This document shows positions 1-64,000 of a stretch of DNA of 64,000 bases, one piece after another. Within the stretch, counting starts at the first letter, position 1. The number at the start of each line of letters is the position of its first letter. The notes beneath the pieces were generated by a model, which made no database searches, was not told the origin of the DNA, and saw only the letters and a list, made by a program, of their open reading frames with translations. Position numbers and translations under genes: made by a program. Source of the DNA: Callorhinchus milii. Its lineage: Eukaryota. The stretch covers positions 85,872,001 through 85,936,000 of the forward strand of contig NW_024704742.1 of NCBI RefSeq assembly GCF_018977255.1. Direction: 5' to 3'.

Positions 1-2327
1 CCTGCTCCTTGTCCCTCTTTGGCACTCTCTACTGATTGTATGTACTTGGTGGGCAGAGTTGAATTGAGGCTCAGCTGTGACGTCCTTCACACTGAGCAGC
101 AGCCGCTGACGCTCACTGCCAGGTGCACGAACAAAGGCTGGTTGGGTGTAAACCAAAGCGTAGCCTGTGGAGCCGCAGCCCAGCGAGAGGAAGCCGGATC
201 AGGAATGGAGAGCTATAATCAGACACACTAGAATATTTTTAACCCGTGAGATTATTCAGTATTGTAGAAGAATCTTGAATTCAGTATTAATTTGGAAGCC
301 AGTTTACCAGCGTTTCTTAAAAAGAAACCAATGTGAATTTTCTTTTTTTTAAAAAAAAAGACAATTGTCTTACAGACTGGAGCTAGATGGACATCTGGTG
401 TCTTGAACAGGTCAGTTCCCCAGGGCTTAACTGTGACAGGAAGCACTCTGCACAATTTAAGTTTATTTTATTTTATTTTCACTTGTATGTGGCCACTCCT
501 GTGTTGTTTGCCATTGAACTCTTAAATCCTGTCATTGCTGTGTTATCTTAGGGACTTTTTACACTTGTCCTCTCCCCCCCTCCCATATCTCCATAGGTGT
601 ATTGATTAATTGAGTTTTAAGCAGTGTTATTGCAGTTCCTTACGAGTGTTAGTCCACAACACAAAAGCTAGTGTGAAATTGACATCAGATTGACAGACTT
701 TCTTAGACAGATTGTGTGTGATGGTCTTTTATTCCTGCTGATGCTCATGGTTTTGCTGATGTTCATGGTTTTGCAGTAAAAGTTCTTTTTTTTAAAAAAA
801 AACTTTGAATCGTTCTAATGAGAAGGTTTCATAATCAAAGGCGAGGGTTACTGAACTGTAGACCTTTCACAAATAGGAAGGAGTAGACAGCTCCCACCTT
901 ATCTTTCTGCCCTCTCCAGTCTTCTCTTTCACCTCTGGGGTTTGAATACAACCCATACTGGTAGGATGAAAGTCTCCACTTTGGCTGGTGAGTGTCCTGT
1001 CAAATAAGATGTACATTCTGGAGGGTTTCTTTAGCGTACAGCTCAGCATCCTTGCCACTATCTGTCTGTTGTAACTCTGACTCTGGGAAGTTGCGTAGTC
1101 TCAAACTGGTGGTTGGTGGTCTGGAGTAATGACTTCTTGCTTGTGCAGCTTAGGGCATTGTAGCTAAACTGAGAGGTGATGGTACAAAAATAGATGCAAA
1201 GCAGGAAAATATTTTTTGCAAGCAGTTCCCACCCCCCCACCAACTTGTGCTACCTGCAATGTTATTTTAAGGTTGCTATTTCAGTTCAACAAGCAGCTTC
1301 GCCCATGGACTTTCAGAAGGAAACTTCCACGTAATCAGTGACTCAGTATGTAAGTACATTCATAGGTACACAATGTAATCCTGGGTGGTTAGAAACGCAC
1401 CTGAAAATAAAGAGCTTTCAGGTGTTCCCTTTAATTTGAAAGGTGGGTGCTACATCAAATGCAAGAATTATAAAAAGTGCATGATCCAGAGTGGAAAGTT
1501 TGCACACGGAAGAAGGAAAAAAAATTGTGCAACACTTCAAAATTCCATTGCATTTTTCAAAGCGTAACTTCTTTTAGATACATTTTGTTGCAAACATAAA
1601 AATCAGTGTTTTCAGCATGACCAGTAATGTGAAGAATTTTGCTTCTCTTGAGCCGAGACAGAACTTTTTTTTTTCCTTGAACAAAGATTCAAGCATTCCT
1701 TCTGTAGCAGGAGGCCATAAGACTTTGAAGGAAATTTATTCAATGCTGGTATGCATTCAACCTAGTTTGAGGATATTTTTTTAAACTGGGCACATTGTAA
1801 GTTGGCACCAGGCCATAAAATAACAGGCCTCTTTGTGCTGTCTTTGAAAAGAACAGCATCTAAAATCCAATCGCCACCTATAGATTTGAGTATCATTACA
1901 CAATTTTACTTCACTTGAAATTTGCCATAAGTGCCTAATGTAATCAATTTTTGCATTCTTTCATTTCATCATTGTATTCTACAGTAAAGTCAAACAAACT
2001 CATTAATGTGGTCAACCCACTTATGTGGTCAAAATCCCTCAATCTTGATTCTTGACTTTAGTCGTGAGTTTCGACTGTACACCATTTCTTATGTCAGTAA
2101 AGATCACTGCTTCAGTAAATCAAATTTGGTTAGCTAACTACTAAATTAGATGGCATTTTGCCCTGCAGTGCTAAGAAATGTCAACTTATTAACTTTTCAG
2201 CCTGTTGAGTCTGCTCAGCTATGTTTATTACTTTATAAAGGGAACAAGCAATATTGGTGTGTAAAACACCAATCACAGATATTTCTGAATGGCAAACCTA
2301 GATTTTTCTTCAGATGCTGAGTATGTG

Positions 2328-2655
2328 GAGTCCTGTAGCTCAGTGGTTAGAGCACTCGCTTTGCAAGCGAGAGACCTGAGTTCAATTCCAGGCAGAGGGC
2401 GAAACCTTGGGCAAGTTTCCTTACTCCACACGCCTAATAATAATCCCTCCAAAACCAAAAACAATAATAAATTGGTCATTTTCAAACTACGACTGTTTGT
2501 GGGACATTGCTGTGCGCAATTGGCTGCTGCGTTCGCCCACAAATATACAGTCAATTCACTTTACAGTGTCTTCCGTGAAGCGCTTTGGGACATCCTCCCG
2601 ACGTGAAAAGCGCTATATCAAATGCAAGGATTATTATTATTATATTATTATTATA
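2328..2655 (+). mobile_element. tRNA-Ala-derived composite SINE (other copies ~29296-29638 minus, ~58767-59140 plus)
   Basis: A box TAGCTCAGTGG, anticodon arm CTCGC-TTTGCAA-GCGAG, B box GAGTTCAATTCC; Deu-type body gtttgtgggacattgctgtgcgcaattggctgc; L2-like tail with (TTA)n. Confidence 0.85.
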
Positions 2656-2914
2656 AACGTCTCAAGCTTCACACTCGTGGTTCACAGTGCCCTTGGCACT
2701 ACTTACAGGGTGTCCTTGTACTCTTACTCAGTTGGGTTGTATATTGTATTGTGTTGGGTTTAGTTAGAGGCACATTTAACAAAGTTTGGTTAACTCTTAC
2801 CATTTATTTTCCCTTTTTCACTTACACCCAAATCGAAACAAATCTTTTTAATATATAAATTTTGTGTCCAGTTATTTTTCTTTAAATGTCTTCCCATTCA
2901 CTATGCCTCCTGGT

Positions 2915-3280
2915 CTCTAGCCTCCTCTTGCTGGGGTGGAGATCCATGGGTACTAGCTGCCCTTTGGTGAACTGCCCAAGTGGCCTTTACACGTGTGAAC
3001 CTTAGCAGCGAGCGTCACCCACCATGCAATTGTAGAGGCCATCACAGCCAAGCCTGACCTTTTCCCATCCAGCTGCTGTTTGCGAACAACCTGTAGAGGG
3101 ATCAGGAACAAGAATCCTGTTTTTTTTCTTTCCTAACCTGGGACAGCCAGGGGAAATTTAATCTCCCAAGCAACCCTGGCTGAGCCAGAAAACTCAGCAG
3201 TAACCTGGATTCGAACCAATCAGCTCCTGGACCATATAGTCCATAGAGCTGCAGTTCTATCCACTACACTATCATGGCTG
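2915..3280 (-). mobile_element. Second, older tRNA-headed SINE-like family (other copies ~40-215, 4480-4700, 11660-11945, 27060-27160, 27590-27690, 63560-63810)
   Basis: Recurrent cccaagtggcc..tgtgagcc..cagcgagtg..catcacagcc..aggaatcct..ttcctaacc..actcagca..ggattcgaacc (reverse B box); family not named. Confidence 0.6.
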
Positions 3281-3633
3281 CTCCTGTTTGAATCCTAAAA
3301 TGTTGTAACATTTCTTTCAAATATTGTCAGTGTGCATATTTGCATCTTAAAGATTATTAGGGTGTGCCCTCTGTGTGGCTGCTTGCAAAGCATCTCGATG
3401 TTTATTGTATTTTCTCCAGAGAATGGCCTGTATGTCAGTAAGAACTTCAGTTTGGACCCAAGATCTCATTCTTCTATACCCAGGCTATAGACCACTATGC
3501 TTAAGCTTGGCTGTACTTTGTTTAGGATCAGCCAATTTTTTCCTCAATTCTAGTTTCCAGATTGCTATTTAAGCAGTAGGTGTAAAAATGAGATCTGAGG
3601 CCTCAACTGTGTGTCCGTGTGTGTGTGTGTGTG

Positions 3634-4663
3634 TTTTTTGGTCAGCTGGGTGTCTTGACACATGTGGAAACCCATCACCATGCCTAAGAGTATCCAAACC
3701 AAGCTGAGATTTTCATGCATCCCACCTACACATGGAAATTCCAGGGCCAGTTCAGCTCCAAGGAGACACCACTTACCCCCCCCCCCACCCCCCCACAGGC
3801 CAATCAAGGTGGACTTCAGGCGCAGGGCATACAAAGGAGTGTTAACAAACTCGGACTCCAGGTAATGCCTTTCAGCAGCTGTCTCTCCAAGCCTCAAGAG
3901 TTTTCTCATCAGCTATCTGGTGGGCATCTATCTTCGGCGTGGTAGGAGGACATTTACACAACAACTTGTGACGTGCCAGCCACCTCGATGTTCTTAAGGT
4001 CCAAGTCCAATGCCATGTACCAGGCTTACTCAGCACCAGCTGTTCAATCCAGGTTCTCATGTGAGCGGGTTTAGCAAATAGCTGTGCCCGTTGCAAAGCG
4101 ACTCCGCCTCCAGGGGCTTCGCAACCGATCACGTAGGCTGTGGGTATGTTGGAGGGGAATGGAGAATTTGAAATCGCTTAATACAAAGTTGCAGGACTAA
4201 TTCAGGAATTGCATGCTGTATCACCCAGAGCATCACAATCGATTGTTAATGAAAGATTCCTTGTGGCAGAAATCTGATATTGTAATCTTACGAAGAGGAT
4301 GAGAAATACCTCATTGTCATGCACACTTTGATGTTGTGTACTTGGCATTATAGCTGAAAATCGATTCTATTGTCGCCTCTTTTAATATAAATAATAGATT
4401 TCAAGACAGAGTCACGGATAATGATGAAGAATGCAGTTTTTAAAAAAAAGTGTACTCTTGGACATTGAGGCCAATTGAAGTACTAACTCATCACAGACAG
4501 GAATTGCATTTGAGTCCTTCAGGGTCTTCACAGCTGACTTGACAATCAATCTCTGGGATTTCCACGTGTAGGTTGGAAGCATGGAAATCTCAGCTTGGCT
4601 TGGATACTCTTAAGCATGGTGATGGGTTTCCGCATGTGTCAAGACACCTGGCTTACCAAAAAA
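3634..4663. repeat. Inverted repeat, 111-bp arms (3634-3744 / 4553-4663)
   Basis: 100/111 matches by manual reverse-complement alignment. Confidence 0.95.
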
Positions 4664-4859
4664 AAGTGGCTTTCTATACTGAGCCATCAGGGGGAGCCCT
4701 GGCAGTGATCAAGCCATCTGCTAAATGTGGCTTCCCTGTTTTTTGAGCGGATGCTGCTTGTGTTGATTGTTCAAAACATTTAAAATGTTGCCCTCTACAC
4801 TCCTTAGAGCGTGCAGTTTATATTTGTGTGTGGTGGGTGCTATATAAATGCAAGTTGTT

Positions 4860-5095
4860 GACCATCGGTGGTCAGGCCTTCAGACTTCTGCCACCACCCA
4901 TTGGAACTCCATCCCACAGTCACTTCACCTCGCTCCCTCCCTTACCTCCTTCAACGTTTCAAGGCCCTCCTCTTCAGTCACCCTCCTATCCCTACCCTCC
5001 CTGATTACAGCCCTCAGGTCAGATCCACATCCCTGACTGTACAGCATCTTGGGACGTCCTCCTAATGTAAAGGCGCTATACAAATGTAATTTGTT
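4860..5095 (+). mobile_element. L2 LINE 3' end
   Basis: ccatcggtggtcaggccttcag...tggaactccatccc...gggacgtcctcctaatgtaaaggcgctatacaaatgtaa L2-type tail. Confidence 0.75.
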
Positions 5096-6923
5096 GGTTT
5101 GCCCATTCGGTTTGCTCCATTATAGGTGGCCAAACGTTTAGCCATTCTTCCCCTGTTCTCCATTCCAGAGTTTCTCAGTTTTGCCCCCACACTCTCTGCC
5201 TTAAGACTTTTCAGCCAGTCTTTAAGTTACCTGCTGCCTTCTCCAACTCAATTGTTTATAAATTGTTGACGACACTACCTTGACCTGATAATCAAGCTGG
5301 GCCTAATACCCATTAGATTAAAAAAAGTTTCTCTTTAATATAAACTGCTTTTCCAAATCTATAACTGGAGCACAAGCTTCCAGAAAATGAGGTTAGATCC
5401 ACAGCTTATGATTCATCTGGAAGGTATAGTGGCTTGAAGGGAATATCCATGGAGGCTTTCAACTGAGTTTTCAGTTTGGGTTGTCTGATTCAATATATTT
5501 TCTAACTAATATTTTAGCTGAACGGCAAGATATGCAACACATATTGAGATGACTTGTTTTGTCTGAAGTACCATAATGCTCTACTAGACAAGTTCGGATG
5601 AAGAAGGCCCCTCAGCCTATTTGATTCCATCCTTCAAGAATACATGCTCTACTGTCGTCGTGTTACTTATGTCATTGAAGAACAATATTTGTCTTTCTTT
5701 AAACTTTTCCTTGTAATTTTTGCTGAAACGGAAGTTTTGAGTCATTGGTAGGAGGTGGCGCTTTGAGCTATAAATTTACTGGAAACTATTTCAATTATTT
5801 CCTGAATCGGTTTCTGAATGAATGTCCACTTCCTTGTGATTATAATAAAAAAATTAAAAAAAACAACTCTGGCCCTATTCGTTATAGCCTCTGGCAACCC
5901 CACTGCACATTACTCTGACTCCCAGCAAAGAAAAACAATCTTTAGAAAGTTGCAGTTTTGTAATGCATACCCCACGATTGTCTTGTGCATTTGTGGGAGC
6001 TTTACAACAAAAGGCAGCTTTACAGATGGTACTTTGTGTGCTATGTATGAAATATTATTTGCCTGCTGGTGTTTGGCATTCATCAAAAGTTCCTTTCATC
6101 TTTAGCCCAGTCTAACTGTGATCAAAGTGGCTTGAATGCCTTTTTACAGATTAGGAATAATCCAACTTGGGCGCCCTTTTCAGTTAATCTGGCACTGTGC
6201 TGCATCCTGGCTTGATGTCAAAAATCCTTCTTGGATCTGTACACCCTCGTCAGTGAAGATGGATTAGCTAAGTAGTTTTAGAGTTCAGAATGAAGAGATA
6301 CTGTCATATCTGAGACAATTCAGTAGCAAACAGAATACCCAGATTTTCTGGGAGATGTTATACTATGTAGTTTTTCAGAAGCTGGAATTTACCATAATTT
6401 CACTTTGGGCATCATCCAACTTCAGTGTTTATATACTGTGTGAACTCATGACTTGACATGCTTCAGTCTTAGCTTTGCGAGCATTGTCATTAAACTTAAG
6501 AACATGCCGGAATTTTGGAAAATTCTTAAATTCAGTCTATTTGGAAATTACTTTTCCGCAAACTTTTTTTAAAAAAACTTAAGTGATTGTAGGAAGGAAG
6601 GAAAGAATTCCACAGTCTTATCACAGCGTTGAGATGTCTCAAAGCACTTCACAGAATATACTGTAAAGTGAATTGACTGTCTATTTTGAAAAGCGGCAGC
6701 AATTGCAATTGAATTTAATTAAATTGAATTGTATCGTGCATTGAGTTCTCATATGGGGCGGATGCAGGAAGCGCATTTAGGCCACTAAGCTTCCTGTATT
6801 CTTCATGCAGAAGGGTGTTGTAATTTCCACAGAGCATCTCTGCAACATAGGACTACTTTAGACATCCCTCACTAGTCTATTTTATTAACCTTCCTTAACC
6901 AAACTGCCAATGTAATGCTTAAT

Positions 6924-7190
6924 TCATAGAATTTTACAGCATAGAAGTAGGCTATTCGGCCCATCGAGCCTGTGACAGCTCTTTGAAAGAGCTACCAACT
7001 AGTTGCATTCCCCGCTCTTACCCCATAGCCCTACAAATTTTTCCTATCTAACTACCAATTTAATTCCCTTTTGAAAGCTATTATTGAATCTTGCTTCCAC
7101 CACCCCTTCAGGTATTCCAGACCGTAACAATTCTTGGGTAAAAGGAATTCTCCTTGTCTCCCCTCTAGTTCTTTTGTGGGCAACTTTTGC
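6924..7190 (-). mobile_element. CR1 3'-end fragment
   Basis: catagaattttacagcatagaagtaggctattcggccc..., homologous to the CR1 tails at 8222 and 39657. Confidence 0.8.
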
Positions 7191-8221
7191 AATGTAGACC
7201 CTCAGAATTGGGATTGCTTATATGTTCAAAATTTTGCCTCCTTCAAATATTTTCTCATACTTTCTACATCATAGTCTTCATTGATCAGTCTATCATTCTG
7301 CTGTTTTCAGGTAGTGGGGTCTTCATAGGATCTTTTTCACTGCTTTTTCTTTCCCTCCCTCCTCTGATCAAAATAATTTGAAATGTCCACTAGAAGCCTG
7401 AGTCATTGCAGAGGATCAAACTGACCTCTTATCTCCATTTCGTTCTTATCCTTCGGATAAGACATTAAACCGAGGCCCCGTCTGCCTGTTCAGGTGGACG
7501 TCAAAGGTCCCTTGCTGTTCAAAAAGAGAAGCGAGTTTCTCCCAGCCTCTTGGCTAACAATTCCCCCAAATAAAATTTGTCATTAGTTAGATGGCTGTTT
7601 ATGAGACATTGCCATGTGCAAATGGCTGCCGCGTTCACTTACAAATATACTTTATAGTAAATACTGTGAAGTGCTTTGGGACATCCTCCTGACATGAAAG
7701 GTGCTATATCAAATGGAAGGATTATTTATTATTTATTCAGCTTACTTCCTTTCTGACCACAGGTTCCACTCGATAGATGCCACGTTCTGGGTAACCTTTC
7801 CGCAATGCTCATTAAGATTGATTGTTTTTAAAATTCCGAACTCACTGGAAGCCATGCTCTCTGCAGGCAAGAATTTTTGTGCCTGAATCCCTACCTCTTG
7901 AGATCAATACTGGCAGTTTCACACAACTATCCTCAAAATATTTGACCATGTTTTTTTTTCCCCAATCATTCAATTTGCCTCTTCTTGAAGGCACCTTGAG
8001 TGGTGTGTTTGATTCTCCTCAGTCCCTTAGGCTCAATTCTTTACCTCGCAAGGCAACAAACTGAAGCAGTGGCTAAATACTCAAGAATCATTCTGTTTAT
8101 TAACACACAAATCATTGATTCAAACTATCGCTTTGTTTTAGCTTGCACTTGACAATGATTATCGTCAGTTATTCGATCGTAGCCGTCATAGCAGTTGGGG
8201 TATTGTGATTGCAAAGTGTAA

Positions 8222-10517
8222 TTCATAGAATTACACAGCACAGAAGGAGGCCATTCAGCCCATCGTGTCTGTGTTGGCTCTTTGAAAAGAGCTATCCAGT
8301 TCAATCCCACTCCCCTGCTCTCTCCCAGTAGCCCTGCAAACTTGTTCTGCCTAAATAATTATCTACTTTTCTCTTAAAAGCTGTTATCGAATCGGCTTCC
8401 ACCACCCTTTCAGGCAGTGCATTCCAGATCCGAACAACTCGCTGTGTAAACAAATTTCTCCTCACCTCCCCTCTGTTTCTTGTAACGACTATTTTAAAAT
8501 CAGTGTCTTCGGGTTACCAACCCACCCACCAATGGAAATAGTTTCTCCTTGTTCATCCTATCGAATCCTCGCATAATTTTGAAAATTTCTATTAAGTCTC
8601 TTCTTAACCTTCTCTGCTCCAAGGAGAATAATCCTGGCTTCTCTCGCCTCTCCTGATAACTGAAGTCCCTCATTCCTGGTACCATCCTGGTAAATCTCCT
8701 TTGCATCCTCTCCAATGCCTTGACATCCTTCCTAAAATATGGTGCCCAGAACTGAACACAGTACTCTAGCTGAGGCCTAACCAGTGCTTTATAAAGGTTC
8801 ATCATAACTTCAATTAGACCCCAAGTAGTCATTTGGCCCAACTTGCCAAATATGACCTAACCAGTGTTTTATAAAGTTTCATCATAACGTCTTGACTTTT
8901 GTATTCTGTGCCCCTATTTATAAAGCCTCGTATCCCATTTTTTTTGAACATCTTTATTAACCTGTCCTGTCACCTTCAAAGATTTACTTATATGAACCCC
9001 CCCAGGTCTTTCTGTTCCTTCACCTCCTTTACGATTGTACCATCTAACTTATGTTGCCTCTCCTCATTCTTCGTCCCAAAATGCATCACTTTGCATTTCT
9101 CCACATTAAACTTCATCTGCCACGTGTCTGCCCATTTACCAGTCTACCTGTTCATTTGCAGCCTGCTACTATTCAACCCACAGTTTACTATTCTTAGCTT
9201 AGTATCATCTGCAAACTTGGAAATTGTACTCCCTATATCCAAATCCAGGTCATTTATATAGATCAAAACCAGCAGTGGTCCCAATACCGACCCCTGGGGG
9301 ACACCACTGCGCACTTCCCTCCAGTCAGAAAAAAAACCGTTCATCACCACTCTGTTCTCTGTCTCCCAGCAAGTTTTGTATCCATGCTGCCACTGTCCCT
9401 TTAATACCGTGGGTTTCTGTTTTGCTTACGTCTCTTATGTGGCATTTTATCAAACGCCTTTTGAAAATCCATATAAATTACATCAACTGCACTGCCGTCA
9501 TCCACCCTCTCCGTTACTTCATCAAAAAACTCTTATCAGGTTTGTTAGACATGATTTGCCTTTAACAAATTCGTGTTGGTTGTCCTTTATTAATGCATAT
9601 TTTTCTAAGTGAAAATATATTTTATCTTGGATTATAGTCTCTGGAAGCTTCCCCATTACTGATGTTAGGCGACTGGCCTGTAGCTCCCGGGTTTATCCTT
9701 CTGCCCTTTTTGTCCAGGGGGTAACATTTGCAACCCTCCAGTCCTCTGGCACCACCCCAGTGTCCAAGGAGGATTGAAAGATTGTTGCCAGAGTCTCAGT
9801 TATTTCCACCGTTCCCTCAGTAACCTAGGATGCAACCCGTCCTAGGATGCAAGGTGACTTATCTACCTTGAGCACCGACAACCTTTTTAGTACCTCCTCT
9901 CGGTTTATTCTTAGCTTATCCAATTTCTCTACCCTCTCCTCCGATATACATAGCAGTGGCTGCATCCTCTTTTGTGAGGACAGATGCAGAGTACTCACTT
10001 AGTACGTCAGCCATGCCCTCTGCCTCCACAAGAAGATTTCCTCTTTGGTCCCTAATTGGACCCACCCTACCTTTGACTAACCTTTTATTCTTCATATGTT
10101 TATAAAATACCTTAGGGTTCCTTTTTATGTTACCCGCTAATCTTCTCACACAATCTCTTTGCCCCTCTTATTTCCTTTTTCAGTTCTCCTCTGTACTTTC
10201 TATATTCTATTTGATTATCTTCTGTATTTTGGACCTGACATTTATCATAAACCTCCTTTTCCTGTTTTATTTTAATCCAGGTTTCCTTATTCATCCAGTG
10301 AGGTTTGGATGCCCTACCTTTCCTCTTTGTGGGAATGTATTTGCCCTGTCCCCAAACTATTTCCTCCTTGAAGGCTTCCTGTTGCTCATTAGCTGTTTTT
10401 CCTGCCAATCTTTCTTTCCAGTCCACCTTGGCTAGGTCCCTTTTTAACTCATTGAAATTAGTGCTCTTCCAGTTGAGTATCCTCACCTTTGATTGCTCCT
10501 TGTCCTTTTCCATGCAT
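8222..10517 (-). mobile_element. CR1 LINE, 5'-truncated (~2.3 kb), disrupted ORF2 reverse transcriptase
   Basis: Minus-strand ORF fragments [51 protein letters not shown] and IKRNPKVFYK; CR1 tail (catagaat) at the left end; frameshifts and stops. Confidence 0.93.
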
Positions 10518-11945
10518 TCATGTGTTTGATCCTGCTGTTTTGATACTCACTTGCATGAGGCACTGGGAGTAACCCAGAGATCGTCAGGGAGAAGATTGGC
10601 AAAATAAGTGGTATCTCCAAAAGGGGAGGAAGGAGGTAGTATAATAATGGAGAACCCATGTACTGTGTATCCTAATCCTGGACAGTAACTTACTCTGTAG
10701 TAGTTGCTCTGCAAATTGCAGGCTGCACAAAGTTAGGCAGACCCACATTTCCAGGATTGTTTTCTTTTCCCCTTTTTCTCCTCTCTCTTCTGTCTGCCTT
10801 GTTATACCCAATAGCACTGTGCTATTTTCTTGCCCTTTATAAAATGCCTGTGTTCCTTAAGTAAAGGAATTCCAGCTATTGCCGGATGTAACATCTACGA
10901 AAATCTGAGTCAGACCTGTGATCTCTAAATCATCACCCAAATATTTATTGGGCACAGTTTGGAAAGTAACACTTGTACATTGACCAAAGAACACCTTTCT
11001 AATCCAGCATTGTGTGTGATCTGTCAAATCTTTTTGCCGTAATTGAAGCCAGGCTTTAAGAGTAATAATTATTTTTAAAAAAACCACTTTTGTGATCATA
11101 TTACATAGTGCTTGTCCTACAAAAGTCTGTCTCACTGGAGCATTTCATCTGACTCTTAATGTACTTTGAATTATTCAGAAGAGCCGACCAGTTCACCATT
11201 GGCTCTGAGGGCCAGAGAATAACCTGAGTCCAAAGAGATGCTGTATACACAGTAAGCACCACTAAAATTTGTAGGGAATGTTGATTTTCCCAATGCTGTT
11301 GACAGCACTGATGGCGTCTTGCACCATGTTAGGCTGTTCCTGCTGCTGAACATGTCATTCCAGTTGCCTTTAGAAAACAACGCATATGCCCTCCATCAGC
11401 TGAGGTCAAAGCAACGAGTGAGTGACTGACTTCGAGGTCTGCTTGCAGCAGTGTTGGGAATGCTTCCAACAGATTAGACAAAAGTACACTGAAGTATGTC
11501 TGGCCCAAGAAATATAAACTGTTTTGATTTTGTTTAAAAATAATTTTAGTATGTGTCCAATTATTTTTCGAATTGTTCTTCCATCACAAATTGTCTCTGC
11601 TCCTGGTCTGGCTTTCTCTTGCTTGGTCTGGTTCCATGTGCCCGAGTTGCTCTCCTGTTCCCTCCAAGCGCATTGTGCATGTGTGAGCCTTGGCAGCGAG
11701 TGTTGCCAAGCCACTCAACTGCAGAGGGTACCACAGCCGAAGCTGACCTGTTGCCAGACGTGCACAACCACAACCAGCACATGGTGCTGTGGAGAAAGCA
11801 GGAATCCTATCCGATTTTCCCCTCCCTAACCCTGTGAAGGCTGGGGCCAATTTAGACTCCCAATGCAGCCCCAGTGGAGACCAGCAAACTCAGCACGGAA
11901 CAGGATTCAAACCTGGTTTATCAGCTGCAGCTCAATCGTCTACAC

Positions 11946-12150
11946 CAGTGGTGGCCAACCTGCGGGCCAGAAGTGGCCCTCAGGGCTGTCAAGAAGCAGC
12001 CCCCTGAACATTCGATAGTCTGGGTAAGTCTGTGTTCAATCGGTAGTGGATTTTCAGTTTTTTTCTTGTTTGATTATTTCTTGATTCAGGGTATAAATTA
12101 AGAAATATTCAACTAAGAACATTTATTTTGTTGTCTGACCATAAAGGCTA
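11946..12150. mobile_element. hAT-like DNA transposon terminal fragment (second copy 50724-50965)
   Basis: Starts CAGTGGTGGCCAACCTGCGGGCC (hAT-type terminus); ~200 bp alignable to 50724-50965. Confidence 0.65.
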
Positions 12151-15100
12151 CACTACTTCCTGTAAATTTGTAGGCTGTTTTCTTAAAGACTCCACCAGAA
12201 TGTGACTGGAATTGTGAACTAACCACCGCATAGCACAGACAATGGAAAGGGTTCAAGATATTACAATTATCTTTCAGGGTTTTATTTTTAATATTGAATC
12301 CCCTGCATTAAATCGCATATTGTTGAAAACCTTAATTCAATTTCTTTGAAAATAGATATTAAAAAAGACTGCCAGGTATCTGCAGTGTAATTGTGAATTG
12401 TTGTATTTTGATGGGGATGGGTACAGAACAAGAAATTAGTGATGGCTTTGCACAAACAGTGCAATTTGCCATATCTTTTGTCCTGATAATTCTGCTGGGC
12501 CTGAGAATGAAAGTGGCTTTCTCACTTGCGTGTATTCAGACTGCAAAAGGCTGATGAGATTGACTTCTCCAGTTTCCAATTCCAAGATCAGGAACTCGCT
12601 GAGGGAGGGAGAGCAAGCCACTTGTTGCACCTTGATGTACAACATAAGCGCATCAGCATCTTGTGAACACAGATGGAGCAGTCAAGAAGTTGGATTTGTA
12701 AGAAAGGAACACAGAAGCTTATGAAAGAGATGTTGCACACTATAGATGTACTTCACACTTATTTTCTTTGACAATTTTGCAACAATTCTTGCTTCACTGA
12801 CACTAACTATTGAACTGCAATTATCTATCACTGCCTAAAACATGGCAATTTCTAAAAGTATTTCTTAATAAGGACATGAAGGGAGGTTTTGGACTCTGGT
12901 GACTAAAGGGATTGATTTGCTGCACTCGGGTCCCTTAATACCACGAGTAAAATTTCAGTCTTTATCTTCATAACTGAAAAATTATTCCTTGTTTAAATAT
13001 TTACAGTATCTAAAAAGTGTTCTGTTATCTAGTGTGTTATCTGAGGTGATATCTGTCATTTCCTTTTCCTTTTGAATGTAATGCAGCAGAAAAACAAGTT
13101 TTCTCATTTTTTAGCACTCGTGTACGTGCTGGCCTTGAAGTGTTCAGATAGTCTTTTAATCTGCTGTGAATGTTCTGCATCGAGTCTAGTGTATCAAAGG
13201 ATTAGCCATGAGGAATGGATCAATCGGGATATATTTGAGACTGACCTCAGTAATGGGTGAGACCTCTGCTCACCCTGTGCAACCTCAGTAAACCTCTGTA
13301 ATGGGTGAGACCTCTGCTCACCCTGTGGAACCTCAGTAAACCGACTCACCGAGGCAACAATTTACATTTCATGCAGTGACTAATGTGTAAAAGAAACATC
13401 TCAAACAGCTTTAAAGAATGAGATTAATTCAGAATTAAGTGAATATTATCTCAGCAAAGGTGGCACCTAATTGACTTCAGCAACGTCCCACAAACCACAA
13501 TGGGACACATAGGTAATAAATTAGGTTTTGGAGTGAATTTGGATGAAGAGGGAATCTAAGATGGGAAATGGCTATGTTTTATTTGAAGTATAAGGGTTCT
13601 TCAAATGCCATATTATTACAAATAAAGGGTAGGACCTAAACTAACAGTGTGCTAATCTGGAAATAAATACTAGATTTATATATTATATACAATGTTACGC
13701 AGGCAAAAGGGGCAACCAGTCTGCAGTGCACACTACACAGAAATGAGGACTTACTGGGTTCTCAGCATGCCTTAAAGTCCCATCTGTTTGCTCAGGTAGA
13801 TGTTAAAGATCCCATGGCATTATTCAAAAGAGAATTTTTTCCCTCAGTGACCTGGCCAACAGTCCCTCAAATTTAAAAAAATAGACACTCACTTGATTAC
13901 GGTTTGCAGTACATTGCTGTAAGTAGTTACTACACTTAACAGAAAAGTGGTTTGATACATTTATTATAGAATAATACACTGTCACACGCCTGGGTATGTT
14001 TGCAGATTACCAATTGTATAGTATTGTGGCCAGAAAGCTCCTATTTATTTTTCACTGAATAAAGAGTTGAAGAAGGAGTGGAAGGCATCTAGTATCCACT
14101 GCCAAGTTTGCGTGGAAAGCATCCTGTGCTATTGCAGTCTGAGTATTCTGTCCTGAATTATTTTCCCAGTCTGGCTCAAGCTGGACAGGAGTATAATTTA
14201 ATAACAACAATAATAATTATAATCCTTGCACTTGACATAGCGCCTTATCACGTTGTTGAAACGTCCAGAATATATTGTAAAAGTGGATCAATTATGTATT
14301 TCGTGCTGCATATAGAAATACTTCTGGAATTCTGTATCTCAGGATAGAGATACAATTATCTCTATGCAGTTGTGGTTTGCAGCAAATCTGAAATGCCAGA
14401 CTCCTCCTCCTCCTCTACCCCGCCTCCTCCACATGCGGGATGTGCGTTACAAGCAGAGCCTGATAGTCAACCCAGTTTTTGAACCCAATAGCTACCTGTG
14501 CACTCAAGTTGGTCACTGCACACAGAAACCATGGGTTGGGAGAGGGCTGCAGAGTTTGAGCCATGGCTGCTGATGTTTGCTGACTTTCTGCACTTCTACC
14601 TCCCATGTTGCTGGCCCTCTTAGACTGGCGCCATGTGGTGCAGGGGTGGATTAGATGACTGCAGGAAACAGATGCGTTTTTTTTTGTGTGTAAACAATAT
14701 GCCCTCAAGTGGGTTGAAGGCTGGTGAAAGTAAAGTACATTTCTCAATAATGTGTCTGCCCTCCCCTGCAACTGTAGTTTTGCTTTAAAAGTTCTGGATG
14801 TTGATTGCTGCATTGAGGCCACGGTCATTCTAGTTAGTTTTCCACAACACATTCCCAGGTTTTGCTTGTGTTTCTTCGTAGCCACAAACCTCACAGTAAA
14901 GAGTTTTTTTAACAACTCTCCGCAGTTTACATAGTTTTGGTGGCTCAATTGAAGATTAGTTTGGTTTCAGGGGCATAGTGTCGTTGCTCATGATCTTATT
15001 TTATGTGGGGCAGCTTTTTTTGTGTGTGTACACAGTGAAACTTTTTTTCTGAACTAGATGATGCAATTTAATGTTGCAGAATGGATTTTAAAACGATGTG

Positions 15101-15464
15101 GGTAAATATTTGACTTTTCATCCTATGGGGAAGGCAAGATTTCCATATTGAATTGGTACAGTATATACTATACTCACATGTCAGCCTGGCTCAGTTTGTT
15201 GGGAGCACTCTTGTCTCTGAGTCATAATATTGTGGGTTCGCACCCCATATTGGGACCTTCAAACTCAGATAAATCTGCCATGCTGGCGTGTGCTGTTTTG
15301 TTAGAGATGGGGTCCTGCCAATGATATGTTAAACTGAAGTCCCACCTGCCTATTCAGGTATACATTAAGATCCTATGGCACAATTCAAGAAGAGAGGGGA
15401 GCTTCGCCCAGTGTCCTGGCTACCATTCCCCCCCACCCCACCCCCCACCCCTAATAAGATGCAG

Positions 15465-15870
15465 TCCTGAACCTTGGTGTCTTGTTTGACCCTCTAATGT
15501 TCTGTCTCCCCCACATCTATGCCATGGTCCGCTCTGCCATTCCGCACCTCTGCAACATCGCCTGGCTCCACTGCTGCCTCGCCCCTCAGGCTGCTGAAAC
15601 CTTCCTTCACGCATTTATTACGTCTAGGCTCAACTATGCCAATTCACTGCTTGTCGGCCTTCCCAACTCTTTCCTCCACAGGCTGCAGATCATCCAGAAC
15701 TCTGCAGCTCATGTCCTCTCCAGCACCAGGCTCCTTGACCCTATCACCTCAGCTCTACTGGCTCCTCATCCCCCAGGGGATAGAGTTCAAAATTCTCGTC
15801 CTCACCTTCAAGACCCTCCACGGCCTTGCTCCTTCCTACCTCTGTGACCTGCTAACCCCATAATCAACTG
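15465..15870 (+). mobile_element. L2 ORF2 C-terminal fragment
   Basis: AAETFLHAFITSRLNYANSLLVGLP..RLQIIQNSAA; IEFKILVLTFKTLHGLAPSYLCDLL. Confidence 0.85.
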
Positions 15871-15914
15871 GTCCATTCCCTCCGCTCAGCAGGCCAGACG
15901 CACGCCAGAGGAGA

Positions 15915-16300
15915 CAAGCAGTAGGCTGAAGGAGGTTGGCAGATAAATAAGGAGATGCAATGGCATTAGGGGATTTGTATGTGAGGGTGAGGATCTTCAA
16001 GTCATTCGTAGATGGAGAGCCAGTGGTGCCTGGCAAGGATAGAGGTGATGGGCATGAAGAGTGTCGTGTGGGCGAAGATATGGCTTGTGTAATTTTGTCA
16101 GCTCGACTTTGTGGAACTGGGGAGACCAGCAGAAAAAGGGTGCATTTGAGAAATCAAGGCAGAAAGTGACAGAAGCTTGGATGACAGTTTCAGTTGCATT
16201 TGGTGTGAAATGAGATCAGAGGTGGGCAGTGTGGAGGAAAGCCGTCCTGGTCAGGGAACGAATGTGGGAAGGAAGTACAGTTGAGGATCAAGCCTGGGAA
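15915..16300 (-). mobile_element. Older L2 fragment, opposite orientation
   Basis: DLKILTLTYKSPNAIASPYLS..LLQP on the minus strand. Confidence 0.7.
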
Positions 16301-17314
16301 TCTTCATCACGTGGACATTAGTTATATGTGAGTCTTGACAGTGAGTTTTGCCTGGTTATTTGACACTGTGGTGAGCTCACATGCACCTTCTAATAGGAGT
16401 CAGTGGACAGTGATGAGGAGTGGGGACCGTAATATGGTTTTCTCATCCTTAACCAAATGCTCCAAAGTTGTTTGTAGCCCAAATTTTTGCCCTCACTGCT
16501 GTCGGCTCATTCTGCACCACCTGGGATTTAAGCATGCATTCTCTTGCTTATGTCTTAGTACTGCATCAGACAGTGCCTTTTACAAACTAGGCCACTGGGG
16601 TAGGGGAGGGGAGCAAGAAAGCTTTATCATCTTAAATGCTTGACAAGAAGTAGATGTAAAATGTGTCATGGTGTTCTCAGTACAAATAGCAGTCTTCTCT
16701 ACGTGCACACTGTGCCCACAATTTTTAACTGATTATTGAGCATATTTTATACCAAATCAGAGCATCTTTGTCAACCCATCAGAGGGAAGGGTCCGAGGGA
16801 ACTCGTGCTTGTTAGGCTGATCTTCAGTTCAAAATTTCAAAATCACCACATATTCAGAGCCTTGTTCTGCAATCTGTCTGATTTTCAACATCAGAAGAAT
16901 TCTGTGTATGAAGGCCACGCTCTACTGGGTGTATAGAATGCAAAGAAATGATGGATTGATTTTTTTCCCCTGTATTTTGTGATCCTATATAGCCATTTCA
17001 AAAGAAGTCCTGAAGGTGGCATAATGTAAAACATAGAGGTTCCAGATTATTATCTGCTGTTGCAGTTTTGTACTTGTGAGAATCTTGACGCAGCTGTGTG
17101 TGGGGGAGGGTGGGGGGGGGATCGGAAATGAATCTTATCTCTCAACTACAGGGCTGACTTGCTTTGATTGTTCTTTTTCTGCTTTGTTATTGCTGCTGCA
17201 TTTTCCACTGTAATTAGGCTGAAAGGAAAATTATTCATCTGTTTGTGTAAGAGGTTCCAACTTTATACCATGAGCAAGCAAGCTTGAATAAAATGGCTCC
17301 TTTCCTTTTAATAG

Positions 17315-17494
17315 GTACGGGATTCGTCCAGAGAATGTGATACTATACGGGCAGAGTATAGGCACGGTACCTACAGTGGATCTGGCTGCACGATATGAAT
17401 GTGCTGCAGTTATCCTTCATTCTCCATTGACCTCAGGAATGCGGGTGGCCTTCCCAGACACAAAGAAGACCTACTGTTTTGATGCATTCCCCAA
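17315..17494 (+). CDS. ABHD17B: ABHD17B depalmitoylase, penultimate coding exon (180 bp)
   Basis: Acceptor tttccttttaatag, donor AA|gtaagt. Translates (R)[59 protein letters not shown](N), with the GQSIG nucleophile motif. [16 protein letters not shown] and DTKKTY are B-paralogue-like. Not in the ORF track. Confidence 0.95.
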
Positions 17495-18399
17495 GTAAGT
17501 GTGGCTTTTTTAAATTTTGTATATTGAAGAATCCCTGTTGATTTGTGTGAGGAATACATTTTGTACATTATACAATGCAACAGCAGTAAAATGGTATTTT
17601 CTATACTCACCTTCTCTGCCTCCCCACTGCCAATTGTTCTTGCTGAAGCTCCACAGATGCCTTCATGATAAGCACGATCGGATAAGCACATTTGTAGAAC
17701 TTTGTTAACTAGGAGCTAATTATTGGCAAATCTCCAACCACATTTCTATACATCAGCATAGAATATTGAAATGTGGTTGGTGATTGGTCTGATGGCATGT
17801 GCCTTATTTCCTAGGCAAATGGCTCGAGACGTATCACAAAAACAATGGAGATCAAGAAGTGGGATTTAAGGTTGTTGAACAGAGGCAAGCTTTTAGAATA
17901 ATTTTTAACGTATAGAGAGAAGTAACAAGACAAAGAATTATGTTGCAGAATACCAGAGAGCAGAAGAGGCACAATGGCTAAAGGCTTAGCCAATAGGGAG
18001 ATGGATGGGTTGATGAATGAATCGTACACGAGAGCCAGAAAAACAAGGGGCAGCAGAATAGGGGTGAAGGAGATTGCTAGGGACAGAGGGGCAAGATCAT
18101 GAAGGGATTTAAAGATCAGGAAAAGGTTCTTGAAATTGATGCACTAGGTTATTGGAAGCCCGTATACTGTATCAGACCAGTGGACTGGTGCACTTTGCTA
18201 GTTTATCCTCTAGATAAGTTGGTTATTCACAACGGTTTGTGGGACTTTGCTATGCGCAAATTGATTGCCCCCTTTGTCTGTAAATAACAATTGCTACACT
18301 TAGCTATAAACGTGAAGCTTTTTGAGATGCTTCAATAATAATAATCCTTGCATTTTGATATATCATGTTGTTGAGATGTCTCAAAGTGCTTTGCAGGAT

Positions 18400-19157
18400 T
18401 GCGACGGTTCTCACCCCTAATTGTATACCTGCATTATGACAAAGTGCTCAGTGTATTAGGTGGCATATGTACCATTGCTTTCTCTGTAACGTGCAGGTTC
18501 CCTCTCTGAGTGAAACTCCACTAATGAGAATATACACACGGCGACGGGTCATCCCAGTGCCTTATTGCGCAACAAAGGAATGCATTCATCCCTGTCCTTT
18601 GCACTACCAGGCAGCTGACTTCAGCAATAACCTGCTTGTGTTTACTTCCTCCCTCCTTGATTTTTATAGAAAACTCGATGGTATTTTACTGACACTAGCA
18701 GCTTTACCCAAAGTTAGTTAACAAAGAAAAATCAATCTTGACCTGGAGACGAGACTCTCAGGTCAGGCACGTACCTCCTTGATGACACAAGGCGAAAAGT
18801 AACCCCGAGTTCAGCGAATCCCCACCTTTTATATTGTCCTAACTCCAACCCTTTCCAATATATCGCATTGATATTTCTTCCCTCCATTTTCAATCTCTCC
18901 TTTCATTGTATCAATAGGTTCCCCCACCAGGACTCGGGTGATCTTTTCTCACTTTTTGTTCAAGTAACTCACCCAGGTCACAGACTGCATGTTGCCAAGG
19001 CTGTCTTACACTTTAAATTATATTTCGGTCCCGAGACCATAATACAATTAAAGTGAAAGCATCTTACTTTGTACAAATTCTCAATATATACGGAATATCT
19101 GCATTAATAACCTTAATAAAAGAGGTAGAGCGTTAATTTAAATAGGTGAATGTGACA
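18400..19157. mobile_element. Probable solo LTR (758 bp) nested in a Deu-type SINE
   Basis: TG...CA termini (TGCGAC...GTGACA); 4-bp flanks GGAT/GTAT; removing it rejoins the SINE tail; TATAAAAG on the minus strand at ~18826-18833. Confidence 0.7.
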
Positions 19158-19530
19158 GTATGTACTATAAAGTGGATTGACTGTATTTTGTGCGTAAAGC
19201 GTGACAACCAGTTTATGCATAGCAATGTCCCACAAACAGTCATGGAGTGAATGACCAATTTTATTTGGGAGATTGTTGCCCAGGACACAGGGAGAAACTC
19301 TCCTCTATTCATATAGTGCCATGGGATGTTTAACATCTATCTGAACAGGCAGGTGGGACCTCAGTTTAAAGTCTCATCCGAAGGATGGCACCTCCGACAA
19401 TGCAACACCCCCTCACCTCAGCACTGCATTGGAGTGTCAGCTTACACTATGTGATTCCAAGTCGTGACATGGAGCTTGAACCCACAACCTTCTGCCTCAG
19501 AGGTGAGAGTGCTACCACGCCAGGTTGACA
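19158..19530 (-). mobile_element. Deu-type tRNA SINE (tail continues at 18335-18399 beyond the LTR)
   Basis: tcccacaaacagtc, ctgaacaggcaggtgggacctcagtttaa, ttgaacccacaaccttctg...gagtgctacc. Confidence 0.85.
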
Positions 19531-19852
19531 CACAAGTTAATAAGGGACAATATAAAAAATCTTCCTGATTACTATATCAAAAATGTTTAGTTTGGTCTTG
19601 CACATGCAAACTGAGTTAAATATCACCTAATTTTGGTTACCTGACCATGTCCCTCTCCATGGTTCCTGCATTGTGGTGTGAAATAGGTAAGTCAAATAGC
19701 AGTGGAAAAGCAACTTCTAACTGGAAAGGTGATATTTATTTGTTGAGAAAAACTGCTGTGTAAACATTTTTAATGTGCTGTTCTCAGCCTAACACTTTTC
19801 TTCTGTGTCTCACGGACGGCTTCTTCCTGCATGTTTACTACTTGTTTTGCAG

Positions 19853-20072
19853 CATTGACAAGATTTCTAAGATAGTCTCTCCAATACTGATCATCCACGG
19901 GACCGAAGATGAAGTGATCGACTTTTCTCATGGGTTGGCACTATATGAGCAATGTCAGAGGCCAGTGGAACCACTTTGGGTAGAAGGAGCCGGTCACAAC
20001 GACGTGGAGCTTTACGGACAGTATCTTGAAAGGCTGAAACAGTTTGTTTCTCATGAACTGGTGAATTCTTAA
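19853..20072 (+). CDS. ABHD17B: ABHD17B last coding exon to stop codon
   Basis: Acceptor cttgttttgcag; phase matches the previous exon. [72 protein letters not shown], with catalytic Asp (GTEDE) and His (GAGHND). CQRPVEPLW and NDVELYGQ match ABHD17B. Confidence 0.95.
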
Positions 20073-20252
20073 ATGGACTCTTTAATATCTTAGGGTTTTT
20101 GTTTGTTTTTTTTAATTCAAGAATGCTTTCCATTTTTCATTCACTCAGACTGTATATGCAACTAAAAGAAAAAAGACCCGAAGGTTTTATTTGCAAATCA
20201 AATGGTAACATTGGAATATAAGGTTTGCAGATGACGGCATTGATGCCAGTAT

Positions 20253-20283
<31 letters not shown>

Positions 20284-22670
20284 AAACTGGAGACTACCAT
20301 GGAGTCAGTTTGTTAAATCAGTTTATGTATTTGATGGCAAAATTTACCATTGTTCCTTCCATAGTTTTACTGTCTAGAAAGATTATTCAGATGTTAGTGT
20401 ACTGTATGAAACGTTTATTTATGACGTACATGAGTAGCTGTTGCTTTGTACGTATAGTATTGCCAAATTGATCAGAATATCGGTAGAAAAATATTCTATT
20501 GAGTGATCTTTGGAATACCTCTCAGTAAATAGGCAGTGTTTTTTTTCAGCGCATAAAGTCTTTTGGCAAGATATAAATTTGGCATAATTCCAAACTTAGT
20601 TATTATGCTATAGAAATCTAATTTAAGCATTCGCCCACACCCAAGGTTTATTTTAAACAGATTTGAATTAATAAAATATTGCAAATGGCCCTTCTGGGAT
20701 TTAAATTCAAACTTATGATTAAAAAATTTTTTTTTTGTATTAACACAAAGCTTCGACCATTATTTCTTTTCCAGTGCTGAATTTGCAGAGATGTTGGATC
20801 AAATTATGTTTTCGCACAATTTTAACAAATGTTTGGCTGCATGTGTGGGTAAACTCTGGCTGCAGATTACATGTAGAATTACAAGGGAGATGACAACCCT
20901 TCCTTGTTAAAAAAAAATGTTCACATGTGTCTCGAAGGAAGGTTGCATTATATTTCATCGCACACAAGAAATACAGTAATGAAGTAAGTTTTTTTTCACC
21001 TTTATGGGGGTGGAAGGGAGGGGTTGGCATCTAGCCAAATTACATAAGGAATGTTAATATTTTTAACCTATATACAGTAGTATAATACTCTTTTAAGGTA
21101 TATTTCCCTGAGAGAGCTTAATGTATACAAACACTAACAGCAATGGTGCAGTGTAGAATGAATGCATTTAAATGGACAATGCAAAGCTTGAATTGTTTAA
21201 AAAAAATTGAAACTATGGTACGCAAAGTAGCCTTACAGATTTGTTACTTTTTTTGCTTTTTTTTAATATGTGAATGTGTAAATGCCTGTACTGTACCTTG
21301 TATTTGAAAATTTTATGCTGATGTATGATTCCATATTTCTGTATATCATGACACAAAGTGCTATTTAGCAGTCAACTCTTATCTCGCCTGTGGAACAACC
21401 ATACAGTCCGATTTATACATTCAGTGTCAAACAAGGGGTGGCAAGCAGGCATTGCCAGCATTGATGCTATATTCTTTGTTTATTTTAGTTGCAATGTACT
21501 CAGAGGTCAGCATTTCAGGAGCCAACTGTGGTACTTTACCCATTTTTAAAGAGTTAACACGTGTTTTTTAAAAAGAATGGTATCTCTAAACAAATCTTGT
21601 AAAGTGATAATTGGAATCCATTTGTATTGCTTTATGTTATCTTGATCATCCACTCATTATCTGAAAATATCTATAGTATTGATTCTGTCAAAACTACATC
21701 CCAAGTGTGCAGTTATTGCGTGTTACTGATGCCATAAGATGTTCCCATGGCTTCGAGTGTATATTGTTTGCTCCACTTGTTAGATCGTAACATAAAATCT
21801 TATACAAATTGACTAGATAACCCATCTGTGATAGATCAGTATTTACTCACTTGCTCTGAAAAAATATTGAGCCCCTATTGCAAGTCTGTGTTTTACTTGC
21901 AGAATCTAGTGACTTCATCTCTCCAAAAGGACAGCAGAATTGTGGTGCAGGTCTCATTTCTGATCACCCTCTTGAAGTGCCATTTACCAAAATGACTCTT
22001 CTGTCCACAAGTGGGGAAGACTCAAAATTCCTGATCCAAACATTTCTCATGTTCTGTATTAATAAGCACCTAATGTTCTGTCTTTCCAAGTGAATGGTTA
22101 AATCTCATTGTGTTGTGTTAGAGCTACAGTAAGAATTAATCTCTAACTTGCCAAACAAAAGGGATTGTGTGAAAAAAAACAATTGTTTGGGCTTGCTGAA
22201 CTTGACAGATGCACGCTCAGCCCCAAATGGGCTGATTCAGTTGACGCTGGTAAAGAGAGTAGCTGCTGGAGGTAACTGCTCCTCCTGGCTGTACTTCCCA
22301 GTGAGAACTGGCACTGATGTGAAGGAAGAAACTGAAGCGAGAGTTGCAGATGGGTTATCTAGCCTGGCCAGTTGACCTCACAGCTAGGGTGGTCGCACAT
22401 ACACATTGCCAGTCCAAACAGATAGGTGCCATACGTGAAAACTACTTTACAATCTGTGAATCTGTGTGTTTTGTGAACATTGTTAAATGTGAGTAATGGA
22501 GTGGCCTGTGGCGAAATGAAACTTTCAAGTACTTTTTACCTTACTGACTACTGAGCAAACTTAAAACTACCTGTATTTGTATTTGTTTTGCTTTTTTTCT
22601 GTTCTACCTGATGCTGGCAGATTGGTATTTTTTCATAGTTGAATTAAACTTTGATTTAAAACAAACCCAA
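20073..22670 (+). other. ABHD17B: Probable ABHD17B 3'UTR (end uncertain)
   Basis: AT-rich, with no recognisable TE over ~2.6 kb. Candidate poly(A) signals AATAAA 20670-20675 and ATTAAA 22643-22648, the latter followed by a T/GT-rich tract. (TA)n at ~20252-20277. Confidence 0.55.
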
Positions 22671-25600
22671 TTTGTGCTTTTTTTTTAAAAGTCAATTTTA
22701 TCCCATTCCGGTATCACTGAAGAACGTTTCTTTTCTCCTTGGTCGCCTAATTTCTGTCTGATTTTTAAACGGGTTAAACATTTTGCTGAACTGGGGGTAA
22801 GGAGATTGTGCCCAGAAATCCCCAAAGTGGAATCTTCTCTGTGATGGATGTGTCTTAACTGATATGGGGCCAAAAGAAGGCTATTCATCCTTTCTGTCTC
22901 CCCATTTTAAACACCCAAATAGCCCCAGCCTGTAAGACTTTCCAGGTCAATACGTTCCATGTTTTTACATGCCTTTGTGAGCAAAAATATTTTCTAATCT
23001 CACTTCTACCCATTTTAACTCTAATTTGATAATAATGCCCTCTTATTCTGGGTCCCTCTATTAGATGGTTGGCTTTGAATTAACCAGAAAATGCCTGGAA
23101 ATCGCACACCGTATACACTAAATAAATTGAATGAATATTTGGATGAGCAGAATATAAAAGCTCCTTGTCTTTGCAGTACAGCAGCCTTCAAGAATGTAGA
23201 ACATTACCAGTGAAGCTTCTAATTACATTCCTTTGAATGCACATAACTCAAATGGCGATTGTACAAGTATTAGTCCTGGTTGGCTGACATTATCCATCAG
23301 CACACGGATTGAGACCACATTGTCAATTACATTAAACACCATTCTTTTATGAATATCCTCCTTCAAATTGGCCTGACTGCACTATTCAAACTATAAAAAC
23401 ATCAAGTTTTAACGAGAAATTCTGTAGGGTTTTAGGGGAATGTAACCAGGTTCCGATCAACCTCCAAGAAGACGTTTCTGCAAGTCATTATTGATGTTTT
23501 TCTAGATGAAAGAGGAAGGCAACACTTGTGCAATTAATATCCTTTATTAGTAAATATCTCAAATTAGTCCCCAGTGTCCCCAGTGTTAAAATGTAACATC
23601 TCTTCTTCTTTGACCACACTGCTTGGATTCTTATTTTTGAACCTGGATTTCAATCCTAAATCATAAGTTCACATCAGTATTGGAGTAACTTCATATTAAG
23701 TTGGGGGGGTGGGGGGGAGACCAATAGACCAATCTGGATAAGACTATCAATAAATATTTTCAGTGATTCTTAACATTTCGGCCACATGTACACATAATAT
23801 TTCATTCAATTAATATGTTTAAAGTTTGTCTAATTGTAATAGATCTCACATTTGTAAACTGGACTGGTCAGACTCCAAAGCAGAGCAAAGCATTCGCCCA
23901 CAAAATGCACAGTCAAACCACTTTACAATATATCTTGTGAAGCGCTTTGAGATGTTGGACAACATGATTAGGCACTATATCAAATGTGATGATAATGATT
24001 AGTGGAGCACTGGTCTGTGGCCTGAGAATGTGCCTGATTGAGTGGCTCCCACCTGCAGTCATTCTGTACAAATCTAGTGTTCAATAAAAATCTTTCAAAT
24101 AGACTCACAAATTAGATACTAAAGAAAATGGTGGTGGAAGAGCCTGATAGCACTAACTTCTTGAAGTGAAGCTATTGTTTGGGGATGGGGGAAGAGGATG
24201 ATCGGAAAATTACAGGAAATGTGAGGATTTCCTACTCTGGAGTATGATAGGGAATGGTCATTGTCGGAGGCAACATAGAGGAAATTAACTGATAACTTCG
24301 GAGTAGGGGAATCTATAAATGTTGATCTGTGTGAAATAATGGAGCATGTATTAGAAAGTGCACAATATTGAGCAAATTGAGCATATAGTGTAAAGTGAAA
24401 ATCTTCAATCATAAAAGCATAGAATAGCGAAACAAACTGAATGTTGCAGTTACTTGTGGTCTTTATTCAGACTCTCTTTGTAAAATCTCCATGAAGGACA
24501 CCTTTTGTATATATATTTGGTCAGCCTGCTAAATTATTGGTTGTTTCAAATCCACTGGTAACAAGGCTGCCTCGTTGTTAAGTATCTCAATGAAGTGTAA
24601 GTTCACTTTGAACCCAGTTGTCTTGAGGATCTGTGGTGACTGAAAGTGTGGCACACTTCACACTTCCTATAGTCTGGCTTCCAGCCATCCTTGCAGACGT
24701 ATTTAACAACAACAACTTGCATTTATATAGCGTCCCTCACACAGGGTAGCGTCCCAGAGCACTTGACAGTGATTGAGCACGACTTTCAGCTCTAAAACTG
24801 CTCATAAGAGCAGTGACAGCTTTCATAGGGACCAGCCAGATTCCTGCACATACACATGGAACTATGAAGTGATGCATTTTGTGCTGCAAAATGACATCCT
24901 GACAACCCAGAAGTGGGACCAGTGACAATTTTGCTTTCCGGACACAGGATCTAATTTCTTGGATCTAAAACACTGTGTTTGAATGGTATTGACAAGGTTC
25001 CTTCCTCCAGAGCCCTCCTTTTCTCTAATCAATATTGTCTTTCCTAAAGCATTCTGGAGTGTCATCTGTAAATCCTGGTATCAAGAACGTCCATTCTCAA
25101 AAAGACAGCCAGCACAATGTCTATTCTTTCGTGAGAAACATCATAGCTGACTCTTATTCTATTCTTATCTGCTATCTACCATCCCCTTCCTCCCACACAC
25201 ACGCACACATGTACCAACACTTCCTTCCAAATGGGATGTCAATACAGTGAACTGATAAGAAGACCCTGCCTTATATCATCACATGGATTATATCATCATG
25301 CTGTCAATACCCCGGCTACTTAACATAAGAAATGTGAATAAGGGCCACTCCTTTATTTCATCACTCGCTTCAAATATTATAAAGTTGCATTCTATACATC
25401 CCAGTAAGTAAAATACCAGATGAATCATCGGACAAAAATCAGCGAACTCTCGCTGCTCCCAACATGTAAGCTTGCCCTCCGCCAGCCAGTGGAAGCTGTT
25501 TTGACTGTTGTGGTAAGATCTCTGTAAGTACAAATGGTAGACCTTATCCTCTGTGAGGTTCTGGCTGATTGTTAAAGTCTGAGTGATTCAAGTTGGGAAA

Positions 25601-28520
25601 ATGAACATAAAGTGCTTTATAGACACGTTTGTCTATACATAAACTTATACTGTTCTCAACTTAAACATGTTTTAACAAATAGACTGACGGTCGGGGGGGC
25701 CAGTGGAGCCACACTGTCACATTGACAGCTGCTTGCTCTGCACAGGCACAGTGTAGGTCCTCCTGGCCACAGCGCCCCTCATGGCCCTGGAGGACTCATG
25801 CACACAAAGTCACCATGGATATAGTCACTGAGCTCTTTTCCCTGGAGTGACGATATATCAGGGGTTTACTGTATTGGTTGATGATATATCAGGCGTTTAC
25901 TGTATTAATATTGGGTAAGTGACCATCTTCCCACCCTAATTTGGGTTTGTTGGTTGTAACAACCACCTCAGCCCGAGAGATTAACTAATGACAAAAACTG
26001 GGGTCAAACCATGTCTTTGTGTTCTGTGTAATTCAGTCACTTTATGGGGTGAAAATTGTGATGTGTAATATGTTGACATTGATAGTGCTAAACATGTTGA
26101 AAAAAATAAACCGGTTGATAATTAACAAATTGACTGGGCACCAAGTGAGCCTGAGATGAAAGCGTCCCCCCAAGCCCTTCCCAAAGATTGTGGCCAGAAC
26201 TTAACTGCACCATGCATTAGATTTCCAGCTCATGGATCATGGCAATTCTTGCATTTTATATAGCGCCTTATCACATTGAGATAAAGCGCTTCACAGGATA
26301 TCCTGTAAAGTAGATTGACTGTGTATTTTGTGGGTGAAATGCAGCAGCCAGTTGTTCATAGCAATGTCCCACAAACAGCCATAAAGTGAATGGCCAATTT
26401 TATTTGGGGGATTGTTGGACAGGACACCGGGAGAAACTTTCTTCTCTTTTAGAGTTGTGCCATGGGATTTTAACATCTACCTGAACAGGCAGTTGGGACC
26501 TTGGTTTAACGTCCCATCTCCGACAATGCAACACGCCCAGAATTCTGGACCATGTGTAGCTCTATTCAGTCCTCGATAGAGGCAGGTTGACAAAGACGTT
26601 ATGCCTGATTTAAAAATAATGCATAGCCTAATCAGTAATGTCAGAGATCTTTCAGGCTGTCCATTTTCAGACCCCCTTAGAAAGCTCCCAGGCAGTAATG
26701 AGAACAGTTTAATCTTACTACGGTAAACTCTGGTTAACTTTCCCCCCATGGACATTTTTTATTTAATGAAAGTGATTTAAAGTATCATAGAGGTGCAAAT
26801 CTCTTCAATGTGTTACAAAAGCGTTTTTAAAATAAATATTATTTGCAGTGGTTCAAACTATAACTACTGTAGGGGAATATCAAAACCAAACTCAATTCGG
26901 TCCATCCCTCCAAAGTCCTCATACTCACTTTCCACCAAGGGGGGAGAGAGACACAGAGAGAAGTTATTGGGTGATGAATACAAGCAGGAATCTTGGCTGA
27001 TCTTACTATCTCTAGTCAAGGAGTCGAGAGGTCAATTGTAGTGCCCCATGTGCTATCCAGACAGAGCACACACCAGGAATCAAACCTGATACCTTCTAAT
27101 ATGTATGCCTTAGTGCTACACTGAGCAGTGACTTTACTGACTGGGTCATAGGTGGAGCCAAGTCCCAAACCAGTTATTCCAGAGCTCCCTTATCAACTAC
27201 AACTGATTTAAACATCTCCACAGGACTGATAGCAATTTGCACTTACATAGTCACTGCAGCCTGATGTCTTCTCATCTTCTCTTTTGTGCTATATTAAGCC
27301 ATGCCCTTGCTCAATGGGTCATAGTGAAGCCAAGTTACAAACCAGTTATCCCAGAGCTCCCTTCTCAACCTCAACTTTTTTTTAAACATCTCCACATAAT
27401 CCAACAACAACAACTTGCATCTATCTTGCACCCTCTACGCAAATACGGTATGTGTAGAGCTTGTAAACAACCATTGGATTCTAAACAATGGCAGCAGAAG
27501 CCAGAAAATGGGCTGAGTGAAGTTGCCCGATATTCAGGTGCAGCTCTCCTCACGAGAGGATATTGAGACCAATTGTTAAGCACCATGAGATCTGCTAACT
27601 CATCATATACCAGGGATCGAGCCTACCTGAGTGTCCTTGGCTCGGTAATGAACAGAGCAGTGCCCTTATCAAGTGAGCCATTGAAGGAGCTCCACTGCCA
27701 GCATATTCATCTTTTCACCAATATCATCAGCTCTATGTCTACCCCCACCACAGTCAATGTACCTTTCACTTAAAAGATACATGATTTAGATATGTATACC
27801 TCTGTGTTATAAATAAAGACAGATAAATGACAAGCAATGTAGAGTAGAAACTCGGTTTCAGGTTCTGCAGATGTTCAAAAGCTGATTAAGCTTCTCAATT
27901 TTCGAGACTCAGAACCAGTCTGTTTAATTATTACTTTGCATCTTGCGTCCAGCCTTTATTAACCCTATAGAAATCCTTTGAGTTAAAAATATCTAAGCTC
28001 CACGGTAACATATCCCCCGTCCAACAAAATATACTGCATTTTATTGGGAATCTTTGACAAAAAATACTACATTCAGCAGAGGAATCCTACACAAAAAAAA
28101 CTGACTGCTGCTCAATGGCATGCATACTGCAAACAATTGGGGGAGCCGAGGGCAATGAATACTAACTTCTGTTCACTTCCCATTAATGTCTGTCAGCAGT
28201 TTCTGAAATGCTGGGGCAGCATTAATGAATAAAGGCTCCAAGTCATTTGGTTGAAAAAAATAATTGTTTTTAGAAGAAATCAACACAGAGGCAAAATTGT
28301 GAATCAAAATGGCCTGGAGTAAGGGATGAAAATGGTGATTATTTTAAATAAGCATTACTGAGGCCTGCATTCAACAGCCGATGTTTTAATGTGTGGTTTT
28401 ATTTCTCCCACGAGGAATCCGTAAGTACATTTCACTCTTGCCTAGCCTCCTCATGCACTGGCAATAAAACACTGGAACGTCAATAATTGAACACCTTCCT
28501 TTTGTTCTCCATTACAGCAC

Positions 28521-28552
28521 CTATTACTTGAGCACATGTGCTCAAGTAATAG
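28521..28552. repeat. Perfect 32-bp palindrome
   Basis: CTATTACTTGAGCACA|TGTGCTCAAGTAATAG. Confidence 0.97.
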
Positions 28553-29839
28553 ACCTAAAAAGGGAATAATTTAGGAGTGTGAATGGAAAACTAAGTCTAT
28601 GTTATCCATGCCCATTTCATCAGTCCATTCCCTGAATGGTTTTAACTCTTTTTCTGCAAAAGTTTTTTTTGTTGATGCCCTGACTGTTAATTTAGACTTA
28701 ACCACAGAGAGTGGTGATATATATGGAATGGACTACCCAGAGAGGTGATGGAGGTAGACTGTGTCAGCAAATTCAGGAGTTCGTTAAATGAATAGCTATT
28801 TGCAGAAGAAATTGCTTGAGAGATGTATAGGGTTATTTATTTTACTTTGGGACGGGATTGATCTTTTGTAGTACTGTGCTTACATTACTAAATATGTCGC
28901 CATGATCTCACATTTGATCACATTTACAGACTAAATGAAGGCAAGCAGAGACTGGACTATCACTGACATGAGCTATTGATTATTTTGCACAGCCAGCTGA
29001 CAAATATTCAATTCAATACTAAGAAGATAAAGTTGATAGCTCTGTCAGAACAAAGTAACCGTCGAGAAACAAATTAAACATTAATGTTTTCACAGACATC
29101 TGGAAAGGCTCATCCAAAGCTATTAAAATATCAGTAGCCCATTTCCAATTATCTTTTGTTTAATGACATTTTCTTTCTATTCTATACAAGTCGATTGGTG
29201 CAACGCTTTCCGGTGCTATATCAAATGCAAGCATTATTGTTATTCAAACCTGTACCCTGACATTTCTCCATCATTAGATGCCTGATGTAGCACTTAATAA
29301 TAATGCTTGCATTTGATATAGCGCCTTATCACGTCACTGAGATGTCTTAAAGCATTTCACAGAATATACTGTGAAGGGAATTGACTGTGTATTGTGTGGG
29401 CGAAATGAGGTAACCAATTGCCCTGAGCAGTGTCCCACAAACAGTCATGGATTGAGTGACAATTATTTTTTAAAAATTTTTTGACGGGATTATTACACCT
29501 GGAAAGTGATCTGCCAATTGACTAACAACCCGGGGTGTGGACTAAAGAAACTTGCCAAAGGTTTCGTTTCACCCAGTAGTCGAACCTGGGACCTCTCGCT
29601 TGCGAAGTGAGCGCGCTAACCACCATGCTGCGGGACTTTATTGCTTTCTGTTGCAATTCTGAGATTTTTCGTCTGCTCAAAATTTCCAATCCACGTAAAC
29701 CATTGCGTAAGCATGGATCAGGCTCCAGAAAAACTCCAGACATGGCCCTTGGTGAAGATTATTTAGACATTTGTGCCCTCAGGAAATAGCTGTCATTTTC
29801 TGATATCTCAGTTGCCATTGGCTGTATCCTGTTATTATG

Positions 29840-30170
29840 CCTCTTATATTTATATCCTGTTATTATCCCTCCACTCAGATTCTGCTTCAGGTTCTCCGCC
29901 TCGCTCGCCCCACGATAGGTCGGTGGGCCTTCTGCCACTCTTCCCCCACTCTCTGGAACTTCATCCCACAGTCCCTGTGCGTCACCCCCTCCTTTGCCTT
30001 TTTCACGATGCATCTCAAGACCCTCCTCTTCAAGCGTGCTTTCGATCTCCCTGCTTCACCCCTGCCCTCCAACCTCCCCAATCCCGACCTCCAGCTCGGG
30101 TCTGAAACTCTGCCTGTCCAGCACCTTGGGATATCCTCCCGAACGTGAAAGGCACTTTACAAATGTTATT
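29840..30170 (+). mobile_element. L2 3' end
   Basis: TIGRWAFCHSSPTLWNFIPQSL..HLKTLLFKRAF plus L2 tail. Confidence 0.82.
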
Positions 30171-32219
30171 TTGTTATATTTTGTTATATTTATTTTAAGT
30201 CCCTTTTCCATCACAATGCACCCAGCAGATCACACATACACTCTTATTACATCTGACCAGATTCAACTCATTTACTCAGGAAATGCTTACAACAGTTATG
30301 CAATGCCCATGCTTGCATATCACTCAGGTGTTTTGTTTAGGTGGGGCAGGGTGCATCTTACCATTTATGATGCTGCATGGATATTTCATAGAATATTTTT
30401 CCATCAGAAAATAATACAGAAAACAACTCACTCCACCAAACAATAGAGCATAGAACAGGGCCGTGAGGAGCATGGGATATGATTTGAAGGGTACTTCTTC
30501 GACAGTGCTTTCAGTCGTCTTTCCCCTCCCCACCCTCTTCGGTTCCCACCTCCGGAGCCCAGCCAGCTGTGTGAAGCTCTTTGAGACGTCCTCCCAATGT
30601 GAACACTTCTATATAAATGTAAATTGTATTGTATGAGTGAATGCCATTTAACATATGTATTGGATCTCCCTGTCTTTCACCATTCAATTGATAGTTGCTG
30701 CTTAGACGGTTCCTTCCTTGTCCCTCTGAAACATAGTGGTTATATGGTTTAAGCGCTCTGAGCTGAAAGGAATTTTATTATTATAAATGTTAATTAAGCC
30801 TAAGAACACCAGAAACTTTGATCCCCACAAGTCTAGGAATTGAATAGTGCAAAGTTAACTTTAGCAGCACTGACTGTCCACCACCTGTGGGAGCAGAATC
30901 TCTGGTGTGGACAGAGTGCACCAAAAAGGGTGTAAAAGATATAAATAATAATAATAATCCTTGCATTTAATATACCAACTTATCACGTTGATGAGACATC
31001 TGAAACGCTTCACAGAACATACTGTAAAGTGGATTGACTGTATTTTGTGGGAGAAACGAAAGCTCCCGGAATAATAATAATAATAATGTAATAGTAATCC
31101 TTGCATTTGATATAGTGCCTAATTATGTCATTGAGATGTCTCAAAGCGCTTCAAAACTGCATTAATAATGTAAAGTGGATTATGTGGGGGGGGGAAACCA
31201 GTTGAAAGACAAGTCAGGTGAAAGAAAGGTCCTGCGATGAGGCTGACTTTGTAATGGAAAGTGCGAGGCTGTGCTTTTTGATGCAGGGCTGCGGAAATCC
31301 CAAGGGGCTGCACAGTCATTGCAGGATGATTGATTTATATTGTGTTTGTATTTCATGTTGACATGAATTCGGGACGTGTTTACTGTGTGATCTCTTTGCA
31401 AATGGGTTTGGCAAGAAAACCAGAAAAAAGGCAAGACGCCATCCTGAGGATGTGTCCCATCAGGCAGATGATATCTGCTGTTCCAGATCCTTTTGGGGAC
31501 AGAAGTGGGGCTGGAGAGAACAGTAGTGAGTGTAACTCCCTTCCTCCCCTGGGGCATTGCTCTCCCCTCCCCTGCCTTTCAGAAGAGAGAGACTGCCACA
31601 CACCCAGAGCACTGCAGAAAGCCTGCGAGGAAAGGCAATCTGCTTGCTGATCGGGAGAACAAGGCAAAAGGCAAGTCACAAGGCAAGTAAGTGTGCAACC
31701 AGCAGCTCCACCACACTGCACTCACAGAAAGTTTCCAACCCACAGCTACACTTCCTGATTTGCAAGCTTAGGGTTTTTGTTTGCAAATACTGTAACTCTC
31801 TTAGGTTTCCAAAAAAAAAACAATTCAGAACTGCTGGAGAAGGTGGAATGCGTTAGCAGGCACACAAGGTTGAATAGTTTGCACTGAGGATCCAGAGGGT
31901 GGGAATAGGGGTGAAGGTGGAATGAAAATCCAGCCTCAAGCCTCCCCACGATTGCTGTGCTGTGCTTTGCTCCCTGGCACACAAGAGAGAGAGAGCTGCA
32001 ATAGACCTGTCCTCTGCTCTTCTCGGGCTTCAGGTAAGATCACTCCTGCAGATCTCCCCTCCTCCCTGCAGTTATCGACAAATGGAGACATTTGTGCTTG
32101 TAAGAGCGAAATAATTTGTCTCCAGGAAGTTTTTCTCATCCTCTCCCATGTCCTTCGCTTCATTATTGTTCTGCTGCTTGTGTTTGTCTGACTGCAGCTC
32201 TCAGCCTTCACTGCTATAG

Positions 32220-32907
32220 TGACAGTCAATATATATATATACATGTTAATATATATTATAATAATCCTTGCATATAAAATTTGATTGAAAAACTACAGTT
32301 GTATAGTTCACTCAAGTTTCAAACCAGACCTGGTCAAGTTGATTTGGTCGGATTCGGTTTCAGTGGAGAAACGCACAGACTGAGACAGACATCTGTTCTG
32401 TTCTTCTTTGCTGCCCATAACTCTTTCAAAATAAGAGGCCAGTCAAAACCTAAGCAAAGATACAGTATTATTACACTAAATGCATTTCTCAAATGGAAAA
32501 AAAACCTTATTTCCAGCCAGCTGGAAGCAAAATATTTTTGCAACAATAAAGCCCACCCAAAGATAAGGCTCTTGGAATTACTGTATAACACATACACAAC
32601 TCCCAAGGTCACTCGAATTAGTTTTAACAGCAAAATTTCTGGGCAACACATAACCCTTTGCTTTGCAGATACTGTACTGCAAACGATGCCTTTTCAACCA
32701 GGTTTAGAAAACATTTTGGATAGCCAAGTTAGTCTAACTAGACATCTGTGTTTTAAATCAGTAGAATAAAATGAATGTGCTTATTACAACCAGATCTGGT
32801 TTGAAACTTGAGTGAACTATATAACTCGTTTTTCAATCAAATTTTATATGCAAGGATTATTATAATATATATTAACATGTATATATATATATATATTGAC
32901 TCTGTCA
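32220..32907. repeat. Inverted repeat, ~115-bp arms (32220-32334 / 32789-32907)
   Basis: gtcaat(at)n acatgttaatatatattataataatccttgcatataaaatttgattgaaaaac..tatagttcactcaagtttcaaaccaga, mirrored. Confidence 0.95.
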
Positions 32908-33214
32908 GAAAGATAGAAAGCAGCCTGGGACTTGAGAAGATTATTTTACATTTTATAGAAGCATGAATTTTGATTTAGTACAGAAGTCATTTGGCCCTGT
33001 ACAAGGTTAGCTCCCCCACTAGAGTTATCCATTGGTTCGAACCCAGTGTCCCCTCTGTTGAGCCTAGACATTTTAGTGCGGTTATAAATCAACAAAGCAC
33101 TACTGAGCAGTCAGGAATCCCCCTTGTTCAACCTCAGGTCACAGGCTTAATGAGCAGAGTGGTGACTGGATCGTGTATCTCCAACCTGCGAGTGCTCCCA
33201 GGCCATTAATATGT

Positions 33215-33455
33215 GGGGAGAAATTCCACTGGGTCTAGATTTACTCCATTAATGTAGAATCTTAAGAGCATCCAGAACGTGACAAATTCCTAAATGCAGC
33301 CTTCATTTTCGAGCCCTTCTCTCTTAAGTTTCTTTTAAGAACCACAGATAACTGATTTCAAAGCTAAGACTGAATTCATCAATTTGTCAAATTCCGGAGA
33401 CGCTCAGAAATATTAGATTAACAGAGGAAATCTAGACCTGGGTGGAATTTTACCC
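33215..33455. mobile_element. MITE (~240 bp); reverse-oriented copy at 41770-42024
   Basis: TIRs GGGAGAAATTCCACTGGGTCTAGATTT / AAATCTAGACCTGGGTGGAATTTTACCC plus subterminal inverted repeats. Confidence 0.75.
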
Positions 33456-34244
33456 TGGTGTCATTTCCACCCTCCAAAAGTCATATTTTTTTTTACCACA
33501 GTGTCATTTCCACCTCTGGAACTCTGCACAAATGCTCAATCACAAAATTTAAAAATTCAAAAAAAATTCAAAATGATTTTAAAATTAATTTTTCAAACTG
33601 AGCTGATTTGCAGAGAATTAGCTGCAACACATCCAACTGCATGGGCTGGCCTAAAAATACACACTCAATGCACATTACAGTTAAAATCCAATAAAGTGTT
33701 TCTGGGACATTTCGGTGGTGTGATAATAATAATAATCCTTGCATTTGATGTAGCGTCTTGTCACTGGGACAGTTCAGAGAGCTTCACAGAATATATTGTA
33801 AAGTGGAGTGACTGTATTTATGGGTGAAATGTGTCACATCAAAAATGCACAATTTATTATCCAGGATTCACTAACATCCTTTTCGCAACTCCTGCAATTT
33901 AGGTCCCACTGGCTTTGTAAGCAGCAAGGAAGGACATGTCATTTTGATGACAGTTGTGTCATGTGCAAATGAGGCAGTCACCAGTGCAGCAATGCATTTT
34001 ATGGCAATCTATGGCATCATATTGTGCCAACTTGGCAAAGACAGAAACAAAACGTTCAGTTTGCTAACACTTGCCATGAAAACAATGGGGTCTAATTGTC
34101 TCTTTAAAACATTTCCTGACAATTGCCCTCTAAGGGAGCAATAAACCTGACTAATAAACACTGGCTGTTACAGGCATCTCTCACAGATTGATTCAGAGAT
34201 CGATGGTACATTAAAACTGTTTTTTGGTACCAGTTCTTTTCTGT

Positions 34245-35005
34245 AAACAACAAGAATAGAACCACATTTGTATAGCGCCTTTCACGTCGGGAGGAATTTC
34301 CAAGGCACTGGACAATCAGTGTTTCGGACCTGAGCTGGGGGGGTCAGGATCGGGGAGGGTGAAGGGCAGGGGGAAAGAGGGTGCCTAGTTGAAGAAGAAG
34401 GTCTTGAGATGGGTCTTGAAGGAGGCAAGGGAAGGGTGAGGCAGAGGGACAGCGGGATGCAGTTCCAGAGGACAGGGGCAGAATGACTGAAGGCTTGTTT
34501 GCCAATCGTGGGGGCGGGCGAGGTGGGGGAAGTGAAGCAGGCTGGAGCAGGCAGGATGGTAGGAGGTTATGAGGTCGCAGAGGTAGTGGGGAGCAAGGCC
34601 ATGGAGGGCTTTGAATGTGAGAACCAGGATCTTGAATTGTATCCTCTGTGAGATGGGAAGCCAGTGGAGTCGGGTGAGGACGGGGTTAATGGGGTCCCGG
34701 AGCCTGGTGCGGGAGAGGACACGGGCTGCAGAGTTCTAGATGATGTGCAGCCTATGGAGGGAGGAGTTGGGGAGGCCGACAAGCAAGGAACTTGCATAGG
34801 CAAGCCTGGATGTTATGAATGCATGTATGAGGGTTTCGGCGGCCTGCGGTGTGAGGCAGTGGCGGAGCCGGGCGATGTTGCGGAGTTGGGGAAGGCAGAG
34901 CGGGTCATGGCACGGATGTGGGGTAGAAAGGATAGTTGAGGGTCAAACAAGACACCGATGTTCCTGACTGGCTTGGTAAAGTAAAGTTTAAGGCAGGAGG
35001 ACAAC
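34245..35005 (-). mobile_element. L2 3' portion (~760 bp)
   Basis: VRNIGVLFDPQLSFLPHIRAM; tail at the left end (tttgtatagcgcctttcacgt). Confidence 0.85.
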
Positions 35006-35029
35006 AATTAATCAATTTACACTTTAGCT

Positions 35030-35470
35030 AATAATAATAAGAAACCTATTTGATATAGTATCTTTCATGTTGGGAGGACATGTTAAAGCTCCTCATAAGA
35101 TTTATAGACTGTGTACATTGCAGGTGAATGTGGCAGCCAATTTCCGCAGCATGTCAGACAAACAGCCTTGAAATCATAGAATCATAGAATTATACAGCAC
35201 CAAAAGAGGCCATTTGGCCCATCGTGCCCGTGCCAGCATGAATGAATCACCAAACTTTTCTGGGGGATTGTTGGCCTGAGAGAAACTCTCTTCTCTTTTC
35301 ACATAATGTCACTGCATCTGAACAGGCAGACGGGACCTCGGTTTAATATCTATCTGAAGGACAGCATTTCTGTCAGCCTACATTGTGAGCGCAAAGTCCC
35401 GACTTGGGGCTTGAACCCACAACCTTCTGACTCACAGGCGAGAGTGCTACTAACTGAGCCAGACTCACAC
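35030..35470 (-). mobile_element. Full-length Deu-type SINE with a nested ~65-bp CR1 tail (~35172-35237)
   Basis: Head cttgaacccacaaccttctgactcacaggcgagagtgctactaactgagcc, Deu core and tail; (atcataga)2 insertion. Confidence 0.85.
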
Positions 35471-35949
35471 CAAAATAGATAATAAATTGTGAATATTAAC
35501 TAGAATCGACTCGAGAAAAATGAAGAGGAAGAGATTGTTGGTCATTCCCTTTAGAACCGCTTGCGAGACATTGCTGTGCGCAAATTAACTTCCCGCGTAC
35601 TCCTACACATACACAGTCACTACTCTTGAAAACAATTGCCAGTGAGCCCTGTGAGAAATGTCAACATTTTAGGCACTGTATCAAATGAAAGGATTATTTT
35701 CACAGTATTATTGAGTCAACGGCTTGTTTTTCCTTTTTATGCCCATTAGGGGTCGTCAATGCCACACTTCTTCTTTTAAAGTGGGAGGTGGAGAAAGAGC
35801 GAGAGAGAGATTTACACTTTCTTAAAGCAGCAGCATATGACGAGGATGTGAAGCCACTCCTTATTCCTGTGGCTGTAGGAATCCGATCCGAGCATTGTTC
35901 ACTTCCTTTTGCAATCGGCTGCTGTGTTGGGGGGGTGGACAGAGCTGAG

Positions 35950-36700
35950 GTTGCACAGGCAAGAAGCTGGGGAGAGAGAGAGAGAGAGAGAGAAAGAAAG
36001 AAAGTCTGGATTTGTGGGAAAGGCAAGAGAAGGGAAAGCAAGGCGAGGTTGGCAAGATAGCGCTTTAAGCGCAAGTTCCCATGTAGCGGCCGCTGCTCTC
36101 CTAGCTCTGTGTCTCTCGCATGCACAGATACACACACAGTGAGTGAGTGATTTAAAGCCCAGGGAAAGATGCCTGAGGAACACAGACCTGCAGATTGCTA
36201 TTAGCTGCAATCCCGAAACCATTATGACTGGCACTGCTCAGCACACAACGTCTGGTTAACTCTCTCTCGCTTTCTTTCTCTCGCTCTTTCTCTTCCTCCC
36301 TCCCACCCCTCCTCTCCCTCCGTTTTCTCTTCTCTTTTTGTAATCCAGCACGTTTTGGAAGAAGGTAAGGACAGGCGCTGTGTATGAGATTGCTGTGTGT
36401 GAGTGAGCGCTGTGTTTGATGAGTGTGTGTGTTTTTGGGAGTGGGTGGGTGGGAGAGAAAGGATTGACCGAGGAGACAATGTAGCTCTCGCTCTCTCTCT
36501 CTTTCTCTCTCGTCTCTCTGTCTCTCTCCCTCTCCATCCCTCCCAGAGGAATCCCCTCCCTCTCTCTGTGTGGAAGCTGGGCTGGTACATCATTTAGCCC
36601 TCTGGGAGACACACACGAGACACACACTCACACACACAGAGGAGAGAGAAAGAGAGTAAGTGTGGTGAGAGGTTGAGAGGGAAAAGTTTACCTCTTTTTC
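35950..36700 (+). promoter_or_regulatory. CEMIP2: Candidate CEMIP2 promoter / non-coding first-exon region
   Basis: TE-free segment, locally CpG-richer (GCGGCCGC ~36087), with (GA)n, (TC)n and (CA)n tracts and a strong donor AAG|GTAAGG at 36364/36365. The first coding exon has an acceptor 12 nt upstream of its ATG, so an upstream non-coding exon is required. Confidence 0.4.
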
Positions 36701-38239
36701 TCAGATGGCGCTGTGGAACTTGAAAAATAGGAATCAGCATTTTTTTAACATTGGGGGAATTTGTGTCTGTTGAAGCAGATCTGGGCTCTCACATTCCTGT
36801 CTTTTTGAGGATTAAATGGTGCCCATCCTCCCCCCTCGTAACCTTCAATATAATAGCCAGGACTTGACACACTGATAAGAATTCAACTGTATTGATGCCT
36901 TGAAAGAAGTTGCTTCCTTCTTCTCAGAAGGAAGGAAATAGTTTTGTGTGGGTTGAATCCGGTTGTCAGCTTATCGAGCCTTTTGTATGAAAGAGTTTGC
37001 AAGCAAAGTTGCATTACAATCTGGGTGGTAGAGACCAGGACACTGGACTGATTTAAACAGCTGCTTGATGCAGTGATGGGGTTTGGGGGGGCTGGGGGTG
37101 GGGGATGGTAGGGCCAGTGTCCTGAAGGGATGATATCAGATGAGAGGGGAGAGTAAGCACTGCATCATTGGAGGCAACAACAACAACAACAAAATTACGT
37201 TTGTATAGCGCCTTTCACGTCAGGAGGACGTCCCAACGTGCTGGACAGTCAGTGTTTCGGACCTAAGAAACACGAAAACAAGAAACACCATCCTTCAGAT
37301 GAGATGTTAAACCAGTTCTGTGCCCGTTCAGGTGGACTTTAAAGATCCTATGGCACTATTTGAAAAGAGAAGGGAGTTTCTCCCGGTGTCCCGGCCAACA
37401 ACCCCGAAGGTAAAATGGGTCATTTACTTCATTGTTTTTTGGGACATGTCTGTGTGCAAACTGACTGCTGCGTTTTCCTACAAAACACAGGGTCGCTACA
37501 CCCTTTACTGTAAATCCTGCAAAGCACTTCGAGAGGTCTTCTTGACGTTAAAGGTGCTCTATCAAATGCAAGGATCATTGTTACTATTTTTATTATCATT
37601 GTTATGTCATTATCAGTAAGTTTGGGATTTTAGTCACTATAGAATTACAGAATATTCGAAGCAGCACAGTTCATTCGGGCCATTGAGTCTATTGATTAAT
37701 TTTATCCATACCAGCCACTTAGTTTAAAACAATAACTTGCATTTATATTGTGCCCTTCATGTGGGTTGCATCTCAGAGCCAGTTTAATTCTCTCCGGCTT
37801 GATCCCCATACCATTTAATATTATTTTTCAATTATTTATGTAATTGTATTTTAAAGAATGTATTGACTCTGCCTCCATAACAATTGGCAGAGAACATCAC
37901 ATTCTGCCCACCATGTCCAGTCTCTTTTTTTTCTAAGAGGTTTATTTTAACCTCCCCTTTAATTATTTTTGTGATTATTGTTGCACAATTGATCGATTGC
38001 AAGATCCTCACATGTGCCCAAATCCCTTTATGGCCTGGCACTTCCCTACCTCTCCGACCTGCTTATTCCGAGTTTATGTTTGCTTATATTTAAATATTCT
38101 GCTTATATTCGCTGCGTTTTTCCCACAAATATACATTCAATTCACTTTACAGTATATTCTGTGAAGCGCTTTGAGACGTCTTGAAGATGTGAAAAGCGCT
38201 ATATCAAATGCAAGGATAATTATTTTATTATTATTCCCC

Positions 38240-38530
38240 ATTCCACCATCTGCTGCCTTCGCTCAGTGGGCTCCGGCCTCCTCCACGTCCCTCATCCCCT
38301 CCACCATCAGCAGCCATAGTGTCAGCCACTACATCCCAAGACTTTAGAACTCTCTTCCTCAATCCCTCTACCTCAGTCGCTTTGCTGGTCTTCAGATGAC
38401 ACCTGAAGACCTTCCTCTTCGACCGTGTCTGCAGTCATTTCCCCCTTCTCCTTGGCTCAGAGTCAGGCTATGCCTCTATTAAGAGCTCGGAGACCCTACA
38501 CCTTTATAAATCTATACAATGCAAGTTGTT
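38240..38530 (+). mobile_element. L2 3' remnant
   Basis: ccaccatcagcagccatagtgtcagcc...cctgaagaccttcctcttcgacc...ctatacaatgcaagttgtt. Confidence 0.65.
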
Positions 38531-38564
38531 TTTAAATTTGTTGAGTAATTATTATTATTTGGCC

Positions 38565-38890
38565 TGTTGTAATCCTTAAAAATCTTGGAAACCTATTAGG
38601 TCATCTGTTACCTTCTCAGCTCTTAAAAAAACAACTTCTCAGATTTCTCTTTATAATTGAAATTTCTCATCCCTGGCATTATCTTAAATTCTGCACTTCA
38701 CCTTTTCTATTGCTTGCACATCCTCCTTATAACTATGTAACCCAAACTGTACAAAATACTCAACTAGGGCCTAACTAAGGTCTTGCACAGTTAAATGTTA
38801 CTCCCCTGCTTTTGTATTCTACGCTTCCATAAAACCAAGGTAAAACCCTTTTTCCTTTAAACAGCTTTATCTCTCTGTGCTGCCACCTTT
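38565..38890 (-). mobile_element. Old CR1 ORF2 fragment
   Basis: Degenerate similarity to 8570-8975 (ccctggcattatc...cccaaactgtacaaaatactc...ggcctaac). Confidence 0.65.
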
Positions 38891-39656
38891 AATGACCTGT
38901 ATCTTTACTCATCAGTTTCAAATAAAAAAAAGTCTGACGTTGTCCAAAAGAAGTGGCCTGATGTGCTCCCTGCGCTTTATACAAAGGTGTTCTCTCTGTT
39001 AGTGCAGTGGGTAACACAGCACCTGTTGTGGAGCTGATCCATGCTTTGCTCTTGAGTTGGCTAATCATCTCGGCAGTTTGGAGGAGTATCAAAAATCACC
39101 CGAGGAAATGTGCTATTTGGGGAAAAATTATGCTACGGATGTTCCTTTAAAATCAAATTCAATCATGTGCAAAATAAAGTCAATTGTTGAAGAAGATACA
39201 GTGCTGCCTTAAATCATTCCTTTCAGGAAGAAACCTTATTTACCTATGTGTCCCTGGGTTAGAGAGAGGCAAAATCAACTGGAAGTTTTTGCTTTTGATT
39301 ATTATGAAGTGGGAGGTGACCTTAGGCCATATTTCATGTGCCATTGACCATATTTTGCAAACCATATTTTGCGGACACTTATTAAAAAAATTTAACTCAC
39401 CGCAATTGTTGATGCTGGCAGTTACTGGGGAAACTTGTTGGATTAATGGGTGTATTTCTCTGATGAGTGTATTTGTTTTAGAATTGTATTGTTCCTCCTC
39501 AATTTGCTGCTGAACTCGAGATGGGACAAGTCTGGCCAGGGACATAATACCTCATCCAAGGATTGTCCCTGGGAATCAGGGACATATTGTCATCTTACCG
39601 TGGTCGAATAACTAATTTTTTGGGGTTGTTTTTTGAAAGTGAGATGAAGGGATTCG

Positions 39657-41000
39657 TAGAATCATAGAATCGTATAGCACAAAAAGAGGCCATTCGACCC
39701 ATTGTGTCTGTGCCGGCTCTTTGAAAAGAGCAATGTAATGTCAATCCCACTCCCCAGCCCTGTCCCCATAACCCTGTAAACCCGTCCTCCTCAAATACCC
39801 ATCCACCGCGTTTTTAGAAGTAGTTATCGAATTGGCCTCGACCACCCTTTCAGGCAATGCGTTACAGATTCGAACAACTCGCTGCGTGAAAAAANTTCTT
39901 CTCACCTCCCCTCTGCTTCTTTTAGATACTATTTTGAATCTGTGACCTCGAGTCACCGACACACCCACCAGTGGAAATTTTTTTTCCCTTTCTAACTTAT
40001 CAAATCCCCTCATGATTTTGAAGCCCTCTATTAGGTCTCCTCGTAACCTTCTCTGCTCCAATGAGAATAATCCCCGCCTCTCTAACCTTTCCTCATAATC
40101 AAGGTCCTCATTCCTGGTACCATCCTTGTAATCTCCTCTGCACCCTTTCCAATGCCTTAACATCCTTCCTATAGTGTGGTGCCCAGAACTGGGCGCAGTA
40201 TTCTAACTGAGGCCTAACCAGTGTTTTATATAAGTTAATCATAACCTCCTGACTCTTGTACTCTATACCCCTATTTATAAAGCCTAGTATCCCATATGCC
40301 CTTTTTACGGCTTTATCTACCTGTCCTGCCACCTTCAAGGATTCATTTACCTGAACCCCCCAGGTCTCTCTGTTCCTTCAACCTTTAAGATTGTATTATC
40401 TCGCCTATATTACCTCTCATTCTTTCTTCCAAAATGCATCACCTCGCATTTCTCCACATTGAAATTCATCTGCCATGTGTCTGCCCATTTTACCATTCTG
40501 TCTATGTCTTCCTGCAGTTGGCTCCTATCCTTCTCATTGTTTACTATCCTACCTAACTTTGTGTCATCCGCAAACTTGGAAATGGTACTTGCTATACCCA
40601 AGTCCAGATCATTTATATGTATTAAGAAGAGCAATTGTCCTGATACCGATCCCTGGGGGACGCCACTGTAAACTTACCTCCAGTCAGAAAAGCAGTCGTT
40701 CACTACTACTCTCTGCTTTCTGTCTCACAGCCAGTTCTGGATCCATGCTGCCACTGTCCCTTTTATACCATGGGCTTCTATTTTTCTTACAAGTCTTTTA
40801 TGTGGCACTTTGTCAAATGCCTTTTGAAAGTCCATATAAACTACATCAACTGCACTACCTTCATCCACCCTCTCCGTTATCTGATTGAAAAATTCTGTTA
40901 GATTTGTTAGCCAAGATTTACCTTTAACAAATCCGTGCGGCTGTGCCTCATTAACCATATTCTTCTAAGTGAAGATTTATTCTGTCCCGGATTATAGTCT
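39657..41000 (-). mobile_element. CR1 LINE, 5'-truncated (~1.3 kb), comparatively intact
   Basis: ORFs 40725-40958 (HGFVKGKSWLTNL..DVVYMDFQKAFDKVPH), 40410-40634 (KFADDTKL), 40108-40338 and 39741-40163; (catagaat)n tail; one ambiguous base at 39895. Confidence 0.93.
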
Positions 41001-41004
41001 TATA

Positions 41005-41230
41005 GATTGAGGGAGGGAGTTCCAGAGGGTGGAGGCATCGTGGCTGAAGGCGTAGATGCAGGTGGTGTTGGGTGGAAGGGCTGGTATTCGTGCTGCAGAC
41101 TCAAGTTTGCTGAGCGGTGGTGGCGAGGATAACATCCCAGAGGTAGAGAGGAGCGAGGGTGCCCGGGTGTTTGTCAATGAGGGTGAGGATCTTGAAGTGG
41201 ATCCACTGGGAGATGGGGATCGACAAGCAA
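41005..41230 (-). mobile_element. L2 fragment abutting the CR1 5' end
   Basis: PISQWIHFKILTL..; AFSHDASTLWNSLPQSIR on the minus strand. Confidence 0.75.
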
Positions 41231-42252
41231 CCAAGGAGTCTGACAAGGCTAAACTGTCTGGACCCGTGGGTGAAGATTGACCACTTGGGCAAAGCACTAC
41301 AGGGTGGCCAACGCCTAAAGAAAGCTATCCTGGTCTGATTTGCCATTGTTAGGACAGGAAAGGTAGAAGATACAGTATCTTCTCTCATCAAAGTTTCAAG
41401 TTGTTTTTTTTGAAAAAACAGGTTTGAGTGTTGCTGTGGTTACATATCAGACTACAACCTTGTAATTACAAACTGGGTAACATGTCTTATTCAGAGCCCT
41501 TTAGTTCTCAAGCTGTAATTCAAAGAGCGAAACACCTTTTATGGTTTAATTGTTTGCACTCTAACAGAAGACTGAGGTAGTATAAAGATGGTTGTCATGA
41601 AATAAGCAGTCATTACATTTTTCTTGTCGATCACCCCAACTTGGTGTAGTATGTGAGTTCAAAGGGTTTATACTGAGTTGCAATCTCTCTCATTTCCACC
41701 TCCCCCCTTCCCCAAGACTGACCTTTGCCCTGATTAAATAGAATGCTTTATTTGTAAGCTGCATCTACAGGGGGAAGAAATTCCACCTGGATCTAGAGTC
41801 AGTCTAGACTAGTTCTATTTTCTTAGTGTTTTGAAGCGTCCAGAATTTGGCAAATTGTTGAATTCAGTCTTAAAGTTAAAAGTTTCTGCCGTTCTTCAAA
41901 AGAAACTTACAGAAAACAGTCTTCAAAATTAAAACTGTATCTAAGAATTTGGCAACTTCTGGGCATTCTTACAATGCTATATAAATAAATAGAGTAAATT
42001 TAGATGCAGGTAGAATTTCCCTCCAGCAATAGTGACCAGATTTCTGGCTGCCCAGCTGTTTGAAGCAGGTCCGTAAAAGGTCAGCAATGTGCAAACGGCG
42101 GTGCTGGCTTCTCCGAGTGGGTGGAGAGATGAGCCTGGCTGGTTCCAGGACAATATCAGGATTCCTGGAGCAGGGCTACTGCTCCCTTTAACTTTGGTTG
42201 TTGCTGCATTTTGTCTCCACTGTTAGTATCAGAGCTGGTGGATTTTGCTTGC

Positions 42253-43204
42253 CGTATTTTAGACCCTAATTTCTTCAAAGTTTCAGCAAAGTTAATTCAA
42301 ACAGCTTCAAAAGTTAAAAGGGAGCAAGACTTTTACTCCTTTATCTAGTTTTGGCTGACGCTGTAATCTGGCTGTTGTGTTAGTGCAATGTTCCAGAGGT
42401 GTTTTCCTGGTGGATTTTACTTGACGCATTTTAGACTCTTAATTCCTTTAAAGTTTCTGCCTTTTTCCAGGCCTGAGACCAGCAACGCTGACTCTCTAAT
42501 GTTCCGATTCCAACATTTGTTTCCTGTGTGTCAGGATCTTGTGCAGTACTAGCAGCAAGCCCTGGAATCTGCACTGGAGCCAATGTGCCTTACAGAAGGT
42601 ATGAAGGAACAGTATGACGAGAGTTATTAAATCGAGCCAGAGAGTATATTTGTTGATTTGTTTACTGCCGCGGTGCTTCGATGATTTGTGGGTGGCAGCA
42701 GAATCTGAACGAGTTTTATGCAGAATCTCTTATTATTCCAGAAAACCAAAAGCAGAAAAGGTTATAATTATCAAACTGCTGGATTCCATGGGTGGGAACA
42801 CAGCAACTTCACAGCTGACAATAACTTCTGATTGTTCAAAGGAGGACCACCCGGGAGCCAGAAGTGAGCTGAGCTGAGCTGCTACCATATAAATGCCTTT
42901 TGATGTTTAGCTGGCAATTCTTCTGAAGTGGGGCTTCCTGCTACGAGTATTCTTGCAAATATTTGATCAGCTACGTACACTAGGTGCTTTCAAACCTCCT
43001 CTGTCTCTGTGTGGAACTCTGTGGTCGTACTTTGTGTGTGTGGAGGGGTGGGGGGATGGCGTGAGAGGAAGAGATATTTGATCTCTGTAGGTTGAGATTC
43101 TGAATAGCCCAGGATGCCTTGAAATGATAGAGAGCTATTTAAGTTTTGAAGCTGTTTGAATTAACTTTGCTGGAACCTTTGAAGAAATTAGGGTCTGAAA
43201 TGCG
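42253..43204. repeat. Inverted repeat, ~66-bp arms (42253-42318 / 43138-43204)
   Basis: agaccctaatttcttcaaag..cagcaaagttaattcaaacagcttcaaaa, mirrored. Confidence 0.92.
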
Positions 43205-43337
43205 ATAATTGCTAGTGGGATTCTTTAATGGGAATTAACGCACTATAATGGGGTGTGTTATAATGGAATCGACTTCAAGATCCTCACACTCGTGTTGAAA
43301 TCCATACTTGTAATTGTAACTCAGGAATCACTATTAA

Positions 43338-44205
43338 CAACAACGACAATAACTTGCACTTAAATAGCACCCTCCATTCAGGGTAGAAGCTCAGAGGGCT
43401 TAACAGCTTAAGGTGGCGGAGCCTGACTCCGAGCTGGTGGGGGGAGGTTTTCAGGCAGGACTTGAAAAAAAGAGAGGGGGTAAGGTGGAGGGATTGAGGG
43501 AGAGTGTTCCAGAGTTTCGGGGCGTAGTGTCTGAAAGCGCGACCTCCGATGGTGGGGCGGAGGGTGCGAAGGACGAGCAGGAGGACGGTACCAGACGAAC
43601 GGAAGGCAGTGGGTGGTGGATTGGGGAGTGAGGAGGTCAGAGAGGTAGGGATTTGAACACGAGTGTGAGGATCTTGAAGTCGATCTGTTCAGTGATGGGG
43701 AGCCAGTGGAGCCTGGCCAGAACTGGTGAGATGTGGGTATGGAGTTTGGTCTGGGTCAGTATACGGGTGGCAGAGTTCTGAATGAGCTGGATCCTTTGAA
43801 CAGTGGAGCTGGGGAGACCGGTGAGGAGTGCATTGGAGTAATCCAGGCGGGAGCTGACACAAACGCATGCATGAGTGTTTTGGCTGCATTTGGGGTAAGG
43901 TACGGTTGGAGGTGGGCAATGTGGTGGAGGTGGAAGAAAGCGGTCCTGGTCAGGGACTGGATGGAGGGAGGACAGCTGGTGGTCGAACCAGTCGCCTAGA
44001 TTTCGTACTGGTTCGGTGAGTCTGAGGGAGAGCCCAGGGAGGTTGAGGAGTTCAGATCCGCAGGAGTGAAGACATTGACGGGAGTCAAGGAGTATGGGTT
44101 CCATCTTGTCCACGTTTAGCTGCAGGAAGTTTGCACTCATCCAGGCCCTGATGTCTGCCAGACAAGCTGATAGAACATCGGTGGACCTGGAGTTGGTACT
44201 GGAGG
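43338..44205 (-). mobile_element. L2 3' portion (~870 bp)
   Basis: ORF 43637..44140: MSANFLQLNVDK..SSRLDYSNALLTGLP..IQNSATRIL..LHWLPITEQIDFKILTLVFKSL. Confidence 0.9.
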
Positions 44206-45399
44206 AGGCTTAATAGGATAAATCCTATTAGGAATGGGTGTGTTTTAGAGCCTGTGGCTGTTTGCAGTTTTAAGTAACATTTGTTTGGGGAGGGTTTTCA
44301 TTTATTCAGACAGCTGGAACCCTTGGTCTTCATGTGATATTGTGGGACCATAGACGCTGACTTGTCATGTGATGTCTTCTGTATACTTGAGCTCAACTTA
44401 TAAATGACCTGCAGTTGTCGAGCGCTAAAGCTTTTTAAAAGCCACTCGGGCGGGAGCTTTCTTGTGTGTACATGAGCTACTATAGGTAGAATCATAGACC
44501 ACTACAGCAGAGAAGGAGGCCATTCAGCTCATCACTGAATGTAACTTTCCATCATTGATGCTCCCCCCTCCCCACCCCCCGGTCACAAGCTCCGCTGAAA
44601 GGCTGTTGCAGTTGTTCCTAACATCTTGTGTGCAATATCTAGGTAATGCACAGCTTTGCGGACCCCAGTGCAGCTAATGTGCCACGACGGCATCCTCCGC
44701 CAAACATTTACAGTCTTTTTAGTGAAGGAGTCTGGTGAAAACATCTGCACTGACTTGTTTTGCACTAATGAATCATATTGTCACGCTGCCTCTTGAATTC
44801 CCTTTTGTGACTGAACAGCCTTGCTGATGGGAGATCACTTTTGCCAGAGGGGTATCTTCAGAACTCTGACTGTGGGCCTCGCCTGGACCATGCAGTGCTC
44901 TGTAAGCCATTGTTCTGATGTTACTGTAATAGTTGGAAAGCACCCGATGGGTGTGTAGCTGTAACTACCCAGTGGTAACTATTCAGTGAGTAGTCGAACA
45001 CTCATGTATATCAGAGCCAGGACACAATGAAGATTTGCATCTAACTGCACCCCTCCCAATAGTTTGACCCATCGGCAAAGAGACTTGCTTATTTTTAAAG
45101 GAAACATCCCTTTTGTAAATCGCATTAGTGGGTGAGGTTGGTTGGAGGAGCGATACAAAGAGTGCATTGTTCCTGCTGCCTCTGGCATGGAGGAAGCCCT
45201 GTGGTGAAGAGGTCTGTACAATGACCCACAGTGGGGGTTATAAAATGAACCAGTGGTGTATAATCCAGCATTGGAAGCCTGTAAAGCTAGTAAATTCAGG
45301 ATTAGAATTCCTAACTATTGTGCCATTTGCCACTGTATTAATGCCTTGAGAGGAAAAGGGGAGGGTGGGTTTTGATTCTTATTTGATTCTCATTACCTC

Positions 45400-45715
45400 T
45401 CTGATGTGTTTACTCCCCACTTCACTTTCTGGCACCTCCACTTGGCTGGCTCCAGCCTCCTGCTTGTTCCTCATCCCTTCCTTTCTAGTGTCGGTGGCCG
45501 TGCTTTCAGCCACTTTGGCCCGAAATTTGGAACTCTCTTCCTCAATCCCTCCGCCTTGCCCCCTCCTGCCCCATCTTCAGATCCCACCTGAAGATCTTCC
45601 TCTTTGACCACGCTTATGGTCACGTCCCCCTCCCCGGCTCCACCACTGTGAAGCATTCCGAGGAACTACCCTGAGTAAAGACTGCTATATAAATGCAAGT
45701 GGTTGTTGTTGTTTG
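45400..45715 (+). mobile_element. L2 3' end just upstream of the CEMIP2 first coding exon
   Basis: SVGGRAFSHFGPK..; tail tgctatataaatgcaagtggttgttgttgtt. Confidence 0.75.
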
Positions 45716-45828
45716 CCATTATCTTTTTCATTTAAGTGCTCGTTCTCAATATAAATACTACACATGTAAATGCAAGCTGTTGGTTTTCTCATTCCTATTT
45801 TTGTATTCTTCTGCAGTTTACTGGTAAT

Positions 45829-46168
45829 ATGCAGCCAGTCAGGAATGCACCTGGTCGCCCCCCTGCTTTTATTCAGGCTTCGAACGGGACCCGGAGTCAT
45901 TCATCCAGTTATGTCCCTGGGAAAGTTGTACCTGTCAGACCTGCGCCACCTCCCAGGATGACAATGGCATCTCACGCAGAGTGGTCCAATTCCAAACCGG
46001 ATAATCCAGCCATCTTCGTGTTCAGAGGAAATCAGCAGCATTCTGAGTCTGAAGACACGAGGAGGAAGATACACAGGAATAGCTTCATATGTGTTGGTAG
46101 CTTTCTGACTGTACTCATCCTCATCATAATCTGCACATTGGCCACACATTCTGGGCACGAAAGAGATG
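45829..46168 (+). CDS. CEMIP2: CEMIP2/TMEM2 first coding exon (cytoplasmic tail + transmembrane anchor)
   Basis: Acceptor ttcttctgcag|45817, ATG 45829 (A at -3), donor G|gtgagt. MQPVRNAPGRPPAFIQASNG...YVPGKVVPVRPAPPP...NSFICVGSFLTVLILIIICTLAT; YVPGKVVP plus a type II TM helix are TMEM2 features. Confidence 0.93.
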
Positions 46169-47227
46169 GTGAGTATCTGATCGTGTGTGTCTCTATGTGG
46201 GTGTTCCGCTGGCCAAAGGAAAATCTGATGTGCTGTTGCCAAACATGTTACGTTCAAGCCAGTTCAGCTCCAAGGAGACCCCAATTACCTTCCCCCTCCT
46301 CCCCCTCCCTCCGCATCACCGGGGATAGTCAATATTGGAGATAGATATGATCAAATGTTGCCTGTGAGTATCTGCATCCCCCCCCCCCCCACCCCACCCC
46401 GCAACACATTCGCTCGAGGGTCACACACGTGTAATGGCCACACTGGTACCAGAGGATATCTGTCGAGCCTTACCCCAGTAAATGGGAAAATAATGAGAGA
46501 CTTTGCATTTGACACAGCACCTTTCATGTCCAGAGGGTGTCTCAAAATGCTTCTCAGGACACACTGTGAAGTCACTATCTTTTGTAGGGGAAGATGGCAG
46601 ACAATTTGTGCATAACAATGTCCCACAAACATCTATGAAGTGAGTGACCCAATTTTACTTTCGGGGATTTTTGGCCAGGACACCGGGCAAACTCCCGTCT
46701 CTTTTCATTTTGTGCTATAACATCCTCCTGAACAGGCAGACGGGAGCTGACTTAATATTTCATTCACAGGACCACACCTCACACCTCTGACAATGTACTG
46801 TGAGTTCAGAGTTCCAAAGAGGGGCTCAAACGCACGTCTTTTTGGCTCAAAGACAAGAATGCTATCAACTGAGCCAGGCCGCCAGTTAAGCAAGGAATCC
46901 TAAGTGCCAATAAGAGAGAAATGATCAAATTGTCAGAGAAACCCAATCCCTTGTTTGATCTGTAAAGCAGGCTGACCACAGTAGCCACAAAATTAGCAAG
47001 CACGTGTTCACGTGTTCCCTGAACTGACCCAGCTTCTTTATATGACATTCAGCAACAGATCTGCTCTGAGCTCTACGCAAGCCTTAATAAGACGTTTGTT
47101 AACAAGAAATAATCTGTGTCTCTTTCTCTCTCTTTGTGTGTTTGTGAGTGTCTTTGTGAGTTTGTGTGAGTGTGTCTGTGTCTCTATGTGTTTGTCTCTA
47201 TGTGAGTGTTTCACTCTACTCTGTAGT

Positions 47228-47680
47228 TAGAATATTACAGCATAGAAGGAGTTCATTTGGCCCATCGTGCCTGTGCCGGCTGTTTGGAAGAGCTACCCAA
47301 TCAGTCCCAATCCCCTGCTCTTTCCCCATACCCTTGCAAATTCTTCCTCTTCAAGTACCTATCTAATTCCCTTTTGAACTTGTTATTTAATCTGTTTCCA
47401 TTGCCCTTTCAGGCAGTACATTCCAGACCGTAACAACTCTCTGTAAAAAAATGTCTTCTCATCTCCCCTCTGGTTTCATTGCCAATTATGTTAAATCTGT
47501 GTGCCCTGGTTACTGACCCACTGGCCAGTGGAAACAGTTTCTGCCTATCTACTATATCAAAACCCCTCATAATTGTGAACACCTCTATTAAATTTCCCCT
47601 TAACCGTCTCTGCTCTAAGGAGAACAATCCCAGCTTCTCTAGTAACTCCACATAACTAAAGTCGCTCATTCCTGGTAACA
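47228..47680 (-). mobile_element. CR1 3'-end fragment
   Basis: ORF 47409..47669 (LGLFSLEQRRLRGNLIEVF..) plus CR1 tail. Confidence 0.88.
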
Positions 47681-47684
47681 GTCT

Positions 47685-48325
47685 GTTGTGTCTGTTTGTG
47701 GGTGTCTCTGTTTGAGTGTATCTGTGTGTCTCTCTCTGTATGTGTCTGTTTGTGAATGTCTCTGTACATATATGTCTGTGTATGTCTTCTATATATGTGT
47801 GTGTGTTTCTGAGTGTCTGTGAATGTGTATGTGTCTCTATGTGTGTGTATGTTTCTTTGTGTCTATGAGTGTGTTTGTGTCTCTGTAAAAATGCATGTCT
47901 CTGTGAGTGTGTGTGTGTGTGTGTATGTTGTGTCTGTGAGTGTGTGTCTCTGTCTGTGAGTGTGTCTCTATGTATCTGTGCATGTGTGTATCTCTCTCTT
48001 TGTGAGTGTGTATGTGTGTGTGTGTGTCTCTCTGAGTGTATGTGTGTGTGTGTGTCTCTCTCTGGGTCTGTGTGTGTGTGTCTCTCTCTGGGTCTGTGTG
48101 TGTGTGTGTCTCTCTCTGGGTCTGTGTGTGTGTGTGTGTCTCTCTCTGGGTCTGTGTGTGTGTGAGTATGTGTCTCTCTCTAGGTCTGTGTGTGAGTGTG
48201 TGTGTATGTCTCTCTCTGGGTCTCTGTGTGTGTGTGTGTGTCTCTCTGAGTCTGTGTGTGTGTCTCTGTGTGTGTGTGTCTCTCTGGGTCTGTGAGTGTG
48301 CGGGTGCCCCTCTCTGGGTCTGTGT
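47685..48325. repeat. Compound (TG)n/(TC)n microsatellite with a higher-order ~28-30-bp unit
   Basis: tctctctgggtctgtgtgtgtgtg repeated from ~48056; a shorter related tract at 47113-47215. Confidence 0.95.
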
Positions 48326-49208
48326 CCAGTGCTGAGCCTTGAGAGGCAGGAGGCGGTGAGCTCCTGTTGCTCCGCAGTCAGGATACTGCTCCTGAGTGTA
48401 TGTTTTGGCGGATCTCCAGGCTCTTTGGGCTGTTGAAGAAGAAATTAATTTTTTTTTGACAACAATCCAACATGTGTTATTTCCTCATGTTTAGTTTTTA
48501 TCAGTAAAGTGAAAAACCACAAGAACAACTTGCATTTATATAGCAACCTTCACATGGGGTAGAATCCCAGAGCGCTTATGTAGATTGGCAGTAAAACGTA
48601 CCTCAATAGCACCAATCAACTTCCCCCAACCCAAGCACAAATTTCCCTGCAATTTTTGGCAAGTATTTCTACACTTTTCTATTGGCCCAGGTGATTGGTT
48701 ACATTACAAAGTGCGGCAGTTTGAAAGTTGGTCAAGAGACCCGTTTCCCCCACTTATCTCGAGGGGGACTTCCTGACAGGCTGCAGCAACAGCCGGCATT
48801 ATTTCCACTCTCTGCGCTGCGTCCTCCCAAACAACCACCCGCTCCTGCCGCTGCCCTAAGAGGACAGTTCACCGGGGATGGAGGAAGCGAGTGGAAGTTG
48901 GAAATGGTCTTGGGACGGATGAAATCATCCTCTACCCGCATGCTTCGTTGGACCATCCAGCTGTAGAATATTGGAAATTTTTGAGAGCAGTCCAAATTTT
49001 TATACTGTTCCTGAAGAAAAAATCTGGCTTCCAAATGTAGGACGGAATTGAAGAATTGTCTTAAACTTTCTAAGAGAAAGTTGCCTTACAGGCTAAGACC
49101 AGAGTTTTTTTTTGGCCTCTGCTTTTCTTGGAATATAGCAGGTGGTAGTTGGAATAATTTTCAATGGATAATACCTAACATATGCTTGATCTTCCTGTGA
49201 TATTTCAG

Positions 49209-49349
49209 AAAACTGTCCTGATCAAAACTTTGCACTTAGAAACTGGAACCCGGGTCACAATGCACAGAGACGGGTCGTCATCAGGAAAGGGCAGCACTTC
49301 CGACTGGATTCATCGGCGACCGTTCATTGCATCACCATTCAGGATGGAG
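49209..49349 (+). CDS. CEMIP2: CEMIP2 coding exon 2 (start of G8 domain), 141 bp
   Basis: tatttcag|...G|gtagag; ENCPDQNFALRNWNPGHNAQRRVVIRKGQHFRLDSSATVHCITIQDGG. Confidence 0.93.
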
Positions 49350-49469
49350 GTAGAGCTGGAAATAACATTATGCGCACGGCTCTTTTGATTAATCTTTCTT
49401 GTTCGTGATGTTGTCTCCATCAAAGATTCTTGGGTGAAATTTTCATTCAGCTTTGTAGTGCAGTGTTGG

Positions 49470-49820
49470 GTATCAGCCTGGCTTGTAGCTGGTAGCACTC
49501 TCACCTCTGAATTAGAAAGTTGTGGGTTCAAGCCCCAGACTGGGATTTGAGCCCATAATCTTAGCTTCAGTGTAGTGCTGAGGCAGTAATTTATTGTCAG
49601 AGCTGCTGTCCTTTGGATAAGGTGTTAATCCGAGGTCCAGTCTGTCTGTTCAGGTGATGTTAAAGATCCCATGGCACTATTCGAAAAGAGAATGGAGTTT
49701 GTCTCAGTGTCCTGGCAAACAATCCCCCAAATAAAATTGGTCATTCACTCCATTGCTGTTTATGAGACATTGTTGTGTAGATTGTGGCCGTCTACCAATA
49801 CACAGTCACTGCACTTTACA
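49470..49820 (+). mobile_element. Deu-type SINE (further copies ~7450-7735, 13775-13930, 15180-15420, 26245-26530, 37290-37590, 46495-46880, 51885-52000, 52474-52590, 53478-53740, 59330-59640, 59790-59965, 61378-61755, 62780-62930)
   Basis: Shared head cagcctggctcagttggtagcactct..ttgtgggttcaa and core ctgcctgttcaggtggatgttaaagatcccatggcact. Confidence 0.85.
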
Positions 49821-49968
49821 ATAAAAATATTTTAAAAATCTGGGCTGCTGCTCCTCCCCCTGAAACCGCTAATTTATCTAATTGCCAGATTTCAACTGTT
49901 TATTCAAGTCAATTGTTATTTGGTTTCCGAGCAAAACTGAAGGTTTGTTTTCTCTTTGGGCTTCTTAG

Positions 49969-50527
49969 GTTCATTAGTCTTTGCTGACAGTGTGGACGGC
50001 TCAAAAAATATTTCCTTAAAATCCCGTTACATTCTGCTGAAGGATGGGGGAGCGCTTCACATTGGAGCAGAGAAATGCCTGTATAAATCCCGAGCCACCA
50101 TCACGCTGTACGGCAGATCTGACGAAGATGAGGAGGTGCCGGAGTTTGGGAAGAAATTCCTGGGGGTTGATGCGGGAGGCATCCTGGAAATGCACGGCAC
50201 CAAGAAGTTATCCTGGACCCTGTTGACCAAGACTCTGCCTGCGTCTGGCTTAATATTCGGGTCCTCCTTATACACACCACCCAACCGTGGGTTAAATGTC
50301 TATGTGGTCGACCAGGACACGGGACAAGTGCTGGCGAAGGAGAATTTTGACACCTACGAAGAGGTTCGTGAGAGCAAGAGACTGGAGGCTTTCCTCAAAT
50401 CCCAGGAAACGGGCCGAATAATTGCTATTGCTGTCAAAGACTCCGCTGCTAAAAATCTCCATCCACAAACAAAGAAGTTTATCCAGGAGCTTCTTGGAAG
50501 TAATTACGTCCAAGTTTTAAGTTACAG
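49969..50527 (+). CDS. CEMIP2: CEMIP2 coding exon 3 (gene exon 4; G8 and GG domains), 559 bp
   Basis: cttcttag|...AG|gtaagg; SLVFADSVDGSKNISLKSRYILLKDGGALHIGAEKCLYKSRATITLYG...RGLNVYVVDQDT...FDT...RIIAIAVKDSAAK...LSYR (ORF 49956..50531). Confidence 0.96.
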
Positions 50528-50589
50528 GTAAGGAGTAACTGGACACCGTTAACATTGCTGACAACATTAACCTGGTCAAATCGTTAGTT

Positions 50590-51360
50590 GTACTGCAGTT
50601 AGAGTATTGTGAATAGTTTTGAAACTTCACTTTAGGAAAGATGTCATGGACACTGAGAGGATGAGAGATTTATGAGGTTAATACCAGGGATGAGTGGTTT
50701 CGATCTATTAGCAATGACTAGAACAATGGTGGCCAACCTGTGGCCCCCAGGGACGTAATGAAGTGCCTCCCGAACATTTGCATGAGTCTTAGGTAAGTCT
50801 GTGTTCGATCGCCAGTGTGTTTTCTTGATTGATAAATCCCCAGACACCATAACGCTGTACGGCAGATCCGACGAAGATGAGGAGATGCTGGTGAGGAGAT
50901 ATTTAAGGCATAAGTTAAGAAATACTCAATGACGAAAATTAATTTTGTTGGCTAACTATTAAGGTCTGATTTCACTGGAACTGGGAAGGTTGAGCGGAAA
51001 CCTATGGGGCTTTGGCAGTCGATGGTGAGAAATTATTTTAAAGGGTTGGTCAGTCAGTGATTCAAGGGCATGGTTAGTAAGGGAGCAAAGGTGGAGATAG
51101 GAAGATTTGTTTTACGCAATGAGAGTTTTGGTTTGTGGAATGTCCTACTAGGAGGGGTGGTTGAGAATAGAAAGATACAATCCATATTACTTTCGAGTGG
51201 GATCTAGCAAGATATCTTAAATGAAATAATTTGCAGGGGATTGGGGGAAAAGGCAGGTAAGTGGACTGAATGGATTCTTCTTTCAAAGAGCCAAGACAGA
51301 CACGATGATCTGAATACAATAATAATAATGGCCTTCTTCTGTGCTGTAAAGCTATGGAAT
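50590..51360 (+). mobile_element. Old CR1 3' remnant interrupted by a hAT-like fragment (~50724-50965)
   Basis: tttaggaaagatgtc...ataccagggatga on the left; tttacgcaatgagagt...gtggaatg...ctttcaaagagcc...ggccttcttctgtgctgtaa on the right. Confidence 0.65.
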
Positions 51361-51691
51361 GCTTACTTTGCATTTCCAGCCTTGCGTGACAAATTGATAA
51401 ACCTGGGAACTTAGCTACTTGTTGCTGGGGATGTACATCTGCATCAGTGTGGGTAGTTGGCTTGTGTATGTGTGTGAATTGTGGGTATGCAATGTTCTAC
51501 TGTACATGGAAATTCACGCTCGAGAACAACAACGCCACCAAGTGGTTAGTTGGAGAGTCTTAACTATGAAACTGGACATACAGCTCACGAGCAGCCCCGG
51601 CTGATGTTCATCATGTTAAACATTAACAAGCACGGTCCTTCTGCGGAAAGGTCATTCCATTATTTACTTTTTGTCTTATTTTCTCGGACAG

Positions 51692-51861
51692 GCAAGCGTG
51701 GGCCCTGGTGAGTGTTATTCACGGTGGTAACCGGTCCTGTAATGAAGCAGTTCGAAACTACGAGAACCACGACACCGGGGGGAAGGCAGTCGCTCGCAAG
51801 GAGTTTTTCACTGTGGATGGAGTGAAGTTTGTCGTGTCTGCCTCCAGCGAATGGGAAAATG
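51692..51861 (+). CDS. CEMIP2: CEMIP2 coding exon 4, 170 bp
   Basis: ttttctcggacag|...G|gtactg; QAWALVSVIHGGNRSCNEAVRNYENHDTGGKAVARKEFFTVDGVKFVVSASSEWEN. Confidence 0.93.
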
Positions 51862-53016
51862 GTACTGAAAGAGATTTTTCTGATGTTAAACTGAGTTTCC
51901 ATCTGCCTGTTCAGGTGGATGTTAAAAGATCCTATGACACGAAAAGAAAAGGGAGTTTCTCTTTCCCGGTGTCCTGGCCACCGACAATCCCCCAGATACA
52001 ATGATACAGAGTCTGGGGTATTTGTGTAGAAATTTCCCTTCAGCAGAATAAATGGTTTTGGGATTCCAGGTTAAGATATAATTTTGCCATTTATTTATAT
52101 TGTGCCTTGAGATGACCTGATGATCCACAAATCGGAGATTTTAGCTTCCTGCGATAAACAAAAGCTGCCTTCCAGGTCATCAGGTTGCGCACTGATTGTA
52201 ACTTCCTGCTTTGCACATGCACAGAAAATAGAAAGTGGTGCCATAGTGTCCTGCTGACTCCCTTTTTAACGTGAATGCACATTTGGAGAGTCAAATCTCA
52301 CAATAACATGGGCTGCGATTTTATGGATCCCAATGTTCCATTTTTGACTAAGATGACTACTTTATGGGCATGTTTTACTTCCCCACAAAGTGTCTGACAT
52401 TTGCTAAAACTGCACCAGTTTTGCAGTGTGCATATTCTTCACGTGGGCATTACACAAGCAATGGTTGTCAAACCGTCAGCCTGGCTCAATTGGTAGCACT
52501 CTCCCCTCTGATTCAGAAGATTGTGGGTTCAAATCCCACATTGGATTCTTTAAGTTCAATCCAGGCTGACACTCCAATGCCCTGCTGGGAGGGTTGGGGC
52601 TGCAATAACTTTCTCTTTTTCTTATTTTTTCCCCTGCTCTTCCAATGGCACTGACTTGTGTTAGGTGCAGTTGTTTAATTTATGGGTTCGGATGTGCAGT
52701 GTATTTTTCTAAACACTTAAAAATTCTACACGTAGCAACAAACCCTTATTCAGAGGCCCAATTTATATAAAAGCTATTTTGCCCCAGCCCCCTGAATACT
52801 TACTGAAGACGGGTTTGACTGTCGTAACATTGTGCAGCTCAGTAGTTATAGAGCTATTTCAGATTTGTATCTCACCACTTTACAGTCTTTTTCGATTATC
52901 TTATCCAGTTTTCATTTAATTTAAACTCTTGGCATATGAGCAGTTTCTAAATGACTTTAGAAGGAAGAACAGTTACCAGTGTTGTTGTATGAGTAACGGT
53001 GTCTCTCCTGGACCAG

Positions 53017-53205
53017 GCTTGCCTATCTCGGATTTCCGGGTGGAGGTATCTGACGGCATTGTCCTGGACCTGCTGGATGAGGTGGAAGGCTGGAGAGAGG
53101 ATGACAAAATCGTTATTGCCAGCACTGACTATTCCATGTACCAAGCCGAGGAATTCACTCTCCTCGCCTGTCCCGAGTGTAGCAGCCGTCAGGTCAAAGT
53201 CAAAG
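53017..53205 (+). CDS. CEMIP2: CEMIP2 coding exon 5, 189 bp
   Basis: ctcctggaccag|...G|gtcggt; GLPISDFRVEVSDGIVLDLLDEVEGWREDDKIVIASTDYSMYQAEEFTLLACPECSSRQVKVK. Confidence 0.93.
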
Positions 53206-53991
53206 GTCGGTCAAAGTGATTTTGGACAATCCATCCATTACTGTAACTATTTGTCTGAAAGATTGGGGCATAAGTTTTCAGACAGTATCAATTTTAAGCT
53301 AAAAAAGCATGCTCCCGACACAGGAGGTGCAGAATAACAGACTGTTCAATATTACAACTTCATAATAGAATTATTTAGAAGCCTGGGCATTGAAGCTTTT
53401 TTTTCTCTTGTTTCTTGCCTACTCTCCCAAGGGCACTGACTTGTGTTGGGTGCAGTTGTACGGGAGCCTGGCTTGTGTGTCAGCCTGGCTCAGTTGGAGG
53501 CACTCTTGCCTCTGAATCAAAAGATTGTTGGTTTAAGCCCTATGTCAGGTTCTTGGAACTCATATAGTCCAGGCTGACTCTCCAGTGCAGTGTTGGGGGG
53601 TGCTGTGTTTTGGAGGTGGTTTGTGGAACATTGCTGTGTGCAAATTAGCTGCCAAACTCATCCACAACACAGTCACTGCACTTTACTGTATATCCCGTAT
53701 CCTGACATAAGAAGTGCTACACCAACTGTAAGGATTCTTATTGTTATTATACCAGCGGCCTTTCCTCATGTGACCCTTGTAATCGAGTGTTGGGCGAGTT
53801 ATCCAACTGTGATAAAGGGATGGAGCATAAAAAACAATGCCCCTTCCCCATCCACAACTGACATTCAGACGTGTACTGGAGCAAGTGGGGGTGGGGGGTG
53901 GGGGTCAGTAGTTTATTTGTGACCTGCTGTAGCTAAAATTACTGTCTGCGCTTGTTTAATATCAACGCTTCTTTATTGCCTCCCTGTGCAG

Positions 53992-54161
53992 AACAACCCA
54001 AATTTATTCACATTGGAGAGATTATGAATGGGGTGGATATGAGGGCGGAGGTAGGAATTTTAACCAGGAACATTGTCATCGAGGGGGAGATGGAGGGGTC
54101 ATGCTACAGCAATAACCAGTGCCAGTTCTTTAAACAAGACACCTTCGGTGGACATCTAAAG
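53992..54161 (+). CDS. CEMIP2: CEMIP2 coding exon 6, 170 bp
   Basis: ccctgtgcag|...AAG|gtacgt; EQPKFIHIGEIMNGVDMRAEVGILTRNIVIEGEMEGSCYSNNQCQFFKQDTFGGHLK. Confidence 0.95.
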
Positions 54162-55209
54162 GTACGTCTTGCTGACTCTCGAGCATAATTAGAATATAAC
54201 CTGTGAAGTAAAATACCTTGAAGGTTTTACCAAGACTCCAAAATATTTTCTGTCTAAGGTTGTATAGGGTATCATGATACCATTACGATGTCTAATAAGT
54301 CTTAAAGAAAATGATGATATATACATTTTTAGATAATAGGATAGATATCATTACTTTTTGGTCACCCTGTATTTCCACTGTTTTTTAGTAGAAACTAGTA
54401 GAATGCATTACAAAATTCCCATAGGAAAGTTTGTCTACAGCCAACAACTCTCACTGAATTGCCACAAAACACACAGTCACTACAGTTTACGGTATGTCCG
54501 ATGAAGTGATTTGAGACATCCTCCTGACGTGAAAGGAGCTATACCAAATGTGAGGATTACCATATAAAGGTTTACCACCTCCAGTTCATTTATTTAGGAA
54601 ATTCAATAATAATCCTTACATTTAATATAGCACCTTTCACATCAGGAGGATTTCTCAAAGCACTTTACAGGGCTTACTGTAAAGTCTAGTGACTGTATTC
54701 TGCAGGTGGAACAGAAGTAGACCATTCAGCCCCACTGAGCCTAATGGAAGTCTTTTTAATCTATTCTCCGTGTCTCTTAGTATCTGTCTCTCATTGGAGA
54801 TAAACAGAGAAACCGAATCCTATAGACTTGGGATAGAGAAGGGAATGAAATGAAAAATGCAGCATAAATTAGTAGATCCCTTCAGTATTAAATATAAAAT
54901 ACCCAGACTTGCTGGAGACCCCTCTTCTCTTGCCCCCTTCCCTACACTCCGAAGTGGTCTCAATGCCGTGCCCTGAATTCCAGGTTGTATATTTGTCTCT
55001 GGCTTTAGAACAAATCTCACCGTTAATCTCCTGAAATTTGTTTTTAACATACCTGTGTATTTAGATGGATCACTTACAAAACAGTTGCTACACTTTATAG
55101 TAAATCCGGCAAAGTGTTTTGAAACATCCTCCCAGTGTGAAAGCAGGTATATCAAATGCAAGTATAATTATTAGAGATGCGTGTAATTTATTTTGTTTGT
55201 TTGTTGAAG

Positions 55210-55419
55210 GTTTTGAGGAATTTCACGTCTGTCCACGTCTCCAACGTGGAGTTAACCCGCATGGGTCAGCAGGTGCTGGGCAGTTACCCCGTGCACTTTC
55301 ACCGCTGTGGGGATGTGGATGAAGTGGGGGGTTACAGGTCACCCACGTACCTGAACAGCCTGGCCATCCACCACTGCTTCTCCAGATGTGTCGCGGTGCA
55401 CACCACCAATGGCCTGTTG
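55210..55419 (+). CDS. CEMIP2: CEMIP2 coding exon 7 (gene exon 8), 210 bp
   Basis: ttgttgaag|...TTG|gtaagt; VLRNFTSVHVSNVELTRMGQQVLGSYPVHFHRCGDVDEVGGYRSPTYLNSLAIHHCFSRCVAVHTTNGLL (PbH1 region). Confidence 0.95.
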
Positions 55420-55479
55420 GTAAGTGTTCCCTGCCAGAGGTTGTGGAGAGTGGTTGAACTGTTTGGTAATATACAATAC

Positions 55480-55695
55480 AAATTTATGCTTATACAGTGG
55501 CTTTCTCGTTGGGAGGTCGTCCCAAGGTGCTGGACAGTAGATGCTTTGCACCCGAGCTGTGGTGGGGTGGGGAAGATGGTCACGGATGGGGCAAGACCAT
55601 GGAAGGATTTGAAGTTTAGGATAAGGATCTTGAACTTGATCCACTGGGAGATGGGGAGTCAGTGGAGCCTGGTGAGGATGGGGGTGATAATCTCG
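55480..55695 (-). mobile_element. L2 remnant
   Basis: ggatcttgaacttgatccactgggagatggggagtcagtggagcctgg plus tail. Confidence 0.7.
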
Positions 55696-55744
55696 CAGAG
55701 TGTAATGCGGAAGAGGATAATCTGGATAATCTGGAGTTTTCTTT

Positions 55745-56110
55745 ACATAGAATATACAAGCCATTCAGCCCAACTGGTCAGTGCTGGTGTTTATGCTTCA
55801 CATGAGCCTCCTCCTGCTCTCCCTCAACTAAACCTTCAAGCATAACCTTCTATTCCTTTCTCCCTCATGTACCTATCCAGCTTCCCCTTAAATACATCTA
55901 TGCTATTCGCCTCAAAATACCCAGACTTGCTGGAGCTCTCTGTTCTCTTGCCCCCTCCCCCACACTCCGACAGTGTTCTCAATGCTGTGCCCTGTATGTA
56001 TTTGTCTCTGGCTTTCGAACAAATCTCACTGTTAATCTCCTGAAGTTCCAGATTCCCACCACTCTCTGAGTAAAGAAGTTTCTTCTGACTTTCCTATTTG
56101 ATTTATTGGG
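55745..56110 (-). mobile_element. CR1-type 3' fragment interrupted by a local duplication (55914-56044)
   Basis: catagaat..gccattcagccc tail; resumes with gttccagattcccaccactctctgagtaaagaagtttc. Confidence 0.7.
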
Positions 56111-56419
56111 AAGGAACATATTTGTCGAATCCAGACCCTTTTTAAACACAGCAATAAACTTCTCAGTTCCACTAAGCGGATTGTAGATGTACGAAAAGTG
56201 GAGTCTACTTTAATTCTACAAGGTTTGAGCGTTCCAGGTTTTCTCGAGCAGATTAATGGATTAACTTTCATAATTGCGAGGCTCCGGGAAATCTGTTTGA
56301 TGCCAAGAATTACTTTCAAGGTCACTATCTAAATTTAAACCTAAAGCAGAAAGAAAACCAAACTGTCAACCTCTCACTTGGTTGTCATATGATTTGCGAC
56401 TAGGGCCCTCTGCCTCCTC

Positions 56420-57285
56420 GTTCTTGACGATCTCTCCCTGTGCTTGGCTTCTCCTCTGGCACTCGCACAGTCACATGCGGCGTTCCTCAGGGCTGTATCC
56501 TCGGTCCTCTCCTCTTTACTATCTATCTGCTCGGCGATGTCATCCGCAGACAGGGGGTTAACTTCCGCTTGTGTACAGTTGACATCAAACTCTATCTCTG
56601 CCTTCACTCTCAATCCCAGGACTACAACAACAACAATTTGCACTTGTATAGAGTCCTCCACGCAGGGTGGCATCTCAGAGCGCTCAGACTACTGCTGTTC
56701 TGACCAATTGCCTGTTAAATATCAAGTTCTGGATGAGAGCTAACCTTCTTTAGTTGAATGTTGACAAGACGGAGGCTTTCCTGCTTAGCTTGTGTCAAAG
56801 CCAGGCATTGATAGCATCGTCCTGCATGGCTGCATATTCCACCTCGTGATGCCAGTGCACAACCTTGGTGTTTTGTTAGACTCCCGACTGTGCTTTAAAC
56901 CCCACATCCGTTCTCTGACCCACCTCTGTAACATTGCCCGCCTCCTCCACTAACTCCCCTCAGGCCTCCAAGGCTCATCCATGCATTTATTATGTCCAAG
57001 CTTGACTACACCCACTGTCTGCTCATCCTTTCCGCAGCCTATCACTCCCATCCTCACTTGGCTCCATTGGCTCCCCATCTCCCTGCAGATTGAGTTCAAG
57101 ATCCTAATTCACATCTTCAAATCCCTCCATGGTCTTGCCCATCCCCACCACTGGGCTTTCTTCAACCATCTGTAGTTGTAACCTCCCCACTCTCATCAGT
57201 GCTCAGGTGCCCATCGAAGGCTATGAAGTGCTTTGAGACGTCCTCCTGACATGAAAGGCATTAGGCAAATGCAAATTGTATCATA
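56420..57285 (+). mobile_element. Degraded L2 RT fragment
   Basis: VTCGVPQGCILGPLLFTIYL..; PITPILTWLHWLPISLQIEFKIL..KSLHGLA; interrupted at ~56623-56690 by an inverted L2 tail. Confidence 0.85.
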
Positions 57286-57484
57286 TTTAAAATAACAATT
57301 GTACCGTAGAAGTCTGACACGGGAGGAGATTGTTCAACTCATTATGTTAGTCCCTGAGCCTATCAGCCCATGCTTGGGGATAGGGAGGGGAAATGTGTGT
57401 GTATATGTGTGGGGGTGGGGTGTTGGGAAATGACAAAACTGCGGTTGCCACATGAAAACTAGTCTTTATATGTGTTTTGCACAG

Positions 57485-57690
57485 ATAAAGGACACGATTG
57501 GTTATGACACAATGGGCCACTGCTTTTTCCTGGAGGATGGTATTGAGGAAAGGAATATTCTTTACCACAACCTGGGCCTGCTCACCAAACCCGGCACCAT
57601 CCTGCCAACTGACAGGGATCAATTCTTCTGCACCGAGATTCTCGATAAAGTCTACGGAAAGTACATTCCCGTTCCAGCCGCTGACTGCAA
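57485..57690 (+). CDS. CEMIP2: CEMIP2 coding exon 8, 206 bp
   Basis: ttttgcacag|...AA|gtaaat; IKDTIGYDTMGHCFFLEDGIEERNILYHNLGLLTKPGTILPTDRDQFFCTEILDKVYGKYIPVPAADCK. Confidence 0.95.
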
Positions 57691-58199
57691 GTAAATGTTA
57701 TACAAATTTCATATATCTATATATCCCACTGGTATCATGTCTCCTTTACTGCATGCTGAAAAGACCTTTTATACCGAGAAACTATACCTATGATCTGCTA
57801 TGTTACCCACATTGATGTGGAAAGAGCCTAAATGGCCTAGATTTTTATGATGCCCACAGAACGTGTGTTCCACTGTCACGTTTGAGAAGTGATTGACATA
57901 TCTCTGTGGCAAAGTAGCTTGAAGACTTTGTGGTCAGTTTACTCGATCAGCTATTTTGTGATCTCTCAGAGCGTGTACTGTGATGTGCTGTAATGTGAAG
58001 CAGGATACAGTGGTATGGTAGGAGAAACCTGGTTGTGAATTTTATAAACTGCAGGCTCCGATGGCCAGTATGTTTTTTGAAGGTTATCTGAGCGCTGATT
58101 TAAGAAAATATTGAATCACGCTTTTGGATTTCACACTTTTTTGCTGAAGAGTTGCCGAGAAGCTACAATTAGTTTTTAAAGCATAGTTTTTAAAGCCAA

Positions 58200-58382
58200 T
58201 TCAGATTCCATAACTTTCAAAAGGGATTTGGATATGTGCTTGAAAAGAACAAAATTTCAAGGCTATGCGGTAAGAGTGGAGAAGTGGGACTAATTTGATA
58301 GCTCATTCAAAGAGCCGACACAGGCATGGTGGGCTGAATGGCCTCCTTCTGCACTGTGGGATTCAACGATTCATGATTCATG
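58200..58382 (+). mobile_element. CR1 3' tail fragment
   Basis: ttcaaagagccgacacaggcatggtgggctgaatggcctccttctgcactgtg...ttcatgattcatga. Confidence 0.75.
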
Positions 58383-58440
58383 ACAAATAAGAGAACTTGG
58401 TGCGAGCCTGCTCCTGACTTGTGGCTTTCTCCTCCCTCAG

Positions 58441-58510
58441 GGCAGTCTCCACATTCTGGATTGCCAACCCCAACAATCACCTTATTAACAATGCAGCTGC
58501 TGGCTCACAG
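58441..58510 (+). CDS. CEMIP2: CEMIP2 coding exon 9, 70 bp
   Basis: cctccctcag|...CAG|gtaagt; AVSTFWIANPNNHLINNAAAGSQ. Confidence 0.95.
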
Positions 58511-60625
58511 GTAAGTGCCAACCGCAAGCCTGAACCACGCCTGGCAGCTTGGCAGTGATCCGAGGCACTGATGATGGTTCAACCAGACTTTGGGGCTGTA
58601 GATATTCCCACAGCCCTGAAGGGTAGATGGGATCTTACCTGCACAAGCATCATGCTGCCCTGTTGGCAATTTTGTTTGCATATAGCAAGTTTAGATTTAC
58701 ACTTGGTAGTTTTGCTAAGTGTCTTTTTATTTGGGTGGGTGTGGGTGGGAGGGGGCGTAGGAGAGGAATCCTGTAGTGTATAGGTTGGACCACTCAAAGC
58801 GAGAGGACCTGGGTTCGATTCTCGGGCAGGGCAAAACCTTAGGCAGGTTTTCTTACTCCACACATCAGTTTACCAAGCAGTAAGTAGGAACTCAATTGTT
58901 AGTCGATTGGTGAATCAGTTTTCTTGGGTAATAAACCTTTCAAAACAAAAAATAATAAAAATAATTTGGTCACTCAATCAACGACTGTTTGTGGTATACT
59001 GCTGTGCGCAATTGGTTGCCGTGTTTCACCCACAAAATGTACAGTCAAATTTACAGCATATTCTGTGAAGCTCTTTGAAATGTCTCAATGATGTGATAAA
59101 TCACAAGGATTATTATTATTACAAATGCAAGGATTATTATTAAGGAGGAGTGAAGTGAAAGTTTGCGTTGTGATTTTATAAAATCTTTCAGTTAGTGAAA
59201 CTAATGCAGGAGCCGAAGGGTAAATGAATAGGTGATGTTTCTGCTTCAGGCACGGAGAATTTTCCCTGGTTTGAGATGGCAAACTCCCTCTAACAAATAA
59301 TGTAGATACTCTCTCTGGAGCTCTGCATTGTTGGAGGTGCCACCCTTAGGACCTCAGCAAAACATCTGGTCCAGTCTGCCTGTTCAGGTGGATGTTGAAA
59401 GATCCCATGGCATTATTCAAAAAAAGAAGGGAGTTTCTCCAGTGTCTTGGCCAATAATCCCCCAAATAAAATTTGGGGATCGCTCACTTATTCCATGGCT
59501 GTTTGTGGGACATTGCTGTATGCAAATGGACAGTCGCATTTGCCAATAAAACCCATAATCACTATGCTTCATGGTAAATCCTGGTATTATATAGGTGACC
59601 CTATATAAATGCTATACAAATGCAAAGATTATTACTAATAGGGAATTATTAATGAACATCTAGTTTCTGTGTTACTGCAGCAGTTCTTCCCATAGTAGAG
59701 CAAGAATTCACATTTTTAGAGCTCTTTATAATGTTGAGATAATTTAAAGTACTTTGCAAGTAATCATGGTCAAGCATCGTGACTTTTTATAGGCAAACAC
59801 TGCAACCTGTGAATGTCCCACAAATGGCCTTGAAGTGAATAAGCAATTTATTGTTGGCCATAACCCTGGAACAAACTCCTGTCTCTTCAAATGATGACAT
59901 GGGACTTTTAGTGTTTGCCTGAACAGGCAGATGGGACCTCAGTTTAACGTCTCCTCTGAAGGATGACGGAGATGAATTCCGTTGTTTCATCCCACCCTCA
60001 GAACATCCAGTTAAATTGTGTCAAAAGATTAAAGCCTGCTCTATATAAGAAAATAGGCTAATTGCATTATAGGAATGGTGAGTCTGATTAAAATGAACCT
60101 GCTGTGCTAAATGCTTGTAATAATTAGAGCAGGCACTTTGGGAAAGTGATATGTCCAGGTGCCTTTTTTGCCTGGAGGACGTCTCAAAGCACATTACAGC
60201 ATATAGTGTAAAGTGTAGTTACCGTCGGTTTTGTAGGCACTTTCGCTGCTTTGTAAGTGAGTTGCAGCAGGAAATCTCACCCCATCGTTAGTTTTTCTGT
60301 TGTAAACCAATTTTCTCTTCTGAGAGGTGTTTGACTTCCCCAGTCCTCCCCTTCCCCCAGTTCCACATTAATAGAATATGCAGTCAATTCACTTTCCAGT
60401 ATATTCTGTGAAGCTCTTTGAGACGTCTCAAAGATGTGATAAGGTACTATATCAAATGCAAGGATTGTTATTGTTACTCGTGTCAGCTTTCTTGTGAGTG
60501 TTGGTGGCTGGTGGACTGTGAGAGCTGAGCTCAAGGCCAATGCATTCAGAGGGGAGGATTATACACTGAAAATTTTCTTTTGTTGTGCAAGCTGTAATGA
60601 TTCCTGTGTTCTTTGCAATGTTCAG

Positions 60626-60754
60626 GACACCGGGATCTGGTATCTGTTCCACAAGGTTCCCACCGGAGACTCCCATGGTCTGTACCCAGAAAACAAAGCA
60701 GAGCTTACTCCACTGGGGACCTTCTACAACAACAGGGTTCATTCTAACTTCAAA
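60626..60754 (+). CDS. CEMIP2: CEMIP2 coding exon 10, 129 bp
   Basis: atgttcag|...AAA|gtaagt; DTGIWYLFHKVPTGDSHGLYPENKAELTPLGTFYNNRVHSNFK. Confidence 0.95.
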
Positions 60755-61259
60755 GTAAGTCATTTATAACCTAACCTGCACTCTCTAGCTGCAAAACCAT
60801 TAGGGCTCCAGCTATGAGGCATTTGACATACAGGGACTGTAACAAATGGGAAGGATTATTTTAAAGTTACTTTTTTATGAAATTTATTACTGTATGGGTT
60901 GGTGTATTTGTGCCACTGAACCTCAAAGCATCCTTCTGCATAAGATTAATCATGTTGTTTGACACTTGTGGATTTGGTTATATTTCTCTAGACTGTTTAT
61001 TCTTGATGCTCTTCTTGTACAGAGTTTCCTCTTCCCCTTTCACCTCTTGCTTCACTTGTCTTCTCACGCTCTGAGATTAATGGTCAGATTTTGGATCCGA
61101 TCTATATATGAAGGAAGCTTCCTTTTGTATAATTGCTAAACACTTCAGTAAACGATTGTGTGAATGCTGTGCGATAATAATGCTTTAGGAACCAACAGGC
61201 TGTGGACAGACATTGTGCCTGTGTTGAGTTATAGTGATGTGATTTGTTCTGGTTGGCAG

Positions 61260-61348
61260 GCAGGATTGTTCATTGACAAGGGAGTGAAAACCACCAACGC
61301 CAGCGCTGATGACCCAAGGGAGTACCTGTGTTTAGATAACAGTGCCAG
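61260..61348 (+). CDS. CEMIP2: CEMIP2 coding exon 11, 89 bp
   Basis: ggttggcag|...AG|gtgaga; AGLFIDKGVKTTNASADDPREYLCLDNSAR. Confidence 0.95.
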
Positions 61349-62081
61349 GTGAGAGTACCGAGAAGTCATCGATCTGTGTGTCAGCTTGGCTCAGTGGTAG
61401 CATTCTCGTTTCTGAGTCACAATCCCATGTCAGGACTTTGAACTCACAGTCTAAGCTGACACTCCAATGCAGTGCTGGGCCTGTGCTGAATATCAGAGGT
61501 GCCATCCTTCCGATGAGACGTTAAACTAAGGTTTATTTAGTTTAGTTAGTTCAAGTGAGTGTTAAAGATCCCATGAAAAAAAGGGAGTTTTTCCCTGTGT
61601 CCTGGTCAACCATCTCCCAAAATAAAATTGGTCACTCACTCCATGGTGGATTGTAGGATACTGCTGTTGCATTCGTCTATATAATACAGTCACTCCACTT
61701 TACAGAATATCCTGTAAAATGCTTTGAGATGTTTCAACAACATGATAAGGCATATTGTAAAACATTACTAAGGCACTTTATAGGTGGGTAATTGTTATCT
61801 GACTGTTTAGTAACAGGAGGAGACTATTCAGCCATCCAGCTTGGTCCTCCATTATATTAGCTCATGGTAGTCTTTCTTAAATTCCATTTCTCAGCCTTTT
61901 CTCCATGTCCCTTTAACACCCTTACTTGACAAGTACCTGTATATCTCCATTTTAATCAGCCTCTTGGAGACAGAGCGATCCACATCTTCTTCACGGGCCT
62001 CTTGTGTGAAGACGTGTTTCCTGGCTCCTCTCGGCCTACTTTAGCTCTAATTGAATGTACACTTTTTGTGGCTGTTTTAAG

Positions 62082-62213
62082 GTTTCGGCCACACCAGGAC
62101 GCTGACCCCCAGAAGCCTCGAGTGGCTGCTCTCATCGACCGGCTCATCGCGTTTAAAAACAACGATCACGGAGCTTGGGTGAGGGGAGGTGACATTGTGT
62201 TCCAGGACTCTGG
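62082..62213 (+). CDS. CEMIP2: CEMIP2 coding exon 12, 132 bp
   Basis: ctgttttaag|...GG|gtaggt; FRPHQDADPQKPRVAALIDRLIAFKNNDHGAWVRGGDIVFQDSG. Confidence 0.95.
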
Positions 62214-63159
62214 GTAGGTGCTGCCTCCTCTCGGCTGTGGCTGATGAGAGGAGAAGGTTGTGAGACTCTGAGACTGCACTGATTTCAATAAAATCCCTTG
62301 GTTTTGCTCAGTAGTTATGCTCCTGATCTGGACAGCAGGTGCCAAGAATGGCCATCTGAGGCCATAGATTAGGATTGTTTTGATTGTGGAATCTCTGCCA
62401 AAACTTTCGTATTTTTTGTAAAAAAAACCTGAAAGCAACAATGTTCCTTTCATAAAGCGGCAGCGAGCATGGGTCAGCAGTCCTGAAATCTGGACCTGTT
62501 CTTAATCCCTCGTCCTGCTGAGTGTGTGGATGCTCAGTTTACACTGGCTTCAAGGGGATACGAAGCTGAAGCCTGCTCTGTTCAGTCAGCTCCCACTTCA
62601 CTCCTGTTTGACCCTCAGTGAGTTCAGCAAGTTCATGGGATGCCAATCAAATAGTGATGATAATAATTTGTGTGATATATCACCACGTCTCAATGTGCTT
62701 CACAGGTAATTATTATTAAGTGTTCTCCCTCCCACTCCAGGACTCATGGGGAATCCTGCTTTGAGCTAGATTTTCTTTTGAATGTTTGTGGGAAGTTTGC
62801 ACTGTGCAAATTAGCTGTTACATTCATCTGCAGAATATAGTCACTAGACTTTACAGTGAATCCTGTGAATCGCTTTGGGATGTTCTCCCGACTTGAAAGG
62901 CACTGGATCAAAAGTAAGGATTAGTATTATTAGTCAGAGGTGAGGTAAGAAAACCTTTCGGAAATACTGATTTCAAGCTCTCTCTGTGAATCCTAAATAC
63001 CTCAGTGAGAAAACCAAAACTGAGGTGGTGTCCTGTCTGGGTGCATCATGGAGTATGATAGTGTATAACCATGTTTATCATTTTATAGTATGATAGTGTG
63101 TGTATGGTACCGTGTAACCATGATGTATATTTACCTGCGTTTCTGATTTAATTTTTCAG

Positions 63160-63195
63160 ATTTTCTGATAATGGAGTTGGATTGACCTTTGCTAG
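63160..63195 (+). CDS. CEMIP2: CEMIP2 coding exon 13 (36-bp mini-exon)
   Basis: atttttcag|...AG|gtaaga; FSDNGVGLTFAS, phase-consistent with both neighbours. Confidence 0.92.
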
Positions 63196-63923
63196 GTAAG
63201 AGTAGAGTTATTTATTAAGGATTATTATCTTTCATTATTAATCCAAATGAATGGAGGCAATTTTTAATACAGTAACTTTTTTTAAAGCTACAGGACAATT
63301 AAATCTTTCACTGCCATTGATTTGTACAGTCATAAGTTGTTATAACTCGGTAGTTTGAGCTTTGCAAAATCAGACTCCGTGTTATAGCGAGTCACATTAT
63401 ACTGTATCCACTGACATCACCAAATCATCGGAAGCGTATTGCACTGTATTTCTCATATAATGCAGGCCTCTGGTATGGCAACGTTATGTACAGACCTGGT
63501 GTAACAGGGTCTGACTGTCAGAAGAAGGGGAACAGGATGTTCTTCCCTTCTTTTCCTGATTTTTTTAAAAACTTAATTTTAGCCTCTAGTGGGTACCTCA
63601 CCCAAGGGCCGTTGTTAATACTTGAGCTTTGACAGTGCTTATAGGCTATTTTATTTGACCACCATCACAGACGAGTGCGGTCCAGTCCGATCCTCGCCTG
63701 GCTCACATCTTTGGGGAAATGGGGTGGGGGGGTGGGGGTCTCTGGACACTGATCAACAGTGGGTACTCTGGTTGATTTTGCACTTCCCTAATCCCGGGGA
63801 TATGAGGCCAGTTGTTCCCTCAAATGCTGCGGGATTTGAGGGAACTCGCAGCATTTGAGGGAACTCACAGCATTTACAAATAAAAATCTGCTGATTTCTA
63901 ATGAGTATCTGTTCCTCCATCAG

Positions 63924-64000
63924 TGACGGAAGCTTCCCGAAGGATGATGGCTCCACCCAGGAAATCTCTGAATCCCTGTTTGTTGGGGAGAGCAAGAACC
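63924..64000 (+). CDS. CEMIP2: CEMIP2 coding exon 14 (truncated by window end)
   Basis: gttcctccatcag|; DGSFPKDDGSTQEISESLFVGESKN... Confidence 0.93.

What the first reader, a model, noticed from the sequence alone, without database searches (positions are those of the whole stretch)
3634..63875. Dense, recurrent 'local copy-and-paste' insertions templated from 0.1-1 kb away
Seen: at least nine sequence-unrelated segments of 27-140 bp have a near-identical partner close by. Inverted pairs: 3634/4553, 29212/29299, 32220/32789, 42253/43138, 43268/43645. Direct pairs: 27142/27315, 50083/50832, 52633/53418, 54896/55914. There is also a perfect palindrome (28521) and a fold-back (63814). In three cases one copy interrupts an older repeat that has an uninterrupted relative elsewhere in the window, which fixes source versus insert. 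There are no poly(A) tails or TSDs, a few bases are lost at some junctions, several pairs sit at ~90% identity and several offsets are 750-1020 bp. Established: templated insertions arise from Pol-theta end joining or template switching, but are usually shorter and closer to the break. Inference: this lineage may have, or have had, an unusually active repair/template-switch process that recycles neighbouring DNA, seeding intronic hairpins and exon copies. Slow sequence decay could also simply preserve such events longer. This is the best candidate for an undescribed process in the window.
Basis: partly seen in the sequence, partly recalled or inferred. Interest (0 to 1): 0.72.

Follow-up and report, generated by a model that had tools for sequence, protein, structure and literature searches.

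The report
Local repair copies in elephant shark
Five short stretches around an elephant-shark hyaluronidase gene are single copies of DNA lying 0.5-0.9 kb away, likely scars of germline break repair of a kind already described in humans; they occur at about 25 per million bases across this genome, and their abundance is likely explained largely by this lineage's slow mutation clock.

Summary
Every claimed pair is in the sequence, but they are not one class. Six have only self and neighbour as genome hits. Five of these lie 0.45-0.9 kb apart (32229/32789, 42253/43138, 50083/50832, 52616/53402, 54896/55914); 27085/27260 is an old near-tandem copy. 3634/4553 is two independent 3' ends of a common retroposon. 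43268 and 29212 are repeat fragments of uncertain origin.

The two events I could polarise show 2-bp microhomology plus a 19-bp deletion or an 8-bp filler. This is the repair-mediated duplication (RD) class of Pace et al. 2009.

A 1.8-Mb genome sample held 44 such pairs (24/Mb), all within 2.7 kb against 0.07 expected from dispersed repeats, peaking at 0.5-1 kb. One identical pair appears polymorphic among four other animals. The window is a mild upward fluctuation, not a hotspot.

Density is roughly 5-10 times Pace's human figure (wide interval), but per substitution only about 1-6 times a rough human long-read estimate, in the slowest-evolving vertebrate genome reported. So: known process, new lineage, no evidence for a new mechanism. 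The scan noted this class before, in this and other genomes.

The parts
54896..55035 (+). Donor of a direct copy: intron DNA of CEMIP2, single-copy apart from its neighbour
   Evidence: 2 genome hits; 83% to the copy
55914..56044 (+). Acceptor: 131-bp copy inside a CR1-like LINE fragment; 19 bp of the LINE replaced, 2-bp (AA) microhomology at the left junction
   Evidence: intact relatives L125, L148, L199; the CR1 label is recalled
50083..50142 (+). Donor: 60 bp inside the CEMIP2 coding exon for the G8/ILEI region
   Evidence: 2 genome hits; exon mapped
50832..50891 (+). Acceptor: intronic copy of the exon piece, 90% identical, interrupting an old repeat whose intact relative lies at about 11940-12147; AT microhomology on the left, 8-bp filler that repeats the end of the insert on the right
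   Evidence: one relative only; spanned by contigs of X5 and X7
52616..52674 (+). One copy of a 59-bp direct pair, 85% identical; follows a truncated SINE head; direction of copying not fixed
53402..53459 (+). Partner of 52616-52674, on the far side of the exon at about 53016-53205
   Evidence: both copies on single contigs of X4, X5, X7
32220..32334 (+). Left arm of a single-copy inverted pair, 95% identical over 32229-32334; not polarised
   Evidence: 2 genome hits
32789..32903 (-). Right arm of the same inverted pair
42253..42318 (+). One arm of a 67-bp inverted pair, 93% identical; overlaps an older 54-bp direct copy (42235-42287 / 42407-42460, 85%)
   Evidence: 2 genome hits
43138..43204 (-). 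Inverted partner of 42253-42318
27085..27396 (+). Old near-tandem direct duplication (138 bp, 78%, gap 37 bp); single-copy but inside the 50-bp distance that Pace excluded
28521..28552 (.). Perfect 32-bp palindrome, single-copy; one of a common class (13 with arms of 14 bp or more in 1.8 Mb)
63814..63875 (.). Fold-back: an 18-bp segment whose reverse complement starts at 63847, within a 19-bp tandem run
   Evidence: on contigs of X4, X5
29212..29242 (+). 31-bp SINE/LINE tail, inverted to the tail at 29295-29325; possibly a local copy, possibly an independent short insertion
43268..43307 (+). 40-bp internal L2-like fragment, inverted to 43645-43684; origin unresolved
3634..3744 (-). Not part of the class: 3' end of a high-copy retroposon
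4542..4669 (+). Not part of the class: second, independent copy of the same retroposon end, with an A8 run
45829..63999 (+). Host gene: 13 coding blocks of CEMIP2/TMEM2 (cell surface hyaluronidase), continuing beyond the window
   Evidence: tblastn of P0002; exon 100% identical to Callorhinchus milii records

Best explanation
The five single-copy pairs 0.45-0.9 kb apart are likely repair-mediated duplications: neutral scars left when a broken germline DNA end likely paired by 1-8 matching bases with a site about 0.1-2.5 kb away, copied 30-350 bases in either direction, let go and was rejoined to the other end. Shown: the copies, their single-copy state, the distance law, both orientations, and microhomology, deletion or filler at the junctions that could be polarised. 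Inferred: that a double-strand break or stalled fork started it, and that synthesis-dependent strand annealing or microhomology-mediated template switching did the copying; the enzyme is not identified. The high standing density likely reflects an ordinary rate of such events against a very slow substitution clock, with at most a modest real excess.
For: Two genome hits only for six segments. 44 unique-looking pairs in 180 evenly placed 10-kb stretches, all within 2.7 kb, none at 2.7-10 kb, against 0.07 expected from two-copy dispersed matches; 20 of 44 have gaps of 500-1000 bp; 24 direct, 20 inverted. Junctions (read by eye): 55914 has AA microhomology and a 19-bp deletion; 50832 has AT microhomology and an 8-bp filler; L198 has 1-2 bp microhomology at each end; L025 has 4-8 bp at the right end. 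Pace reports mean 162 bp, mean distance 1.2 kb, microhomology 2-9, deletion 1-15, filler 1-68 nt and no poly(A) in 39 of 39 proximal cases. Frith and Khan: 32 same-strand and 27 opposite-strand local duplications in one human, and rearrangement edges often at transposon-fragment edges, as here (23 of 88 copies against 8.2 simulated). Species: exon 100% identical to Callorhinchus milii, reported to have the lowest neutral rate of the vertebrates compared (PMC3964593). Identities run from 69 to 100%, as steady accumulation would give.
Against: Only 2 of the 5 window pairs could be polarised, one with a single relative. Uniqueness of the 44 sample pairs was tested against 1.86 Mb, and genome-wide for only one. 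At least 1 of 44 is a 229-bp target-site duplication around a LINE (L168). The like-for-like density is 3-7 per Mb of repeat DNA (2 firm, up to 4 events) against 0.62 for human and 0.19 for zebrafish, so a real excess is possible; the 95% interval for 2 events (0.4-12) includes the human value. The per-substitution human benchmark needs a count of derived variants that I recalled. No other vertebrate DNA could be run through my pipeline.
Confidence: 0.72

Rival explanations
1. Same mechanism, but this lineage really makes or fixes such copies several times faster per year than other vertebrates, for example through more germline breaks from active LINEs or more use of template-switch repair.
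For: Pace-like density 3-7 per Mb of repeat DNA against 0.08-0.65 in ten vertebrates. 8-15 events per 100,000 substitutions for copies of 50 bp or more against about 2-4 in a rough human estimate. One 100%-identical pair appears polymorphic. 8% of repeat bases have a relative 95% or more identical.
Against: Counts are small (2-4 events). Pace's human-specific count is more than ten times below the long-read estimate per substitution (0.17 against 2-4 per 100,000), so Table 3 likely undercounts. For copies of 100 bp or more the ratio falls to 2.5-7.7 per 100,000. A slow clock raises the per-substitution ratio by itself.
Confidence: 0.15
2. Many copies are by-products of LINE/SINE integration: long target-site duplications, or flanking DNA captured at the element's junction.
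For: 23 of 88 copies abut a repeat edge against 8.2 +/- 2.5 simulated. L168 is a 229-bp direct pair with one LINE filling the whole gap.
Against: Only 1 of 24 direct pairs has a gap filled end to end by one element. Many abutting repeats are cut at internal positions or on both sides, as an insertion into an older repeat gives. About three quarters of copies touch no repeat edge. In the window the gaps of three direct pairs hold coding sequence.
Confidence: 0.07
3. The pairs are ends of low-copy transposons, chance neighbours from dispersed repeats, or assembly artefacts.
For: True for 3634/4553 and not excluded for 43268 and 29212. A few inverted sample pairs 1.3-2.4 kb apart could be terminal inverted repeats.
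Against: Six window segments and L198 have two hits genome-wide. Null expectation 0.07 against 44 seen. Copies differ by 5-22% in the window. Contigs of other animals span three of the features.
Confidence: 0.04
4. The inverted pairs or the exon copy are kept by selection as RNA hairpins or spare exons.
For: Several pairs straddle CEMIP2 exons; 32229/32789 is 95% identical.
Against: The exon copy differs at 6 of 60 sites, 4 of them at codon positions 1-2, and is an internal piece of the exon. The pairs that straddle exons are direct, so cannot pair. The two single-copy inverted pairs lie upstream of the first coding exon, and no transcript over them was tested. The identity spread looks like neutral decay.
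Confidence: 0.02

Closest known systems
Repair-mediated duplications (RDs), Pace, Sen, Batzer and Feschotte 2009, PMC2671141 (read parts 1-6 of 8; supplements not read)
   Same: Copies of 50 to a few hundred bp, one donor within 5 kb (mean 1.2 kb), microhomology, deletion or filler, no poly(A), exon pieces copied into introns, some still polymorphic.
   Different: No cartilaginous fish among the ten species. Density here is higher than in Table 3 (0.08-0.65 per Mb of transposon DNA). Median gap here is about 0.7 kb and, unlike Pace's peak, is not forced by requiring a transposon acceptor.
Localized non-tandem duplications, Frith and Khan 2018, PMC5829575 (passages; parts 2 and 4 of 7 read)
   Same: Local copies in either orientation (32 same, 27 opposite, 2 double in one person), some with deletion at the target; rearrangement edges often at transposon-fragment edges.
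   Different: Human polymorphisms from long reads, not an accumulated record; size floor set by read error.
Doublets, Thomas et al. 2004 (paper not held; known from Pace's description, and recall)
   Same: Short local paired duplications; Pace says they share many RD attributes. The ~1 kb spacing is recalled.
   Different: Recalled as exact 25-100 bp matches, mostly same-strand; here diverged pairs and both orientations.
MMB-TI (microhomology-mediated templated insertions), Osia et al. 2021, PMC8421209 (passages)
   Same: Germline templated insertions with junction microhomology, about 100 of 25 bp or more per person, some multi-template; fits the palindrome and fold-back.
   Different: Template distances were not in the passages I saw; described in humans.
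Polymerase-theta templated insertions (TINS), Carvajal-Garcia et al. 2020, PMC7165422 (passages)
   Same: Direct and inverted locally templated synthesis primed by short microhomology; may explain the 8-bp filler at 50892 and the 63814 fold-back.
   Different: Primary synthesis tracts rarely exceed 10 bp, far shorter than the 60-140 bp copies here.

Membership tests
Repair-mediated duplication (Pace 2009) | Inserted copy of 50 bp or more | tested here: met
   59-144 bp for the five window pairs
Repair-mediated duplication (Pace 2009) | Found at only one other place in the genome | tested here: met
   2 hits each for six window segments and L198; 42253 has an older partial third copy at 42407; not met for 3634, 43268, 29212
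Repair-mediated duplication (Pace 2009) | Donor more than 50 bp and less than 5 kb away | tested here: met
   gaps 454-875 bp for five pairs; not met for 27085/27260 (37 bp)
Repair-mediated duplication (Pace 2009) | Acceptor interrupts a repeat whose halves are collinear within 30 bp | tested here: met
   55914 (4 relatives, 19 bp lost) and 50832 (1 relative); the other three pairs lie in non-repeat DNA and cannot be polarised this way
Repair-mediated duplication (Pace 2009) | Microhomology, deletion or filler at junctions; no poly(A) tail | tested here: met
   read by eye for 55914, 50832, L198, L095, L025
Repair-mediated duplication (Pace 2009) | Empty orthologous site in a related species or individual | tested here: inconclusive
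   No related genome held. Window copies at 50832 and 52616/53402 are present in other animals. L198 appears absent from X4 and X6, judged from contig breaks only
Repair-mediated duplication (Pace 2009) | Made by synthesis-dependent strand annealing at a double-strand break | not testable with these tools
   inferred from junction signatures, as in the paper
Polymerase-theta TINS | Short synthesis tracts (rarely over 10 bp) from break-flanking DNA | tested here: not met
   median copy 70-82 bp, median gap about 0.7 kb; only the filler and the fold-back fit
LINE target-site duplication | Direct copies flanking one retroelement that fills the gap | tested here: not met
   0 of 4 window direct pairs; 1 of 24 sample direct pairs (L168)
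DNA transposon / MITE terminal inverted repeats | Multi-copy family with paired inverted ends | tested here: not met
   32229 and 42253 have 2 genome hits; 5 of 5 other loci of the 3634 family lack an inverted partner within 1.5 kb

The most novel reading that the evidence does not exclude
The elephant-shark germline makes or keeps repair-mediated duplications at five or more times the per-year rate of other vertebrates, with a characteristic reach of 0.5-1 kb and none beyond 2.7 kb. Its roughly 25,000 scars, some still segregating, would then be the richest natural record of how far a broken DNA end searches for a template.
Probability: 0.15. Interest if true: 0.55.

Novelty: new member of a known kind. 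Interest (0 to 1): 0.27.

Why it matters
The mechanism is known, so the window by itself is ordinary. What this adds is a measurement in a lineage that Pace et al. did not survey: about 24-27 pairs per Mb (roughly 25,000 genome-wide if the sample is representative), a distance distribution not biased by transposon acceptors, and a sign that the process is still running. If the per-year rate equals that of mammals while substitutions run slower, break-repair scars and point mutations follow different clocks. One whole-genome self-alignment on a few genomes could test that.

Tried and rejected
3634/4553 as inverted ends of one transposon: rejected; other copies have no inverted partner and end in A runs. 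Rfam found nothing there, so the family is unnamed.

Window as a hotspot: rejected; the 120 kb of flanks hold 3 pairs (25/Mb), the genome average, and P(5 or more in 64 kb) = 0.034 before selection among many windows.

A first search for interrupted repeats was swamped by chance collinear pairs (1772 clusters, 364 with non-repeat inserts). I replaced it with the donor-anchored version. From that table I dropped L034 (33 bp, under 50) and counted L148 (no empty relative printed, N run beside the donor) and L059 (one relative) only in the upper figure.

at 90% likeness was flooded by repeats; the 55914 junctions were not among the listed pieces, which says nothing about absence.

Thomas et al. 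2004 was not held. A paper search for the number of derived variants per human gave nothing I used (listing only).

Searches for RDs in cartilaginous fish (listings only) showed no such paper among 10 of 10, 25 of 39 and 10 of 309 listed, which is weak evidence of absence. Pace's supplements (all RD coordinates, breakpoints) were not read and could sharpen the comparison of orientation and distance.
Full report
Setting. The window is G000:C1:85872001-85936000 of a 992-Mb genome. The exon at 49971-50525 encodes G8 and ILEI domains, matches human cell surface hyaluronidase in the PDB and is 100% identical to Callorhinchus milii records, 67-72% to the next eight, mostly shark and ray, hits. Thirteen coding blocks of CEMIP2/TMEM2 map to 45829-63999. 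About a third of the window is dispersed repeat.

Checking the pairs. Self-BLAST finds all nine pairs, the palindrome and the fold-back. Genome searches split them into three groups. (a) Six segments return only themselves and the neighbour. (b) 3634-3744 returns 1528 candidates; all 39 other scored copies are 91-96% identical and the neighbour (90%) is not among them. Five fetched copies extend further 5', end in an A-rich run and have no inverted partner. These are two independent, 5'-truncated retroposon insertions. (c) 43268 and 29212 are pieces of abundant repeats. For 43268 the neighbour is the closest of 26 other copies in 1.86 Mb, but distant copies match up to 100% over 38 bases and share two bases that the neighbour lacks. 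For 29212 one copy is closer than the neighbour, yet insert and neighbour share a base seen in 6 of 291 tails. Both are unresolved. 27085/27260 is single-copy but near-tandem (gap 37 bp, 78%).

Independent support. Assembled contigs of four other samples from one study were laid on 48400-64000. One X5 contig spans 49799-50959 (exon donor and intron copy). X4, X5 and X7 contigs span both 52616 and 53402. X4 and X5 contigs span the fold-back without gaps.

Junctions (read by eye). At 55914 three intact relatives show the CR1-like element running on where the window has 131 bp of intron DNA from 875 bp upstream; 19 bp are lost and the left junction shares AA. At 50832 the one relative, within the window, shows AT shared on the left and an 8-bp filler on the right that repeats the end of the insert. 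The donor is coding sequence, which also fixes the direction. The other three pairs lie in unique DNA and cannot be polarised.

Genome-wide density. I fetched 180 stretches of 10 kb at preset, evenly spaced positions on contigs C1-C32. I kept pairs of 30 bp or more and 45 bits or more, outside tandem repeats, with neither copy matching elsewhere in the 1.86 Mb. Result: 44 pairs in 39 of 180 stretches, 24 per Mb (95% interval 18-33; 27.5 after edge correction). All lie within 2.7 kb, none at 2.7-10 kb. Two-copy matches between stretches (24) predict 0.07 local pairs. Gaps of 500-1000 bp hold 20 of 44. Orientation is 24 direct to 20 inverted, median length 82 bp, identity 69-100%. One pair (L168) is a 229-bp target-site duplication around a LINE. 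C1-C5 gave 32 pairs in 115 stretches, smaller contigs 12 in 65. The window has 5 pairs under this filter (6 with 42253, dropped for its third copy) against 1.8 expected, P = 0.034 and 0.009; its 120 kb of flanks have 3.

Still active. L198 holds a 95-bp, 100%-identical inverted copy 1.9 kb from its donor, inside an L2-like LINE, with two genome hits. In X5 the contigs break at both donor ends, the 95-bp piece has about twice the flank depth (16.2 against 8.2 and 6.0) and a contig crosses the right acceptor junction. In X4 and X6 one 2001-bp contig runs through the donor unbroken; X7 breaks at one end. This suggests a segregating insertion, but it rests on contig structure, not reads.

What it is. 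Pace et al. 2009 (PMC2671141; parts 1-6 of 8 read) describe 824 human copies of mean 162 bp, on average 1.2 kb from one donor, with microhomology, deletion or filler and no poly(A). They ascribe them to synthesis-dependent strand annealing, find them in ten vertebrates, and link them to the earlier 'doublets'. Frith and Khan (PMC5829575) list 61 localized non-tandem duplications in one human, in both orientations, and note that rearrangement edges often fall at transposon-fragment edges; here 23 of 88 copies abut a repeat edge against 8.2 simulated. Polymerase-theta tracts rarely exceed 10 bp (PMC7165422, passages), so that pathway fits only the filler and the fold-back. The window's five pairs meet the testable RD criteria. 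The pathway itself is inferred.

Is the rate unusual? A Pace-like count (insert of 50 bp or more interrupting a repeat) gives 2 firm and up to 4 events in 0.58-0.67 Mb of repeat DNA, or 3-7 per Mb, against 0.62 in human, 0.19 in zebrafish and 0.08 in chicken. The interval for 2 events, 0.4-12, includes human. Per substitution, copies of 50 bp or more run at 8-15 per 100,000 and copies of 100 bp or more at 2.5-7.7. Frith and Khan's 61 events over an assumed 1.5-2.5 million derived variants (recalled, not from a call) give 2.4-4.1, while Pace's human-specific count gives 0.17, so Pace's table likely undercounts. The remaining excess is about 1-6 fold. This species has the lowest neutral rate among the vertebrates compared in PMC3964593 (passages; no figure for the rate seen), and a shark's measured rate is 7 x 10^-10 per base per generation (PMC10587355, passages). 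An ordinary per-year rate against a slow clock would give such an excess. A truly higher rate is not excluded, because no other vertebrate genome could be run through the same pipeline.

Earlier notes of this scan reach the same class in other genomes and at other places in this one; they were leads, not evidence.

Verdict. Real for six of nine pairs, five of them RDs. Known kind, new lineage, with a first density and distance estimate. No function shown. Interest 0.27.

Noticed in passing
L198:4924-5018 and 6958-7052 (G000:C2:84004924 and 84006958): 95-bp, 100%-identical inverted copy inside an L2-like LINE; contig breaks suggest it is present in X5, partly seen in X7 and absent from X4 and X6.
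   Followed up: partly
L168:3563-5113 (G000:C1, about 50.5 Mb): 229-bp direct repeat (90%) flanking a 1.1-kb 5'-truncated LINE: an unusually long target-site duplication. L111:8102-9614 may be an older case.
   Followed up: partly
L025:2620-2954 and 3520-3854: 335-bp, 97.6% direct copy that joins a cut LINE to a cut SINE, with 4-8 bp microhomology at the right end; likely a young copy with a large deletion.
   Followed up: partly
L068:9620-9686, L106:3220-3296, L166:8173-8230, L186:9245-9313: Perfect hairpins with 29-35 bp arms and 0-7 bp loops; 13 perfect hairpins with arms of 14 bp or more in 1.8 Mb. Perfect arms suggest recent origin or ongoing homogenisation.
   Followed up: no
window 3634-3744 and 4542-4669: 3' ends of an abundant retroposon family (63 hits in 1.8 Mb, tens of thousands per genome) with short A runs; no Rfam match; family not named.
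   Followed up: partly
window 42235-42460: A second, older direct copy (54 bp, 85%) overlapping the 42253 donor, just before a possible non-coding exon at about 42471-42599 (AG/GT ends seen by eye).
   Followed up: no
sample-wide: Direct pairs pile up at gaps of 500-750 bp (10 of 11 pairs there are direct), while inverted pairs spread from 74 to 2400 bp. Small numbers; untested.
   Followed up: no
window 8776-8891, 13244-13342, 25848-25906: Short near-tandem or tandem duplications (33-36, 48 and 31 bp units).
   Followed up: no
window 47682-48325: Compound TG/TC microsatellite of about 640 bp in a CEMIP2 intron.
   Followed up: no
L213:6938-8080: 200-bp inverted pair (87.5%, gap 704) with an adjoining 38-bp direct piece from the same donor: a possible two-step template switch.
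   Followed up: no
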